Source of the DNA: Bilabrum cf. latius
Taxonomy: Eukaryota
NCBI GenBank assembly: GCA_965178125.1
Contig: OZ237735.1
Span: forward strand, 1,240,001-1,304,000
Length of the DNA: 64,000 nt
Reading direction: 5' to 3'
Part shown: positions 1-64,000 of the stretch, one piece after another
Layout: each line of letters opens with the position of its first letter
Position numbering within the stretch: the first letter of the stretch is position 1
The notes under the pieces: generated by a model
The model's input: only the letters and a program-made list of their open reading frames with translations
Told to the model about the DNA's origin: nothing
The model's database searches: none
Position numbers and translations under genes: made by a program

Positions 1-3000
1 CTGCCTTGCTCGGTTGCGAGTCCGGCGAGCTCGACGCAGCTGCCACATAAAAGCAGTCACATGGCAGGATACGTGCGGACGACCGCCAACGGTTATCTCA
101 TCGACCAGATCGTTGTCATGCCTGAGGATCGCGCTGAAAAGCTGAGACTGCACCGCACTGAGCTGCGTGCTGGTGAACAAGAATTGATAAATGTCACCGT
201 GACCCCGGCGCTTCGCCTCTGACAATGCTGATACCTTGAGCTTGTTAATCCGGCGTGGGAGGGCCTGGAATCGCTCCACAAGCAGCTTGACTAGACTCAA
301 GTGGTTCCCTCTGACAGCCTCGATCAAGGCCGTGTAGCCTCGCGAGGTTTCGTGATCCACACCGACTCCAGCATCCAGCAGCACCACGCAAACCTTCTCG
401 TGGCCATGCATCGCTGCGAGCGTTAATGGGGTGTGCCCCTGCGATGACTCAATCAGCAGGGCATCAAGGCTGCCTAGCGTGGCGAACTGACCAACCAATG
501 AGTGATCTCCGGTGCGGCATGCGCGAAATAGCGGTGAGCTGCTGTACACGGGGTCGAACAGCAATACACCACCGGTCACAGCCCCAGGCCAACTTGCAGG
601 AGACACATCAGTATCGTCCAACCCTGACCCACGGCCCGCAAGTGAGTCTTCTGCAACCGATGCAGAGACGAGAGAGGATGAATCGCGGGCCTCGACTTGC
701 CTAACGGCGTCGGGCACCCGAGCAGCTGCACGAAGGACCTCTTCCATGATCACCTGATGCTGTGACTTCTACTGCTAGCGACCTTGCGCTGCGTCGTGGT
801 CGCTAGCCTGTCGCCGGAACCATCGGAGAAGCGGTTTTGAGTTGGAAAGCACTGCAGCCTCATAGACTGGGTCTGGTACATGCCCAAGGGCCTCCCACCG
901 TGCCTGCTGCTCCCACCTTCTGCGAGCCTGCATTTGCGCAAAAGCAGCGCCAGAGCTAGAAAGTTGTTCGGCCCATAGTTGCACCTCCCACCCTGGAATG
1001 AAGACGCTGCCACCGCGACGACGGCTAGTCCTTGCTACGGGCGTGTCTCTGCCGGCTTGCTCCAGCTGCTGCACGTCAATCACACGCTCGGCCCCCGCTT
1101 CGTCCTCGTTAAAGTCAAGGGCGTCAGGTTCGCTGGCCATTGCAGACACATCGCCAAGAAAACTAGCGTCCTGGTGGCCGGTGGCAAGTCTACGATCTCG
1201 CACGTGACCAGATTCTTGGTCCTGCCTCTCTTCGGCGCGAGCTAAGCGACGGAGCATTCTCCGCTGCCGACGCTGGAACTTGATTCGCGCATCGGAGGCA
1301 GGGACTCCCTTTGCAACTGCTTCGTCCCTGTCTTCCTGCATCGAACACTGTGGGAACTCAACGACAAGCGCAAGAGGGTGTGGGTACGCAATCCAGTCCG
1401 CCATGGGTGCCACTGTGGAAAAATACCGAGACAGACCATCCTGTGCATCTGCTCCTCCTGCGCTACCGTCCGCGGCATTAGATTTGTTCTATCTAGCAGC
1501 TTGTTTCTCGGCTCGAATGGCCTCTACCCTTGCCATCTCAGGGTCGAAAGGTACCAGCTGTAGCTCGTCGGATGTGGTTGCGTGCTGGCGACCCAAAAGC
1601 TTGCCAGATGACCGGCTGCCACGCACACCCAATTCGCGCAGAATCTCGCCCCCCCCGCGCGACACAATCCCGGTTCTGTAGTCCTCTACATCGTCTGCAA
1701 ATGCACCCGCGTCATCAAAGTCAATCGCTGCTCCCTAGTGGTTTTCACTGGGCGCACCTGCATCGTGGTCGAGTAGACCCGCGTCTGGTAAGTCGACAGC
1801 ATCTCCAAGCACACCTTCGACAGGCATTCCTGCCGCAACAAGTTCAAGTTGAAGAGCGGACAGCTTGATTTCGCCCTTTTTTATTTTTTGAACAATCTCT
1901 GGGGCATGCCCTGTGTCCTACGACCCACCCCACCGCTGGGCCAGCAGCTGCCTCTCCCTTGCTTCTTGCATGCGCAGGAGATCTCTCATGGCATGCAGCT
2001 CCATCATCGACCGCGCGCTCTCCACCATGTTGGCAAAGCTATCAGGAGGTCCGTCGGTCACCACAAAACGCCGCGAGCACGACTTGATGTGCGTCTCAAC
2101 GTCACTTGCCCAGGTCCTTGTACCACAGCCCATAGGACACTCCACCACCCGGTGAGAGCACTCATGCTCGGTATGCTCATCTACATCACGTTCAGACAGC
2201 TGTCTTCCACACTTTAGAGGGCAGTGAACCATTCGCATAGCGCACTCTGCAACTTCATGCGCATCCCGGTTGAACGGCGTGTCAAATGACATCCCGCACC
2301 CTTTTCTGCACCGAAACACATCGGCCTAGACGTCAATGTGGTCATGATGCACCACCGTCATGCCAATCCAGTCGGGCACAAAGTCTGCGGCGTCCGCCCT
2401 AGTGCCATTCTTCGCGGGCATGCCTTCGTGTTCGATGAACACCACACCATCAGGCAGAGTGTTCACAAGCAAATCTCCAAGTGCTCGAAAGTGCTCTCGT
2501 CTGCGCAGCAATTCAGCTCTATGCGGCCGTGGAATTTCTCGTTCGGATGTCAGGAGTGAGTTCGGTATCGCGCGCGGGTTGTCTGCCGGTTCAATCCCAT
2601 CGGAAGGACTGCCGCCACCTGAGTGGTCGTGAAGCGCTAGTCTGTGAGTCTTGGCTGCCTGTTGGCCAGTGCCCTCCCCTCCCTTTGCTGTAATGGGACG
2701 CAATCGAACCGGCATCGGGGAGCCTGGTCGGACGTCCTCCATTGAACCCGGACGGGAAATGGAAATACGTCTTCTAGAAGGAGCACCACGGGCCAAAGGG
2801 TGGGCAAGCAACTACCACGCTTCACTGGGCATGCCGATTCCATCCCCAGGTTGTCCGAAGGCGTTGGTCGGCCTCGCCTTCTCAAAGCGATGGAATCGGC
2901 GCTCGAGTCGCTTTTCGCGATGCTGCAACAAGTCATGCAGCAAGCCCGTCGATTGAGTGGTGCCAAGGATCTGTTGAATTCTCGGAATTTCGGCGCGCTG

Positions 3001-6000
3001 AAAGACCGGCTGCCTGGGCAAGTGGGAAACGAAAGCGTAGCTGCCATCGACGCTCCCGTCGTTCCCGTTGTAACCTCCTACCATTCTGCGTTCCACGCGA
3101 TGGCCAAGTAGCAATGCTGACGGATTTGCTACCACCTTGCCGTGAAAAGGAGCAGCAGCTGAACGTTTGGCTGCTTGCTAGTTCACATCCAGCGTAGGCA
3201 GAGGCGCGGCGCTTGAGCTTCTACTCGGCCCTGCGTCGATGAGGTCGTCTAAGTCTACATCTGCGGAGCTCTGCCACGCCAAACGCATGGCCTTAGACTG
3301 TGACTCTCTGTATGAAACAGGCATGGACATATCCTGCTTTTCGTCAGACTAGGCTCCATGAGTCGCCAGGAATCTATCAATGGTGAGGGCCTTCCCGAGC
3401 ACCCGGACGCTCTACGCTGGCAGCCGCAACCAGACGTGCCTCGAGCCCTTGCTGGCATTACCGTACCTGCCATCCGATCCGGCTTCGATGCGGGCAGGCA
3501 AATCCAAGCGAGAAACGAATTCAGAATCTACCTGACCAGCCTTGCCCGCACCTCCGACGATTGCCTCTTCGCCGTCAGTCGGGTGTGACCCAGACTAGTC
3601 AGCTAGCCGTGACACGAGTGCATCAATGGTAGACCCACTCCCTCTTGTCCAATAGTCCACAGGCACGCTCCCCAAGTCTGATGGCGTGTCTACCAATAGA
3701 GCCGCGGCGGTGGCACACGGCTCCCCGCGCACGCCACCCAGCATCCTGGGCAAGCTTCCCGGTGTTCGGCCTGGCGCTAGTCGAACCGGGGCGCACAAAC
3801 CGGACGGATCATCACACAGCTCAATAATTCCGACTCGAGCCAGAGCGCTTGCGAGCTGTTGCCTCCAAGTCTGCGGAAGCAGCCGCAGCTTGTGCATCCC
3901 AGTCCTCGGCTCGTAGCTCGAGGCCACGCAGCGTAGCGCCGTCCCGTGCACGAACACCAGCAAGCATTGTCCAATGACAGACTTTGCCATTGGGTATGCA
4001 AGCTTTCGTCCATGCTTGTCAACGTACACCTCGGAAGCCTTCTCCGATCGTTGACTGGAGGAACCAGGCAGCGCTGACGTGTCAACGAGGGCGTGGTTGT
4101 CGCTGGTATGCATCGACCCCTCCGTTGCATGCCCCACGGATCGATGGCCAGAGGCTAGTCCAACCTACTCGGTACCATCAAATCCTCGCAGCAATCTCAG
4201 CAATTCTGCTCTTCGATTTCGACGGCTAGAGTTCTCATTGGCGCTGCTTTGCGCCGACTGTCGTAGCTCTCGTAGCTCACGCCGCCATCTCTCTTCGTTC
4301 GATTCTTTCGAGTAATCTGGCTTTTTGGGAACTAGATGAGATGGAAGAGTGCCGGTGGGCAGTTCCCCGTTCTGCACCGCTAGCTGGTGCGTTTCGATGG
4401 CAAGATCGGACTTGGACTAGTTGGCCAGCAGTTTCTCCGCCCTGCTAATCACCGCGTCCGCTTTGGACCACCTACTATGCTGATCGCGCACACGACCGTG
4501 GAACGACTCCATTAGTCTCCTGAGTTTTTCCTCCCTCTATACCTCAGCGATGCGCAGCGACACGGCTCCCACCAGCCGTGTGGCTGCGAGGTGCTCGCCG
4601 AGGTTGTCTTCCGCCTGCTCGTCTCGCACGATAGCTAGGGCGGTTGGCAGATGATGCTTGACCTCTTGGTATTTTCTGGTGTCATCTACGCTACCTCGGC
4701 GCGTTCGACGACGCAACCCTCCACGAGTGGCTGAGCTGCCATGTGCAGCAGTCGTTGCAGGCCCAGCGCTACCATCCGGCTCGGTATCGACGGCCATGTG
4801 GTCCTCGGGCAGCCCTTCTGCCGGCCGCTGCCAGGAATGCTGGGTATCTGATAGCGAGTCGTGCTCGACATCAGGCTCTTTTTGTCCAACAGAGGCGTCG
4901 GCGCGAGATAACTCATCTTGCGCGATGGCGTGCAGTACCTCACCGTATGGAGTCGTTGCATCCATGCGGTGCGCGTCTGCCCGCACCCTGGCCCTGCACA
5001 TGGCAAGCAGCATGCTCTCAACGGCTTCGACATCCTCCTATGGAATAGAAGACCTCTCTCCGTCATGATACAGATAATCTTCACACGTTTTCCCGTCACG
5101 ATCCACGTGCTGCAAGGCGTTCTTGACCCAGTGCAGGGATGGAGTGCCCTGATGCATGAGGTCACGCGGGTGGTCCGACTGCTTGTGGATCAAGTCTTGG
5201 CGCTGCGCTGCAAGAGCCAAACCGTCTAGAAGGACTCGAAGGGTTTCTGTGTGGCCACGCATCGCAGCGGCAATCAGCGGGGTGCGCCCAGTCACATTTG
5301 AGGCCTGCTGCACGTCGGCTCCAAGGACCAAGAGCTCCGCAGCGCCACGCCTGTTGCCAGCTAGAGATGCCCACAGCAGCGGCGTCATGCCAGCTTTTGA
5401 TTCGTGGTTCAGCTCGGCACCTTCCCTCACTAGGCTTCGAATGAGCTGGATCTTGCCTGCGGCAGCTGCTAGCTCCAGCTGAGTTCTGCCTGTCACCGGC
5501 CCATAGACATCAAGTGCGTACGGTAGCTCCCATGGCTCTGGCAGCTGCATCCACGCCGTGTTGACCTAGGCATCAGATGACACGCTTGAAGGCGAACCTG
5601 GACCGGCAGACTCGGCGTGGCTCCCGGACTCAGACGGACTAGAATACATGTAGGCTTCCGCCTCGTGGGGAGGCGAGCCAACCTGTGATGACTGATGCTG
5701 GTTCTGTTCGGATGCAGGAACTGCACTAAGCTGTCCAAGTGCCCCAGACGGCTGCATTAGCGTAGAGCTCATTGTGGTGACGATGCTTCCGCCTGCTTCC
5801 GGTGCCTCGGGCATGTGCGACACCAATTGCTGGTGGTGGGTTGCGTTGGCTTGGACCTGTCCAGTTGCAGCGCCCGCAACTCGATGGATAGGAGATAGTG
5901 ATGGAGCAGCAGGGCTAGATCCTCGAATAGGTTGCAGGGCAGGCCTCCGTACTGCCTTGCTTATCTCAGATTTAGGTTTGGGTTCGCTCGAAGTGGCCAG

Positions 6001-6918
6001 TCCAGGGCCAGAGCCAGAGCCAGGGGTGCTTCCGGCAGTGCGGCGATCGCCGGTTCTGACTTTAAGACCAACAGCACTGCAAGCAGCTTGCAGCTCTCCC
6101 CTTCCAATGCTGCCGCACCTCTTCCACAGCCGGGTGACTGTCTGTGACAGCAACAGGTTGAGGGTGTCGCGGCTGCCTGACTGCCTAGCGGCGACATACT
6201 TGCGGGCGCGAGCGGCGAGCGCCCTCGCATCGAACCGCTCAGCGGGTGTCTAAGCCACAGCTGCTGCAGTGGCCCACGCTTTCAGAACGACGGGAGCATC
6301 CTTGAGTTTGGAAGGCGGCTGCTCGCCCAGAGCATCCAGGATATCGCCGACCCCGCTCGAGTCCTTCGAGTCCTCTCTGGAGCCGGAGGAATGCGCCACG
6401 TGCTCAAACACGTCTGACACATAGAATCGTAGAGAGTATGCAGCAGAAACTATCTTCAATGCCTCTTCGAACTGTTCTCGGCGAACTGGGATGCGCCCGC
6501 GAGCCTCCTCTAGCAAATCCGCGTCGTTCGATTCGATAGCCGCAACAATGCGAGTTCGCCACTACTCGTGCTACACGACAACCCTCAAGCTAGCAGCAGC
6601 TTCTCGAATCATTCGGAGGCGCTTTTGCTGCCTCCGAAACAAGGTAGCTATCGCAGACTCTATTGCATCGCACGCTACTTGATTGCGGGACATCCTGGCC
6701 CAGTCAAGCGCAGTACGACCCTAATCGTCGCAGTCAAACAGACAAAGTGAAAGAGGTTCTTCATCTCCTGTCGATGAAAACCAGTCAAATGGCCCGGATA
6801 GAAGCGACTCGACCACGTGCTCATCTCGGGTTCCTGCTGATGACAAGTTGCCACTCGCCGCTCTCATGAGGAGAGAGCGGCTACTTGCTACTGCTGCGAC
6901 ACCATTCATAGTACTCAT
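1..6918 (-). CDS. Very large (>2300 aa, runs off window) ankyrin-repeat protein with internal TRAF-type zinc fingers; TAG read as Gln
   Basis: Eleven track ORFs (775..1413 through 6721..7098) share one frame. I read the gaps and found 20 TAG and no TAA/TGA from ATG 6918 to base 1. Ankyrin motifs: D*GRTALDWA, AGMTPLLWAS, TGRTPLIAAA, QGHTPLTLAA, RGYTALIEAV. TRAF-like fingers CPLKCG..H..HEC..RVVECPMGCG at ~2050-2320. Confidence 0.85.
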
Positions 6919-7147
6919 TTTCAAAATCCGATCACGAAAAGAGTCTCTGCATCGGTCTACGTGGCAGCGTATGCCAGTTTTTGTTTCGCCCAACGGATTC
7001 CAGTCTTCATCTTCAAATCTGATAGGGGTCGCAACGATCGGATTGCTCGACGACGTCGACGTAAGATCACGCAAGTGTGTTTTGCTACAGAGAGGCAAGA
7101 CCCATTCAAGATTGTGTCAGACCACATGCAGTGTCGTTGAAAACCAT

Positions 7148-10100
7148 TCATGTCAGCGCCGTGAAGTCCATCAGCCCGGACATAATGCCTGCCGCAGCAG
7201 GAGCCCCGCCGCCCGCCTCGGAGGAAGAAGGGCCAGTCGCGCCCATAACCACCTGCATCGCATCCAAAGGCGCCCCACTGGCCCTAGCCTACGTGTTGCT
7301 AGCACTGCTAGAGGACGAAAGCACCCCCGGGGCGGAGGCAGTAGCACCTTCGGCCGAGGCAGAGGATGCCACGGTCTGTGGAGCAGCCGCTGCCCCCGGG
7401 CCGTCCTCGGACTCAAAGCTGAGGCCAGTATCCGACCGGAGGGCCTGACCCGCAGAAGCATCGAACGCAGTCCCACCACCGACAGGACCCAGCACGGGAT
7501 CCGCCGGGCCACCCATGCCACCCGCTGCCTGCTGCTGCGCAGCGGCACCCTCCTTAATCTGCTTGATTCGGTTGAACTCTGCCATGATAGCATCCCGACG
7601 ATCCATTGCAATTGCTGGGATGAGCGGCTGTGGGTTCTTATTTCTCAGCAGCCGCAAGCCCTCGGCCACGCATTCTTTGATCTGCTTCTGCATCTCCCGC
7701 TCCTCGGCTGTCGGCTTGGGGCGGGTCTTCCCCACGAGGTCCTTGTGGACGTCACGACGATGCCTGGCCAAGTTGGCCTTGGCCGTGAAGCGCTTGTGAC
7801 AGCTCTCCACGTCGCACATGTAGGGACGGATTCCGAAGTGGGAGGCGTAGTGGTCGTTTCTGCTGGATGGGTGCGCGTACTCTTTCCCGCAGTAGGGCCA
7901 GGGGCACTGGTACCGCTTGATTCCCTCGTGCTTGGAGCGGATGTGCTGCTTCATGTTGCTAGAATGGGCGCACCTGAAATCGCAGCCCTCGAACACGCAA
8001 TGCAGGGGCTTCTCTCCGGTGTGCACCCGGATGTGTGCGGTGAGATCGGATCGAGATCGGAACGCCTTGTCGCAGCCCTCCTGCGGGCAGTGAAACTTGC
8101 CGTCCGCCCCCTTTGGCGGCTTGTTGTTGTGGAGCTTCACCTTGATCGGGAACTTGCCTGACGATGATCTCCCAGCCTTGCGCCCTTTCGCACTAGAAGC
8201 ATCCTCTTCTTCCTGCGCCCAAGATGCGGATGATGATGCCCTGCGGGACCCTCGTCTAGCTGGGGGTGGGGGCATCGATGCTTCGGACGCGCGCGTACCA
8301 CGCGTGCTGCGTGCCGATCGTCGGGTGCCGCCATCCGCTGCTGCAGTGGCTGCAGCCGCTGCCGCTGCCGCTGCTGGCTCGCTGCCAAACGCAGGCATTG
8401 CACCGGCATCGGCATCGACGGAGCCGCTGGCATCGCCTCGTGTCCTGGCACTGGCACGAATGATGCGGCCGGAACGGCTGCGAGTGGGTGCTGCAACCGG
8501 CGCCTCACCTGCTTGCTTAGGGGAAGGCTGCTCTCCTGCAGCCTTCGCAGCTGCACGGTTGCCACGGCCCTGACTGACACGTGGGGTGGTGCTCTTGGTG
8601 GCAGCATCGCTTTCGTCGCGCTGCAGGTTGGCTGCTTGCAGCACCATGTCCAGGCTGCCTCGGGACACGTGCTGGTCACGCTGCGGGGAATCGTCCTGTG
8701 CTGCGCAGCCTTGCTTCTCAGTGCGGCTGCGTTTGCTAGAGTTTGTTGGTCCGTGACCCTCTTTAGATGATGCGAAAGCAGCGCTCGTCATGTCGATGGA
8801 AGGTGCCGGCCGCTTCTGGCCCAACTCGTGCTGCTAGTCGACGGCGGGCTCCCAGCCAGACTGCCCCCACGACCCCTCTTGCCCCCCCTCTAGCTCGTGT
8901 TTTTGTTGTCCCTGCCCCGAACCCGCCCCGGCCTCCCCAGACAAATTCGATGAGGAGCTCGCGTTGCCCAGATCTGCAAGCCCATGGGCAGCCTCCTCGT
9001 CGACACCTCGCCGTTCCCCGTGTATCGCGTATCCCATCGCGTCGCTCTGGTTGCTGTGCAGCCGCATGGAATCGTGGGCGGGCGGCATTGATCTCGCCGT
9101 GCTGGGCAGCCTCCCAAACGAGTCTCCCGCGTCTTGGCTCTGGGGCCTGACCACGTCCCGGGCCATGCCCCTTGCGGACTACTGCTGATCCGCCTACTGT
9201 GGAACCAAAGAGCTGTTGGAGGGGTTGCGAGACACTGGGTAGTGAAAAACATGGGATCCTGGAGGCAGGGGGATGGAAATCTGCTGCGCCATTTGCACTG
9301 GCTGGCCGCCGAATTGAGCCGTCTAGTAGATGGGCATGGGCAACAGCACCTGGACCGCATGGGCTGGCTGCCCTTGGATAGGAGGGTGGTAGCTGCCACT
9401 CATGTTGGACGAGTCACGGTGAATGAAGCCTTGAGTGCTTGTTGCTGCGCTTGCGCTGCTGCTGCTGCTGCTGCTGCTGCCGGTCCATGCAGCTGCGCTC
9501 GTCCCCGAGCCCCACTCGCCTGTGTCCGCACCTGCCATGCTAAATCCGCCGCCGATATCTGTCGACAGACCCTGTGATTCTAGTTCCTTTTCAATGTCTA
9601 GGTCCGAAAAGGTGCTGCTCAGTCGGAGAGGGAGGGAGCCCGGTGGCCCGCCGTCGTCTCCATCGCCCTCCTCCGATGTGGCCCCCACGGCAGCAAGACT
9701 GGCGAGGCCGCTCACCGCCGCAGAGCTCGAGGCGTCGGAGCCGGCTGGGGCGTGCGCGGCGGACCCCCAAGACGCCTCCTGCGAATTGTTCCCGTTGCCA
9801 TACTGGCTCCCTCGCGGTAGTGTGTCGATGCTAGCTTGGCGATCCACCCCAGGCTCCACCGCCTGCCCCGATGCTGTCGCCGTGCTCGATCCGGTGCTGG
9901 CCTGGCCCGCACCTGTGTGCTAGGTACCAGCCGCCTCCACAGCACCTCTGGTACCAATATGACCATAGCTTGCTGAAGACGACACCCTCGGGTTTACTGC
10001 ACCCATTCTAACGAATGTTTTTGGCTGACTCTCGCCCGATTCGATCTGTTGTGGTGCGCTGCTGATCGATGAGCCTCCCAGCACATTGCTTGCTGATCCA

Positions 10101-10627
10101 ATGGAACTGAAAGGGTCTGGTAACTCCCTTCCTTCCTCAATGTGCCCTACCTGTATCGCAGAGAGAAGCTGGCTTGCATCGTCTGAGCTCGAGTACCAGT
10201 CGGCTGCTGCTTGCACCAATCTGTCCCGCACGGCCTCCAAGTTTGGGCCTGGTTCTTCCAGAGCTGGCATAATCTGCCGCGTACAGCCAAAAATTGCCTT
10301 CTTTGGCAGTCTTGACTCCCCAAAATGAAGTTTGGAAGCCCGATCAACACAGGTTTGTCGCAATACCTCCAGACCTCCTGTTGAAGCACTCATAGGAAAC
10401 AGCACCCGGCACATGTCGGTGTATAGCCGCAATGCCAAAAGGATTTCTGGACCAAGATGCTCGCTGATTTCAAGGGATACGCTTTCAGCTTGAGACTCAG
10501 CGGCGCCGAAGCCACGCTTTTCAGCGACGACCAACATTCCCTCCCTAAATACTTGGGGCGCTTCCTGCGGCCACTGCTCCTAGTTTTGTTTGACACCAGC
10601 AACGATATCCTAGATGGATGTTGGCAT
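7148..10627 (-). CDS. C2H2 zinc-finger transcription factor (4 fingers), long low-complexity N-terminus; TAG read as Gln
   Basis: ORFs 9920..10537, 9323..9859, 8834..9166 and 7289..8824 are co-framed and joined only by TAG; first TGA at 7148-7150. Fingers CPQEGC..HIRVH-TGEKP-..CVFEGC..H, CPWPYC..H, CDVESC..H at ~7740-8100. Start uncertain (ATG 10537, 10627 or 10840). Confidence 0.8.
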
Positions 10628-10986
10628 GTGCAGGTCACGGGACTTTGAACGGGAGATTGCATAAACGGCGTCATCACCATTTGCGCTGCGTTTCCGGATA
10701 TTGCTCTCACAGCAATTAGTCGAGTGAGGATGAAGCTAATGCTAAGTTTGGGTACCCATGCATTTTGAGATGGAGGCCAGACGCAGGAAACGGTGCCGAT
10801 GGGATGAGCAGCACTCTCGCAGCAAGCAACCACCACTCATGCATGGGTCTCTCTCTACCATAGGTTGACCAGCATCGGGACGGGTCGGCTCTTAGCTGCT
10901 CGCTGCCTAGACCGAGCTATAGTATCATGATATATATGCTGGGTTAATTGCAACAGAACTTCGCCGGGAACGGTTGGCCAAGAGCG

Positions 10987-11037
10987 AAGTGGTCCAAGTG
11001 GTCCAAGTGGTCAAGTCACTCAAGTGACTCGAAGTCC
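10987..11037. repeat. Degenerate ~9-bp tandem repeat (AAGTGGTCC-like) in intergenic DNA
   Basis: aagtggtcc aagtggtcc aagtggtc.. aagtcactc aagtgactc visible directly. Confidence 0.7.
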
Positions 11038-11344
11038 ATGATGTGACAATCATTGAACCGCACTTATTGCCGAGTATTCCTCCCGACAACACAACGGCAA
11101 GCTAATGGTACCGTACGCCCTCATTTGGTACAGTTCCATTGATTGTCTAGCTAGGCCCTAGTGTACAGAAATACAGAAATACATTGTTGGGTTAAGTTAC
11201 CGAACCCGCCACAGATGCACCATATCTCAGGTGATCACCTGCAGCGGTAGGAGCCCTCATAAGAGGACTACAAGACCCCCGACCCTTTCAGACCAAAGGC
11301 CCCCCATGTACCGGCCCTGATGTTGGGACCTCCCTTTGTCGCCT

Positions 11345-12265
11345 TCAAGCCCTCCTTCGCAGCAGTCCCGGAGCCTTTATTTCGGATATCCGTAGACACA
11401 CAGGCATACTGCGTGGACCCGGCATTATGCGCGGTCCAGACCCACCACGGAGTGCCCCTCCAGCCTCCGACGTCACTTCCAGGATCGTCCGGACTCGCGA
11501 TCCCTCTGAGGGTCGAGCACGCACACAATCATGCTCGTCTCTGGAACTGTCAGCGTAAATATGTGAATAGTTCCGAGGCTCCCCCTCCTGGGAGTCTTCC
11601 CGAGCTCGGTGTCCCCGGGCCCGGCTGATATAGGTGGCACCAACGGTGCAGAAACCAATCGCCCTGCTCTCCGGCAGGTAGACCGGCGCCAAAGCATTAG
11701 ATGCTAAGACTAGGGCTTCAAAGAACCCATTTTCTCCACAAGGGGAGAAATCCCGTGCTGAAATGACAGTACGGGCGTCGGAATAGGTGGCACCAACGGT
11801 GCAGAAACCAATCGCCCTGCTCTCCGGCAGGTAGACCGGCGCCAAAGCATTAGATGCTAAGACTAGGGCTTCAAAGAACCCATTTTCTCCACAAGGGAAG
11901 AAATCCCGTGCTGAAATGACAGTACGGGCGTCGGAGGCGGTAAACACCTTCCCGACCGTTTGGTCGTAGACCTTCCCGCGCACATCGGCGAACGGGCCAT
12001 AACCACTTCGCAGCCCCCACAGGGATCTCGAGTGGAATCGAGAGCTATTTAGCTCTTCTTCCGCTGCGCAGACGACACTCCAGGACGCCTGAACAGGGCT
12101 GTGCTGCTCAACCAGCACAGGCACCGAACCCGGTGCAGCCGACAATGCCAATCCAGGCGTCGGCTTCTCCCATCCCATAGGAAGGAAGAATATAGCCAAA
12201 GCACTATGTGCTAAGGCTAGGGCCCATAAAGGGTCCATCTCCCCCACCAGGAGACTAGTGTCCAT
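11345..12265 (-). CDS. Hypothetical protein with hydrophobic N-terminus and an exact 51-aa duplication; possibly degenerate
   Basis: Open from ATG 12265 (MDTSLLVGEMDPLWALALAHSALAIFF) to TGA 11345. No recognisable domain; divergent from the NTPase gene. Confidence 0.35.
   Translation of the reverse strand: MDTSLLVGEMDPLWALALAHSALAIFFLPMGWEKPTPGLALSAAPGSVPVLVEQHSPVQASWSVVCAAEEELNSSRFHSRSLWGLRSGYGPFADVRGKVYDQTVGKVFTASDARTVISARDFFPCGENGFFEALVLASNALAPVYLPESRAIGFCTVGATYSDARTVISARDFSPCGENGFFEALVLASNALAPVYLPESRAIGFCTVGATYISRARGHRAREDSQEGEPRNYSHIYADSSRDEHDCVRARPSEGSRVRTILEVTSEAGGALRGGSGPRIMPGPRSMPVCLRISEIKAPGLLRRRA
11630..11935. repeat. 153-bp direct tandem duplication (2 copies, 1 mismatch seen)
   Basis: Copy 1 is 11630-11782 and copy 2 is 11783-11935. 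Both start ataggtggcaccaacggtgc and end gtacgggcgtcgga; they differ at ggggag/gggaag. Confidence 0.95.
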
Positions 12266-12386
12266 TCGTGCATTGTTGCGAAAAAATTTGTCCAAAACCA
12301 GATCTAGCCCAGCAGCTTCGTGCTTACATTCGGCCTCGCTGCGGTTGAAGGTCGATGAAGCACACAATGCAAAGAGTGTTTCTACC

Positions 12387-14667
12387 ATGAGGAGCTCAGC
12401 ATCCTCGCTGAGAGGCCGCGCACAAGTGAGTGCATGCGCTCGCTGTTTCCAAAGTTTCTGCCGAGTATTGCCGTGCTTTGAAGTAGGCCCGCCCCTCATT
12501 GTGAGTTCAATTGATATAGCAGGTATATGCACATTTGTGTTGTGCTTAGCCGTCTCTGCTCGATGTTTGGTCGATTGCGTGTGCATCGCGAGCAAAGCGC
12601 ACCGTAGCTTCTGTAGCAGCTCGAGGCGATACAATCGCTGCCGCGGCTGGCGAAATCCCCTTGGGCGTGAAATTCCGAAAGAAATTATTAGCGGCAGTAG
12701 ACTTATCTAGTCGCGTTGCTGAGGACGGTACACTTGGACATGTAGAGCTAACGAAGATATGCAACATTCACAAAGGCCAAGACGCGAGTGACATGCAGAG
12801 ATCTCTGGATTTCTTGCAGGTGATGGCGGACCATGGCCTTCTAGCAGACGGTTCCCATGTCTCGTTTGGGACGCCTGTGCATCGGAGCATTGCGAATTTG
12901 TTTCTAGAGCGTGCAGCGCATCTAGTGAGGCCTGGTTCGTTGATGACTGACAGACAGGGTCGGTATTTTGAGGGCCCGAAGGGCTCTGGCAAATCAACAA
13001 TGCTGAGAGCAATGACTTTCGTGATACCTGAGTTGGTGCCCGCGGTTAAGGCCGTGTATGTCGATGCGTCATAGTACGATGATGATGGCGTCGCTGGCAG
13101 ACTCCCGTCCCTGGGCAACGCGGTGTGGGCCAGATTGCGCACAGACCCCTCCATCTCTGAGGTGCTGGACAAGGAGCATATTGCTGAGCTGGATGCCCTC
13201 CTGGTTGGCGGTGGGCGGATTAGCTTGAAGTCACGCGTCATGCCGTTGCTGCAGGCCAAGGGATTGAAGCTCATCGTGGCTGTAGACGAGATCGAGGCTT
13301 ACTTCGCCTCGCATGCCCCTGGAGCGTCTTGGCAAGCAGACCTGACATTCTTCGGTGACTTAAACCAGTTGCCTTGCATCGGTATCCTCACCGACAGCTC
13401 GTCAATCTTGTCGGACCTGATGCATGCCCGTGACTTCTTGAAGCCGTTTTACCCAAAGCTGGAACGCGACCTGAACACGACGAAGATTCGAAAACTCCAG
13501 CTCGAAGTGCTGGATCCATTCAGCATTCGAGTGGCCCAATAGACTCTGTTACATTCCTGGCCAGGTGGAGCAGGAGTCGCTGCAAAGCACTTACCCGGAC
13601 CCTTTGCCGCTGCCCTTCTGATGATCGGGGGCGGATCGAACCCCAGGCAACTGCTCGGGATCATGGAAGACTTTATTGCAGAATCTAGTGGCATTAGCTC
13701 TCCGGAAGCCGGTACGGAGGCTGATATTAGTGTAAACAGGGCCTCCGTATTCGTTAGCGCAAGCACTTTGTCGGCTGTAGGCGTCCAAGCTAGTCATGCA
13801 TAGGACAAAGACTTGATCAAAGATTTCATGGGGTCTCCACTAGCACGCAAACTTGCTGAAATAGTAGCCAAGCCTTTCGATGTCGTTGAGAAGTCATTTC
13901 CGCTGGGCCACGAGACTCTCGCCGAAGTTCCACGTCACTTGTACCATGCCATGTACAAGAAGAACATGAAGCTTTGGAAGGACTCAGGCGTGGCTCAAGC
14001 TCTAGAAGACATGGATGTGGATGCCGCGGAGCGGCTGAGCAACGCCGTGCTTGCCCTGGCTGCGTTCATCCACGAGCATGGCGACGGGTGGAGGGAACAC
14101 TTCTGCGACATGTCCGAGGCTGAGATTGCAGCCTCGTACGAAGAGTTCTGGCAGTTTGCCGATGGGATCAAGGTGGTAGCGAATCCAACGACGGGGCTCG
14201 ATCTATTGGTGAAGCATCGCTACCTGTTGGCTGGCATCAGTGGCGCCAACTTGAAGAGGTATGCGGCCCCCTCGCTTGCCCACATCCTGAGCAGCTCCCA
14301 GCCACACCCAAAGCTGGTGACTGACGAGAATGTCCGAATGTTCAAGACGTCTGAGAACACAGAAGCAGAGTCGCTGAAAGAGATGCGTTCGAATGAAGAG
14401 CAACAGCGTGATCGTGCTGCGGAGCAGCGAGCACAAGAAGCATCGCGGCGCGAGAAGTACGCGCTAGTCATCTCAGTGGTCTCCATGACAGTGGCTGCGA
14501 TTGCGATGGTTCCCACAGTGTTCGGCTGGGAGTGGCTGTCAGACGGCTAGGACTCCGTGCAAGAGCGCTTGGCTACCGGTGCATCGAGCGGTACCGACTC
14601 GACGCAGGCTTAGCCGGACAAGGACTGCAGCGAACAAGCACTAGCATCGGACTCGACGAGGCAGTGA
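12387..14667 (+). CDS. P-loop NTPase (STAND/AAA-like) with C-terminal coiled coil and transmembrane helix; TAG read as Gln
   Basis: ORFs 12661..13074, 13123..13542, 13621..13803 and 13813..14550 are co-framed, joined by TAG at 13072, 13540, 13801, 14548, 14611; TGA 14665-14667. Walker A GPKGSGKS, Walker B LIVAVDE, GGGSNPRQL motif, TM YALVISVVSMTVAAIAMVPTVF. Putative first exon 12387-12425 and intron 12426-12549 (GTGAGT..TTAG). Confidence 0.7.
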
Positions 14668-15035
14668 CCGGGTGTGGGTTGCTTTACCAGTGGCAGATCG
14701 CGGGGAACTGCCAGCAATATCTCCTCCCCTCACCCCCCCCTCCCCGCGAAGCCTCGCACCATGGCTGTTGCAGTAAGAGAGTCTCCGGCTCCTGTCACAG
14801 CGACACAACCTGCTTCCCCCCGACCTTGTAGGGGTGGCAGCAAGCAGAGCGGCGAGTCGGAGTAGCAAGTTGCGCAAAGGGGTGGGTTCCCAGTGCAGCA
14901 AGTGGCGCAGGCTGAAGCTGCGTGCGTTGCCGACAAGACAACGCTGAACCAGATCCCGAAGACATCTTGACAGTGGGAGGGGAGTTTTGCCGATTCAATC
15001 AGCACTGTTAGAAGCAGAGCATCAGCGAGTCCAGC

Positions 15036-15617
15036 ATGAGGGAGACAGTGGAGTGGAAGTACAGTGGGGACGGCGCGATGAAGGCGAAGCGCTTCATGGA
15101 GGCGGTGGGCTTCTACAAGCAGGCGCTGCAGAGGGACCCGCTCCACCACGCCATCTACTCGAACCGAAGCATGGCGCTGCTCAAGCTCAACCAGGCCGCC
15201 ATGGCGCTGGAGGACGCCCGCTGGTACAGGCGGCTGGCCCCATGGTCCGTGAAGGGGTGCTACAGGGAGGTCATGGCTCGCATGGCCATGGTGGACTCCG
15301 ACCGCGCCTCGCAGGTCTTCTGGACGGCCTACTGCATGGACAACGAGAACTACGAGACGGCAGAGCTCTTCAAGGAGGCCGTGGCCAAGGCCAAGGCAGT
15401 GCCTGCGAGGGAGCGTGGGGAGTCGGTTAGTGGCAGCGAGGACGAGGACGAGGCCGCGGGCGGCTCAGCGCATCCAACTCCAACTACGCCTGTCCCGCAT
15501 TTCTCGTCTAGGTACTGGAAAACGAGTTCGATCATGAACTCGAGCGTGTCTGCAAGCGTGTCGATGTGCGCGACGGCGACGCCGCTGCGAACCAGTAGTA
15601 CCATCCGGATGTGGTAA
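15036..15617 (+). CDS. TPR-repeat protein (three TPR motifs, STI1-like), possibly truncated or chimeric
   Basis: K..GDGAMKAKRFMEAVGFYKQAL..DP....YSNRSMALLKL..A..ALEDA....LAP.SVKGCYR matches the TPR consensus; ends TAA. Confidence 0.6.
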   Translation: MRETVEWKYSGDGAMKAKRFMEAVGFYKQALQRDPLHHAIYSNRSMALLKLNQAAMALEDARWYRRLAPWSVKGCYREVMARMAMVDSDRASQVFWTAYCMDNENYETAELFKEAVAKAKAVPARERGESVSGSEDEDEAAGGSAHPTPTTPVPHFSSRYWKTSSIMNSSVSASVSMCATATPLRTSSTIRMW

Positions 15618-15648
15618 GAGACCAACGTTGCGTTTCAGAACTAGATAT

Positions 15649-18090
15649 TTACCTCAACCCAAGAAGAAGATCCAGACCAACATCGCCACCCACAGCGTCG
15701 GAAAGCCTAAAATCTTTTCGAGGCCCGAGTCTCCCGTCCAAGTCCAGCACCAGAGCCGGCGGCCGCGTCTCTTGCAGCGTCCCGTCCGGGTACCTGTGCA
15801 TGTAAAAACAGCTCGTTCCGAATGGACACTCGCCCTCGCCCTCCGCAAACAACCTGCAAGGTATCCTGGCCAGGCTCGCTTTGTATTCCTCCACGAGCTC
15901 CCGCTTCCGGCCGGGATGATCTACGAACCGATCGCAGGGCACCACAAAGTGCGAAAGCTCGCGACACACGGGACAGCCCCGCACGGTCTCAGCCGGCAGA
16001 TCTGTTCTAGCCCTCCATGCCCGCGCGCAGTCGATGCAGAGGCAATGCGAGCATCCTGTCAAGATGCCGAACCGCTTGCCCTCGACCACGACCTCGTCGA
16101 AGCATACGATGCACTCGAGGCCCTCGCTCAGCCTTGCCTCTGCCGCCTTCAGAGCGTCCTCTTCGATCCCCGTGGCACGGCCCAAGTCCACTGCCACCAG
16201 GTCTTCGTACGAGAAATCTACTGCACCAACATCGTCCTGACTGGCACCCCCAGTGCACGCAACCTCTGCCCCACGACTTGTGCTGCTCGCAGCCGTGCGC
16301 GGAGGCGCAGGGGTCTTTTCAACGCCCTCTGCAGCAGCACCAGCAGCACCAGTAGCACCCAATGCCGCTTTGCCCGTATGATCGGTATCCTGGCTCGCTG
16401 CCTGGGGAGCTTGCTTCCCTTTCTTTTTCTTTCGTTTCTTGGTGCGTTTGCCCCGCTTACCTCCTCTTGCTCCGTCACCCACAGGGTCAAATCCAGGGAT
16501 GACGCGATGCCCAGATTCGAGCACAGACCGCCTCTAATTGTACTCACCCATCGCCAGTCGCGGCGCGCCCGTCGGAATGCTTGCAGCAGCCCTGGCTGCC
16601 TCATCTGCCTCCCGAGCCGCGCGGCGCTTGTCTTCTGCCTTGGCCAGACGAGTGAGCAAGTCGCGGGTGGCCCGGAGCACCTGCTCGGCCTTTTCCAGCT
16701 ATGCCGGAGACACGTCGGCGTGTCGATACAGGCACGATGCGCCGAAGCGGCAGCTGCCTGCGAGGTAGTGTCTGCAGAGTGGTGTAGTCGTGTCGGTGCT
16801 GGTATGCGCCGTCGACGGGACACCCCGACGCTGCTACCCCCACTGCTGGGTCCATGGCTGGGCACCGCCGGCTTCCATCCCAGGCAAGCCTTCCATCTGT
16901 GCAATGCGTTGCCACGGTGCTAGCGAGGTTCCTGCGGCCAGCCGAGCGGCTGATCCATCCGCCAAGCCAGTCCCTGCGACCGCCCCCCCCAGGCCCTCGG
17001 TGGCGTCAGCTGCGTTCCGCCTCGCCTCATCTCGCTCGATCTCCTCCTCGATCGCCTGCATCTCGGCTTCCTCCTGCTGCTCCTCGGTAGTGTATGCATG
17101 CGCCGGAATGACTGGTCCGCCCATCCCCGCGCCAGCTCGTGAACCCGCACCTAATCCAGCTCCCATGCCCATGCCCATGCCCATGCCGATGCCGTGGCCT
17201 GCCTGTATGAATCCGGCCATCTGCATATGGAATGGTCCGGCAGATATCGGGAGATGCCTTGCACTCCCACTACTTGCACCACCGTGCGGTGCAGCTGCGG
17301 AACTGACCTGTCCTGCCCCCCACGCCGCTGCCTGGGCCTCGTGCTGGCCGTGACCCGCGGACTAGACACCATGCAGAGCCGCGCCCGATTGTCCCGGTAA
17401 AATCTGCTGCTCCTGAGCAGGGGGTCCCACTACTGGTGCAAAACTACCGCTAAAGCCCATGCGGCTGCCGGTCGAGGTCGCGGTGCCAGGGCCTGCCAGC
17501 GAGTGCGGCTATGTTGATGTTGATGGCTGCCACCCCTCTGTGGCACCGGGCGCTGCGGCCTCCCGCCCGCCAAACGGTGCCCAGATAGACCCAGAGGCAG
17601 GTGGCAGCAATTCGGACTAAGCTGTACTCGAACTGGCACTATGATGCTCGCTGTGGTCAGCCGGTGCGGCAGCTGTGATGCCGGCACTACCAGCCGCGGG
17701 CAGTTGCCGTCCAGCTTCCGTACTGCTGCCGAACGGATAATCTATGGAGATGCCACTGCTTAACTTCGGGGCTTCATATGCCGCGTTGCTCTGTTCAGAG
17801 GCGGTGCCGTCACGATCCAGTGCTCCACCGGTTGCCAAACCCTCTACTGACTGATTGGCGGTCGATCCACTGGAAGCTGGCGCTGAAGCTCGTGGTGAGC
17901 TATACTAGTGCAGCCCTGAGACAGGAGGAAGCAAACCAGCCGCTTTGAGCATTGAATCTACGTAATTCAATGCTGAGGCGAGCTTGCGTTTGCGTTCATC
18001 CGCCGAGAGCTCCCTTCGCTAGATTGGACCGCTACCATCTGCTGCACCGGCTGCTCGGATTGTTTGACTCCACCCGCCCTAAAGTGCCAT
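15649..18090 (-). CDS. MKRN: Makorin-type E3 ubiquitin ligase (CCCH + RING + CCCH); TAG read as Gln
   Basis: RING CIVCFD..RFGILTGCSHCLCIDCARAWR..CPVCR; C-terminal PCRLFAEGEGECPFGTSCFYMH; upstream CCCH CRHYLAGSCRFGASCLYRH lies between TAGs 16834 and 16699. Nine in-frame TAG; ends TAA 15649. Start 18090 or 18147. Confidence 0.85.
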
Positions 18091-18224
18091 CAGATAGCGT
18101 CCAACTAGTCCCCCAATAGAGAAAAGGGGTTTCATTGCAATTTGCATCGGACGAACGTTCTCTGCTTGGCGACTCGTGGTTCGCTAGCTCGGTTGGACTC
18201 GCCGCGGCAATTCTAGCCTGAGAG

Positions 18225-21020
18225 ATGAGTTGCACCGACAGTGGCGGTGATTTCGATATACTTAAATACCTTCGGGTGGAGCTGCCCTGGAAATCTGTGA
18301 GATACAATCGCGCAGTTGGTCACTACGGTTTGCCCTTTCATTGTCGTTTGAATCAGTGCATCATTGCACGGCACACCCCAGCGCTGTGTTGCTTCGTCCT
18401 GTCGTCCTAGCAGACTCCTGCATTGGCAGATGGAACTCTTCCGTGGCGCGAAACTTCTGCCAATTCTCGTGTGGTGCGATTTCGGGCGCCGCCAAAGACT
18501 CTACATGACAACTCGAAGCCAAAGGGAGGTCGGCCTTGGAGCTCGCCAGAAGCTGCCCGAAGTGTTGCATTGCGCCAATCTCGGCAGCAGATTGTAGCCG
18601 GCCACCCGACCATGCGTGGCGTGCGATCTACATCTGCGCGCGAGCAAGCGCGATCCGGGGGCCAGCAGGACTTTATCCGTCTCGCGGAGCTGTCCGTGGT
18701 AACAGATGCCTCGCGCACCATGAGGGGAAGAGCGCCAGTGCAGCCGCACTGGACACCACAGTACATGCGTGAACATACTATGGCCCATGTGTCCCGGTCG
18801 GATGCCGTCCCAGTGCGAATTATTGCGAGCAGGCTGCATCGCGGCTCCGCTGCGAAGCACGGCATGGACGAGGCAGACTTGCTGCCCATCGCACCGCACA
18901 GGGCCAGATCGTTCTTCGGGAGGCAACGAGAGGCTACCCCTGGCTCAAGCGCAGCCTAGGGCAAGAGCAGCAGCTCGGCAGCAGAGCCGAATCAGCGGCC
19001 GGTGTCTGCTCCACCCAGGCCACGACGCGGCATGGCTAGCAGCGACGGCGGCAGCTCCACGATCCGCACTAAAGGCGGGTTCTATCAGTTTGGTAGTGAT
19101 ATTTCGTACGGCGGACCAACGTTCCCAGGGGCGCACGCGGCGATGGGAGGTGGCAGGCCGCCAGCAACTGCCCAGCGCTCCGTTGGCGCCACAGAGGCCA
19201 ACCGGCTGGCACCGGACTGGGCGGGTTCCCGGACCCTCTCTTCGGAGCGCGGTGACGGCAACGCAGCAGATCGCTTGCATGGGGCCAAGGAGGGTGATGC
19301 TGGCCTAGGCTGGACGACGTCTGGATGGATCGGCGGCGGGCCCCCTGCCCACGTGCAGATGGGCCTCGAAGCAGAAGCAGCCCTGGGCCCGACCAAGGGC
19401 ATGCCGTACCCACCGAGCCCACTGGAAGCCGTGCCTGGCTCGCTGTCTGCGTCCCCTAGCCCCAGCCGAGCGGACGCATCCACGGTGGCTAGCTCCAGCC
19501 CAAGCCCCTCGCGCGCGGTTGCAGGCGCAATGGGCAACCGGGCCGATGCAGCCGGGAGTCCTTCAGCATCGTAGCCTGCCCTCTCCGTGGCTTCCGGGGC
19601 ATCGGAACCTGCGACACTCTCCAGCAGCGCATCAGCATCTGTGCCAAGCGAACCTACTGCCTACGGCAGTGCAGGGGCGGCCGCAACGGGTCCCAATGCC
19701 AATGCAGACAGGCCAGCTGGGCCAGGGTCAGGCAGGCCACGGCCGCTGGAAAGCACGGGGAACCGCACTGCCGCGCCGCACGAAACGCACCACATCACGC
19801 CCCTGGGCAGGGGGCTGGTCGCAGAGCCCAGTATCCAGCGCTTCGGCCGCACGCGCGATTTCCGAGGCAGTCTGCAGGGTGCCGGCGCGCTGCACCGCAC
19901 TGCAGTGCACTCGTCGCCCGTCCATAGCCTAGAGGGACCTCCTGGAGATAGTAGCGGCCAGACGCCCGCTCCTGGAGACAACGCGACTGAAGCTCCCGGG
20001 ACCGGCCCGCAGGCGCCGTCCGCCACCCTGGTGTCTCTGTAGCGAGAGGCCGAGCGCCATGGGTAGCTGGCTGCGAGGGCCAGGCAGCGCGCGCAGGAGG
20101 CCGCGCGGGCTGCTGCGAGGGCTCGACAGGCGCTGGCTGCCGGTGAGCAAGGTGCGGGCGGGCCTGGTCGACTTGGGGCAGCACCCGTACCAGACCCAGG
20201 TGCTGCCGCCCGGGAGTGGGCCGAGGGTGTGCGTGCGGCCAATGCTGCGGAGGGTGCGAGGCGCGCTGCATCGGCGAGGGCATCGGCGATCGCTCGGGAG
20301 ATGAGGGATCGAGAGAGGGCGGCATAGATGCATCGCACTGCAGCGCAGCGCCTGCGCAAGGTGGAGAGGGACTGGCGCAGCGCTGGGCTGCCCGGCAGCA
20401 GCTCAGGCCAGGCGCCCGCCTTCCCAGGTGCCCTGGAGCCGATGGCCCGCGCGATAGAGGGAGGCGGAGCCATGCAGCGGACGGGGGATGCACGGGAGGC
20501 TCTCGGTGCCGCGCACCAGGCCCTGCGTGCAGCGGAACATGCATCGGAGCGGCTCCGGATGAGTCTCTCGGACCGGGCGGCGGCTCGCGTCGAGGCCGAG
20601 GACGAGGCGCTCCGGCGGCGGGCGACGGCCGGGCTAGTGGACGCGTGGGCGGAAACAGCGGCAGCCGGCGCTCGAAAGGCCAGGGAACACATGGAGAGGG
20701 AGCGGGCATGGGGCGAGGCCGCCGCGCGATCGGATCTGGGCGTGCGTCGCCTGGACAGAGAGGCGGCCGCAGCCGCTGCTGCCACCGGTCGATGGCGCGG
20801 GCACCAGCTGCTGGCCCAGACGCAAACGGTTGCAACCAGGAGGAGTCGAGCGGCCGCTGCTGATGCAATGTGGGTGCCCGCGGCGGCAAGCATACCCGCC
20901 CTGCACGACAGGCATTGGGGGGCCGGTTCCGGGGCCGGGCCCGGGAGGCCTCTTCTGAAGCGGTCCACGAGCAGCGCGGCGTGGAGGGACCACGTGAGGG
21001 CGCTGGTGGGCGGCCGCTGA
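18225..21020 (+). CDS. Hypothetical low-complexity/coiled-coil protein (~930 aa); TAG read as Gln
   Basis: ORFs 18225..18410, 18423..18959, 19002..19574, 19587..20042 and 20328..21020 are co-framed, joined only by TAG; ends TGA. Start uncertain. Confidence 0.6.
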
Positions 21021-21387
21021 TTTCTAGCCTAATCAATTTTTGTTGTCGTTTGGAACGTTCCATGACGTGCCGCCTGCTTGGTTCTTGGGCCTGACCCTCC
21101 CTGATGACCAACGAAATCCGCCGGCTCACTGGCAGCTCCGCACAGTGACTGGCGCGCGGCGCCGGCGAGGATCGATCACCGAATCTTGTGGAACATTACA
21201 CGCCTGCCTTGGCTGCTACGCTGGCTCATTGATTCACAAAGTCAATTTTCTGGCGTTGCTTCAGGCGATTCAACAGTCACACCGTGAGTATTATGTGTTG
21301 AGTGGTATCCTGAGGAAGTGGTAGTGTGTAGTGGAGTGCCGTTCAGTCCCACCGACGCATGCCACCGTTCGCATTTTGCCCACGATT

Positions 21388-23865
21388 ATGCAGGTCATGG
21401 GGCTGTCTGATCTATTTGTAGATCCAAGCGATTTGCCTGAGGATGGATACGGGTTCGTTCAGCTCGTCTTCCTCATGATGTGCTACGGTTATGTCCTGGC
21501 TACATCATCCAACTGGATTGCTGATGGAAGTGAGGAGACTGCGAAAAGCAAGCGCTGTGCATATCGATATTGCGCTAACATCTATTCGCGGTGCTATGAC
21601 CATGTGTTGCTCATCGTGCCGTGCTGTGCTGCTTCAAGTTGCACCCATCTACCCTCCTCACCCAACGCCCTCCATTTGGAAACAAGCTTTTCCCTACACT
21701 TTACCGCAGGCGAGCTGCTTCTTGCTGTTCTTGACCCTGGAATTATTGGCGGGTTTCTGCTCCCAGTGATGGGCGCGGTGCCCGACGCGGCGATGGTCCT
21801 GTTCAGCGGCCTCGGCCCGCAAGAAACAGTCCAAGAGGAGCTTTCCACGGGCCTCGGAACGCTGGCCGGCAGCACCATTATGCTCCTCACGATTCCGTGG
21901 AGCCTATGCACGTACACTGGGCGGGTAGACCTCGTCCCGAAGTCGCAGCTGGAGGATGGCCCGGGCGGAGATTCTGCCGGCGAGCTCGTTGCCGCCTACA
22001 AGAGGCCCAAGAGCAAGAAGTTGACCAAAGTCTGGTACGATTTTGCCGGTACCGGCACGCAGCCGGACAACTCCGTGATGACTCCGTCGGCTGTGATCAT
22101 GCTGATGACGACGGTCAGCTACATCATCATCCAGGGCCCTTCGTTCAAGTTCCAGACCTACCACAACGAGAAGGAAGAGGCGCAGAAAGAGGGCGTGTTT
22201 GCTCTCGTCGGGTTCATCCTGTGCATAGTATTCTTTCTTGCCTACAGCATCTGGCAGGTGTTCTCCCAGGACGGGCAGACGGTCCAGGCGGAAAAGAGGA
22301 ATGCTCGGATGAAGGAGCTGGCCAAGGCAGGTACCCTCTCCATCGACGCGATCCTATCGTCGCAGGCCTTTGCCGCGGCATCTGCGGCCACGGGCGGCAG
22401 CTCGAGCTCGGACTAGCTGCTGGCGGGCCAGACTGCGCAGCTTGAGGGCGCCCTGTCCCGCCTGAGCCCCGGCAACCGGCAGGCTGTCCTGACGTACGTC
22501 AACACGCTCTTTGACCGCGTCCAGGGTCTCGTGGTCAGCGACGGGAAGGTGGACGCGGTGGAAGCAGAAATCATGTTTCGCTCGCTGCTGGGGCGCGAGT
22601 ACCTGGATCCCTCCAAGCAGCTTCCCGTGAATGTGGAGGAGCTAGTGGCAGAGTATGCCGCGATCGACGAGGGCCATCATCATGCCTCGGTCGAGCAGGA
22701 GAGCAAGACAGCGGGTGCGTCGGCTCCCGGGCGGGGAGAGATGCCCTCCGCGGCCGTGGGTATCGTGGAGGATGGGGAGGGCGCGAAGCTCAACCGGGAT
22801 CAGTTCGTGCACATGTTCGTGGACTGGTACTCGGCCTACTTGCAGGAGCATCCAGAGAGGGCAGCAGCGGCCTCCGGCGGCTGCTGCGAGGCCATCGGCA
22901 GCTTTTTGTAGAAGCTGCTGTGCGGCTGCTTCCGATCACCCGCTACATCGGCTGCTGGGTCGGGCGGGGGCGGGCTGCAGTCCACGGCCACGGCTGCGAA
23001 TCTCGAGTCCACGCTGCGCCGCAAGCAGACCTCGAGGCAGGCGAGCCGTGTCGGTTCCAGGGCCGGTTCCTTCGCTAGTCCCGGTGCTGAGTCGTTGAAC
23101 GGACCAGGTGCTGCCGCTGCCTCGTCGCGGGCGGGCGGGGAGGCAGACATGGCAGAGAGCGCCATGCGGCGAATGGCTGCCGACCGCGGGGTGGTGCAGG
23201 CCATCTCAGACAGCACGTCGGATCGGCACCTCCGTGGCGTCGAGGGCGTGACTCACCTGGCTGACGAGCATGTGACGTACGACGATGCGGAGGATGACGC
23301 GGAGGGTGCTGGTGGTGAGGAAGAGGAGGAAGAAGAGGAGGAGGAGGAGGAAGAGGAGCCCGGGGCCAACATGACTCGCACTGAGATCTTCGTGAAGTCT
23401 TTCTCTCTCATCCTCGTGGGCGTGGCGGTGGTGACGCTGTTTTCGGACCCCATGGTGGACGTGCTGGCGGCCATGGGCAAGCGGCTGCACATCAAGCCGT
23501 TCTACGTGTCCTTCGTCGTGTCTCCGATCGTGTCCAACGCGAGCGAGCTCATCAGCAGCCTGGTGTTCGCCAGCAGGAAGAGTCGCAAGACCATTACGAT
23601 GACGTACAGCACCCTCATTGGAGCCGCCATCATGAACAACACGTTCGTGCTTGGCGTTTTCCTCGCCCTCGTCAAGTTCAGGGGCCTGGCGTGGACGTTC
23701 AGTGCCGAGTCGACGAGCATCTTCGTGGTGGAGCTAGTCATGGTGTGGTTTGCGACCAGGCATGTACAGTCGGTGCTCGTTGGCTCCGTGGTGGTAGGTC
23801 TGCTTTTCCCGCTGGCCATTGTTCTCGTGGCTGTGCTGGAGAGCAAGGCAATCGGCTGGGACTGA
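21388..23865 (+). CDS. Na+/Ca2+ exchanger-like (NCL/EF-CAX type) membrane protein with EF-hand-like loop; TAG read as Gln
   Basis: Removing intron 21530-21709 restores DGSELLL. Alpha-repeat motifs MGAVPDAAMVL, GTLAGSTIMLLT, PIVSNASE, GAAIMNNT. Two TAG (22414, 22909) link the co-framed ORFs; ends TGA. Confidence 0.9.
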
Positions 23866-24078
23866 AGTAGAACCTGCTGCTGAGGGCACGCAAGACGCCG
23901 GCGGGCTTCGCCGCTCGAAAGGTGCGCCAATCGTCGTGGAGGGAGCTTGCGCTTTAAAATTGCTTGCACGAGTACCGACGGGATTTCTCTCGTATAAGTT
24001 AGTAGTTTTCGGTCACGGGGATCAATCGCTCCGGGTCCAAGGTTTGGATGTCTTTGCTTGCACATTCCGGTGGCCCAA

Positions 24079-25782
24079 ATGCTCAGGCGCGCGGTAGCTC
24101 GTACAAGCATCGCGCTTCATTTGCGCAGGGCTCAACGCTTGCAAGCTTCGCAACCATGCAGGTGGAGCACGAGCGACTTGCAGAAGCAGTTGCAGTAGGC
24201 GTGCGGGGGCGATTCGACAAGTGTCCTCGCAGATTCTGGAGATTTGAAGAAATATTCCACTGACTGGACAGGTACATTAGAAGGACAGGCCCGATTTGTG
24301 GTCAGACCGTCCACCACAGAGCAGGTACAGGCTGTGGTCGATGTATCCCGCCGCAATCAGCTGTCCATCATTCCGCAGGGCGGCAACACAGGCTTAGTAT
24401 GCGGATCAGTGCCAACTAGCACTGAAATTGTTCTCAGCCTAGAGAGAATGAACAAAATTCGTAGCATTGACCCTGTGTCAGGTGTTATAGTGGCTGAGGC
24501 GGGCGTAGTTCTTAGCGATCTGGACGAAGCCCTGCAGGCACACGAGTTTTGTGCTCCTGTTGACCTAGGAGCAAAGGGAAGCTGCCAAATAGGTGGTAAT
24601 ATTGCTACAAATGCGGGGGGCTTGCGATTTAAGAGATATGGGAGCTTGCATGGGACCGTGCTGGGCGTGGAAGCAATCGCAGGATCAGGTGAACGGCTGG
24701 ACATGCTTTCGGAGCTTCGCAAAGACAACACTGGGTACAGCGTTAAGGATCTCTTTATTGGTTCCGAGGGAAGCCTTGGTGTAATCACTGCAGTTAGCAT
24801 TGCTGCTCCGCGTTTGGCCCCCGTGCGCCAGGTGGCTCTGCTGGCCTGTCCCTCGTGGGAGGCCACTCTCTAGGCGCTGCAGTCTGCCAACCAGAAGCTG
24901 CAGGGCATTCTGTCTGCCATTGAGTTCTTCGATGCTGCAAGTATGGAGGTGCTGATGGGCTCTGATCGCCCGTTCGTTGTGCACCGCGTGCGGCAGGCAG
25001 ACGGCGACGAGCCGCCCACGTACGAGGAGGACGCGAGGGTTGCAACCAGCCTGGCACCGAACGAGCCGAGAGTCAGCGGGGTACGAGACCCGCTAGGAGA
25101 GCGATATCCGTTCTACGTGCTCGTTGAGACCCGCGGCGTCCGCAAGGACCACGACTCTGAGGTCCTCGAAGATTTCCTGTCGTCTGCTCTCGCGAAGGGT
25201 ACGGCGGACACGGGCGTCTTTGCCTCCAGCGAGGCCGAGGCGGACGAGCTGTTCGCCATTCGCGAGGGAATCACCACCGCCCTCACTGCGAGGGGTCCTG
25301 TACTGAAGTTTGACCTGTCCTTTCCCCGCACCCGGGACATGTACGGCCTCGTGGACTAGGCGAGGGAGTGGCTGCATCAGAGCACGAGGCAGCACGGCGT
25401 GATTGCGTGTGGGTACGGGCACCTCGGCGACAACAATCTGCATCTGAACGTGAGCGTGCCGAAAGGGGCAGGAATTGACGGCGGCATGGAGTGCAGGGAA
25501 CAGATTAAGGCAGCAGTGTATGACAGGGCGCATGCATGGACCGCGGCGCGAGGCGGGTCTATCAGCGCAGAGCACGGGCTGGGCACGTTGAAGAACCAGC
25601 TGCTGCCGGCCATCAAGCCGCGACCGGTATTGGAGGTAATGCAGCAGCTCAAGGCAGTGTTTGACCCGGACAATATCATGAACCCGGGCAGGGGCGTGCT
25701 GCATCCGGACACCCCTTTCGACGAGGCTGCCGCGGAGAGCTTCAGGAGTGCACTTGCCACAGAGAAGGAAGCAATGTCATGA
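24079..25782 (+). CDS. D2HGDH: D-2-hydroxyglutarate dehydrogenase, mitochondrial (FAD-linked oxidase); TAG read as Gln
   Basis: Motifs PQGGNTGLV, DLGAKGSCQIGGNIATNAGG, LRKDNTGY, FIGSEGSLGVIT, YGHLGDNNLHLN, GSISAEHGLG, FDPDNIMNPG in one frame across TAG 24196, 24871, 25357. Arg-rich transit-like N-terminus; ends TGA. Confidence 0.95.
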
Positions 25783-25896
25783 CAAATTGCGATAGAAGTC
25801 CAAATCACAAAAACGCTGTTCAATAACAAGGCACTGTAGTCCCATACCACACATAAAAAGATCGAAGTCACGAGCCCATGAGCACGTGCAACGTCA

Positions 25897-28800
25897 TCAG
25901 GTGGATGCATCCTCTGGCGGATGAGCGGCCTTGGGCGGTTGCTATGCCAGCTGGACATCGGCAGCAGACCCGGGCTCCACACCGAGTCTCCCTGCTCCGG
26001 CTCCAGTGCCAACGCCTGCAGCAGGAGCCCCGAGCTCTACCCCAGCCATCGATTCCACAACTCCAGCCACCTCAACCGCAGCCCCTGAGGCCAGCCTGCC
26101 TTCTTGCGGCGAGCTGCCAGCCGAGGACCCGCCAGCGAGCAGCCTCAGCGCCACGTCACGGCTGATTTCGTGGATGCTGTGCCGGCGGCCCCACTGGCTG
26201 GGCTTGCCTCTCCGCAGCGAGGGGGGCAGCTTCTCCATGCGGCGGCGCCAGCGAGCCAGCGCGCGACGGGCGAGGGCTGAAGGGGCCGGTTTCTTGGGCT
26301 TTCTCTGCGGTCGAACGAGACCGGCGCGGTGGGGCACCACAACGGAACCGCTCCGGGACAGTCCCACCCTCTTCCTCGCTGCCTGTATCACCACATCGGC
26401 CAAGCTGGGGGTTTTCCTGGCCAGTCCACTTCCGTTCCGAGGCGTACTGGCTGACCTTGCCGTGCCCTGAAGTGGCTTACTGCCTGCTTCACTGCCAGCG
26501 CCGACCCCATCGCGTGTGGATGTATGCCCACCACTACTCCCAGCACCACCTGACGACGCACTCAAAGCAGTTGGTATGGACTCCCCAGCGCCACTAGATG
26601 CAGCAGCTACCGACCCCGGCATGCCACCTCCTGCCAATTCAGCCTCCGATGTGGTGGCCATGTCCGAGTACCAGAACCCTTCCGCCATCCAATCGATCTC
26701 GTCTTCTTCCCCATCCTCATCCGCCGCTTCGCCGCCCAGAGCAGCTCCGAGCACGCCCGCCAGCCCTTCGTCAATGCCAGATATGCGCTTGTCCTGGGAT
26801 GCTTTTCCATGAGAACCCGGTGTGGGAACCTGCACGAGGTCCGCGACACTGTCTCGCACCTCGGCAACGTCGTCACACGAATCGGCTGACCCGCTGTTAC
26901 TGGGGGAGTGAGGCGCAGCTCGATTCCAGCCCGCATCTGCATCGGCCCACCGAGAAGAGGAGACGCCAGACACGACGCCTGGCTGCACGGTTCCCTCTGT
27001 GACCGCGTGGTGCTAGCCCTGGCGAGACTGAGTCGTCTACTGAGAGCCGTGCGAGTCGGTATCCCTGCTATCGACTCTGCCACCCCTGCTGCCCCCGCGC
27101 CCGAGAAGCAAGGTGGGCGGCTTGTACTCGGGCTCGCGTGGTTCCTCTGCTGGCTTTGGCGGAGCCATGAACAGCGAGGGCGCCTTGTACTCCGACTGGG
27201 GCGCAGGGGCCGGTGCGGGAGGCAGAAAGAGGGAAGGCGCCTTGTATTCACCTGAGGCGGGAGGACCAGGGACTGGCTTCAGCGCGGCTGTCACTTCCGA
27301 GCTGGTCGCGCCTCTGCCAGTGGATGCCGCAGCCCAGTCGTACGGGCCTCGGCTTGTCATGGCAGCAGAGGTCGGACCTTGACGGAGTGGCACATGCGGA
27401 TGGTTCGGAGGGGCGGGGGGGAACTGGACCGGCTGCACTGCAGGAGCCGCGGCGGTGCTGGCAACCGCCGTCTGCTCTGATTTCTCCCCTGGCGGCCCGG
27501 CCGGCCCGTACCCTCGTTTCCTCCACACAGCCAGCTTGGCCAGTGTCACCCGCGGGGGATTCGAGGCATCCAGTAGCTCGGGATACTCTCGCATGGTCAG
27601 GCTGTTCTGCCTTTTCCTGCTGGCAGCACCAGGTGCTGCACCTGTATTCGGATCTGCGCCCGACTGGTCGTCCCTCTGTGCAGATCCAGCCGAAGGCAGC
27701 AGACCGAGGGGCCTCACAGCGATAGTCTTTGGGTTGAGGGGCAGGATCTGCCTGGCCAGCCTGATGTCATCGTCCGTTAGGATGCCAGCCTAAAGCAGGG
27801 TAAGCTCGAACGCTTGCAGCTGCCGAAAAAATCCCAAGTTGGGCGAGGCCCCGGGGCGCGCAGTCTTGAGCACCAGGAAGGCCTCGCGGAGTGTCAGCCG
27901 CCGCGTGCGCATCAGCAGCGCGGTGCACACCGTGGCCGACCGACTCAGACCAGCGACACAGTGCACGAGCAGCGGCACGGCCGTGGCCATGCCTTCCTGC
28001 GCGCCCGCATCAGCAGAAGCACCCTCTCCTACGCTCGCGTCGCTGCTGGCACCCACGCTACCGGCTCTGTCTGCCCGCCTGCCCTGCCGTCGCCCATCGC
28101 CGGATTGCTCGCGCAAGAGGCCCTGGGCGCCCACGGTGGGTAGCCCGCCCCACGACCGACTCCGCTGGCCGGACCGCTGCAGGCGCCTCGGAGGTCCGAG
28201 GTCAGTTGACGGTGCCTCCTTCTGGTGGTATTTGCTTCGCAGTGCTCCCGCCTTTGGTGAGGATAGCTCGCCGCTGGATGACCCACGCCCTGGGCTTCCC
28301 CTCGGGCTTGCATCGTCATCGTCATCGTCATCGTTGTAGTCCTCCACGACCCGGACGTCGTCAAACTGAAGTTCGCCGCGCATGCCGTGCGTCTACGATC
28401 GTCCCCGCACAATGGCACTGGCTGAGGAAGTCGGAGGAAGCTAAGGCGATGCACCCAGCTACTCGTCACGATGATTTAAGTCATCGTCAGGGCAGGCCAT
28501 CGCTGGCGACCCGCTGCTTTCTTCACTATCGTGCTGCATGGCGAGCAAAGCATCGTGCCTCCTAGTCCTCTCCTTCTCGGGGTCCAGCAGCACGACCACC
28601 CTGGGGGCTCCTGCACGGATGGCCTTGCCCCTGAAGTCGCTCTGGCACTGGTTGGAGCTGCCGCTGCCGTACAACAGAGCTTCATTTCGGCTAGGCTGCG
28701 GCACGGCTGCACCAGGACTAGCAGCTGCAACCAAGGCGGAGCCCTTGGCCTCTACAGACTCGTGCTGATCTACGTCACCGTCAGTCTCGGCGGCACGGTT

Positions 28801-31335
28801 TGCAACGGCGTCGCTTTGGGCCTCCCCCTACCTGCCAGTTGCGTCATGCACGCCCTCACTAGCACCAATCGGGGTGGACATCACAACCGCTGGACCGGTG
28901 GTGATGTGGTAGATGCCAGAACCTTCGCTGCCGTCTGATGTTGCGACTGAGAGCATGGAAAGGTCGGACATGCGGTTGGGCCGCGATTCGTGCGCTCCGC
29001 CCTCGCGCCCCGCATCGCGCTTATTGCTGTCGCTCAAGCCGCGCACCAGCGGGGTGTGCTCGTCGTCCACATCGCTACCGCTTCCATCCTTCTCCTCCTC
29101 CTCCTCCTCCTCCTCGTCATCATCAGCCCCGCCCTCCTCGCCCTCCGAGTCATCGCCATCTCGCAGAGAACCCCCGGCGAGCAGGCTGTCCAGCAACGAG
29201 TGAGGCGCCGACTCGGGCTGCTTCGGCTGCTGTAGGTGCTACGAGCTGGCGGGACTCTCCTGGTTGCCTGCACTCGTCCCCTCTGTCGCCGCAGACATGG
29301 ACGCTGCCGCCACTGCGGAGGCCGACAGGGGATAATCCAGTTCCTCTTCGGTGTCCTGGCCGGCGGTGCCATCAGCTGCACTGCCAGCCAGCTCAGCAGG
29401 CGTCGAGACTCCCGTGGAATCAAAAGCATCGCTGTCGTGAGTCTGTGTCGTGGCTAAAGTCGCATCTGTTCCACGTCGGCTGACGTGGTGGCGAGGCCCC
29501 TCCCGTGTCCGACCAGGTGCAGCCAGGCCGCTCTGTGCGGCAGGCCGTCGCGCCTGCCTTCGCCTCGTGGCTGCCGCGCTGCGCTCGCTTGCACCTCCAA
29601 CTGGCAGCTCTTTAAGCCCACAGGCCGACGAGGAAGGGGCTTTCGCGTCAGACAGGCTCGCGAAACGGTAAAAGTACGGGTCGGCCGAAGAAGCGAATCC
29701 GAGATCCTGAGTGGGCACGTCGTGCGCGGAGACAAGCAGCACGTCGATGCTGCACCCGCGGGGCGGACGCACGTCCGTCGTCACGTTGATAACGCGCTGA
29801 ATGCCACGTGCCTCGAGCGCGGGCACATTATGCGCGGCCCGCTTGTCGCCGATGTACAGCCCTTCGCACACCCTGACTGGCAGCCCAGTGACAAGCTCGA
29901 TGCCAGCGCGGCGCTGCAGGTCCTGGGGAACACGAAGCAGCGGGTTGCGTTCCAGTTCAAGGACAAGGAGCCCCTAAAGATCCGCAAGCGCGTCGGGAAG
30001 CCTCTTGAGGTCATTGTCATTCGCTTTGAGCGTGGCAAGGCCGGTCAGCCCGCTGACAGTCGGCAGGATTTCCGACACCTTGCACCCTGAGATGTCGACG
30101 TACTGCAGCAGAGGCAGTTCTAGGCAGCCGTTGTTCCACTCAGCGCCGTCTCTGTCCCCATCGAAGTACGCGCACTCCCTCCCTCCCCGCTCACTCTGGC
30201 TTGCTGACCCCACCATCACCTTCCTTCGTCTGCTGAGCAGCCATGCAGGAGCCACGGGGGGGAATACTGATATCACGTTCTGTCTCCAGCGGGAGCTGCG
30301 ACCCCCCCGAGAATGCCTCGAGCTGACCGAAGCCGACCTGCCTCTCTCCCTCCCTAACCCAAGCCCTCGCCCACCTGCCCCCCCGGTCCCTCCGCCGCCT
30401 GCCAGAGCGTGCGAGGATGAGGACGACATGGTGCTATCGAAGGGCAGGAGCCCTCTACCAGACACGTTGTGGCCCCCATAGACATGAATTTGCGTCCCTG
30501 GCACTGGCGGGGCAGGCAGCTCGGAGGGGTGGAACGCGGTCTGCCTGTCGGAGTAGGCAGTGAGCAAATCGTCTCCGAGGTGCGGACGGACCTTGCGGGG
30601 CCGGGGTCCCCGCTCCCAGAACCCTGCACCAAGAGGGTTGCATTGAAGTTCTAGTCTTCGGAGGGATGTGCATGCCCACAACTCACCGGGCAGCTCTCTA
30701 AGGTTGTTGCTGCTGGCGTTCAGCGCCCCCAGCCGAGGCAGCAAGAACAGTTCCCGTGGCAGCTGCTCCAGCATGTTTCGGGACAAGTCCAGCGTCCGTA
30801 GCTATGCTTGCAACATAAATTGTGGCAGTACTGGGGCAGCAGACAGATGCGTAGAGGCCCGGTGCTCAGTCCTAGGAGAGAGCAGATTTATAGCCGAGAC
30901 TCCACCATGGTGCAGAGAGAGTTCCGAGGTAGGCAACGCACTGCTGGGCAAGCTGAGGCGAGCACTGCTAGACTAAATGTCTATCTCTTGCAAACCACAC
31001 CCGTCGAGACGAAGTTTCCTGAGGGACGTATTCTGACTGAGAACGTCCCTCAGCGTCCCAGGAGTAACACCATCACTAGAGCTGCGCAACGGCGATTAGG
31101 AGATAGTTAACAAGACCCTCAATAGTGGGCGAGACAAGTCGTACGTGCGATATCACGGACACATAGGAGCTGTTTAGCTGTTTTCGACACGTAAAGCGGC
31201 TCACTTGCACAGCGAGACAATGTCAGGCTTGCCATCGCCGCTTAGTTGAGCGCCGTTGGCAAATAACGACCGGCCCTGGTTGGGCAGAGCTAAACCATAC
31301 TCGAACATGTAACCATCCTAAATACCTGTTGCCAT
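25897..31335 (-). CDS. Leucine-rich-repeat + dual-specificity protein phosphatase; TAG read as Gln
   Basis: Seven co-framed ORFs joined by ~13 TAG. LRRs include LDLSRNMLEQLP and LPDALADL*GLLVLELERNPL. DSP motifs LYIGD..A, VINVT, HCVAGLSRSAT, PNLGFFRQL. Intron 31082-31204 (GTGAGC..CTAAT..GCAG); TGA 25897. Start 31308 or 31335. Confidence 0.85.
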
Positions 31336-31534
31336 ACAGCCGCTTAAGGAGCTCTCTATGTCACGAGAAAGAGTTTCCTCGATGTCAAGTAACGTGTGCT
31401 TTGTCAGCGACGGAACCGATTTGTGGCATCGAACGGCTCGACAGGCGTCAATCGAACAGAGAGAATCCCATCCGCGAAAGCCGCGTACATTGGAGTAGGT
31501 GAAGCTTAATAACTAGTCTTAAACTGATATCGCG

Positions 31535-33668
31535 ATGTCGTCTCGTGGATTCTTGTTCGGTAGCGGTTCCAGGACGAGGGGGTCTGATACCAGACGAAAT
31601 TTGCGATACGGCCAGGCAAGCACAACAGGAGGTAGCAGTGGCACTAGTGGAGCTTCTGGGCGATATGGATCATCCCCTCAACCGGGCGGAAGGGGCGTTG
31701 GGTCAAGCAGCAGAGGTGAATCGGGTACTTCTCGAGTTGGTCGATTGGGTGGTGCAAGACCAGCAGCAAGCAACGGGAGCGGTACAACCCGCCTTGGATT
31801 GCCTTCGCACGAACCAGGTTCCTCAAAACCGCTTCGTGCAGCTGCTAGCTTTCGTGTCGACGCGAGGTCTCCGACGTCGGTTGGATCTGGCTCCCCAGCA
31901 ATGGGCAGCATGTCCAGCTCAATGAAGAGGGCGGCATCGTTTCGGGACCGCGACATATCGAGGGGTTCTGGATCTGGGAAAGGCTCTGACATTGGTGGCG
32001 CAAAGCCTGGATTGTTTCGTAGTGGCACCAGCCGCTCTAGAACGCTAGGCGCTGCCTCACGTACCGCGTCGGGTCTAGGTCGCGGAACCGGGGCCTCTGG
32101 CAGCGGGGCAGCCTCCGGCAGGGCAGGGACTGCCAAGGGGGGATCTAGGGGCACAGGCTATCGCGCAGATCCCGGCGGGTCATCGTCTGCAGCAGCTTCG
32201 AAGAAGCGAGCAGGCGGTCTCGGTTCGAGCAAGGCGACGGGTGGAAGTGCTGGTACAGCTGCGAGTAGCCGATCGGGTCGTGTGACGGGCGCTGGTGGCA
32301 CTTCGTCAGCTGCGGGAGACAAGGCGACCGGTGCGGCAGGAGGGAAGGCATCCACGGCTACGAAGGGCGGCCTTGTTCGCCGCTCCCAGCTCGACTTTTC
32401 CCTTCGTGACCTCCGCTTAGAGAAGACGGTGGGCACCGGCACCTTTGGCAGGGTCCGGGTGGTGTTCCACCGCAGGAAGAAGAAATATTACGCCCTCAAG
32501 ATACTAAAGAAGAGCGAGGTGATCCGCCTGAAGCAGGTGGACCACATCAGGAACGAGATCAGGATCATGAGCTGCGTGGACCACCCCTTCGTAGTCAACC
32601 TCGTGGGCTTCATGCAGGACCGCAAGAGGATCTACATGCTGCTGGAATACGTCCCCGGGGGCGAACTGTTCACTCACCTGAGGGCCGTGGATAAGTTCAG
32701 CTCGGACGCGGCGAAGTTTTATTCGGCCGAGATCGCGCTTGCGTTCGAGTACCTGCACAGCTTCGACGTCATCTACAGAGACCTCAAGGTGAGAATGTGT
32801 CGGCGTCGCGATTCCCCCCGCCCTCACCCTTTCCTCCCACGCGCGGGCCATGTGGTCATCAGTTGTTTTCTCGTGTGTGCTGCCCCACGCTCCCACTCTA
32901 TCAGTAGTTGCTGCTTGCCACCCACCCCCCTCCCAAGCGACGCAGCCCGAGAACCTGCTCATCAGCAAACGCGGGCATATCAAAATCACCGACTTTGGAT
33001 TTGCCAAGGTCGTGAGGTCAGGTGATGCGACGTACACTCTCTGCGGAACACCAGGTGAGATACTATATTCGGTGACTGGAGGGCTCAAGTCCACTCGAAG
33101 ATTTGCTTGCTACGATCTACACAGCTGCTTCGTCAAGATTGTGCCAGGGCTCACCGCCCTCCGTTCCTACCCGTCGAATCCACTCGCACCTCTTCGACTT
33201 GTTGCAGAATACCTAGCCCCCGAGATCATCCAGAGCAAGGGCCACGACAGGGCGGTAGACTGGTGGGCGCTTGGCATCCTCATCTACGAGATGCTGGCAG
33301 GATACCCGCCCTACTTTGACGAGAGCCCTTTTGGAATCTACCAGAAAATCCTCGCCGGGAGGCTTAGTTTTACGAGGGATTTCTCGGACAATGCGAGGGA
33401 CTTGGTGCGCAAGCTGCTGAATCCAGACAGGACTCGAAGGCTGGGCTGCCTCCGGGACGGCGCCGCCGACATCAAGCGCCACCGGTGGTTTGCTAGGGTC
33501 AGCTGGGACGGGGTGAAGTCTCGCAGCATACCGCCCCCTTTCATCCCGAAGGTCTCCACGGACAACGACACGACGAATTTCGAGGACTACAGCGATTCGG
33601 ACGACGACACGGCCCGGGAGCTGTCGTCCAAGGAAGCCAGGCTCTTTGCGGACATGGACGACTTTTAA
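31535..33668 (+). CDS. cAMP-dependent protein kinase catalytic subunit (PKA-C/PRKX-like) with ~290-aa Gly/Ser-rich N-terminus
   Basis: GTGTFGRV, IRLKQVDH, YRDLK|PEN, DFGFAK, TLCGTP|EYLAPE, DWWALG, C-terminal F..F. Introns 32789-32945 and 33055-33207; ends TAA; no in-frame TAG. Confidence 0.95.
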
Positions 33669-33902
33669 CTCAGCTTCCCTCAGGATCCAAGGTATTGCCT
33701 CGGTGCGAGTGGCGCTTGCTTGCTGGTGGCTGATTTGGGGGTTTGCACGTGCGTTCGTGTGCCGTGGCTTCATTGCATGTGTGCGAAAAACCCCGGGCAT
33801 TGCCCCACATGGTATGAGAGACTGCTTGCATCGGTCAGGAACTTGATATCCACACTTCTTGCAGAGCAAAGCATGCTCGCTGCAGGCACCACCGGCAATC
33901 AA

Positions 33903-34951
33903 TCACAGCATGAATCCAATATCATCGTTCCGCGCACCGTCCCCAAAGTACACCCCCCCGAACTGAGCGGACCTCGCCTTGTGGAAGGCGGTGTATCCCG
34001 GCCACACGAAGCTTCGGAGGGTGGCTGTCCCTGTTGCTGCATCGAACCTTGCGCTCCAGCACCCCTTCGGCTGGTCCTCTGCCAGCGAGTCCATGAACTC
34101 GACGTCCTTCACGAGGTCTTTCTTCTCCAGGGCGCTCTTGGCCTCGAGGCCGGTGGCGCGCCTGAAGTGCAGGTAGGACGAGGCCTCCCCCGCCTCGGAG
34201 CCGCTCAGCCCCGCGAACACAGCATTTGGCTGCACCGTGCCCTCCGCCGAGAGAATAAAGGCCCCTCGTGGCACCACTGCGCAATCGTGGTCGATCTAGG
34301 CGACAACGTGGGCCAGGCGGTGGAACTCGCGGAACCGGATGGGCTTCGGCTTGGCGGGCAGAGGGTTGCCATCCTCGTCCTCTTCCGGCTCTTCGTCTTC
34401 CTCATCCTCCCCGTCCTCAGCTGCGACACGAAAAAGCAATCAAAAGTATAATTGCGCTCTAGTTGTCAGGAAGGCTTGCATATTGCCTAGCGCTTCGGTC
34501 CGGATACACCAACTCACCATCAGGTCCAAGAAGCGCGGTTGGATCGCCTTTGAAAACACCCTTCTCCGCAGCTGCCTTGGTTTCAAACTCTTCTGTCATG
34601 TCGGGGAAAGCTTGCAGCTCGTAAGCCTTCGTTGTGCTGCGAGAGTGAGTGGTGCACGAGACGGAGATCTGGACAGGATGGCTCATCCGGCCACCAACCA
34701 ATCGATGCGCTTGCAGTTTTCCGCCCTCACCATGCGTAGAACTACTTTCGTGGATAATCCATGGATGCGGGGTATCCAAAACAAATTAAATAATCTGCCT
34801 CCTCTCCAGTGATTCGGCCCCAAAGTAGCATCGTCTATAAATCCTCCTCGACGACACGCTTTCTCATCGCAGTCTGGAGGCCAGCTCTCTCCTCTACGCT
34901 GAGAGTTCTACCAGTTATTTCAGACATCTTCGGGAGTAAATCTAAATCCAT
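33903..34951 (-). CDS. RSPH9: Radial spoke head protein 9; TAG read as Gln
   Basis: Motifs LWGRITGEEADYLI, FKGDP, RLAHVVA*IDHDCAVVPRGAF, LRSFVWPGYTAFH, YFGDGARNDDIGFML. Introns 34421-34517 and 34637-34730; TAG at 34835, 34742, 34296; ends TGA. Confidence 0.92.
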
Positions 34952-35083
34952 CGTTTCCGCCTACAATCGGTGGACTGCACCTCACAACGGACACTGTGGT
35001 GGTTCCGTGTGCTTTGGACCAAATATCGGATTCTGGCATGCCCCCAATCCGCTCAAGTGTGAGCACTTGCTTGTAGGGTTTAT

Positions 35084-36820
35084 ATGCAGAATCAGGCATC
35101 TCATAAACGTGGAAACGCTTCAGCTAGGACTACGATAAGTGGAACTTAGATCGAAAGCAGCACATCTGCAGCGGGTTCAAATGTGGACCCAGCTGTGGTA
35201 CCATTGCCATCGGATAATTCGAGACAGGGGAGCGGCAGGGGTGAGCAAAGGCCAGGCACGAAGCGGGCCCGAGCAGTGCACAATAATATACCAAGTGCCC
35301 AGGTGGCGCAAGATTTTCTGGGTTTTGCTCTTTTGAAGCGACTGGAATGGGTGCTTGAAAGGAACGGGGTGCCTAGATCCTCTCCAACGTTTCGAGGAAT
35401 CGTGGATCAAGTGGGAATCCGTCTTCCAGGGCTCGTGTCAGCCTACGAGACGCTGCGATAGTCGGCTGTTGGAGCTGGACTTCCGATTCCATCGGCAGCA
35501 AGGCTGCCTCCTACTCTGGCAGGGTATGCGACAGATTTGGCCCACGCAGCAGAAGGCGGCCGGCTGCCCACACTGCCGTTGTCTGCCTCACGAACCGAGC
35601 AAGCAACTGCTTCAGTAGACTAGCCGGCCCACAAGCGGAGCCGCATCAGCGGCATGAAGGAATTAGCGGGGGCTGCAAGCTTGTCTGCAGATGGCCCGCA
35701 CCCTGGGCACTTTGCCGCAGCAGCGTCGAGGGTGACCGGCGGCAGCGGCAGCACGAGCAGCGCCAGCACCGGCGCAGGCACACAGCTGACCGCCCGACAA
35801 CTTTACACAGAGGAAGGTGATCAAGAGTACAAGGCCATGCAGGCGGGGCAAGGGGGGGGAGACAAGCACGAGCATGAGCACGAGCACGAGCACGAGGAGG
35901 ACTAGGACTAGGACTAGGACTAGAGCGGGGCCTCGTCCCCAACCGGGTCTCGCATGGGGGAGAGCACCAGCCGATCGATCCCAGCCGCTGTTCCCTGGGT
36001 GTGCCCCTTCTGCGACAAGACTATCCTGCGTAAGGGAGTCGGGCCCCGGGCCCGCCACCTCGGCCAGGTGCACGCCGGCAGGGTCGGTCCCAAGGTGGAA
36101 CAGGCCTTTGCCCAGGCAAACATGCTGAACCAGTACCACGCATACGCGTCAGGAAGGAAGGCGGATGTGTCACTGGGGATCCCTGCCAGCGACACGGTCC
36201 GCTCGCGACTGGGATCCAACCTGCTCAAGATGTACGAAGACGCCGTTCTGCTGCAGATCCAGGATCCGGGGAACTACCCCGACCTCGTGCAGCTCCTGCG
36301 GATGGCCGACCTGATCGACCGCAGGTCGGGGGGCATGCCCCTCTTGTACTCCATCAGCAGGGCCAGGCCATCGGGCAGGTTGGCCTATCAGGAGCTGGGC
36401 TGGGACTGGGCCGTGGGCCACCTGAGGCAGCACACGGGGATGGCCAAGCCAGGGAGCAGCAGTGCTGCCGCGTCACAGGGGATGCAGGGGCAGGGGCAGG
36501 GGCAGGGACAGCAACAACAGCAAGGACAGCAGGCTTCGGTCGTTAGTGCAGGCGCTATGCATGCAGGCTCAGGCACGACAGGTGCGGCTGGAGTGCCCTC
36601 CTCTGGTTTGACTTCCTATTCCTCCTCGTCCGCTGTTGCCCCCTCCAGTGGTGCTCCGAATGGTGCTTTTCCGATGGGAATGGGGCTGACTATGGCACAT
36701 CCAGCAACGAGCCAAGGCATACCTGGCGCTGGAAGTCACGTGCACGGCATCGAGGGACGAGCGGCTGCGGCTGCGGCTGCTGCTGCTGCAGCGCGTGCCT
36801 ATCACTAGCAGCACAGCTGA
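35084..36820 (+). CDS. Hypothetical protein with a single C2H2-like finger and Gln/Ala-rich tracts (putative regulator); TAG read as Gln
   Basis: ORFs 35183..35461, 35654..35905 and 35954..36808 are co-framed, 8 TAG, TGA at 36818-36820. Finger-like CPFCDKTILRKGVGPRARHLGQVH. Confidence 0.65.
35900..35923 (+). repeat. Coding microsatellite (GAC TAG)x4 = (Asp-Gln)x4 under the reassigned code
   Basis: gactaggactaggactaggactag in frame directly after a (CAC GAG)-type His-Glu repeat. Confidence 0.9.
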
Positions 36821-36944
36821 TGTGCATGCATTTTTTTAAATTACCTTTGAAGTTGCGATGCTTTGCTTGTCTACTGGAACACTGCCAGCTCCGGGTCCGT
36901 TGGGGCGTCCAGGTGCAACTCCGTGCGTGGCACATCAATCGCTC

Positions 36945-39900
36945 ATGTTTCAGGGCGGAGCAGAAGTAAAACAACTGAGAAATGAGAATACACAGCTACG
37001 CAGGCAATTGGTTCACTTGTCCGAAGAGCTCATTGATTCGGGAGAGCAAATAAACAGATTGAAGCGGAAGGTCCGAGCTCTTGCCGGAGCAGGAGATGCA
37101 TCACCAAAGTCGCCCGCTGGAGTATCCCCAACCAAGGTGGCAGAGAACGATGCTGACCCTGGGGCCAAAGAATCTTCGAAGCTAATCAAGGCGCTGGAGC
37201 GGCGCGTCGCAGAGCTCGAGGCCGAGTCGGCACGAGCGCATCAAATAGCAACCAAGCAATCGGAAGACTTGATTTAGGCAGATCGGCGGTCACAAAGTGC
37301 ATCAGCCCAGATTCGAGAGCTAATGGCGCTGCTTGCCGAGGTTGGCGTCGACCCTTCGTCGGGTACGAAGACAAGTGATGGCGAAGCTAGCAGCAGCAAT
37401 GCCCCAGAGCGGATTGCTGTCGCCAGTTAGAAGCGCATTGGCGCAAACAGAGTGCCAAATTGCAGCCTATCAGACCGTCCCACCACTGTGCGGATCCAGC
37501 GGGATTCTCCACTTGCTGCTGCGTAGCTCAGTCACGCCAGCGACCGCCTCGGGGACTTCCTTTCATTCGCAGAGCGGAGCGCGGAGGCGCTCGAGCAATA
37601 CGTATCAGCAGGCGAATAGTTTTCTCGCGCTGGTGCACAGGTATCGACTCTTTTGCGCACCTCTCGCTACCAGCCGTGGGCGGCAGAGGTGCCGGGCTTG
37701 TTCGAGGGCCTGGCGGCGGTGGCAAAGTTGCAGCAGGACCAGAGCAGCTACTTGGAAGTGATGGTTCAGTCCATCAGATAGGCGTACTGCGAGCCCATCG
37801 TGGCGTTTGCGCAGGCCCGGGCCAGCAGAGTCCAGAAAGCGGTGGCAGCTGCGGAGCAGGCCAGGCAGGAGGCCAGCAGCGCGACCTGGAGCTTCCTGTG
37901 CACCTCGTCGAGCGCGGGTCACGATGCCGCGAGGAAGGCTGAGGAGGAAGCAGCGGCTGCGACAAGGCGGGCAGAAGCGGCTCGATTTGACGCCGTCCGT
38001 TTGCTGAACGAGGCCGAGCTGAGCAAGCGAGCCGAGCTTGGGGAGAGGCTGTGCGGGGTGTACTACGCTTTGAGGGCGTACGGGCAGCAGATGCACCTGT
38101 CCGTCTCGAGACTGGAGGCGACCACTCGCGCCCTGCAAGCAGCTGCGGCACAGGCTTCGACTCTGGAGAAGGAGCGGGCCGTGGTGTGGCGGCAGCTCGC
38201 AGCCGCCATGCATTCCGAGCTTGGCAGGGCGTTCACGACGTCGGGACAGGCGCGGGCGGGCGTGACAGAAAGAAGGAGGATGCCAGGTGCGGTGCAGGGG
38301 AAAGGGAAGAACGGCTCGGGCAAGGGAGGGGAGGCGGGGGTGGGCGATGGGGAGGCCGCAGGCAAGCCGCGCATGACTGGCGGCATCGGGGTTGGGGACG
38401 GTGCGGGCTTGGACGAGGCGGGCAGTGACATTCCCGCTGGCCCGCTCGACCTGGTGAATGAGGTGGTCGAGTCAGTCGCGGCGAGAGTCAGGGAGCAATT
38501 GGAGGAGGATCAGGGGGCTGCTGCCTCATCCGAGCAGCCGATCAGCAGCGGAAGAGGGCAAGGCCGCGGGCCGGACGCCACGAGCGGTGTACCTGCCAGT
38601 GCCACCGCTGCCGTTGCTCCCAATGTGACACCGCTCAGCCCCGGGCTGACGAGGGCAGCCGTTGGCTCGCTGGCCTCTGCTGTCGCGTCGAAGCCGCAGC
38701 CGGCGGCAGGAGCGACAGAGGGCGCCAGAGGGCCAGACCAAGGGGCAGAGAAGAGCGACTCTGCGGGGTCAGCACCCGGGGGGCCCGCCTCTGGATCCGG
38801 GTCTAGCGCTGCACACGCCAGCGACTCGATGACGGGGGGCGACGCAAGCCGGGCCGATTTGGGCGGCTGGCTGTACAAGCGGAGCAGTCGTCCGATCGGC
38901 GTGAGGAGGGCGGATTGGCAGCGGCGGTGGTTCTTCGTGGACAAGGGTGCGCTGTGGTACGTGAGGGGAGAGAAGGACTTGAACCCCGTCAAGGTGCTGG
39001 ACATGGTGGTGGGGAATGTGCGGAGCAGCGATGCGGCAGACGCGTCGTCTCCTGCGCACGACGTGCGGTTCTGCTTCGAGATTCGCACGCCCGGCGAGAG
39101 GGTGTTCTACCTTCAGGCGCCGTCAGCGAGAGAGAGGCAGAAATGGGTCAGCGGGCTGCGGAGGGAGTCCGAGAAACAGCTGCTCGCGGCGAAGCGGGCG
39201 AGCACATCGGGGGGATCAGGCGCCGGTGGTGGCCCCGCTGGCGACGGCAGCGACGGCTCCGTGGCTGCTGGCCAGGGACAGTCCGCCTCTGGGTCCGGGG
39301 GCTCTGGCGGTGACACGGCGAGCGGACGGGGCAACTTGGCGAACGATCCCCGCGTGAGGGCGATCCAGGAAGCAAACCCGAGGTGCTGCGATTGCGGGGC
39401 CGAGCGGCCGGACTGGTGCAGCCTCAACCTGGGTGTGCTGCTGTGCATCGCGTGCAGCGGCGTGCATCGGTCGCTGGGGACTCACCTAAGCAAGGTGCGG
39501 TCGCTGACCCTGGATGCTCTTGAACCCAGGGTGCTAGAGGTGCTAGAGGCCGTGGGAAACGATGCATTCAACGCCGTGTGGGAGGGTAGCACGCAGGAAG
39601 GGTGGCAAAGGCCCGGGCCCAAGGCGCCGAGGGAGGAGCGGGAGCGTTTCATTCGGGCCAAGTACGAGTGGAAGGGGTTCGTGAACGTTCCTTCGCTAAG
39701 CCGATCGATCGCGCGGAGGGCCACAGGAGGTGATCCCAGCGGTGGAAGCGGGTTGGAAGAAGGGGCGGAGAGCGAGGGCGAGGGGGAGGGGGACGGTGGC
39801 GGTGACGGTGACGGTGACGGTGACCTGAGTGGTGGTGCTGGGCCTGGTGCTGCAAGGTGGGGAGGAGCCGGGGGCAGCGCGGGTGATGGAGAGGAAAAAG

Positions 39901-40262
39901 GGGGAGGCGATGGGTCGTCTGGAGCCAAGAGCTCTGCCGCCGTGGCTCAGGACTAGAAGAAGCTGGCCAAGTCGGCACTGGCGGTGGCAGCCAGAGCATC
40001 GGGCGACGGCGATCTGCAGGCATTGCTGGAGTGCGCTGCTGCCGGGGCTGATTTCGAGCAGCCCGTTGAAATTGTTGAGGGGCAAAGCGCCACAACTGCG
40101 TTGCACGAGGCAGCGAGGGGCGGGCATGCGGTTGTCGCGGAGTGGCTGCTGCAGAACGGGGCCAGAGCTGACGTGCCGGATGGGGAGGGCAGACTGCCCG
40201 CGGCGGTGTGCGAGTCCGCGGGACATGCCGATCTAGCAGCGATGATACGAGCAAGACAGTAA
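36945..40262 (+). CDS. ACAP/AGD-like Arf GTPase-activating protein (coiled coil-BAR-PH-ArfGAP-ankyrin); TAG read as Gln
   Basis: One frame with TAG at 37275, 37428, 37524, 37617, 37779, 39954. BAR start DSPLAAA*L; PH GWLYKRS..WQRRWF..RFCFEI..LQA.S..ER.KW; Arf[32 protein letters not shown]; ankyrin TALHEAA; ends TAA. Confidence 0.92.
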
Positions 40263-40483
40263 TACGTTTATTGCATTCATGTTATACTCGTGTGCCCAGT
40301 TGACTGCCAGCGAATGAGGCGTTTGCAAAATGTGTTGCGACCAGCCTTCTAGCAGCACGCCGGCTTCCTGTTTTTGCGAGGCGCCGCGAGCGTTCCGGCC
40401 GACAGGTTCCGCACGACGCAGCGCATCGACCCAGTCGCTTCACGTGACCGGCTCGGAGGCGCGCAGTCCGCGATATCTGTACA

Positions 40484-43400
40484 ATGTCCTCGATACCGCC
40501 CGCCATACGAGCTGCAACAGCGACTGGACCCCCGCGAGTGGGTCTGCGAGCGCTTTATGACCGTAGATCGGCTGGTGAGCACGAGCTCACGATCACCGCA
40601 GGACAAAAGCTGCTAGGCTGGAAAGAGATTAAGAGCCCCGGGGCTGACACTGGGTGGTGGGTTTGTTTGCCCGCTGATGCTGCATCTGCGCACCCGCCGT
40701 CTCTGGTTCCTGCCAATTTCGTGCGAAGGCGGAGGGCAGCATCGGCATCGAGACCGAAGCGCCCCCGTGGGACGCGGAAGGCCGCCAAAGAGGGGAGCAG
40801 CAGTCCCGGCGCCTCGCCAAGTCTAAAGTCAACAGCAAGTGGCGCGAGGCTGGTTGGTGTTAAGCCTCGGTTTGATGCCAATCCGCTGAGCCTGACACCA
40901 AAGGCGAGCGGCAGCCCCTCTGCTGCTTCGCCAGTCCCATCGAGCGGCGGCAGCACACCGCACGATTTCGGACACTCGGGATTCGATGCGAGAAGGCGAA
41001 ATGTCCCGCGGGGTATCCGCACCAACACATCGCTTGCCCAGGTGAGCGGCGCTCCGTCCCCCGGCAAGCCCAAGTCCGATCCAAAGCAGGCAGCCGCGGA
41101 GCGCGAGGCCCGCAAGAAAAGAGAGCAGGAACGCCAAACCGCTCTGCGGTATGGAATCTGGGCCCACAATCTGGCGCTCCTCGCCGCTCTATATTGCGGC
41201 GGATTCGGCGTACCGGCCGTCGTGTGGGCGAGATCCCGGCGCGAGCTGGCGAGCACTCATTCGAGCGAATTCCTGGGGTACTTTTGCGTCCTCGTGGGCG
41301 TGGGCATGCTGGCGCTAGAGCTGCTCACGGCGTATCGCATCCCTTTGTTCGCCTCGGAAGCCTGGCGCCCCTTGGTCCGATCGATCGCGAGCACCTGCGG
41401 CTGCGGCGACTCTGCAGCGGCCGACGAGGCGCACGAGGCGAGGGGCGCTGCAGCCACCGCCGCGGGCGGGGCCGACGGCTCTACATCCGATTCCGAGTCG
41501 CTGCCCTGCGTGACGCAGTGCCTGCACCTCCCGTGGCGCGGCGCGCTGTACCTGGTGCTGGGGCTGCCGCTTCTGAGCCGGGCCTCCACGGCCCTGGCTG
41601 GGATTGCAGTGGTGGGGGCCGGTGCGGTGTACTGCACTGCGGTGCTGCGGGGAGAGGTCGGCGACGGGCGCTCGACGAAGAGGAAGCTGCCTAGCCGCGG
41701 AAACGGCAACTCATGGACCGCGTTCTTCGGGTGCGACTGCTGTTGCTGCCTGCCGGGGGAGGAGTCGGCAGGAGCAGAGGAGGCCGGGGTGGACCCCGCG
41801 TGCTGCGAGCGGTGCCAGATCTGGGCCCTGCGCCAGGCCGAATCGGGAGAGGTGAGAGAGACTGCAGCAAAAAACAAAGAAGAGACCAAGACCGCCTGCC
41901 TCCCCCGCTCTAGCAGAACCATCACCAGGTGCCAGCTAATGGCTCCGTCCGCTCAAAATGATCCCGGCTACCCCTCGCATTCTTCCCTGTTTTCCTTTCT
42001 TATTGCCTCCGATGATTCATGGTCGCAGGTCGGCAAGTGGGCCCTGCTGGCAGCCTACGTCGTGGCAAACGTCGTGTTCGGGAGCTACTTGCTCGCTGTG
42101 TGGACCACTGCGGTGCAGGAGCAGCACGACGAGTATGACGAGTGCATCCTCGAGATCAACCCGGCCAACCCAGGGCAGGGGAACATCTGCACCGCCCCTC
42201 TGACGTTTTGGGCCCCCTGGGCCAAGATGTGCGGCGGGCTGCTCAACCTGAACTGCTCCATCATGCTGCTCCCCGTCCTCAAGGGATTCATCCGGGCTCT
42301 CAACAATTGCCACTGCGGCACGACCTCACTGGCCTCGCTGCTGCCGCTGAGGAAGCACATCACCTTCCACAGGTACGTGGCTCTGGTCGTGTTCGTGCTC
42401 GCGTCGGTGCACACGTTCGCGCATTTCATGAACTACGCGTACAGGCCGGACGAGACTTTGGACACCTTCCCAGCTACGGAGGACCCCACCACGGATGCCA
42501 GGGAACAACCGTGGTTCGGTACCGTGAAGACCGCACCGTGGTACACCGGCGCCGCCATCTGCGTGGCTATGCTGGTCATCTACAGCGGCGCTGTGACCGC
42601 GGTGAGGAGGTCGGCCTACTGGCTGTTCTGGGCCTGCCACCACGCCTTTGCCCTCTTCTACGTGTGCCTGATCTTCCACGGCCCCGTGGCCATTTGGTGG
42701 TGCGGCGTGCCACTGCTGCTGTACGCGGCTGAGAGGCTGTGGCGAGTGGCAAGGGGCCAGAAGGTGGTGTACCTCAGGGCCGTGCGCTGGCTCGACCCCG
42801 TGCTCGCGCTCGAGTTCCAGCCAGAGGACAAGGACGCCTTCTAGTTCGTGGAGGGGCAGTACCTTTATCTCTCCGTGCCCGCGGTGGAGGGGGACAGCTA
42901 CCACCCGTTCACCATCAGCTCGTCCGTCGGAGACAGGGACCAGCTGGGCTACATCACCTGCCACATCAGGGTGCATCCGGGAGGCTGGACGGAGCGTGTC
43001 AAGGACTACTTGGTGCAGTTCAACCCCCGCCAGGAGTTCCCGTTGGTGCTGCACCGGTACGACGAGAGCGGGCGGCGGCAGGTGGGCAAGGCCACCGGTC
43101 CCGACGGTCTGCCCATCCTGCGCGTGGACGGGTGCTTTTCGGCTCCGAGTCAGCATTACTGCGCGTACGACGCTGCGCTGGTGGTGGGCGCGGGGATCGG
43201 CGTGACCCCGCTGGCCTCCATCCTCAGGGGCGTGCTCCTGTACCGCTGGAAGAGGGGCCATCGGCCGCAGCACCTTCACGTCGCGTGGGTTGTAAGGCAG
43301 TCGGAGGTGGCTGCGTTCCAGTGGTTCGTGCAGGCCCTGGCGCAGGTCGAGGCGGAAAGGGCCCGTGACCTTGCGGCTGGCAACGTGAACGACGAGAACT

Positions 43401-43825
43401 TCATCGAGATCCACCTGTTCGTGACTCGGGTCAACAAGCAGCTGCCGGAGAGCAAGTGGCCGAAGCTGCTGGAGGCCGCCAAGCTGGGCTCGGATCAGGC
43501 GGACCACGCCCCCTTCCGGCCGGAGCGGCTGCTCCGCGAGATGGTGCTCCCTTCGCAGCCGAGTGCTCGCTTCCAGGAGGTCATGCAGGCGCCCGACAGG
43601 GCCACCAACCGGCTGCAGGACGTGTACGTCTGGGACGGGAGGCCGCCTTGGGAGCACGTGGTGGGTAGAGTATCGGGTGTGAGCGTGCGGGGGGCAGGGC
43701 ACAAGCAGGTGGGCATAACCTTTTGCGGTGCAGCCCCGATTGCGAAGGCGCTGAAGGAGCAAGCAACCTTGTACAGCGACTTCTCGAGGGGAGTGCAGTT
43801 CACCCTGCACAAGGAAATCTTCTGA
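40484..43825 (+). CDS. NOX: NADPH oxidase with N-terminal SH3 and p22phox-like domains fused to a NOX2/gp91-like core
   Basis: SH3 (ALYD..ELT..GWW..LVPANFV) at 40538-40723; p22phox-like TM segment at 41141-41656; heme His pairs FHRYVALVVFVLASVHTFAH and HHAF..IFHG; FAD motif HPFTISS; NADPH motifs GAGIGVTP, FCG, HKEIF. One TAG at 42842 (DAF*FVEGQY); probable intron 41852-42028; ends TGA. Confidence 0.9.
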
Positions 43826-44026
43826 TGCGCGCGCGCATATGCTCTGGAGGCATGCTTTAGATTTCAATCGAATGGTCCGTGCAATTGTAGTTTTCTCCAG
43901 TGTGTCGAAGTTTTACTGCCTCATCTTTAAAATTATCGGCATGGAGTCTGTGTTGGTCGCAAGAACCATTTTCGATAGCCGGACGACTACGATCCGCGCA
44001 CATAGAACTGCAGTGATTGAGGTTCC

Positions 44027-45157
44027 ATGGCTTAGCTTGCCGAGGCTATCTCTACATTTTTCCATGCTCCCAAGTCATCGGAGGATGGCCATCCCCATCC
44101 TGGTGGAACCGAAACATCCGGCTCGGGCGAGTCTGGGACAGCGGTTGGACCTGATTCGCCCGTTTCTACCCAGTCAGGGGCGGCTCAGCAAGAAGAAACA
44201 GCAGAATACGGACTAAGCATACACGCTGATACAATTGACGCGGATTGCTTGGATGCATCCTCCCACAGTACCCGAGAAGCTCCTAGTGCAACTGCATCGA
44301 GGTCACTGCGTGCGAAGCGAGCAGCGGCCGCAGAAGCACGCCAGAAGGGACCGTAGCAAGGCAGCAAGCCAGCCATTGCACATGTTCCGTTACCAACTAT
44401 GCCTGAACACGCGAAAATTTTGGATTAGAGCCGGGAGGGCTAGGATATTGGTGGTAGTTCGACCTCGCGTCCGAGATTGCCAGCACAGGATTCCAAGCAA
44501 GCTCGGCGTCCTCCGCACCGATTTTTGGCCGGCCTACGAGTGATTCAGGGAACTTGGAGATTCCGATGATTGTTTGGCATGAGAGAATGGCTATTCTCTC
44601 GCTATTGCAACCGAAACCGCGTGCTTCCTGGAAACGGGCAGTACTCGTGTTTTGGCCGAACTTGCTTGCTATGACTAGCTTTCTTGGATACTCAGGTGAG
44701 AGATCTTAAAGAATGTATTATGCCTGAAGCGCATGCTGTGATTGAGATTGTTAGTTCTGCTTCGCTCCCAGCATCATTGGGATTGGGTGTGCTGCGTCTG
44801 CATGGGTGATTCTACCACAATTATTTCAGAAGGGTTGAACCATTGCACACGCTCATCTCGCAGATTCCTATGGAAACGATGATGCCAATACCCATGCTAA
44901 AGTTGCATGGGGCTTCGTGCTTTCTTGGTGTTGTCATTTGGCAGTGGACAGGCGGTGCGATCCATTGCAGATGCCGCACTGCTTTTGTAGTTCCAGCCGG
45001 GATGGTGGGGACAACTATGCTTGCTTCTTGTGTTTTAGTGTGTATGACTTGCTACAACTGCTCGATATAGACATCGCTCGTAGCATTTCCGACCAAGGAG
45101 CGACCCCGGCCGTAGACACTCTGCCTGAATTTTTGTTGGAGTAGGGCATCAACATGA
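44027..45157 (+). CDS. Probable intron-containing hypothetical membrane protein, exon structure unresolved
   Basis: ATG GCT TAG CTT at 44027 opens ~175 codons interrupted only by TAG. Downstream hydrophobic segments (VLVFWPNLLAMTSFLGYS; FLGVVIWQW..MLASCVLVCM) and a GTGAGA..CCAG intron-like stretch at ~44696-44771 lie in other frames. Confidence 0.35.
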
Positions 45158-45352
45158 TATTCAGCCGTGCTTGCTGGGTCCGTACTAAACCCGTCAAACT
45201 CCTGGCGCGGTGCGCATTCCACTGTGTTCGGCCCAAGTGCCAAATCACGGACAGAAAGCGACTTGGCTTTGGCCTGCCCGCGGGTCCCGCCACCGGTCGC
45301 GCAGACCCTCCCTCGAAAAACCTCGGCGGCAGTGCGCCCACGAGCGGCAAGA

Positions 45353-48280
45353 TCACTGCCTGCCCACCGAATTGTTTTCATCGTCCTAAGATATCCGAAG
45401 CGAGTACTCGTCCAGCTGGGACTGAGTCGGCTCGGAGGGCGAGCCGGCCAAGAGGTCTTGCCCAGCGGAAGACTTGGGAAACGCGAGCACGTCGCGCAGA
45501 GACGGCGCATCCGCAAGCAGAGCGACCATTCGATCCAAGCCAAACGCTATGCCGGCATGCGGAGGAGCGCCGTGGCGAAGAGCCCGGAGCAAGTGCTCGA
45601 AAGAGCCCACAAGCTCCTCGGACAGTCCGAGAGTCTCCCGCATCTGGTGCTCCTGCCTGTCCGCGTCGTGAATCCTCACGCTGCCGCCGCCGAGCTCCCA
45701 TCCGTTTGCGACCAAATCGTACGCACGGGCACGGCAGGCGAGCATGCTCCTCTTCCTGCCCCTCCAGAGCTCCCAGGCTTGCTCCTCGAACCGCCGCGCG
45801 CCCTCCTCGTCCCCCCCCTCCCTCGCCGCGCGCGACAACTCCAGCAGCTCGTTCCGCTGGGTCTGATATACCTTTGTTGCTTCTGGTCCTAGCGTGGCGG
45901 CCCAGTCCTCCTCAGTGGGCGAGGTGAATGGGTGATGCGCCGCGGAGAGCCCGAAGGTCTCCGGGGGCGCGCCAGGCCCAGACTTGCCACCGGCCTGTGC
46001 CGCAGCTTCCCCTCCGTCCACCCCTCCGCTTGGATGATTGCTTTCTTCTTTGCCCTCTTCGCCTTCTTCGCTTGCTTCCAGCAGCGGGAAGTCGACCACC
46101 CAGAAGGGATCGATCGCGTCACGGCGCAGCAGCGCAGGCTCGCCGCCCTCTTGTGCTCGCACCACTGTCTCGGGAGCAAACCGACCCACATTCTCTGCCA
46201 CCGGCTCCTCCACGCCCAGTTTGAGTCCTGACTACGCCATGCTGGTGGCAAGCTGCAGACGGGCGGCCCCTAGGACCCGGCACGGATCCTCGCCCTCCCC
46301 CGCTGCCACCAGCAGGAGGTCTCCCGGTCGCAATTCACCGGCACCATGCTCGCTCACCAGCCGAGCAATAGCCTGCCTGCGCTCTATTCCAGGGAACAAC
46401 TTGGCCCCGGGACCCGACCACTGCCAGTCGAGCTCCCCAGACACCCTTTCCTCCTCCAATCCATCCCCTTCCACCCGGATCGCGACCAGCGCGCACCGGC
46501 CGGCAGGGGGCCCGGCCGCGGCTCTGACTTCCGCCAGCATCTTGTCCAGGGGTTTGCGGCCAAGCAACGCCGACAGCCCCGGGGCAACCACTGCTCTCAC
46601 GCTCGGCACGCCTGCCTGGATCCCGGCCGCCTCGCGCGGGTCACCAACCTTGAAAACAGGCGGGGTGGGGTGCACCCCGAGGCGAGCAGCTGCGTGGCTC
46701 GGCAGGCGGGAGAGCAACTCGGAATCCATATCCAGTTCGCTTTTGCTTTCTCCTGCGGATTGCAGGGAAGGGGATGCTTTATCATTTTGCATGCGAGCGA
46801 GCCCATCGCTCTCCCGCCACCCGCACGCCTTTCGGAGCAGTTGCTCCAAGCTGCCCAAGCTCGCCTCCTGCCGGCCCCAATCCCGAAACAGCTCGGGCAA
46901 GATCGCAGATGAAACGTCAGCGATGGGCATTCCCACCCTCCGGTCGGGTCTGTCCGTCCCATATCGCGACACGCAATGGGCGTACGTCAGCCGAGGCAGC
47001 CTGCCCTTGGACGGCACCTCGACGGCCGCCTGCCGCCGAGGCAGGCCCGGCTTGAAATGCCGCAATTCTCCCGCCGCCGCCTCGGAAGCCGCGTTGCAGA
47101 CGGCCGCAAACGTGGCCTCGGCCACCGCCATGACGCCCTCCTCCGCCTCGCCCGACAGCTCGATGTCGATCTGCGTGAACTCGGGCTGGCGGTCCGCCCT
47201 TCCACCTTCGTCCCTGTAGCACCTCGCCACCTGGAAGTAGCCCTCCAGGCCGCCCACCATCAGCAGCTGCTTGTACTGCTGCGGGCTCTGCGGGAGGGCA
47301 TAGAACTGCCCCCTCCGGCGGGAGGGCACGAGGAACTCGCGGGCGCCCTCTGGGGTGCTGCGGAAGAGCGTGGGCGTCTCGACCTCGATCAGCCTGCAGC
47401 GCTCCACGAGACACCGGCGGGCCGCGTGCGTGATGGCGGAGCGGAGTCGCAGGTTCCGCTGCATGAGCGGGCGCCGCAGGTCCAGGTACCGAAACTGCAT
47501 GCGGGTGGATTCGTCGGCGCTTGCCGCGGCTTTGGTTCTTGGCTTACCTCCGCCCTTGCCCTTCCTCTTGCCCGTACCCCCAATGCTGCTAGGTACACTA
47601 GCATCTGGACGTTGCAAATCGGTGGACGCCGCAAGCAGACCCTTCATGGCAGCTGCGCCGGCGTCACCGCCCGCTCCTGAACTTGGACGCTAGCCATCGA
47701 ACGCAACCTCATTCGCCACATTGATAGGGGGCCTCGCCTCGCACATATTGTCGACTTTCACTTGTTCGGGGTGCAGCTCAACGGCACCTGTCGCCATGTC
47801 ATGGTTCTGCATGTCCTTCGCTCTGTGCTTCACTGTGCCCACCACTTGCACGAAACTCTCGGTAGGCGTTCCCTCTAGAATCGCTACAAGTTCGGCTGCG
47901 ATAATGCAGTTATTTATAATTAAAACATATTGCGATAGCTAGTATCCGTGTTTGTTGCGCTACAAGCTCAGTAGACGACCTACCGCTGCAAGCGAAGGTG
48001 GCTCACGAGCTGTTGAGGTGTCCACGGTCATTTGAACGCACCCACTGGCGTCCCGAAGCAATACAAACATCAGTGGGCCGAATTTTCTCTTGCTTTGAAT
48101 CCATCCGCGAACGTGAATCTTCCATTCCATTGGGGCTACAACCTCTCCACATCCTCGAGGTACGACTCTGTGGGTTCCAGAAGCCACCAAGGTCGAGCAG
48201 GAGCGCCTAGTTACGCAGACAAGGAGCGACTGCCAAAGCTACAATGCTACTTTGTTCGATCTGTAGCCTAGACGGCGCAT
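45353..48280 (-). CDS. DARS2: Aspartyl-tRNA synthetase, mitochondrial/bacterial type; TAG read as Gln
   Basis: Motifs GWIQSKRKFG.L.FV.LRD..G.VQ, RYLDLRR, EVETPTL..STPEGAREFLVP, ALPQSPQQYKQLLM, RCYRDE..RADRQPEFTQID, HHPFT, YDLVANGWELGGGSVRIH, GAPPHAGIAFGLDR, FPK. TAG at 48239, 47690, 46232, 45386; intron ~47896-47979; ends TGA 45353. Confidence 0.93.
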
Positions 48281-48331
48281 GCTAAGCGATGTAGAACACG
48301 CGATTGGCTTTGGCGCACCAAACCGGAACTA

Positions 48332-51300
48332 TCAGAATTCATCCATGATGTCCCCGCCCAAATCGCTGTCCCCAAAGGATTCCTCCTCCTCTTCCCCCTA
48401 CCCTTGCTGGTCATTACCTGTCTGTTCTCCCGCACCGGTACCTGCGCCCTCCCCGCCGGCCTGGAACCCCTCATCCTCCCCGTCGAGGCTGTCGGCCAGC
48501 ACGTCCTTCCCAGTTTCGAAGAGCTCCTCGCTGGCACGCCTTCCAAATTGGGGGCCCTGGGAGGCAGGCTGGCCACCCATAGATGCTATGGGCGGAAAGC
48601 GTGTTCCCGTATCGAGTACCCCCTCTCCTCTACTGTCCCTGTCCCTGTCATTGCCACCGTCCTGGTGCTCCTGTCCATCCCCCCCGTTCTCGTCGTCATC
48701 GGAGCCGAACTCGGAGTAAATATCACCATCTTCCTCCTCCTTGCCAACCTCCCCCACTGCACCGTGACCCTGGTCCGAGCCTTGATGCCGTTCCTTGCTA
48801 CCTTCACCTTCACTGCTCGAGTGGCTGCCAATCGCGCCCCCTGCCCCCTGCACCTCCGGTCCACGACTCGAATCACTAGCCCTAGCCCTATCCCCTGCCG
48901 CAGGCGCAGACGCAGCCGAGGCTAGTATTTGTGGCCGATTTCCATCTATATCTGATCCGAGACCAAGACCAAGACCGGAACCCTTGCCCAGGTCTGTGCC
49001 TGCCCCGGCCCCGGCAGGGTCCTGGGATCCGCCCGTGCCGCTGCCGAACGAGCCGCTGCCAGAGCGCCCAAGCCCACCAGCCGCTGGTGCAGGCGCAGGT
49101 GCAGGCGCAGGTGCAGGCGCAGGTGCAGGTACGTCCATCTCAGCCCCGGGTCCATTGAGCGGCCGCACCACCCCCCTGGGGCTCCCTCCGTCTCCAGTGC
49201 CACCACCTGATCGGCCCCGCCCTGACCGCTCCACCTCGATGCCGGACGGCTGCTGCTGCTGCTCTAACTGGCCGCCGCCGGTCTGACCCCCTTTGCCACT
49301 GTTCCCTGCCCCATCCGCTCCGCCCGTCTCGCCCCTGACGGCAGCCTCGGCCAGGGCCCGCCTCACCTACCTCTCCACGGCCATACCGCGGAAACCTCCG
49401 GACAGCGCGCGCACGCTGTCGTCCTGCCTGGCCTCGCGTCGGCGGTCCCGGTCCGCAGCTGCCTCCCCGACCGTTCCAGCGGCGGGGGGCGCAGGCAGGG
49501 CAGCCACAGCTGCGGACCCGCTCGCTCGCTGGGCCCCCTTGCCGCCGTCCCGCCTGCGCTGCAGCCGCTCCAGCAGTGCGTCGGTCGAATCCTTGTCGCT
49601 GTCATTCACGGTCCGGCCGCTCGCACCACCAGCCCCCGATTGCCGTGCCTGCGACCTAGCCGTCGCGTCGCGCAGCGGTTTGAAGGCGTCCTCGATCTGG
49701 GCCACTGCCCACCCGCCACTCTCGCCCTCTTCCGCGGACGCAGCTGCGCGGACCTCCGCCTCCACAGCCGCTGTCCTCGCCTACAGCTCCTCCGGAGGAG
49801 GTGCCCCGCCGGGAATCCTGGCGCCAGCCCTCATGGCTGCATGCCATAGCATGCCGTACCAGTCGCACGCGTCTGCCGACGCCCTCGACGCGTTCGAAGC
49901 GGTCTGCAGCCGCCTGTCAGCCTCCCCTTTCCACCTTCCCGCCTGCGCCCGCGACATTGCGTGCGTTCTCTCATCCTCTGCCCGCCCCTGCAGCAGCGAG
50001 GCCGCTCTCCTGCGCTGCTCGTCTGCCTCTCGCCTGAGAGCAGCGATTGTGCCCCTAGCTTCCTCCAGGCCGCGGATCGCCTCCGCTGCGGCGCCCTCCG
50101 TCTCGCTCGAGTCGCGCACCACGGCAGCCAGCTGCGCCGTAAGGGTGTCATTCCGGTGCCTCAGCCTCGAGCACTCCTCCCGCAGCTGCCTCTGCCTCGT
50201 CTCGTACGCGCCCATGGCCTCCCTCACCTCCTCACGAGCGCGCCTGCCGGCCTCCTGCGCCTCCACCCGCGCCGCATCTGCCCTGGCCCCTTCCTCGTCC
50301 CTGGCCTTGGACAGCTCCGCCCTCTCGTCCTCGTGCCTCTTCCTCGAGGCAGCCAGGGCGGACTTGGTGCCCTCCAGCTCCTCCCCGAGGACCGCCAGCC
50401 GCTCCTTGAGGCCCTGCGCCTCGCGCTCGGCCGCCTCGCGAGCAGCCGCCAGGTCCCTGCCGCCCTGCTGCGCCGCTGCCCTGGCCTGCGACAGCTCTCG
50501 GCTGGCTGCGTCCGAGGCGGCCTCGGCCTGCGCCGCCCGCCCCTCTGCCCTCCGCAGATCCTCTGCTGCCGCCCGCGCGGCGTCCTCTGCCTTGCTCTCC
50601 GCCTCTCGCAGAGCTGACTTGGCCTCCTCAGCAGCGGAATCTGCCTCCTGTGCGGCCTCTTGTGCGTCTCGCAGCGCCGCTCGATGGCTCTCCAGCTGCT
50701 CCCCCATGGCCCTGCGCTCCGCCGTGCTCCCGTCCTCGAGCGCCTCTAACCTACCCTCGGCCGACTCTGCCCTGGCCTCTGCATCCGCCAGCCGCTCCTG
50801 CAGCACCCCGCTGCGCTCCTCCGCCTGCTCCAGCGCCGCCCCCAGCCGCTACTCGACGGCGGAGATGCTCTCCGCCTCCCGCCTGACCCCCTCCTCTTCC
50901 GCCGCACGCAGGCGGTCCAGCAGCCGCGCGGCCTCTCGCCTCGCCTAAGACTCCCTCGCCTGCGCCGAGTCCCGATCCAGCACCGCCCTCTCTAGCCTTG
51001 TGACTGCGTCTTTCTCCACCCCCTCGGCCCGCTTGATCCTAGCCTCCAGCTCCCGCTGCCCCTGCTCCATCCGCTCTATCACTTCCTGCATCTGCTCGCA
51101 GTCCCCCCGCACCACCTTCGCCTCGGACTCGAGATCCCTGCACCTGCGCCTCGAGGCGTCCAGCTCCCCCTCGGCTTTGTTGAGTGCGCCGCGCAGCTGC
51201 CTGGATCGCTCCGAGTGCATGCGTGCTTGCGAGGCAAGGGCCTCGGCCTCCTTGCCGGCGCGCTGCGCCAGCTCCCGCAGCGCATCACGATACTCGGTGG

Positions 51301-52513
51301 CTTCCTGCTCGGCGCGGGACCGCCCCGCCTGGGCCGATCTCTCCCTCTCCTCTGCCGCCTCCAGGGCCTTCCTGGCCTCGTTGGCCTCGTTGGCAGCCCC
51401 CTTGAACCTGTCCTCTGCAGCCTCGCGCTGCTGCTTGAGCACCTCGATGGCCCGCCGCGCGTCTGCCAAGGTGTCCAAAGTCGTCTGCTGCGCCTGCCTC
51501 GCCTGCTGCAGCTGCTCCCGGCTTTGCTTCAGAGCGTCCTCCGTGCGTTCGAGCTGCTGCGCCAGCGCCGCAACCTCTGCCCGTAGCAGCTCTGCCTCCC
51601 GCTCCACCAGCCCCAGGCGCTCCACGGCCTCGTCCTCGAGAGCGCCACGGGTGATCGAGGCGTGGCCGAAGCCAGGAGGAGGGGCCTATCCCGACCTGCC
51701 CCCGGTGGTGCGGCCCGCTGCCGTTGCGAGTCCCCCAAAGGAGGACCCGCCCCCGCCCAGGCCCATCCCAGAGGAGTCCACCCCCGACGGCCCCTTGGAC
51801 GTCCCGTGCCCCGGGCCCCCAGCGGAGCCGTCTGCGATCAGCTTGGTGCGCGCAGCAGCCGCTGCCCCCATCGGGTCCTGGGTGGCCGCTTCGAGGTCTT
51901 CTGCGATCGCCCGCTGCAGGTCAGACCTGAGCGCCGCGTTTTCCTCCGTGAGCGCGACGGCCTTGTCCTGCGCTGCCCGGAGGGTTTCGCCCATGGCGCC
52001 GTTCGCCTCTTCCAGCTCGCCGATCCTGCCATCGTAAGCAACTAGCAAAGGAACCATCACGTCGGGGTCCACGACCCACGGAGGCAGATCTTCTGAGCCC
52101 TCCCACGAAGTAGCGGCGCCGTCTTCTTTGCTCTCTCTCGCAGCGCCGCTCTGCTCCAAGCCGGCCTGCCGCGACAGCGCTCTGTTGAGTTCCGTTTGAG
52201 AACGCGCAAGCATCTGTCGAAGATGCTCATTCTAAATGGACAGTTGTCTGCGAATCAAATGACGAATGACCCTACGTTGGTGCGGATATGACATGGCAAC
52301 ACAGCGCAGTGAATCGGTGTCTCTGAGTGCAGGAGCTTACCGGAGCTACTGTGCCAGTTCGCCCTCCTGGGACACATCCAGAGGATTGCCAGACTGCAAT
52401 CAGAAGACAAATAATGATGCAAGCAGGCAGTGGCGTGCCCTGAAACGGACAAACGTTACGGGCAACCGATCCAAGCTCCTGCTTACCATACCGCTCGCTG
52501 CTGTAGCTGCCAT
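48332..52513 (-). CDS. Long coiled-coil centriolar protein, SCLT1-like; TAG read as Gln
   Basis: Five co-framed ORFs plus two small 5' exons (introns 52394-52486 and 52248-52340, both GTAAGC..GCAG), 8 TAG, TGA 48332. LRQLSI*NEHL and PLLVAYDGRIGEL..EENAALRSDL resemble remembered SCLT1/CEP89 N-terminal motifs. Confidence 0.7.
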
Positions 52514-52710
52514 GGACACAGATGGGAAGCAAGCTCAGAGTCGCGCCTTAATTTCTTAAGAATGAACTCTACCTTCCAGAGCGCTATCGAAAAATAGCCT
52601 GATTTGTAGCCGTAGGTCAGACCTAGCGGTCCCGCTCGTCAACGGACCACCGATCGTTTGCGGAACTCTAATGAAGTGCGCGGCGCCGAAAGCGAAGTGC
52701 AAGGGAATCC

Positions 52711-52891
52711 CGGGGCTAAGCGCGCCCATGCAGGGAGTCGTGCGGCGAGGCCGAGGAGCAGAGTCTAGCATGACCCTTCCACGAACCAGCACCGCAAGAA
52801 CACCACTTTGAGAAAGAGGAACCCAACCCATCCTAGCACGGACAGGGGCACAGCGGCCAGGGAACCACGGGGCTAAGCGCGCCCATGCAGG
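52711..52891. repeat. Pair of identical 24-bp direct repeats 157 bp apart in intergenic DNA
   Basis: cggggctaagcgcgcccatgcagg at 52711-52734 and 52868-52891, with partial similarity in the flanks. Confidence 0.9.
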
Positions 52892-53148
52892 AGCGGAGCA
52901 CAGCAACTGAAATACACGCAATCTCGGCCCGCAGGGCCGAGCACAAACAGACAAACAAACAATAATAAAAGCGAAGGGAATACACACGACATGTTGACCC
53001 CCATACCTTACCTTTGTACGGCTGGGGTCTGCTGTATTTACGAAGGAGTGGGGCGCGCAGGGTTTGCAGCTAGTGCCTGCGTAAAGTAACGTGCCATTCC
53101 CTCTAGAATGCAATATAGCCTGCAGCGATAAGCAAATACGCCTGCGTA

Positions 53149-54819
53149 ATGGATGGAGAGGACAGCGGCTACGAAGCAGACGGAGGTAACGTAAAATATG
53201 GAACAAATAGAGAGGGAAAACGAGGTTCCAATCCATTAGATATTGGAATTAGGCGCTCAAATGCGTATGTATCTGAGGCTTCGTCCGGGTACGCTGCCGG
53301 TGGGTCTGCTAACAGCTCCGCTGGTCGAAAGAGCCCTTTGCACAGTGGAATTGACTCTATATAGAACAGCGATTACGATAGTGGGATTGCTGGTGACCTG
53401 TCTGGTTTTGAAGACGTCGCGAGGCTGCACCGCCGATCGAAACCTTCACACAGAATATAGAGCCGTTCTCGGCACAAAAGAACTCAGTCTCCCGGGAAAC
53501 ATAGTCATCGTGGTCAATCAAAGCGGTCTGTTCCATCGCAGTCGGGGGCGGCCCTTGAACTTGCGCTTCCGGCTGGAAGCCGGCATGGTGAAGCCGGCCT
53601 GAAGCGAGCAGCGGCATCATCTGCTTCGTCGGGGCCCCAGCTCCCGCCCTCGCAGCAGGGATCCACAGGTGCTAGTGCCCGAGATTCTAGCTCTGGTCCC
53701 AGCACAGCGGCAAGGCGCGCTCCTTGGGGCGGTGTAACCCGCTACTCTCCCCTGGCCGGTCCTCGCCCGCCCTCTGCAGTGCTCCAGGCAGCGCTGGCGT
53801 CGGGCAGATCAGTGGACTCTGTTCTAAGGGGCACCAAGGCGCAGCAGCAGCAGCAATAGTACCAACAGAAGCTCAGGCCATCAGAGGGATCGATGCCGAT
53901 GACTGGCATGCCCCCACCAACCTACACGGGCACCTGGGTGCCTGGCGAATCGGCCCCGTTGCAGGAGATCGGCACCGGCACGGTTGGCAAGAAAAGGAAG
54001 CGCAGCGCCGACGGCAAGCCAGGCAAGTCAGAGACGATCGTGTACCCGGCGTCAATCGCGATGGGTGGCCCGGGCGGCCAGCCGCAGCCACCTACGGCAA
54101 TGCAGCCGTAGCAGCAGCAACTGTAGCCGCTGCCCAGCGGCAGCGGTGCTCCAATGTGGGCAGATCAACGCAGTGCACAAGGGGTTGCAGCGGGCACAGG
54201 TGCGGGCGCAATGCCTCAGCTAGCTAGTGCTGCACGGCTTGCGAGGCCACGTGCTCGCCCGAGCGCCAGTGTGAGTCCAGGCGCCAGTGCGGGCCTGCGT
54301 TCAATGGCGGGCGGGGTGCCACAGTTCGGCGGTCCGTTCGCGCACAGGGTCGTGTCCTGGGGCGCAGATGGCGGGGCAGGTCGGCCCACGGGACCTGCAC
54401 CGTCGATCAAAGGGCAGAAGGAGCGCGACAGGGAGGTCGGCAGGAGGCGAGGACGACAACGCTCGGGAGCAGCAGCAGGCAGCGGCAGCGGCGGCGGCAG
54501 CGGGGGAAGCACCTCGGGTGATCTGGCGGACGGCGAGTCTGGGCTGATCAAGGGCTCGATGCCCATCGTGGACGATGGCGCAGAGGGCGACGGAGAGGCC
54601 ATGAGCGACAACTCGGAGCCGTATTCAAGTTTCCGGAGGGAGTTCGTGCCGGACCGGTCCGACACGGCAGAGGGGTACTTGCCCAGCGGCTCTGACGGGG
54701 CCACAGACGAGGACACGCCCAGGGGCGGGGTCAGCAGAGGCGGGCATGCTAGTAGTGCCAGGTAGAAGGCAGCGTCGGGTGCCCGTGTGAAGAAGCAGGG
54801 GTAGGGGGAAGGCACGTGA
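53149..54819 (+). CDS. Hypothetical low-complexity (Ser/Gly/Gln-rich) nuclear protein; TAG read as Gln
   Basis: ORFs 53149..53364, 53893..54111 and 54154..54765 are co-framed, 7 TAG, TGA at 54817-54819. NLS-like KKRKR; poly-Gln tracts contain TAG. Confidence 0.7.
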
Positions 54820-54975
54820 TGCAGTTGGGGTGTGCTGCCTTTGGTAGCAGTCTCGGTGGTGAGGTTCTATCGAGATTAGAAAGCGATCGCAGCATTACAC
54901 CACTGAAGAATTCAGTACCACAGGCGGACACAGCAGTGCATCATCCCAACAAATTAAACAGATCCGACCTAATTA

Positions 54976-57900
54976 TCAGATCCCAGGCCCCCCTCCTCCC
55001 GCCACGCTCGACCTGAGCTCAGGGGGCACGTACACGCCTGCATCATCCAGCAGGGTGAGCATGCCAACCGCACTCTGCTGCAGGTTTGCCAGCCTCTCTG
55101 TGATGGTGAGCAGCTGTCGATCGTAGGCCTGCTACAGCCGGGCCGCCTCCTGTTTAGCCTCCGCTGCTTCTTGCTGCGCGGAGACCAGCAGCTCGACGTG
55201 ACGCTGCAGGACGGCTTTCGACTCGCCCAGCTGCGTGCGGAGCACCTCTATCTCGGTGTGACGAGTGCATCCGCTCCGAGACGAGACGCTGCCGGAGCGG
55301 CTTCGAGTGGGGCTGCCCACTCCGCTGGGCTCGGATCCGTTTCGCAGCGCTCGTCCCGAAGGCTGGCCAGATACGGGGTCTGCCTTTACTTCCTCCTCAA
55401 TCGCAAGATCTGCCTCGCTACCCAGGCCAGTGACATGCTCGCCTGCATCTCCGGGGGAGGATGCGCGGGAGCTTGGTGCCGCCGGGCTGTTGTCCACCGT
55501 GATCGGCCTCAGGAGGCCCAGGGCCCTCGCTGCTTCCCTCACCTCCGCAGGCAGAGGGGCGATCGCACGTAGACCCGCTGCCGTCCCGCCTCCCGGTGCC
55601 GTGCCTCCCAAAAATACAGTGCCGACTGTTGCTTCAGTTGCTGCGGCCGCTGCGGCAGCCTCGAGTAGGCTAGACTTGGACTCTTTCGTGCTGCGAGCTG
55701 CATCTCCGTTGAGCACAGCGCCGACAGCAGCGGCATGGACGGTTTGCTCTCGACTCAGAAGCAGCTTGAAGGCACGCCGTGACAGAAAGGCTCCTTCCTG
55801 ACCTCGTGGTCTCTGCATAGTAGCGCGAGGCCGCCGCTGCTTGGACTGCTTCGCCATCGCCTGCTGGCTGAGCATTGGCGAGATTGATGTTACCCCGATG
55901 CTGGTCACCTAGCCGCAGGCATGCTTCGGCTAGCCCTGTTCTCTGGCTTGTTCAAGCTGCTACAGGCGGCCCACAGCTTCGTCCCGCTCGGCCCTGATAC
56001 TCCGCATCTCTAGTCTAGCCTAGCGCAGCCCATCTCTGAGCCCTGGCACCTCGCCAAGTGCCCGACGCGCGGCACCGAGATCCACCCTGCTTCTCTTTCC
56101 AGCCCTACGAGCTGCAACACGGTTATAGGCCACGGCTGCTGGGTGCATAGACTGCGTTGCTCCGGCAATGAATCGCGCACCCGCTGCTTCTGCGCGCAGT
56201 GCCCCGGTCTGCAACGCCAAATCGATTGCGTTGCTTGCCATTCTAGGCTACCTCTGGAAATCTCTGGCATGCGTACTGCTGGATACCACGACAAGGCCTG
56301 GTTCAGCCACGTGATCTGTTTCGACCCTTCGTGGCAGCGCACACGACAGGCGCGTGTCAAGGGCTCTGCCTGACTGCTGCTCCCACTGCACGTTGGATGC
56401 ACCGCCCGCCGGGGCAGATGCGCTATTGACTTCGCCCCGACCAAGAAATAGCCTCCTTTCTACTTTTCCAATGGAAGCTGGAGTGGCTATCGCAGGATCA
56501 GAACCGTCAGTCGCACTACCCCTTGCCGAAGGCACCTTAATTGGTGGGGTGAGCTACGTATTCGCCGCGAAAGAGGCTACTTCATCAGCGTGAGTGGCAT
56601 CAGATCCTTTGTTGTCAGGCTGACCGTTTCTTGGCACTTCCAACTGCTCCTCGTCACTATTATGCCCATAGCTGACTCGTTCACTATCAGGTGCACCAGC
56701 CAGCAGTAAAGCTAATTGCTCATCAGACCCAGTGGCAAGCGAGAGGCTTGCTGCCTCCTATTCTGTTGGCATGCGAGATTGCGGCGGGGTGCCTGCCCAT
56801 CGGCCCACTGTGGTGCTCAGCACATCTACTGAGCGTTTCAATTGCTGTCCAAGCTTCCATTCAGCTTGCTACTGCTCTAGGCCGGCATTCACCGCCTCGG
56901 TAGTCGTGTCGCCCCTAATTGCTGCGGCCCCGGGATTCAATTGGCAGGCTACCATTGAAGCAAGCCTCTGCGTGGCGGGGTGATCCAGCTGCAGGAGACT
57001 CGCCGCAGCTCCTGCCTTGGCGGCTAGCTGCAGAGCTACGGCGGCACTCTTGGCTACAGTGGCACAGGCAGCGACTGCACTCTGCAATTGGTCGCTAGCT
57101 CCAGCTTGACGTTCATCGCTGTCGCCCGCGTCCCGGCCGCCTGCAGCAGAGGCTCCTGATCGACGGCTCAGGGAAGATCGGCGACCCCTCCACGTGCCAA
57201 CGTCGGCCGAATTCATGTCTGTGCCTCGTGAAAGCGATTCCAGCAGCTTGGTGGCGTGCTCCGCAGCTCGAAGGACTGCATGCGCCCTGGCGCCATCTTC
57301 AGCACCGAGCGCCGTGGCGAGCTCCGGCATAGCGGCCGCGTCCGAGGAACGCCGGGCAGGTTTGGGTGTGTGTCCCAGCTCGCTTCGTTCGTCTGCTTGC
57401 AGCCCTTGCGCGGATCTCCACTGCCTCAAAGCTGAGCGCCACACGGCTGCATGGGACGAGATGGCAGATTGCACGCTGCCAGCGCACCGCTGCATTTTCT
57501 CCGCGACTATCGCTGCAGCTTGCTTCGATCCCGTAGGACTCATGGAGCCTGCCATCCAAAGCATTGCGGCCTCCAACCCGTTTGATGTGCGTTCTGTGCT
57601 CGGTGTGACATCACCCCGTGCGACGCCAGGTCGCAGCGCAGCCTAGTTGCCGCTGCCAGAGGCAACCTCACCCCCACAACGCCTTGGCACAAGCTCTGCG
57701 CAGCCTAGGAGACCAGCCTCTCGTACGCTGCTCAGCAGCTGCGACAAAGAGGTGTAGAGAGATTCTAGCTCGTCGGCCGTGTCCAGCCAGGCGTCCGCTC
57801 CAGCCCGGAGCGCCGAGAGACAGGCTCCCGTGCCGAGTGGGGCGGCGGCAGCGTCGCTGGAACCACCGCCATGCCCGTCCGCCGATATCCCCCCTACTCG

Positions 57901-59019
57901 ACCGTACCTGTCTGGAATGTGATCGTTAGACCCAGCACCCCTTGCCACAGGCGCCTCAGGCGTTTTCCCCGGTCCGCCATCGATGGCAAGCTGCCGCAGC
58001 GACGACGACTCGCCGTCGACCGCGATGCGCGCGAGCAGACCGGCCATACCGCGCCCTTGCTCAGCGACGGCAGAAGTAAGAGCCCGCACCGCCTCTCTGC
58101 AGCCCTTGATATCTCGCACGAAAGCGCCCGACCTCGAGAAAGCCCCAGAAACAACGCGGCTCACGTTGCCGTCTGCTCCGTGCGGGCCGCGGCTGCATGC
58201 TGCTGATACAGCCAGATCTAGAGCTGCAAATCGAGAGTCTGTCGTAAAGGTTCCTCTTTTGAGATTCGAATGCGTCGCTCTGCTCGCTGCGAGAAGTGCC
58301 AGAGCTCTGCGCCGTGCACGCTGCTGCCGGCGCAATGCCAACACGAGCCTGTCTCGCGACTCCGCCCCGGATTCTAGCTGTGCTTGCATGCTGACCATAT
58401 CTCGCTTGGCTAGTGCCCTCACACCTTCTAGCATGTCACCTCTGGCAGCTGCAAGCTCTTGTGCATCGTGTGTCTGCTGTTGCAGCTGTCGAATCTGCGC
58501 TCTGAGGGCCGACAACTCTCCTTCTCGTACATCTCGGAGGAGCTTGAGCTCTTTGTCTGCGCGAGCCGCTCGCTGCTTTTCCTTTTCGATGGCTGCAAGT
58601 GTGGAGTGAAGCTTTCGTTTTTCGCTTGTATCGGTGGTGTCCGTCCACAAACCAAACACAGAGCCAGTTGCTGGCGAGTCTGCAGCCGGGTCAGTGCCGA
58701 CCGTTTGCAGAAGGGTTTGAATCTGACTTGTGGCATCATTCAGATCTGTTTGGAGCTAATCTGCCCTGCTGGACTCTCTGCTAGCCTCAGCTTCGGAGTT
58801 GAGCACGGCAAGCTGAGATTCTCGCAGGCGTTTGCTGAGGTCCTCCTTCCGCTTGTGTTCATGCGCAAGGGCCTCCCGGATAGATTCGACCTAGTTCTTC
58901 TTGCGAGAATAAGCCAACCACAGCTTTCTATACAACCTCATCACGGCGTCCTGTGGCTATGCGGAGTGTCGCAATACATGAGAATCAGGTCGTGGTATGT
59001 GCTCTTCACTCGCATCCAT
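54976..59019 (-). CDS. PPP1R21: PPP1R21 (KLRAQ/FERRY scaffold)-like coiled-coil protein; TAG read as Gln
   Basis: Single frame with 13 TAG, ends TGA TAA. N-terminal YRKLWLAYSRKKN*VESIREAL resembles YQKLAQEYSKLRAQNQVLKKGV; C-terminal QAYDRQLLTITERL resembles RSYEDQLSMMSDHL (both from memory). Confidence 0.65.
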
Positions 59020-59612
59020 CACGTAAAAATTGCCTCGTGGAAAACCCAAATCAGATCATAATGTGAACCCGATCACTCGTATGCGTCTGGAATAACACAG
59101 AACTTCACAAGATGCGGGCAGGCCACTGGCTTTCGGGACCGTTCAGGAGAGTCTGGTGACGAGTGCTGCGACAAAAGCTGCGAGACTCCGGGAAGGTGCT
59201 CAGTGTGATGGCTTGCAGCGTGAGTATAGGGCCGCATGTCTTCTATCCGAGTAGGAATAGGGCACGGGGTGATTCAGACAGGCGAATTGGCGACCGACTG
59301 GCGGCGCCGAGACTGATTGCGCGTGCAGGTAGAGAGTGTTCAAAGCTGGTGTGCCGCAGATTCAAAACATTGCCGTTATGACCCAATCCAACCTTTGGAC
59401 AGCCAAGGTCTGTGAGCCAGACCGCCTATTCCGCAGACCCAGCCAGCAGCACCTGCCAACTCCACCCAAAGCAGCCCCGGTGCACATGCTGTCACCAGAA
59501 TGGATATCACGCGTCGCATCTATTCTGGTGACAGCATCTATGCGCTTATCCCCCCAGCTTTAACACAATACGAGGCAGCGCCGTGCAGGGCTCCTGCCCG
59601 CTGAATCTGCGC

Positions 59613-60206
59613 TCACCGGTGCTTCTTGCGGCGGTCCAGCGGAGGATCCATCAAGAAGCACACTACAAGCCACGAAACAGACACTGCAATGATCTGCCAG
59701 TGCAACGACACGGAATAATCGCCTCCAATCATCAGCAACGCCGAGCCGCCTGCTAGCAGCGAGGACCCCAGAAAAGCTACAGTTGGTGAATAGAAAGTTC
59801 CAGACACCAGAATCAGAGTTCCAAGCAGCCACACGGCCGTGGCCGCTCCATGGATAAGTTCTTTGAACGTGAGAGCGTTCTTGCCCAAGGACCGGCGAAC
59901 GAACTGCGAAGCCTCTGCCATGCTCGCCCGCACGGTGTTGTCGTCGTCGCTGATCAAATCATCGGGGATGCCAGTGCGGCACCACTGCGCTACAGGTTTT
60001 GATGCAAACGCTACAGCATTGCTGAAATCTGAGGCACTAGACCCGAGCAGTTTTTCTGTGCCGCCGCATACAACGTGGTTCCACCTGAGCAGGTTGGTTG
60101 TTCGCGATGCCCTGGATGAGCTCTCCAACAAAATCGGTGGAGAAAGGACGCAAACCAAAGAAATTACAATAGCAAAGGTAGTTGCAAAGTTCCCGCAGAT
60201 TGGCAT
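59613..60206 (-). CDS. Hypothetical multi-pass membrane protein (5' exon; 3' end unresolved, probably continues toward ~59110)
   Basis: Hydrophobic segments FAIVISLVCVL, AVWLLGTLILV, FLGSSLLAGGSALL, IIAVSVSWLVVCFL. The apparent TGA lies within a CG|GTGAG splice-donor-like site. Confidence 0.45.
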   Translation of the reverse strand: MPICGNFATTFAIVISLVCVLSPPILLESSSRASRTTNLLRWNHVVCGGTEKLLGSSASDFSNAVAFASKPVAQWCRTGIPDDLISDDDNTVRASMAEASQFVRRSLGKNALTFKELIHGAATAVWLLGTLILVSGTFYSPTVAFLGSSLLAGGSALLMIGGDYSVSLHWQIIAVSVSWLVVCFLMDPPLDRRKKHR

Positions 60207-60371
60207 CGGGAAAATACCCTGGAAATGCGGGAAAATCGCAGTTTCGCGGGAACGGCTGGTGTGATTCGGAGTGGAAAAAAGCACCGACCAAATCAGACCA
60301 CACAACTTGACGGGTCCCGACTGTCAAAACATAAAGCGTATCTGCTTCATGTGGCATGTGACATGTGGCCA

Positions 60372-61859
60372 TCAACCTGAAACAAGCTTCACAAGCTGGC
60401 CCGACGCTGCCCGAAACAACCTATCCCTCACAGCCTCCGCGTCCTCGTGCTCGCTCACACCAGGCACCACAAGCGGATCAGCAATCAGCACGGCGGCGCC
60501 TGGCTGGCTTTCTGTCCAACGCAGCGTGCCAAACACATGCTATCTGGCCACTCTGACGTCTCCATCCGGTGCCAAGTCCGTGTATGCCGCCGCAAGCGGC
60601 CGCAAAGAGCGCAGCCAGCAGCCGGCGTCGATCACCACGCAGTCCTCAATCAATGGGAGCTTTGTGGCTGAATCAATTCCCTCTACCTGTGCAAGAACGG
60701 GAGCTGTTGCTCCGGACGACTCTCGGCTGCTCCCACTCGCACCAGCCTCAGACCCATGGCCAGCCCCAGCCCCTGCTGCATCACCACTAGCATCGCCGGC
60801 CCGACCTGCACGTCCAGCCGCACCCGTGAACGGAACACTATCGCCGCTAGATGATGCTTCTTCTCCGCGTGCAACTACCATGTATGTCGGTTTGTCGGGG
60901 GCATAGTGTGTCAGCAGCTGCCCGGGGGCCTCCAGTCCGGCTGCTCCGTCACCCGCCGGAGCACTTGCTCCGTGCTCGCTCCCAGCACTCTTGCTCGACC
61001 CCGACGCTCCAGCTGGATCAGCGTGTGATTTGGCTGCTTTTGCGACCAGCTCGATCGGCACGGCGCCAAACCCCGCGTCATCCAAGGCGGTCCGGATGGC
61101 CTTAATGGACACACCACCTCGACGGAACACAACGATGCGGATAGAGCTGCCCGCGCCTCCCGCAACTTCCGGTGTGTCTGGTACACAATCGGAGCTGGCT
61201 GCTTCGATTTCAATCTTCATCACTGTGGACTCGATCCCGACGTCGCAAACGGCGGTGGGAGCTGCTGCGTCATGTCCCTCAAAAAGTGACCCATCTCCGT
61301 CTACGATGCCAATAGAACAGTGGCCTAGGTCTTCCATTACATGAGCGGCCAGAGTTGGGCTGACGTGGCCAAACCTGTTTGCACTGGGTGCCGCAATGGG
61401 CAGCCCGGCAGCCTCAATCAGCGCACGGGCCACGGGATGCTTCGGAACGCGAATTCCAACGAAGCCAGTGGACGCAGTGACCTTAAGGGGGATGCAGTCT
61501 GCAGCTTTTCCAACGATTGTTAGAGGGCCTGGCCAAAACTTGTCTGCTAGCGAAGAAAATAGCTCCGTCCCCTTTGGAGGAAGCTGAAGCAACTCCAGGG
61601 CCGACTTTTTGGAGGTAACATGCACAATAAGCGGGTCAGAGAGCGGTCGTCCCTTATGCGTAAAGATGCTCTGGACCGCGTCCTCATTTAGAGCGTTTGC
61701 TCCGAGCCCATACACAGTTTCTGTTGGGAACGCAACACATGTGCCGCCTTGCAGCAACTTTGCTGCCTTGGAGATTCCCTCAGCGTCTGGTCTCAACGCT
61801 TGCGCTAAGCGCTTTACTGCTGAATGCACCATTGTTTTTACTGCCTGCACAGCAGCCAT
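60372..61859 (-). CDS. SUA5: Threonylcarbamoyl-AMP synthase Sua5 (YrdC + SUA5 domain); TAG read as Gln
   Basis: Motifs VAFPTETVYGLGANA, KGRPLSDPLIVH, FWPGPLT, PIAAPSAN, GIESTV, APGQLLTHYAP. The conserved tail VAR*HVFGTLRW..RDRLFRAASG lies beyond TAG 60540; ends TGA 60372. Confidence 0.93.
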
Positions 61860-61989
61860 GTTATCTCAGGAAATGCAACGACGTTCTCTGCTGGTGTTTG
61901 ACGATGGCACTTCCGGTTTTGCCAGCTGGTCCGGCGGCCGGATGATGTTTATGAATTGGGCTATTCCAAAGCACGTAGCATCTGCTTCG

Positions 61990-64000
61990 ATGCAAGATGA
62001 CCTAAGTCATCAAGGAGGCTTTATTGAACGGGTTCTATCGGACGTCCATGTTGCCCAGCCCCTGCTAGAGGCTGAGGCTTCCAATGAGACGTCTCAATCT
62101 GGCCCCTCGTCAGGTGCAGAGGTGCCAGCAGTTGAGAAACCGCATCCGTTCGAAGTTGCAGTTGGACATCTTAGCCAAGCACTTGCAAATACTGGGTCCG
62201 CGTTGCAGATGCTGGACGGCAGCCTGTCTTCAGTAGATCGCAAGCTACGAATCCAAAGTCGAAACCAGGCCCCGCCTCTTTTCGTTCCACTCCCATGCGT
62301 ATCAGATGGCGCAAGCGATGTCACTTCTGTGTAGCTTGAGATGAGCTTGCGCTCTCGACAGAAGGCGCTGCAAGAAGCAGCTGTGGCCCTGGCACACACC
62401 CACGCCGGAGCGGTTGCGTCCATAGCTCGTGGCCGCCGCCGACATGCGGCTGTAAGCGCTGCAATAAATGTAATCGCGAAAAGCTTCTGTCAATATGCTA
62501 GCAATGCTGGCGATCAAGCGGCTCTCAGCTGCCTGTAGGTCCCGTCGGTTAGCCGCCCGTCGTCCGGTTCGATGGACCGAGCGGTCGAAGCCAGGGCAGC
62601 GGCTCTCGGGCTGTGGCTGCTGCGGGCGGATGCACGTCTGCAAGCAGCTCTATGTGCGGCAAGTGTGAGCTAGTTTAGCTTGCTCGCGTTCGAAGGCACC
62701 GAAAGCGGCGAGGAGAGGCCGAGGAAGAAGCACCGATAGGGCGAGCACGGAGCAGGTGCGCGCGATGCTACGTCCCCAGGCAGCGACAGCACGAGCCTTG
62801 GTGATGTCGGCGCATCAAAGGAAGACAATGCCATGCAAGAGTGGGAAGAGCATCTGCAGTGGCCCCCTCCCATAGCATCGTTTGGCATAGGCGGCAGCAA
62901 GAGCGCGGTGTCAGCGACACCATCCCGGGGGGGGGCAGTGGAACCGTCCCAGGTGGGTGCAAACACCGCGGTGGTGTGTGCTGGATTCCTGCAGGATTAG
63001 TCTGCATCGAGGTCAGGCACGCACCCGTAGCTGGTACACCCTGCTGCCTCCACTGTGTTCGTGTTGCCGGATGCAGATGCTAGCAGCGAAGGCCCTGGCC
63101 GTGGGGCGGGGGCGGGGGCGGAGGCGAAGGCGGAGGCGAAGGCTGCTGGTAGTGAAGCAGGCGCTGCCCTGAGAAGCAGCAGCAGCTCAAGTTCCAGCTC
63201 CGGCTCGGCTTCCGTTGCTGCCGCCGCTGATTCAGCGCAAGTCGTGGGGTTCGGACCACTGGGTTCTCTGGGCTGCTCGCAGGCGCCTCTCGTGTTTAGC
63301 GCCACAGTGCTCGTGCGGGATGATGCTGCTGCCTCCAACGGGTGGCTCACGGGAGGAGGGCCCGGGGTTCCAAGTCGTGCTGCGCTGCAGGAAGCCATGC
63401 GAGTGAGACGACCTGCGGGGTGGCGAGTGGCAGCACGGGCAGAGTGGCGCGCGGGCAATTGCTTCGGGACTGAAGCGCCCGGTACAACTGCAGCCTCTGT
63501 GTCTGCGCAGGCAGGCAACATCATGTGTTCCCTGAATGCGCTATGGGGCTGGGTCCGCGTGCTGGCCTATGTCTCAACTCTGGAAGCTGAGTAGAACAAG
63601 GACAGTCCAGGGGGCATCGAGTAGGGCCAGGCCGCGATGGATGGCGTTGATGGATCCGAGGGTGGTGCATCACTTCGAGCTGCCGCTGCACTGGTCCGTG
63701 TTTCTGGCTCGGCGCCTCTAGGGGTTGAGCACGCATTGGCTGTGCTTGGGAGCGCAGCCTCTGCGCCTGGCGAGACAGGACGCGGCACCGCCGCCCTCGA
63801 GCGAGCATTGCTAGTCGATGCATTGAGTGGATGCCTGGACGACGTAGCAGTGACACGGCTGCGGGCTGCCGCAGCTGCCGCGTCCAAGGTGGGCAAAGGG
63901 GCTAGCTCGACACCAGACGACCTGGGCATCAGGGCCATTGCGGCCGTGCGGCGACTGTGCGAATGGAGATTCTTGACCATCCCGGCAGTCACGGACGGGT
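61990..64000 (+). CDS. Hypothetical protein running off the window (weak resemblance to Mediator Med17 N-terminus); TAG read as Gln
   Basis: One frame from ATG 61990 to the window end with about 8 TAG and no TAA/TGA. PFEVAVGHLSQAL and SLRSRQKALQEAAVAL loosely recall Med17; the product call is speculative. Confidence 0.55.

Follow-up and report, generated by a model that had tools for sequence, protein, structure and literature searches.

The window, by which we mean the whole 64-kb stretch of DNA that was analysed, was found to carry the following genes and reading frames, listed by coordinates and strand together with the TAG codons that interrupt them.

1..7116, minus strand: ankyrin/TRAF-zinc-finger gene, a 2372-codon ORF (TAA and TGA as stops) with Ank_2, Ank and zf-TRAF matches, open at the window edge; 20 TAG
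7151..10891, minus strand: C2H2 zinc-finger gene; 10 in-frame TAG, TGA stop
12505..14664, plus strand: gene for a P-loop protein outside the curated families; 5 in-frame TAG past the first ATG
15652..18261, minus strand: CCCH/RING (makorin-like) gene; 9 in-frame TAG, TAA stop
20998..23862, plus strand: Na/Ca-exchanger-family gene; 2 in-frame TAG past the first ATG
23998..25782, plus strand: D-2-hydroxyglutarate dehydrogenase (D2HGDH); TAG at 24196, 24871 and 25357, TGA stop
25900..31095, minus strand: leucine-rich-repeat (LRR) and dual-specificity-phosphatase gene with 11 in-frame TAG and, upstream, an intron at 31082-31204
31523..33668, plus strand: PKA-like protein kinase gene; two GT..AG introns, ~32787-32943 and ~33052-33204
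33906..34951, minus strand: RSPH9 (radial spoke head 9); exons 34951-34731, 34636-34518 and 34420-33906, TAG at 34835, 34742 and 34296
35063..36817, plus strand: gene for a low-complexity protein with 8 in-frame TAG; a (GACTAG)4 repeat at 35900-35923 accounts for four
36840..40262, plus strand: ACAP-like BAR-PH-ArfGAP-ANK gene (Pfam); TAG at 37275, 37428, 37524, 37617, 37779 and 39954, TAA stop at 40260-40262
40448..43825, plus strand: NADPH-oxidase-family (NOX) gene; intron ~41850-42026, TAG at 42842
45356..48331, minus strand: aspartyl-tRNA synthetase (AspRS) of bacterial/mitochondrial type with long insertions; 6 TAG in frame, 46232 among them
48335..52336, minus strand: long coiled-coil protein gene with 7 in-frame TAG; the TGA stop has a TAG immediately after it
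52969..54816, plus strand: low-complexity Gln-rich protein gene; 7 in-frame TAG past the first ATG, one in a CAG/CAA run (53857)
54979..59055, minus strand: long coiled-coil protein gene; 13 in-frame TAG
60375..61865, minus strand: Sua5/YrdC threonylcarbamoyl-AMP synthase gene; TAG at 60540 within the Sua5_C domain
61588..63999, plus strand: ORF running off the window edge, of no family, with 8 in-frame TAG

Several of these genes could be assigned to conserved families. The D2HGDH gene holds FAD_binding_4 and FAD-oxidase_C in one frame and matches human D2HGDH (PDB match) at E 3.5e-111, whilst the AspRS gene matches tRNA-synt_2 over residues 273-851 (E 1.2e-92) and human mitochondrial AspRS at E 9.7e-90. 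Ferric_reduct, FAD_binding_8 and NAD_binding_6 were identified in the NOX gene, which matches NOX5 and NOX2 chains, and RSPH9 is matched by PDB RSPH9 chains at E 1e-33 and 1e-4. The Pkinase matches of the PKA-like gene fall on two ORF pieces, with kinase exons that contain no TAG. An earlier note on this DNA had named the two coiled-coil genes SCLT1 (48335..52336) and PPP1R21 (54979..59055), from which only generic coiled-coil noise was obtained in Pfam at E <= 1; as neither family was matched, both names were dropped. A homologous-protein search with the 1347-aa 'PPP1R21-like' protein returned no homologue at E <= 1e-5.

When all three standard stop codons were applied, the window contained two ORFs of at least 600 codons, the longest being 798 codons, against 16 such ORFs when only TAA and TGA were read as stops (the longest of 2372, 1732, 1359, 1334 and 1247 codons). 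Among 100 block shuffles of the window, there were never more than two ORFs of this size and none exceeded 882 codons. Within the 17,729 codons of 21 gene pieces (19 genes), TAG was encountered in frame 125 times and TAA and TGA not at all, whereas the two off-frames of the same pieces contained 154 and 143 TAG, 46 and 47 TAA, and 250 and 329 TGA; the density of TAG was 0.71% in frame and 0.81-0.87% off frame. This count bears out the earlier note, which had reported more than 100 in-frame TAG in about 18 genes, and the individual sites that it had singled out (D2HGDH 24871 and 25357, AspRS 46232, Sua5 60540, NOX 42842 and RSPH9 34296) were all confirmed, each lying within or between Pfam- or PDB-matched domains that share one frame. 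The Pfam domains of D2HGDH, AspRS, Sua5 and NOX continue through their TAGs in a single frame. Codon-position GC likewise stayed the same on either side of 110 internal TAGs (0.66/0.53/0.63 before and 0.67/0.55/0.64 after), whereas it flattened past 15 terminal TGA or TAA stops, from 0.69/0.53/0.69 to 0.50/0.54/0.53.

Transcript contigs from runs X5, X6 and X7, the RNA nature of which was deduced from their spliced joints as the run records carry no RNA label, contained six GT..AG joints, none of which was present in the DNA run X1. Amongst these were the intron joints of the PKA-like gene, found in all three transcript runs and absent from X1; the exon joints of RSPH9 were also found in transcript contigs. 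Over 23998-43900 the contigs, which were assembled from three runs of two studies and from which rare edited forms could have escaped, had zero letters differing from the window, and 14 of the 32 in-frame TAGs of this region lie within the listed transcript pieces. A contig of X5 spans 24116-25805 of the D2HGDH gene with no other letters, and the NOX TAG at 42842 is covered unchanged by contigs of X5, X6 and X7. The six introns, of 94-177 nt, are the sole gaps in the region, and no listed TAG is removed by any of them. Since the spliced contigs retain their TAGs unchanged, editing and splicing are ruled out, which answers the check proposed in the earlier note, namely whether TAG is kept unedited and unspliced in mRNA. 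DNA contigs of a third study are identical to the window over 23998-43900, and those carrying the window sequence are at least 33.8 kb in length. A reading in which the TAGs are not translated, whether edited, spliced out, in pseudogenes or introduced by assembly error, is opposed by the agreement of these transcript and DNA contigs and by the coding periodicity that runs on past the TAGs; no support for it was found in these data, and its probability is negligible. ORF structure, domain continuity and the unedited spliced transcript contigs together demonstrate that UAG is used as a sense codon, as had been claimed.

UAA and UGA, on the other hand, still terminate translation, as is evident from their complete absence in frame, the ends of genes, the C-terminus of the ACAP-like protein and the loss of periodicity after stops. 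Of 16 complete gene models, 14 end in TGA and two, the ACAP-like and makorin-like genes, in TAA. NCBI translation table 15 assigns UAG to Gln and retains UAA and UGA as stops, and with both of these codons remaining stops the code of the window therefore matches this table, such that the UAG-only, table-15-like code put forward in the earlier note proved to be right. The commoner variant in the literature (available text of PMC5304391 and PMC11687900) is a code-6-type reassignment of both UAG and UAA to Gln, and few TAA occur anywhere in this window of 61% GC, so that its absence within genes might merely reflect base composition. However, if TAA also encoded Gln, approximately 42 in-frame occurrences would be expected (a CAA/CAG ratio of 0.33 applied to 125 TAG) where none was seen, and ORFs read with TGA as the sole stop were hardly longer than those read with TAA and TGA. 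The TAA of the ACAP-like gene, moreover, lies within 2-9 residues of where its homologues end and is followed by AT-rich sequence. We therefore regard a UAR code in this organism as very improbable.

Context-dependent stop codons have been described for some ciliates and for Blastocrithidia, and UAG could similarly play a dual role here, encoding Gln within genes and acting as a stop near the true 3' end. TAG was found at seven of 400 positions in the last 25 codons of genes compared with 0.66% of codons in gene bodies, a 2.6-fold excess (binomial p 0.018); six of the 16 genes carry a TAG 4-22 codons before their TGA, and the last TAG of the AspRS gene is situated at the position where bacterial AspRS chains end. 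The excess is nonetheless small and may reflect a preference of TAG for unconstrained positions, including C-terminal tails. Human mitochondrial AspRS aligns past that last TAG, and every complete model ends in TGA or TAA, hence a dual role is unlikely, albeit the strongest of the alternatives considered here.

The residue inserted at UAG was addressed through proteins of close relatives, through sequence context and through distant homologues. The protein P0189, a relative of the ACAP-like gene product with six ordinary differences in 97 aa, carries Gln at TAGs 37428, 37524 and 37617, and its ORF end coincides exactly with CAG 37638 of the window, which constitutes a reciprocal site; another fragment, P0151, ends exactly before TAG 37275. 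A relative of RSPH9, P0277, shows three ordinary differences in 177 aa and has Gln at TAG 34296. Close relatives (91-98% identity) thus have Gln at all four of the TAG sites covered, and a 69% relative, P0122, likewise has Gln. That CAG or CAA encodes the Gln residues of P0189 and P0277 is deduced from both proteins being short ORF fragments of standard-code gene calling. In the P0189 stretch, three of the nine differences are replacements of TAG by Gln, as frequent as synonymous turnover would make them, and the 91% relative appears to share the code. Environmental assemblies contain relatives at 98, 91, 74, 72, 69 and 56% protein identity.

The context model gave an LL of 3.4 for Gln, followed by 0.9 for Leu, -0.7 for Glu, -3.2 for Ala and -22.6 for Ser. 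Gln was enriched 1.96-fold within three residues of TAG, which equals the enrichment of Gln around Gln itself (1.98), and the occurrence of TAG inside CAG/CAA runs, which had been pointed out previously, is evident for example at 53842-53868 (cag cag cag cag caa tag tac caa cag). No internal paralogues pairing TAG with CAG were found in the window.

Distant homologues gave a less clear outcome. Over 10 TAG columns a Codetta-like score favoured Ala (5.5) over Gln (2.2) and Glu (1.3), although the expectation of the earlier note had been that Gln would dominate such columns; Gln proved compatible with them but was outscored by Ala. In calibration, true-Gln sets were called as Gln in 275 of 300 trials, and the TAG sites therefore do not behave as a random draw from Gln sites. 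All but one of the 10 columns were variable, and the Gln fraction was 0.091 in TAG columns compared with 0.043 in variable non-Gln columns (p 0.009). The column test rejected Ser, Leu, Asp, Thr and Arg (p <= 0.0004), whilst the Ala fraction was compatible with Ala; on their own, these columns, evidence of the type on which the earlier note had relied, are weak and permit Gln or Ala. Leu and Ser, at p = 0.0 of 5000 draws each, were rejected as the UAG residue in this window, their context LL also falling below that of Gln and the relatives carrying Gln. At single sites, human D2HGDH has Gln at the column of TAG 24871 and three vertebrate RSPH9 chains have Gln at that of TAG 34296, in keeping with the alignments that the earlier note had given for these two genes, whereas no confirmation was obtained for those of PPP1R21 and SCLT1. 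The 72% relative of D2HGDH has Arg and Glu at the two TAGs of the window gene that it covers, the 74% relative of RSPH9 has Leu, three more distant RSPH9 relatives have Ala, and D2HGDH column 427 contains no Gln among 120 homologues.

These columns raise the alternative that the residue specified by UAG is Ala, Glu or Lys, or that near-cognate tRNAs decode the codon ambiguously. The score and fraction of Ala, the Arg and Glu residues of the 72% D2HGDH relative, and the variability of the columns, as if the inserted residue were tolerated rather than specified, would each be consistent with it. Against this stand the Gln residues at four of four sites in close relatives together with the reciprocal CAG site, the lower context LL of Ala and Glu, and the Glu and Lys fractions, which fall below those of variable Glu and Lys columns (p 0.012 and 0.044, respectively). 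No Ala codon, furthermore, yields TAG by one base change, so that the TAG-to-CAG swaps making up one third of the differences would amount to implausibly frequent radical replacements. This alternative is accordingly considered improbable, and Gln is the most likely residue on the comparative evidence, the assignment of the earlier note being supported by both the close relatives and the sequence context. Under UAG=Gln, TAG would account for ~15% of Gln codons (125 TAG, 539 CAG and 180 CAA).

Overall, it is very likely that the window represents nuclear DNA from a flagellum-bearing eukaryote with high GC (61%) and few introns, in which UAG encodes Gln and UAA and UGA are still stops. Ribosomes would decode UAG as an ordinary glutamine codon whilst UAA and UGA keep ending genes, and close relatives would interchange TAG and CAG without restriction, as expected of synonymous codons. 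By analogy with other UAG=Gln organisms, decoding may involve a tRNA-Gln with anticodon CUA, one base from tRNA-Gln(CUG), and an eRF1 that would no longer recognise UAG efficiently. No tRNA genes or RNA families were identified in the 64-kb window with ARAGORN and Rfam.

The lineage of the host was approached through gene phylogeny and comparison with organisms of known code. A 121-row D2HGDH tree placed the query together with its 72% relative outside all other rows, on a branch 1.47 changes per site long, and the best named match of the ACAP-like protein, from Pinguiococcus, was at 34% identity, too weak for placement. A metagenome scan with P0001 retrieved 80 loci of at most 37% identity, with the contig of the 72% relative absent from them, and these loci were left out of the comparisons. 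Small shares of the window's words were found in runs labelled as algae or protist metagenome, and the runs with small shares (X8-X13) are uninformative about habitat.

The macronuclear genomes of ciliates are generally AT-rich, and their introns are very short. Within the ciliates, the available text of PMC11687900 lists the reassignment of UAG alone to Gln for Protocruzia tuzeti and two phyllopharyngean lineages, in which UAA is not reassigned. The window shares with these the codon, the residue and the unreassigned UAA, but differs in its GC content, in the length of its introns and in the size of its DNA contigs. In Iotanema spirale (Fornicata), an anaerobic metamonad, UAG frequently appears as a codon for Gln, and translation stops at UAA and UGA (available text of PMC5304391 and PMC11687900), which is the same code as that deduced for the window. 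By contrast, the window encodes a D2HGDH annotated as mitochondrial (by its PDB match) and a mitochondrial-type AspRS at 61% GC, for which reason an origin of UAG=Gln independent of Iotanema is likely, judged from gene content and composition. The host is probably neither a ciliate nor a fornicate.

UAR=Gln has been reported for Amoeboaphelidium, hexamitids and ulvophytes. Amoeboaphelidium protococcarum (Aphelida), like the host of the window, is a non-ciliate with stop-to-Gln reassignment, but reads both TAG and TAA as Gln (available text of PMC6299283 and PMC5304391) and has a genome of 40.5% GC (PMC10608142, Table 1), against TAA as a stop and 61% GC here; as a host, Amoeboaphelidium was ruled out by GC content. 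UAG-only reassignment in non-ciliate eukaryotes that keep UAA as a stop is also described for Rhizaria sp. exLh (UAG=Leu) and Scotinosphaera (UAG=Ser) (PMC11687900 and PMC5304391, in part). The precedents given in the earlier note, which named Iotanema, were too few, as the available text of PMC11687900 adds Protocruzia, phyllopharyngeans, the rhizarian and Scotinosphaera. No published GC-rich flagellate with UAG=Gln was found in a literature search among openly accessible main texts.

The code of the window is hence of a known kind (UAG=Gln, table-15 type) and represents a further, probably independent, case. The fuller proposition, of a separate origin of UAG=Gln in a GC-rich, aerobic clade of fast-evolving flagellates that may also keep a residual UAG stop near 3' ends, is offered tentatively, its chances being somewhat short of even. 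If true, it would provide a high-GC, non-ciliate system, apparently with both genome and transcriptome data, for studying the uncoupling of UAG from UAA. Nuclear code changes are few outside the ciliates, and it is rarer still for UAG and UAA to differ in meaning, as they do in one rhizarian, Iotanema, Scotinosphaera and some ciliates (available text of PMC5304391 and PMC11687900). A further case would test whether the coupling of the two codons is a hard constraint, as well as the part of composition bias in stop-codon capture, given that most genes here end in TGA, leaving TAG free. Standard gene callers shatter such genes, and all that public protein sets contain of the relatives is fragments of 97-177 aa; code 15 is therefore required for annotating this clade and for its use in phylogenomics.

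The window has a GC content of 61% and holds approximately 20 genes, tightly packed on both strands. With the three standard stop codons, its longest ORF was 798 codons and only two ORFs reached 600 codons, whilst with TAA and TGA alone as stops the five longest ORFs were 2372, 1732, 1359, 1334 and 1247 codons and 16 ORFs were of at least 600 codons. In 100 shuffles preserving local composition the longest ORF was 882 codons, with no more than two of at least 600 codons. Freeing TAA or TGA instead of TAG gave no such pattern of non-overlapping long frames in the window. The products recognised were as follows.

Conserved products of the window (Pfam matches unless stated)
D-2-hydroxyglutarate dehydrogenase (D2HGDH), in the TAA+TGA-stop frame; FAD-oxidase_C spans TAGs 24871 and 25357 in a single frame
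AspRS, bacterial/mitochondrial-type, 45356-48331; tRNA-synt_2 spans TAG 46232 in a single frame
Sua5; Sua5_C spans TAG 60540 in a single frame
NOX-family oxidase; FAD_binding_8 spans TAG 42842 in a single frame
ACAP-like BAR-PH-ArfGAP-ANK protein, 36840..40262 (+)
LRR + dual-specificity phosphatase
Ankyrin/TRAF protein
Na/Ca exchanger
C2H2 and CCCH/RING zinc-finger proteins
PKA-like kinase
RSPH9, from PDB searches

Conserved domains of D2HGDH, AspRS, Sua5 and NOX thus cross TAGs in one frame, as an earlier note based on the sequence alone had claimed in proposing that nuclear UAG, and only UAG, is a sense codon. Its observation of in-frame TAGs across many genes also held, with 125 TAG and neither TAA nor TGA across the 17,729 codons of 21 gene pieces. 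The two off-frames of the same stretches contained 154 and 143 TAG, 46 and 47 TAA, and 250 and 329 TGA; hence in-frame TAG is not avoided, whereas TAA and TGA are excluded. Codon-position GC was alike over the 40 codons on either side of internal TAGs (n=110), and the pattern collapsed past terminal TGA or TAA stops (n=15).

Several structural peculiarities were observed. In the low-complexity ORF orf35063, a (CACGAG)n repeat (His-Glu) passes into (GACTAG)4 at 35870-35923, giving Asp-TAG four times consecutively; close to it, contigs of both transcripts and DNA are interrupted, with loose ends at 35861-35901. A 153-bp tandem duplication in perfect register (11630-11782 and 11783-11935, 99.3% identical) doubles a 51-residue peptide in an ORF without a family match, and a 52-nt imperfect palindrome (59486-59537, 84.6% self-complementary) is intergenic, between a coiled-coil gene and the next ORF. 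At 48326-48334, the TGA stop of a coiled-coil gene (48332-48334, minus strand) is immediately followed by an in-frame TAG. The AspRS ORF carries on in that frame, so that the pair resembles a single ORF interrupted by one TGA. The AspRS is approximately 975 aa, relative to 580-617 aa in PDB homologues, and its catalytic domain holds long low-complexity insertions; Sua5, D2HGDH and the ACAP-like protein have comparable insertions rich in Ala, Gly and Ser.

Positions 23998-43900 were compared with contigs of a DNA run (X1), two runs from one study (X5 and X6) and one from another (X7). Six GT..AG joints were common to X5, X6 and X7, in the kinase (two), NOX (one), RSPH9 (two) and upstream of the LRR-phosphatase gene (one), and none was found in X1 across this stretch. 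It is on these spliced joints that X5, X6 and X7, the records of which carry no RNA label, are identified as transcript assemblies. The introns so supported are:

31082-31204
32787-32943
33052-33204
34421-34517
34637-34730
41850-42026 (NOX)

All begin with GTGAG and are 94-177 nt in length, and intron density is low (six in approximately 20 kb of compared sequence). The NOX intron, of 177 nt or 59 codons, was revealed by transcript joints only; it is in frame and stop-free, hence the unspliced ORF also reads through. Not one letter differed in any run over the whole stretch, and at least 14 of its 32 in-frame TAGs lay inside transcript pieces, among those listed. As far as contigs show, this contradicts removal of the TAGs by editing or splicing, and likewise pseudogenes and errors of assembly, and TAG is retained unedited and unspliced in RNA at contig level, as the sense-codon reading implies.

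The other two stops keep their function. Of 16 complete gene models, 14 end in TGA and two (makorin-like and ACAP) in TAA; the ACAP TAA falls within 2-9 residues of homologue ends and is followed by AT-rich sequence. Were UAA also Gln, approximately 42 in-frame TAA would be predicted (CAA/CAG = 0.33), against none seen, and with TGA as sole stop the ORFs were hardly longer. UAA=Gln is therefore rejected, and the code is one in which UAG is Gln and both UAA and UGA are stops, bearing out the UAG-only reassignment. UAG may nevertheless still terminate near 3' ends, given that TAG density was elevated 2.6-fold in the last 25 codons of the 16 models (7/400, relative to 0.66% in gene bodies; p 0.018), a TAG preceded TGA by 4-22 codons in six of them (3'-end examples being 36806, 54798 and 45389), and the last AspRS TAG coincides with the ends of bacterial AspRS chains; however, this excess may merely mirror a preference of TAG for unconstrained positions.

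Distant homologues were a weak guide to the residue. Across 120 D2HGDH homologues, the three columns facing TAG read S45/Q11/K10, K35/Q19/R16/A16 and E46/D41/A15, the last without Q, whilst those of RSPH9, NOX and AspRS in PDB chains held Q, L, A; D, A, R; T, S; H, K, E; and T, K. A Codetta-like score over ten TAG columns with at least five homologues each ranked Ala (5.5) above Gln (2.2) and Glu (1.3). When ten columns of one known residue were drawn at random, the call was right in 275-299 of 300 draws; TAG sites therefore do not represent a random draw from the sites of any residue. Of the ten TAG columns, nine were variable, and in variable columns the Q fraction was 0.091 at TAG against 0.043 at non-Q columns (p 0.009), and did not fall short of the fraction at true Q columns (p 0.11). 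Ala was as compatible as Gln in this test, Lys (p 0.044) and Glu (p 0.012) were disfavoured, and Ser, Leu, Asp, Thr and Arg were rejected (p <= 0.0004), which disposes of Leu and counts against Glu, both named in the earlier note as possible contradictions of Gln. That note had derived Gln from homologue alignments and expected Q to dominate the TAG columns; the residue stands, being compatible with these columns and favoured by flanks and relatives, but the columns are not Q-dominated and form a weak basis for it, with Ala first.

A model of the six neighbouring residues, with the proteins of the window itself as training set, gave LL values of 3.4 for Gln, 0.9 for Leu, -0.7 for Glu, -3.2 for Ala and -22.6 for Ser. 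Enrichment of Q beside TAG was 1.96-fold, compared with 1.98 beside Q itself, and TAG does sit within CAG/CAA runs, as at 53842-53868 (four CAG, CAA, TAG, TAC, CAA, CAG).

Relatives were present in public environmental assemblies at 98, 91, 74, 72, 69 and 56% identity, and the close ones are the decisive line for the residue. An exhaustive search with the ACAP-like protein retrieved two short proteins, both encoded on a single public contig of 24,187 nt. The first (P0189, 97 aa) aligned without gaps to residues 164-260 with six ordinary differences, carried Q at all three window TAGs (37428, 37524 and 37617), and its ORF ended exactly at window CAG 37638, a reciprocal site; the second (P0151, 110 aa, nine differences) ended exactly before TAG 37275. 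The final exon of RSPH9 was matched by another protein of 177 aa (P0277), from a contig of 2,244 nt, which showed three ordinary differences and carried Q at TAG 34296, where the 69% relative has Q, the 74% relative L and three more distant ones A. Relatives of 91-98% identity thus carried Q at all four TAG sites covered, in addition to the reciprocal site. As these proteins are short fragments of standard-code gene calling, we infer at the protein level that their Q codons are CAG or CAA. Of the nine differences in the stretch covered by P0189, three are TAG-to-Q, a proportion that synonymous C/T turnover would produce but radical replacements would not, and Ala codons are out of one-base reach from TAG. 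Only Gln fits distant columns, flanks and close relatives together, hence UAG most likely encodes Gln.

By a model taken from other UAG=Gln organisms (PMC5304391), a tRNA-Gln(CUA) would decode UAG and not UAA, and eRF1 would no longer recognise UAG efficiently. No tRNA gene or Rfam match was found within the 64-kb window.

In a D2HGDH tree of 121 rows, the sequences of the window and of the 72% relative, both extremely divergent, fell outside the 119 others on a very long stem branch of 1.47 changes per site. At the motif that reads GGNTG in the window and in two homologues examined, this relative reads SGMTG. The best named ACAP-like match was a stramenopile, at 34% too weak for placement. 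Amoeboaphelidium has a genome GC of 40.5% (PMC10608142 Table 1) and reportedly reads TAA as sense too (PMC6299283), in contrast to the 61% GC and TAA stop of the window, and is ruled out as the source. That the organism is a fornicate like Iotanema is improbable, since the window encodes a mitochondrial-type AspRS and a D2HGDH whose PDB match is annotated as mitochondrial, and a ciliate is unlikely given the window's GC content and intron size, ciliate macronuclear genomes being AT-rich with very short introns. A literature search, with subscription papers and supplements outside its reach, found no published description of such an organism, although genome and transcript runs dating from 2025 suggest that it is already under study by others. 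UAG=Gln with UAA as stop is known from Iotanema, Protocruzia and phyllopharyngean ciliates (PMC11687900); the code seen here is hence one already known.

Follow-up and report, generated by a model that had tools for sequence, protein, structure and literature searches.

Because a change of meaning in UAG is almost always accompanied by the same change in UAA, each independent case of uncoupling bears on discrimination between the two by eRF1 and on the evolution of the code. Joint reassignment of both codons to glutamine (UAR=Gln; NCBI table 6) is reported from many ciliates, hexamitin diplomonads, some ulvophytes, Streblomastix, and Amoeboaphelidium protococcarum (PMC5304391, PMC6299283). Cases in which only UAG was reassigned, UAA and UGA still acting as stops, have been on record since 2017, from a rhizarian (Leu) and Iotanema spirale (Gln) (PMC5304391) and also from Scotinosphaera (Ser), Protocruzia tuzeti, and several phyllopharyngean ciliates (PMC11687900). 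Within ciliates, the reading of UAG as glutamine without a change of UAA has several independent origins (McGowan et al. 2024, PMC11687900). Panek et al. inferred a tRNA with a CUA anticodon together with an eRF1 that has ceased to recognize UAG; in their account the predicted tRNA could not be searched for, with no genome at hand for either organism (Panek et al. 2017, PMC5304391). The original prediction, which presented the uncoupling of UAG and UAA in the 64-kb stretch of DNA analyzed here (the window) as something new, overstated its novelty, given these descriptions (PMC5304391, PMC11687900): such a code has been known since 2017, and the present organism adds a member.

Genes in the window read TAG as an amino acid, and TAA and TGA still terminate. 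We hold this explanation with good confidence as a whole, including glutamine as the most likely meaning of UAG. The pattern is that of NCBI table 15. The core reading, with TAG as sense and TAA and TGA as stops, follows from independent lines, namely RNA contigs, the statistics of ORFs, the points at which conservation with a relative breaks off, and the same pattern in a second relative, and on this evidence the predicted uncoupling of the two codons was borne out.

The window has approximately 60% GC, is intron-poor, and carries about 20 genes over both strands. With TAG read as sense, it contained 20 long ORFs amounting to 18,898 codons, in which we counted 134 in-frame TAGs, 0 TAA, and 0 TGA; this agrees with the earlier claim that exons hold neither TAA nor TGA, although the zero counts are partly circular because the ORFs are bounded by these two triplets. 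Each of the five off-frames of the same stretches held 34 to 78 TAA, 126 to 165 TAG, and 168 to 353 TGA, the number of TAGs being similar to that found in frame. Under the standard code no ORF reached 1,000 codons; reading TAG as sense gave 7 of this length or more, reading TAA as sense none, and reading TGA as sense 1, and in 20 block shuffles of the sequence read with TAG as sense the longest ORF never exceeded 834 codons. A weak test based on codon usage and ignoring stops detected coding signal on both sides of 20 TAGs, 0 TAAs, and 1 TGA. TAGs were also found within the Pfam domains of the D-2-hydroxyglutarate dehydrogenase (D2HGDH), Sua5, NADPH-oxidase (NOX), BAR, and LRR genes.

In almost all genes, UAG stands in frame in the mature mRNA. 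In the 20 kb compared, 21 of the 36 in-frame TAGs lay inside RNA contigs (runs X5 and X7) identical to the window, with 0 differences. These contigs were spliced, with 7 GT..AG introns removed, and they keep the TAGs unchanged, which excludes introns, RNA editing, and sequencing error. The D2HGDH gene (23998..25782, + strand; identified by Pfam and PDB 6lpn, E=4e-111) has TAGs at 24196, 24871, and 25357 and a TGA end, and an RNA contig from 24116 to 25805 includes all three TAGs without a difference. For the makorin-like gene with CCCH, RING, and CCCH domains (15649..18261, - strand; Pfam), which has 10 in-frame TAGs, a contig from 16234 to 17892 covers 6 of them, also with 0 differences. In the Na/Ca-exchanger-domain gene (20998..23865, + strand; Pfam; TGA end), the introns at 21284-21393 and 21530-21709 are backed by spliced RNA joints in two runs; the TAGs at 22414 and 22909 lie within RNA contigs, and the TAG at 21322 is intronic. 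The radial spoke head protein 9 (RSPH9)-like gene (33903..34951, - strand; PDB RSPH9, E=1e-4) consists of 3 exons joined in RNA at 34420/34518 and 34636/34731, with 285 codons, 3 in-frame TAGs, and a TGA at 33903-33905.

An artifact under the standard code, with TAGs due to pseudogenes, assembly errors, unrecognized introns, or U-to-C RNA editing, has nothing in its favor except the prior rarity of code changes, and we give it practically no credence. The 21 TAGs are crossed, with no DNA/RNA difference, by spliced contigs of two studies. In the makorin-like gene, all 13 of 13 differences to the relative (15718-15916) fall at third codon positions (chance 6e-7), which shows purifying selection. 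Moreover, the TAG pattern is seen again in two independent relatives.

The code is common to a relative approximately 8 to 9% diverged in DNA and to L001, a more distant metagenome relative. L001 is syntenic with the window, with D2HGDH convergent with an ortholog of the LRR and dual-specificity phosphatase (LRR-DUSP) gene. Its 1,463 codons contained 7 TAGs, 0 TAA, and 0 TGA, and of its two genes one closes with TGA and the other, LRR-DUSP, with TAA. The protein database entries P0001, P0121, and P0176-P0188 are gene fragments cut by standard-code gene callers. When fragments from relatives aligned up to their own last residue, they stopped exactly at a TAG of the window in 8 of 8 cases, these being drawn from 10 close-relative fragments examined, P0121 not counted. 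Fragments P0176-P0181 correspond to an ankyrin/TRAF-zinc-finger ORF (1..7116, - strand) of 2372 codons with 20 in-frame TAGs, which leaves the window. P0182, P0183, P0187, and P0188 match a coiled-coil ORF (54976..59055, - strand) with 13 in-frame TAGs, for which a Pfam search gave no family; they end exactly at TAG sites of the window and cover three such sites, with Q at 2 and E at 1. Standard-code gene callers thus fragment genes here, and annotation of the clade needs table 15.

TAA is a real terminator. The four TAA ends originally proposed were found where they had been placed, at 15615-15617 (+), 15649-15651 (-), 33666-33668 (+), and 40260-40262 (+), closing a TPR-domain ORF, the makorin-like gene, a PKA-like AGC kinase gene, and a BAR-PH-ArfGAP-ANK gene, respectively; three of them are backed by ends of homology or conservation. 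The TPR ORF (14916..15617, + strand; Pfam TPR_BSK1_C at residues 38-109) has the weakest-supported TAA of the four because the contigs of the relative stop approximately 30 nt before it. In this ORF, 15 of 27 differences to the relative or second allele (15049-15546) are at third positions (p=0.014), and insertions at 15492/15493 total 6 nt. The PKA-like gene (31523..33668, + strand; Pfam Pkinase) has three exons and no TAG, and its introns are supported in two runs by spliced RNA joints at 32786/32944 and 33051/33205, with GT..AG borders. Its product, whose C terminus matches those of PKA and TPK1, ends in ...LFADMDDF, at most 3 residues from the end of yeast TPK1, so that the predicted position of the TAA after the conserved C terminus stood, while the strict FxxF motif said to precede it did not, the residues being MDDF. 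The BAR-PH-ArfGAP-ANK gene (ACAP/AGD type; 36840..40262, + strand; Pfam, PDB ACAP1) has 6 in-frame TAGs. A relative's protein, P0121, with 93% identity across an alignment of 841 residues, terminates at the corresponding residue and has Q at both TAG sites that it covers.

If both UAG and UAA encoded glutamine, as in the commonest eukaryotic variant (PMC5304391), TAA might merely be rare in a GC-rich genome and TGA might be the sole terminator. TAA is indeed less frequent in the window than either of the other stop triplets, with 193 copies on one strand and 175 on the other. We nevertheless regard this reading as very improbable. If TAA:TAG followed CAA:CAG, 47.7 in-frame TAAs would be expected, versus none observed (P=2e-21) and 34 to 78 per off-frame, and in-frame TAA is absent from both the window ORFs and the 1,463 codons of L001, where TAA also closes a gene. 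If TAA is also counted as sense, the top ORFs grow by no more than 40 codons. The four TAA sites match ends of homology or conservation, with poor support for that of the TPR ORF, and reading through TAA would add tails of 187 to 260 codons into neighboring genes. At the ArfGAP gene, the tail would be 187 codons long, to 40826, and enter the next gene. At the PKA-like gene, no further stop occurs in frame for 260 codons, until 34449-34451, and the RNA contig ends at 33818, before that position.

TGA is the main stop here, with 14 ends to 4 for TAA. The 14 comprise 13 long ORFs and the spliced RSPH9-like gene, matching the number originally given. Besides the genes already described, a TGA closes the aspartyl-tRNA synthetase (AspRS) gene of the bacterial/mitochondrial type (45353..48331, - strand; Pfam tRNA-synt_2, E=1e-92), which has 7 TAGs and whose PDB match is the human mitochondrial AspRS; the NADPH-oxidase/ferric-reductase gene (40448..43825, + strand; Pfam), with 1 in-frame TAG; and the gene for a Sua5/YrdC threonylcarbamoyl-AMP synthase (60372..61865, - strand; Pfam), whose 1 TAG is within the Sua5_C domain. 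The LRR-DUSP gene (25897..31095, - strand; Pfam), with 12 in-frame TAGs and a 5' intron at 31082-31204, ends in TGA-TGA. The tandem TGA-TAA end that had been announced was located at 54973..54978 (-), at the coiled-coil gene, the putative PPP1R21-like gene of the original prediction.

Conservation with the relative (X8, X9) supported the ends of three genes. It ends at 25784, 2 nt past the D2HGDH TGA, an alignment end seen in two runs; it begins again at 25888, which lies 9 nt outside the TGA of LRR-DUSP; and it ends at 33674, 6 nt past the PKA TAA. Thus, 3 of the 3 gene ends testable against the relative are at TGA or TAA, whereas ORF logic is the basis for the others. The description of the organism as amber-free is borne out only in part.

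The distribution of TAGs close to gene ends bears on a context-dependent code, in which UAG would mostly be sense and yet terminate near mRNA 3' ends, like the stop codons of Condylostoma, karyorelict ciliates, and Blastocrithidia, some of our ORFs overrunning a true TAG end. The last 25 codons of 17 ORFs contained 7 TAGs versus 3.0 expected (p=0.034), for instance 4, 5, 11, and 15 codons before TGA. The claim that no gene must end at TAG fits the data but is weakened by this excess. In the same direction, 3' untranslated regions look short, the D2HGDH RNA contig stopping 23 nt past the TGA, and the Thermus AspRS ends approximately 2 residues or less from the C-terminal TAG of the AspRS gene. 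However, the alignment with the relative starts at 25888, and therefore the 15 codons from the last TAG (25942) to the LRR-DUSP TGA are conserved, the break coming only 9 nt past the TGA. In L001, D2HGDH has a TAG 15 codons before its stop, followed by a short tail that the TAG-free ortholog of the window parallels loosely, as judged by eye. In-frame TAG frequency also equals that of the off-frames, and the C-terminal tails are rich in Q and of low complexity, a bias that would raise the density of TAG if it means glutamine. A context-dependent code is quite unlikely in our view, but with the mild excess near C termini some genes may end at TAG.

TAG most likely encodes glutamine, as judged from sequence comparisons. 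The fragments of close relatives, which are 90.8% identical over 2,412 aligned residues, had 5 Q, 2 K, and 1 E at 8 TAG sites. The empirical log10 likelihood over these sites was -6.5 for Q, -12.1 for N, -12.6 for K, and -13.1 for E, a margin of 5.6 log10 units between Q and the next residue. Within 3 residues of TAG sites, Q made up 63 of 789 neighbors, a 1.94x enrichment close to the self-enrichment of Q (1.87x), compared with 0.65 to 1.34x around the other 19 residues. None of 2000 random site sets reached 63 Q neighbors, and the enrichment was robust to dropping any ORF (1.70 to 2.10). Summed Pfam bit scores over 6 domains were 339.7 for K, 337.6 for Q, 336.0 for E, 332.0 for S, 323.1 for Y, and 313.1 for L. 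These scores are compatible with Q, K, or E. Leucine was rejected, being 24.5 bits under glutamine over these domains and found at no TAG site of a relative, and so was tyrosine on its Pfam score (323.1 versus 337.6). Serine was 5.6 bits under glutamine and occurred at no TAG site of a close relative. A point against glutamine is D2HGDH residue 41, the sole TAG conserved between the window and L001, at which I, V, L, or M occurs in 110 of 120 homologues.

Lysine or glutamate in place of glutamine is unlikely but draws on several observations. K occupies 2 and E 1 of the 8 close-relative sites, the Pfam sums put K 2.1 bits above Q, both aligned AspRS homologues carry K at the C-terminal TAG, and TAG sites of the window pair with K, Q, R, and E in L001. 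Against this, Q is present at 5 of the 8 sites, with identical flanks for four and one mismatch for the fifth, and among ordinary residues of the same alignments K was never paired with Q (0/69) nor Q with K (0/106). The likelihood of Q exceeds that of K by 6 log10 units. Clustering of TAG sites is seen with Q, in contrast to K (1.0x; self 1.84x) and E (0.94x; self 1.58x), and a single change at the first position of TAG yields exactly these three residues, K, E, and Q. Glutamine hence remains the preferred meaning.

The window is best explained as nuclear DNA of a GC-rich, intron-poor, flagellated microbial eukaryote, which has mitochondria, as seen from the D2HGDH and mitochondrial-type AspRS genes, and cilia genes such as the RSPH9-like one. 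In its cytoplasmic translation, UAG is an ordinary sense codon, most likely for glutamine and supplying approximately 15% of glutamine codons, and UAA and UGA remain terminators. By analogy with known systems, and as originally predicted, UAG would be read by a tRNA-Gln with a CUA anticodon, which could not pair with UAA; a tRNA with a UUA anticodon would be lacking. The change would be completed by an eRF1 whose recognition of UAG is weakened, as argued for Iotanema (PMC5304391), with substitutions expected in its N domain (GTS, NIKS, YxCxxxF, or the Leu69 region). In the 64-kb window, ARAGORN detected no tRNA gene and Rfam no match, and eRF1 is not encoded there.

We advance only tentatively, as a possibility on the less likely side, that the window, the relative at ~8-9% divergence, and L001 form an aerobic, flagellated, GC-rich non-ciliate clade not yet reported with UAG=Gln and UAA/UGA=stop. 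They might then be the first tractable non-ciliate system for a UAG-decoding tRNA and eRF1, and the excess of TAGs before stops might be a remnant of earlier TAG stops that translation has since come to read through. Since assembled DNA is available, along with two diverged relatives and spliced RNA that at least two studies provide, questions about the tRNA, eRF1, and the age of the code are directly testable.

Ciliate macronuclear DNA is AT-rich and often carried on gene-sized chromosomes, unlike the 64 kb examined here, with about 20 genes on both strands and 60% GC. In decoding, Protocruzia tuzeti and the phyllopharyngeans are reported to be like this organism, with UAG as glutamine, UAA not reassigned, and table 15 (McGowan et al. 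2024, PMC11687900). Scotinosphaera (Ulvophyceae) is a non-ciliate with reassignment of UAG only and UAA as a stop but differs in reading UAG as serine (Li et al. 2021, via PMC11687900), and a D2HGDH tree did not place the window with green algae. The UAR=Gln codes share UAG as glutamine, whereas UAA is also sense in them. Condylostoma, karyorelicts, and Blastocrithidia resemble the present case in the abundance of a standard stop as sense; they are described as having ambiguous codes without dedicated codon meaning (PMC4967479, 10.1101/2022.04.12.488043), while two dedicated stops, TAA and TGA, are found here. The rhizarian exLh (Sainouroidea) likewise has uncoupled UAG and UAA in a non-ciliate nuclear genome, with UAA and UGA as stops, but reads UAG as leucine (PMC5304391). 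Iotanema spirale (Fornicata) matches in decoding, UAG alone being reassigned to glutamine and UAA kept, with the same inferred mechanism (Panek et al. 2017, PMC5304391). It is described as an anaerobic metamonad with UAA as primary stop, known from a transcriptome (PMC5304391); unlike it, the organism studied here encodes mitochondrial enzymes, is represented by a GC-rich genome assembly, and uses mainly TGA as a stop. As reported in 2017, exLh and Iotanema had no genome (PMC5304391), whereas here both a genome assembly and RNA data are available.

Under the standard code, the longest open reading frame (ORF) of the 64-kb window, whose GC content is about 60%, spans 798 codons. Reading TAG as a sense codon yields seven ORFs of at least 1,000 codons, the longest of 2,372. 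Ordinary eukaryotic products are encoded, including a C2H2 zinc-finger protein, a TPR protein, a makorin-like CCCH-RING protein, a Na/Ca-exchanger-domain protein, a leucine-rich repeat and dual-specificity phosphatase protein (LRR-DUSP), a PKA-like kinase, a BAR-PH-ArfGAP-ANK protein, an NADPH oxidase, a mitochondrial-type AspRS and Sua5. D-2-hydroxyglutarate dehydrogenase (D2HGDH; PDB 6lpn, E=4e-111), radial spoke head protein 9 (RSPH9) and several low-complexity or coiled-coil proteins were also found. The RSPH9 gene (33903-34951, minus strand) has three exons, 285 codons and three in-frame TAGs, and is convergent with the PKA gene. This set of products indicates an organism with mitochondria and cilia genes, and RSPH9 indicates that it builds motile-type cilia. 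A tRNA scan detected no tRNA gene in the 64-kb window, and an Rfam scan of it gave no match.

Convergent genes are tightly packed, with 31 nt between the stops of the TPR and makorin genes (15615-15651) and 114 nt between those of D2HGDH and LRR-DUSP (25780-25899), where the RNA contigs touch or overlap, with ends at 25805 versus 25801 and 25814. In the plus-strand ORF 35063-36820, a (His-Glu)n stretch precedes four Asp-TAG repeats, which translate as DXDXDXDX, and another TAG sits four codons upstream of the ORF's own TGA. The minus-strand ORF 11345-13045 (566 codons) matches no family, overlaps the plus-strand ORF 12505..14667 and contains a directly repeated segment of about 50 residues (SDARTVISARDF...TVGATY, two copies); it is probably not a real gene.

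We counted 134 TAGs but no TAA or TGA in frame in 20 ORFs totaling 18,898 codons, in agreement with the original observation of neither codon inside exons, although these zero counts are partly circular because the ORFs were delimited at TAA and TGA. The five other frames of the same ORFs contain, per frame, 34 to 78 TAA, 126 to 165 TAG and 168 to 353 TGA, indicating that TAG is not depleted in frame, whereas TAA and TGA are excluded. A codon-usage coding-potential test, which has low power, detected coding signal on both sides of 20 TAGs, no TAA and one TGA. The TPR, makorin-like, PKA and ArfGAP genes do end with TAA, at 15615, 15649, 33666 and 40260, respectively, and the 14 or so other genes said to end with TGA correspond to 13 long ORFs and the spliced RSPH9-like gene. 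The TGA-TAA end that had been announced is that of a coiled-coil gene at 54976; LRR-DUSP closes with a tandem TGA-TGA. The PKA gene was thought to carry a conserved C-terminal FxxF directly before its TAA. Its tail (...LFADMDDF) has no strict FxxF motif, but the protein still stops within three residues of the end of yeast TPK1.

In view of this circularity, independent evidence was sought that TAA is a terminator. If TAA shared the meaning of TAG at a CAA:CAG-like ratio, 47.7 in-frame occurrences would be expected, versus none found (P=2e-21). With TAA added to the sense codons, the longest ORFs gained no more than 40 codons, and making TAA alone a sense codon produced no ORF of at least 1,000 codons. 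The frame past the PKA TAA is open for 260 codons to 34451; it passes position 33818, where the RNA contig ends, and enters the convergent RSPH9 gene. The frame past the ArfGAP TAA is open for 187 codons to 40826, into the NADPH-oxidase gene. We also used a relative carried by two public sequencing runs, X8 and X9, whose DNA diverges by about 8 to 9% from the window. Its alignment to the window breaks off 2 nt past the D2HGDH TGA (at 25784, in both runs), starts at 25888, which is 9 nt outside the TGA of LRR-DUSP, and ends at 33674, 6 nt past the PKA TAA. At the makorin C terminus (15718-15916), 13 of the 13 differences listed fall at third codon positions (chance 6e-7), as do 15 of the 27 listed in the TPR gene (p=0.014), these counts resting on 40 listed differences out of 1,789. 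The relative's ArfGAP protein (P0121) has the same terminal residue as that of the window. The TAA of the TPR gene is the least secure of the four, and the contigs of the relative do not reach it, ending some 30 nt away. The lack of in-frame TAA and the break in coding conservation just after the PKA TAA bear out the proposal that the meanings of UAG and UAA are uncoupled and that UAA still terminates.

Contigs from four public runs were aligned to positions 14900 to 34899 of the window. Those of X5 and X7, from two studies, match it with no other letters and with seven GT..AG introns removed, and thus carry spliced transcripts; the absence of these introns is the sole reason for taking both runs as RNA. 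The joints (last base before/first base after the intron) are 21283/21394, 21529/21710, 32786/32944 and 33051/33205, and on the minus strand 31081/31205, 34420/34518 and 34636/34731. Among the pieces listed for this interval, 21 of 36 in-frame TAGs are unchanged in the X5 and X7 contigs. Since these contigs are spliced and identical to the window, introns, RNA editing and faulty assembly are excluded as explanations of the TAGs. Two of the other 15, at 21322 (in an intron) and 21025 (upstream), are probably non-coding. At 15049-15546 a second allele makes up about 45% of the depth in X5 and X7 (e.g., 48 of 103.7 at 15049), and at those sites its letters agree with those of the diverged relative from X8 and X9. 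The genome may thus be highly heterozygous or hybrid, or the culture may contain mixed strains.

TAGs are somewhat enriched close to gene ends: across 17 ORFs, the final 25 codons contain seven, versus 3.0 expected (p=0.034). The ORFs concerned end at 14667, 25897, 36820, 45353, 48332 and 54819. Some genes could end at TAG, which would make the code dual, or former TAG stops could now be read through to the next stop; the excess could also merely reflect Q-rich tails. For LRR-DUSP, sequence conservation beyond the last TAG argues for readthrough of that codon.

Distant homologues gave no guide to the residue that TAG encodes. The D2HGDH columns at three TAG sites hold I/V/L/M, K/Q/R and E/D among the 120 homologues listed, with no consistent residue. 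In alignments with PDB entries, the residues opposite TAG were Q/K, D/Q, D/A/R/P, T/S and K/K, and most alignments missed TAG sites or met variable columns. A neighbour-composition likelihood computed for the 20 residues placed N, M, Q, H and L within 4 nats of one another. Only K, E and S were set apart, at 11 to 15 nats below Q, so we chose a Q-specific enrichment test. Q accounts for 63 of the 789 neighbours within three residues of TAG sites (1.94-fold), similar to Q around Q (1.87-fold), the values for Q around the other 19 residues being 0.65- to 1.34-fold. None of 2,000 random site sets reached 63 (mean 32.6, SD 6.1), and the enrichment held when any single ORF was left out. Whatever the scale, neither K nor E was clustered around TAG. 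The summed Pfam bit scores of six TAG-containing domains were 339.7 for K, 337.6 for Q, 336.0 for E, 332.0 for S, 323.1 for Y and 313.1 for L; these profile scores reject Leu and Tyr and disfavour Ser, leaving K, Q and E unseparated. Lastly, protein fragments from close relatives (2,412 aligned residues, 90.8% identical) have five Q, two K and one E at eight TAG sites of the window, with empirical log10 likelihoods of -6.5 for Q, -12.1 for N, -12.6 for K and -13.1 for E. Changing the first base of TAG can give only codons for Q, K or E, and the 5:3 split is compatible with TAG and CAG being exchanged synonymously, with some replacements in addition. The Pfam scores, the Q neighbours and the close relatives agree on a polar residue and favour Gln. 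On these comparisons TAG probably encodes Gln; Lys is unlikely, and other residues are less likely still.

A metagenome contig of 4,966 bp from a more distant relative, L001, is syntenic with the window, with D2HGDH convergent with LRR-DUSP. Identity is 65% in the best tblastn segment and 67 to 72% in other D2HGDH comparisons. Its 1,463 codons include seven in-frame TAGs and no TAA or TGA, and its D2HGDH and LRR-DUSP genes end with TGA and TAA, respectively. The same pattern in L001 makes the code a clade trait rather than a strain oddity. One TAG is common to both, at D2HGDH residue 41 (24196-24198). Its column is I, V, L or M in 110 of 120 homologues and Q in one, and glutamine fits poorly there. 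All eight database fragments that align through their own last residue end exactly at a window TAG, which indicates that these TAGs are conserved. That fragments of this set (P0001, P0121 and P0176-P0188) stop at TAG means that standard-code gene calling breaks the annotation of the clade. In a quick LG+G4 tree of D2HGDH, with 42 sequences chosen from 120 listed matches, the window and L001 share a long branch (0.95) and show no affiliation to fungi, green algae or oomycetes. The named ArfGAP matches were animals, Dictyostelium and zoopagomycete fungi, at only 28 to 41% identity. The ESM Atlas returned only generic kinase clusters, and the only named cluster member, for one neighbour, was Rigifila. 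An aphelid (Amoeboaphelidium) origin was considered as a possibility, in view of the runs from algal metagenomes and of the presence of two diverged alleles.

In this organism UAG is present in mRNA, inside conserved reading frames that are bounded by UAA and UGA. Following the reasoning of PMC5304391, a tRNA reading UAG but not UAA would need a CUA anticodon, and its simplest source would be a mutated copy of tRNA-Gln(CUG). The release factor eRF1 would have lost or weakened its recognition of UAG and kept that of UAA and UGA. In Iotanema, the GTS motif of eRF1 carries the substitution T32G.

The window thus displays a real and apparently clean reassignment of UAG only: the codon most likely specifies glutamine, whereas UAA and UGA still act as stops, a pattern equal to NCBI table 15. 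A UAR=Gln code was also considered, and it fails because in-frame TAA is absent. Apart from the papers cited here, the literature covered, which is incomplete, especially for subscription journals, gave no account of this code in a GC-rich genome outside the ciliates. Should the lineage prove to have been described already, the case would count as known. The value of the window comes mainly from the genome and RNA data that exist for the organism. The first reports of UAG/UAA uncoupling date from 2017, with UAG=Leu in the rhizarian exLh and UAG=Gln in Iotanema (PMC5304391), and later UAG-only cases are Scotinosphaera (Ser), Protocruzia tuzeti and several phyllopharyngean ciliates (PMC11687900). 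This kind of code is already known, and the organism adds one further case.

Follow-up and report, generated by a model that had tools for sequence, protein, structure and literature searches.

The DNA between positions 40484 and 43825 (plus strand) of the window, by which we mean the whole 64-kb stretch that was analysed, is one spliced gene. Judged by its sequence, the product carries a p22phox-like membrane module and an NADPH oxidase (NOX) in one chain, which is a real new architecture within the NOX family; the enzymatic activity is predicted. We consider it likely that this one spliced gene encodes a single-chain flavocytochrome composed of a divergent SH3 domain, a linker, a p22phox-homologous module, a Cys-rich linker and a NOX that lacks EF-hands.

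In animals, p22phox and NOX are separate proteins. NOX1-4 require p22phox, whose loss leads to chronic granulomatous disease. The origin and timing of the NOX-p22phox partnership are still unsettled. In its relevant sections, a 2022 survey restricts p22phox, p47phox and p67phox to opisthokonts (PMC9421330). That the two are naturally fused in a distant lineage of protists is Rosetta-stone evidence for an ancient origin of the pairing or for more than one origin. The conservation of E53, R90, Y121 and of an interface on helices 1 and 4 hints at what is essential to the pairing. A single-chain cytochrome b558 would also be handy for expression, for structural work and for testing p22 function without co-expression. 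The features of the gene are as follows.

40484..43825, plus strand: complete coding region of the fusion (open reading frame, sequence, run contigs)
40484..41851 and 42029..43822, plus strand: exon 1, with the ATG at 40484, and exon 2, followed by the TGA stop at 43823-43825
40538..40729, plus strand: divergent SH3-like domain, aa 19-82 (aligned with the SH3 domains of relatives)
40730..41140, plus strand: low-complexity Ser/Pro/basic linker, probably disordered (pLDDT below 50, variable in relatives)
41141..41656, plus strand: p22phox-like four-helix membrane module, aa 220-391 (profile, fold, complex model)
41657..41851, plus strand: Cys-rich cytosolic linker (…FFGCDCCCCLPGEE…ACCERC…) from p22-like helix 4 to NOX helix 1 (sequence)
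41852..42028, plus strand: spliceosomal intron of 177 nt, GT..AG, in phase, 0 in-frame stops (contig joints, relatives)
42029..42763, plus strand: NOX six-helix haem domain (Pfam Ferric_reduct at aa 618-729, NOX5/NOX2 alignments)
42800..43027, plus strand: FAD-binding domain with the HPFT motif H807-T810 (Pfam FAD_binding_8 at aa 773-848, E 4.9e-7)
42842..42844, plus strand: in-frame TAG, codon 787, read as sense (sequence, four runs, column of the relatives)
43166..43765, plus strand: NADPH-binding domain (Pfam NAD_binding_6 at aa 895-1094, E 2e-12)

Gene structure and the reading of TAG

The stretches that the original prediction quoted as SH3-like, p22phox-like and NOX core are all present where it had placed them and lie in one frame. 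Its single reading frame stands when TAG is taken as sense; under the standard code it does not, and the TAG at 42842-42844 had been overlooked. The segment 41852-42028 had been described as a linker that keeps the frame whether spliced or not. This is correct for a stop-free segment of 177 nt, which is now seen to be an intron. Its 59 codons have no counterpart in any of the nine relatives (alignment A1), and P0019, a gene call in a relative with 98% identity, departs from the window protein exactly at the intron. A joint that skips these 177 nt is present in one contig each of the public runs X1, X2 and X3. The X1 contig of 3263 nt corresponds to 40463-41849 plus 42027-43902, and the X2 contig of 3245 nt to 40452-41849 plus 42027-43873. 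Both start just upstream of the ATG and end just beyond the TGA, and the flanking intergenic DNA is left uncovered by the X1-X3 contigs. The DNA run X7 is colinear with the window and retains the intron. Because the kinds of runs X1-X3 are guesses ('RNA?'; X1 also 'probably DNA'), the spliced contigs are strong, though not formal, proof of one mRNA. As between one product and two separate mRNAs, single gene-sized spliced contigs cover all modules, in line with the single polypeptide first proposed. The spliced product is 1054 aa long with TAG counted as a residue. In the other frames and on the minus strand beneath the gene, none of the four open reading frames tested matched a Pfam family at E<=0.01, and a search of Rfam over 39000-45500 gave no match.

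Throughout the window, TAG serves as a sense codon. Read in this way, the stretch contains 12 open reading frames of at least 800 aa, compared with 0 under the standard code and 1 each when TAA or TGA is made sense instead. The neighbouring BAR-PH-ArfGAP-ANK gene, AspRS and D2HGDH all have conserved domains that run on past TAG. The single TAG of Sua5 falls in an unaligned stretch and is uninformative on the decoded residue. In the fused gene, the codon sits inside the FAD-binding domain (...EDKDAF*FVEGQY...), contigs of four runs carry only TAG at this position with no variant letter, and the residues that follow it are the best-conserved part of the protein. The corresponding column in the nine relatives contains Q (3), K (4), T (1) and A (1). 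TAG is probably decoded as glutamine. In the nuclear genome, TAG may stand for an amino acid, probably glutamine, while TAA and TGA do not. ARAGORN found no tRNA in the 64-kb window, and the searched literature yielded no report of a TAG-only code variant in a stramenopile-like organism. The fused gene is readable only because TAG is an ordinary codon in this organism. As a result of such a code, standard pipelines chop the organism's genes, and the public gene calls match this expectation.

The p22phox-like module and its packing on the NOX helices

The membrane block at 41141-41656 contains the p22phox-like motifs YGIWAHNLALLAA, LGYFCVLVGVGMLALE and WRGALYLVLGLP...AVLRGE in order. It terminates in the motif RGE, and a long, ill-conserved loop (aa ~290-347) separates helices 2 and 3. 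The window block alone matches no Pfam family at E<=10, PF05038 included, and a phmmer search of the PDB with aa 203-456 returned no p22phox, only chance matches at E>=0.36. The Pfam match to Cytochrom_B558a (PF05038) by which the original prediction was to be checked did not materialise at the curated level. Five of the 17 family members match PF05038 (best E 0.0063), all below the gathering cut-off, which is reached by 0 of 17. No other Pfam family is matched by as many members; CD20 and COPI_assoc are matched weakly by three of the 17 each.

Searches with the family and with the fold both lead to p22phox. A profile of the 17 sequences (A2) was compared with the PDB (177,635 distinct sequences). 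Its three best matches were all 'Cytochrome b-245 light chain', with E-values from 2.4e-5 to 2.7e-5 (i-E per domain 6e-4; p22 residues 32-132), and the next PDB match had an E-value of 0.05. An AF2 model of the block (pLDDT 82.1, pTM 0.73) was searched against 350,542 PDB chains with Foldseek. Ranks 1-3 were p22phox (8gz3_A, 7u8g_B and 8kei_A) with a probability of 1.00 and modest E-values of 0.014-0.041, a TM-score by target length of 0.62-0.65, 16-18% identity and an rmsd of ~10 A over 179 columns. Rank 4 followed at E 0.58 and a probability of 0.21. The resemblance to p22phox first proposed from motifs is borne out by family profile and by fold, with p22phox as the top PDB match of both.

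The HMMER alignment is limited to helices 2-4, and helix 1 is matched by the fold alone. Within it, p22 residues E53, R90, P100, T107, Y121, R127, G128 and E129 are identical in the window protein. According to the structural part of PMC9711523, p22phox contains a buried polar network, N11-E53-R90-H94-Y121, of which E53, R90, H94 and Y121 are hotspots of chronic granulomatous disease. E279, R352 and Y383 of the window protein correspond to E53, R90 and Y121. H94 faces a Tyr (Y356) and is His in three of the 17 members. N11 lies outside the HMMER alignment; in the alignment of the earlier note, the conserved Asn of the family is one residue off it. The columns of E53 and E129 hold E in all 17 members, that of R90 holds R in 10 of 17, and that of Y121 holds Y in 6 of 17. 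Taken as sequence and model evidence, these results support homology of the four-helix module to p22phox.

A model of the NOX helices (250 aa) in complex with the block, computed independently of the family alignments, scored 0.70, a value that may reflect the model's memory of the solved NOX2-p22phox complex and that shows likeness, not binding; the best of three controls scored 0.01. Of 78 solved complexes, 51 reach the mark used for this score, compared with 2 of 108 mismatched pairs. Contacts agreed by at least 92% among runs, with a partner pLDDT of at least 66. They involve block residues 17-47 and 162-171, which are the first and last helix, and NOX residues 126-148 and 175-203, which span the last part of helix 3, helix 4, loop D and the first part of helix 5. 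As the interface description of Liu et al. reports for the solved complex, M1 and M4 of p22 contact M3, M4 and M5 of NOX2. The modelled contacts fall on the helices used in that structure and suggest that the p22-like module lies against NOX helices 3-5 by way of its first and fourth helix. For the full-length protein, the AF2 model is poor (pLDDT 60.6, pTM 0.43). On the modelled arrangement, the module would pack in cis on the NOX helices and may stabilise and mature the haem domain, as free p22phox does for NOX1-4.

The catalytic core, the linkers and the N-terminal domain

By its domains and motifs, the C-terminal ~540 aa is a complete NOX without EF-hands, as first described. Three Pfam domains score above their curated cut-offs: Ferric_reduct (PF01794) at 47.6 bits (cut-off 28), FAD_binding_8 (PF08022) at 30.3 (22) and NAD_binding_6 (PF08030) at 47.9 (22.2). 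A Pfam search of the whole protein found no EF-hand. The best PDB matches of the core are NOX5 (1.2e-36) and NOX2 (1.3e-32), with DUOX1 also among the best. In unspliced numbering, the bis-His pairs H629/H643 and H719/H732 align with H101/H115 and H209/H222 of NOX2 and with NOX5, and none of the four histidines varies among the 10 members. The same invariance applies to H647, T688 and G689, which match His-119 and Thr-178/Gly-179 of NOX2, the residues that mark the ROS-forming members in the family comparison of Zhang 2013 (PMC3591440). The NADPH domain contains GAGIGVTP (902-909) and FCG (1080-1082), and the chain ends in ...HKEIF. Both the FAD and the NADPH domain include columns that are invariant in the family alignment. 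These intact motifs suggest that electrons would pass from NADPH through FAD and two haems to O2 outside, with superoxide as the expected product. In translation of the mRNA, TAG would count as an amino-acid codon.

After the RGE motif (aa 391) there is no proline-rich tail, and the Cys-rich linker leads straight into NOX helix 1. The linker (pLDDT <50) stands where p22phox has its proline-rich tail. Its Cys cluster is kept in the close relatives P0012, P0019 and P0020, and a CC pair is present in P0007-P0010. With the C-terminal end of the p22-like module joined to NOX helix 1, the p47phox-docking tail would have been lost.

The N-terminal SH3 domain of the original prediction is retained in part. 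The motifs ALY-, -GWW- and -VPANF- sit where SH3 domains have ALYDY, WW and PxNY, and the ligand-site residues A23-L24-Y25, W58-W59 and P76-x-N78-F79 are present. Own evidence from the window copy is weak. Pfam found no SH3 in the window protein at E<=10, a PDB phmmer search gave three SH3 chains at E 0.09-0.63, and the N-terminal 101 aa, compared with P0006 and P0003 by BLASTP, gave non-significant alignments in the correct SH3 register (E 8.6 and 2.0). The full-length AF2 model places strands at 43-51, 54-63 and 73-76 with pLDDT 51-63. Pfam SH3_9, SH3_1 and SH3_2 are significant at the aligned position in 7 of 10 full-length members (best E 1.4e-16), the window copy not being one of the seven. 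Mainly because of this alignment, aa 19-82 is read as an SH3 domain, and the divergent stretch is probably one. The linker that follows (aa 83-203, pLDDT <50) differs in length and sequence between relatives.

The original prediction had counted the SH3 domain as an adaptor module of the fusion. The domain does not take the part of the p47phox SH3 domains, because their target, the proline-rich tail of p22phox, is missing from the p22-like module. Docking may instead have moved to the N-terminus, which carries SH3 in this subfamily and proline-rich stretches in a sister subfamily of the P0015-P0017 type. Such an N-terminal module would presumably recruit some cytosolic regulator.

Distribution, competing readings and known systems

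Nine relatives with 38-54% identity have the same order of SH3, block and NOX. The order of a p22-like module followed by NOX occurs in these nine and in six further relatives or fragments. When the block was scanned against 1.84 billion representatives, seven matches were obtained, and each either runs into NOX helix 1 or is itself a cut gene call. P0010 is, by its source label, a complete 903-aa open reading frame with the same module order. For close relatives, the publicly available gene calls are just pieces (P0012, 267 aa; P0019, 315 aa; P0020, 169 aa). They stop at the intron or begin at internal codons and are therefore gene-calling artefacts. Among proteins of 68-354 aa, profile A2 found only P0019, P0012 and P0020 and no named p22phox; since just 8000 word-sharing candidates were scored, this search is no evidence for the absence of free forms. 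A word-indexed search with aa 1-470 found nothing at near lengths. Relatives of p22phox slip below Pfam cut-offs, and their distribution is therefore probably underestimated. In the sections of the NOX-evolution literature that were searched, no description of a p22phox-NOX fusion was found. The view that the catalytic and partner modules form a fusion outside the described NOX subfamilies is in keeping with this literature and with the recurrence of the order in relatives.

The four-helix block could be an unrelated or convergent N-terminal membrane extension, as in fungal FRE, plant FRO or DUOX M0, with a likeness to p22phox that any small helical bundle might show. N-terminally fused transmembrane regions of unassigned function are indeed noted for FRE and ppFRE in the corresponding part of Zhang 2013 (PMC3591440), and the block's own sequence lacks a p22phox match. 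The weak CD20 and COPI_assoc matches are to four-helix families, and the best Foldseek E-value is just 0.014. This reading is unlikely, however. p22phox comes first in two independent whole-PDB searches, by profile and by fold, and no other membrane protein comes close, the next matches lying at E 0.05 and probability 0.21, respectively. The terminal RGE and residues of the buried polar network of p22 match in register, and the helices at the modelled interface are those found in the solved structure.

It is highly unlikely that the enzyme is a ferric or cupric metalloreductase, with the fused module serving localisation only. The closest PDB matches are NOX5, NOX2 and DUOX1 and the three residues that mark ROS formation are invariant, although the Pfam domains are common to FRE and NOX and NOX activity is a prediction here. 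An artefact, whether from the merging of two neighbours or from a pseudogene cut at codon 787, is barely credible. The standard code does end the frame at 42842, but with TAG as sense the long open reading frames of the window rise from none to 12, conserved domains span TAG in BAR-PH-ArfGAP-ANK, AspRS and D2HGDH, and the best-conserved part of the protein lies beyond the codon. The short public calls of P0012, P0019 and P0020, which could be taken in favour of an artefact, are explained by gene calling at the intron or at internal starts. Single contigs cover both halves, and P0010 has the identical order in one complete frame.

The reading as a single-chain flavocytochrome can be extended, tentatively and with some doubt. 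The NOX-p22phox pairing may predate opisthokonts and amoebozoans, and one lineage, with a nuclear genome in which only TAG has become sense, may have frozen it as a natural single-chain cytochrome b558 with rewired N-terminal docking. Frozen in one polypeptide, the pair would let the enzyme assemble with no need of a separate partner in the membrane.

The closest structural counterpart is human flavocytochrome b558 (NOX2-p22phox; 8gz3, 7u8g and 8kei). It shares the haem His, FAD and NADPH motifs with the window protein, its four-helix partner has matching E53, R90, Y121 and RGE positions, and its solved contact helices (1 and 4 of the partner, 3-5 of NOX) are those predicted here. The human subunits are separate, whereas in the window protein the partner is fused N-terminally to NOX through the Cys-rich linker. 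Human p22phox has a proline-rich p47phox-docking tail; the window protein lacks the tail and carries an SH3-like domain on the chain, and the loop between helices 2 and 3 of its module is much longer. According to the passages on NOX4 in PMC9421330 and PMC3591440, this enzyme needs p22phox only and is constitutively active. In function, this minimal pair of p22 and a NOX without EF-hands is the closest analogy to an enzyme that would be 'self-contained'. NOX4 and p22phox come from separate genes, in contrast to the fused window protein, and the SH3 of the latter suggests regulation.

In fungi, NoxD/Pro41 is a p22phox homologue and partner of NoxA (Lacaze et al. 2015, as cited in PMC9421330). 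Set alongside by description, NoxD resembles the window module as a distant p22phox relative that was long missed by ordinary searches and as a partner of an EF-hand-less NOX, but it is a stand-alone protein, whereas the p22-like module here is fused to NOX. The Discussion of Liu et al. notes that p22 occupies the site of DUOX1 M0. This is an extra N-terminal helix in cis that carries regulatory modules, and the window fusion puts a whole p22-like bundle at the same site. DUOX1 M0 is a single helix without p22 homology, and DUOX is under the control of EF-hands and DUOXA. A protist NOX with SH3 on the catalytic chain is found in Naegleria gruberi (architecture M17 in the domain survey of Zhang 2013, PMC3591440). 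As depicted in that survey, its SH3 lies inside the C-terminal dehydrogenase/NADPH domain and there is no fused p22-like module, whereas the SH3 of the window protein is N-terminal and precedes the p22-like module.

The p22phox-like module and the NOX core

The fused gene is real and looks expressed. Its product is a NOX to which a p22phox homologue is fused, and the family also has an SH3 domain at the N-terminus. Its main features are as follows.

40484-43825, + strand: fused gene (SH3-like domain, linker, p22phox-like block, Cys-rich linker, NOX core)
41700-41810, + strand: juxtamembrane cysteine cluster FFGCDCCCCLPGEE…ACCERC, directly after the last p22-like helix
41852-42028, + strand: intron of 177 nt with GT..AG ends
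42842-42844, + strand: in-frame TAG, mid FAD-binding domain (…EDKDAF-TAG-FVEGQYLYL…)

The block of this protein alone (aa 205-405) returned nothing informative from Pfam or the PDB. The NOX part, used as a query, led to nine relatives (777-1009 aa, 38-54% identity), and the block, run in full against 1.84 billion representatives, yielded seven further matches. In all relatives the block lies immediately 5' of NOX helix 1, or the record is a cut gene call of such a gene. A profile of the resulting 17-sequence alignment was compared with 177,635 distinct PDB sequences, and the best three matches were the three human p22phox depositions (E 2.4e-5, 27.7 bits; best domain i-E 6e-4). An antiporter subunit, unrelated, came next with E 0.05. 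An AlphaFold2 model of the block from the same alignment (pLDDT 82.1, pTM 0.73) gave the three p22phox chains as ranks 1-3 among 350,542 PDB chains in Foldseek (E 0.014-0.041, probability 1.00, TM-score 0.62-0.65 by target length); rank 4 had E 0.58 and probability 0.21. The p22phox likeness in the original prediction is borne out by the family profile and by fold. In the comparison with Pfam Cytochrom_B558a (PF05038) that it proposed, this family matched the most members, 5 of 17, all below its cut-off, and the window's block was unmatched.

The sequence alignment spans p22phox residues 32-132, which are helices 2-4 to the RGE motif, and helix 1 is matched by fold alone. Identities aligned by HMMER pair p22phox E53/R90/P100/T107/Y121/R127/G128/E129 with window E279/R352/P362/T369/Y383/R389/G390/E391, and p22phox H94 stands opposite Y356. 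The columns of E53 and E129 hold Glu in 17/17 members. The R90 column holds Arg in 10/17, the H94 column Tyr in 12/17 and His in 3/17, and the Y121 column Tyr in 6/17. According to excerpts of Liu et al. 2022 (PMC9711523), N11, E53, R90, H94 and Y121 form a buried polar network of p22phox and are CGD hotspots.

The NOX core (aa ~576-1113, unspliced numbering) has Ferric_reduct, FAD_binding_8 and NAD_binding_6 domains above Pfam cut-offs, and Pfam found no EF-hand in the fused protein, so the complete EF-hand-less NOX of the original prediction stands. Its PDB matches are NOX5 (E 1.2e-36), NOX2 (1.3e-32) and DUOX1 (1.4e-23). The haem histidines H629, H643, H719 and H732, the counterparts of NOX2 H119 (H647) and T178-G179 (T688-G689), and HPFT, GAGIGVTP, FCG and the C-terminal Phe show no variation among the ten aligned sequences, the window protein and nine relatives. 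His-119 and Thr-178/Gly-179 separate ROS-forming members from metalloreductases, as stated in a passage of Zhang et al. 2013 (PMC3591440). We infer catalysis by the fused NOX, its dependence on the fused module and a ligand for the SH3 domain.

A complex model of the NOX helices (250 aa from 42029) with the block scored 0.70, and the best of three controls scored 0.01; the mark for this score is one that 51 of 78 solved complexes attain, as do 2 of 108 mismatched pairs. Three runs had at least 92% of contacts in common, with a partner pLDDT of at least 66. The confident predicted contacts involve block residues 17-47 and 162-171, the first and last helices, and NOX residues 126-148 and 175-203, which take in the last part of helix 3 (H643 and H647 included), helix 4, loop D and the beginning of helix 5. 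In the solved complex, M1 and M4 of p22phox bind M3, M4 and M5 of NOX2 (Liu et al. 2022, PMC9711523, in part). The pass may reflect model memory because NOX2-p22phox is already solved; it indicates likeness rather than binding. p22phox has both termini in the cytosol and NOX has its N-terminus there, so about 65 aa of cytosolic linker can bridge the two. The topology of the fusion is consistent.

N-terminal modules and comparison with known enzymes

The N-terminal SH3 domain of the original prediction holds for the family and less clearly for the window copy. It is present in 7 of 10 full-length members (Pfam E down to 1.4e-16), and window aa 19-82 align to it with ALY, WW and P-x-N-F retained. 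Pfam found no SH3 in the window protein itself, the best PDB matches to SH3 chains were at E 0.09-0.63, and BLASTP of its N-terminus against the relatives was not significant. AlphaFold2 predicted beta-strands for the region at pLDDT 51-63. By its sequence the window copy appears divergent, and it is reasonably likely to be a functional SH3 domain. A sister group (P0015-P0017) keeps the p22-like-then-NOX order and lacks the SH3. Its N-termini have proline-rich stretches instead, such as PPPPPP runs or PPLPPKP, so two module types alternate at one position. The helix 1-helix 2 loop of this group is long and Cys-rich.

The fused protein differs from human flavocytochrome b558. There p22phox, a separate subunit, carries a proline-rich tail; the fused protein has the Cys-rich linker in its place, and its docking module now sits at the N-terminus. 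The cysteine cluster is kept in close relatives, and a CC pair in the P0007-P0010 group of relatives. Its juxtamembrane position suggests a candidate S-acylation site; it is also a candidate metal site.

Within the known family of NOX enzymes, the fused gene has a new variant architecture. The searched portions of Zhang 2013 (PMC3591440), Massari 2022 (PMC9421330), Kawahara and Lambeth 2007 (PMC2121648) and Liu 2022 (PMC9711523) contain no mention of a p22phox-NOX fusion, in line with the original prediction, which did not recognise the architecture as a described NOX subfamily. Neither 'fusion' nor 'fused' appears as a word in Massari 2022 or Kawahara 2007. Titles and opening abstract lines on p22phox-like proteins, homologs and orthologs gave no fusion. 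The sole SH3-bearing NOX in the passages of Zhang 2013, the Naegleria-type, differs in having its SH3 within the NADPH domain. An excerpt of Massari 2022 states that p22phox, p47phox and p67phox are opisthokont-restricted. The only named relative here is the EukProt record 'INCI4459'. Its prefix probably denotes Incisomonas marina, a MAST-3 stramenopile.

Gene structure and transcript-like contigs

The motifs quoted in the original prediction were found in the fused gene where it had placed them. Its single reading frame does extend over 40448-43825 (+), with the first ATG at 40484, but only with read-through of the TAG at 42842-42844, which it omitted. It also rightly held that 41852-42028 keeps frame spliced or not (177 nt are 59 codons). 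This segment is a real intron. Its codons are missing from 9/9 aligned relatives, and 41849/41851 is joined to 42027/42029 in one contig each of the public runs X1, X2 and X3. A 33.8-kb contig of X7, a DNA run, follows the window colinearly and retains the intron. The spliced product has 456 + 598 = 1054 aa.

The X1 contig (3263 nt) extends from 40463, 21 nt 5' of the ATG, to 43902, 77 nt beyond the TGA, and the X2 contig (3245 nt) from 40452 (32 nt 5') to 43873 (48 nt beyond). X1-X3 leave 40262-40415 and about 43903-43990 uncovered. Their contigs behave as transcript assemblies, being gene-sized, intron-less and bounded, and the kind of these runs, from two studies, is a guess ('RNA?'; 'probably DNA' for X1). 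The X3 contig (depth 8.7) misses one base at 42533, within the NOX haem domain, that X1, X2 and X7 do not miss; the X3 assembly is probably wrong there. A separate contig in X1-X3 covers 43987-44400 (+), beginning about 160 nt 3' of the NOX stop. The ratio of its word depth to that of the NOX contig is 2.4 to 6.6 (660.8 vs 99.7 in X1, 32.3 vs 13.7 in X2, 51.9 vs 8.7 in X3), and it may be a neighbouring transcript.

TAG as a sense codon and the neighbouring genes

This organism reads TAG as a sense codon. The window has 0 ORFs of at least 800 aa in the standard code and 12 with TAG as sense (longest 2372 aa); reading TAA or TGA as sense gives 1 each. Among the 14 longest ORFs, TAG occurs 0.9-11.5 times per 1000 codons, and the stops are TGA or TAA. 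Examples with TAG are 1-7116(-), 25897-31095(-), 36840-40262(+), 45353-48331(-) and 54976-59055(-). The contigs of X1, X2, X3 and X7 report no alternative letter in 39800-44400, which rules out an assembly error of the window as the source of the TAG in the fused gene. Downstream of this TAG the protein is at its most conserved. Conserved architectures cross TAG in BAR-PH-ArfGAP-ANK, AspRS, D-2-hydroxyglutarate dehydrogenase, DSPc, Na/Ca-exchanger and ankyrin proteins. Window genes with in-frame TAG include the following, of which the last three are housekeeping genes.

36840-40262, + strand: BAR-PH-ArfGAP-ANK gene, ACAP/centaurin-like, upstream neighbour of the fused gene; six TAG, TAA stop
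45353-48331, - strand: aspartyl-tRNA synthetase (AspRS), bacterial/mitochondrial-type; seven TAG
23998-25782, + strand: D-2-hydroxyglutarate dehydrogenase; three TAG, E 4e-111 vs human D2HGDH
60372-61865, - strand: Sua5/TsaC threonylcarbamoyl-AMP synthase; in-frame TAG

At alignable TAG columns of window genes the relatives have Q, K, D or T, and at the NOX-family column Q (3/9), K (4/9), T (1/9) or A (1/9). These residues indicate that the encoded residue is polar; it is probably glutamine, the simplest reading. A literature search found no report of a TAG-only nuclear code in a stramenopile or stramenopile-like organism; Pánek 2017 (PMC5304391) covers codes where UAG and UAA differ.

Standard-code or prokaryote-style gene calling fragments genes of this lineage. 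The public gene calls P0002, P0012, P0019 and P0020, from close relatives, are cut pieces of the fused gene. P0019 has an internal GTG start and reads into the intron. P0012 stops exactly where the window reads CAG (Gln), as would be expected if that relative has TAG at this codon.

In the ACAP/centaurin-like gene, the TAG at 39954-39956 lies between the ArfGAP and ankyrin parts. The AspRS has very long insertions, with 991 aa vs about 600 in PDB relatives. In the translation of an ORF at about 11345-13042 (-), to which no Pfam family matched, a stretch of about 50 aa is repeated in tandem almost exactly (…ARTVISARDF.PCGENGFFEALVLASNALAPVYLPESRAIGFCTVGATY… twice); this is probably a tandem repeat of non-coding DNA.
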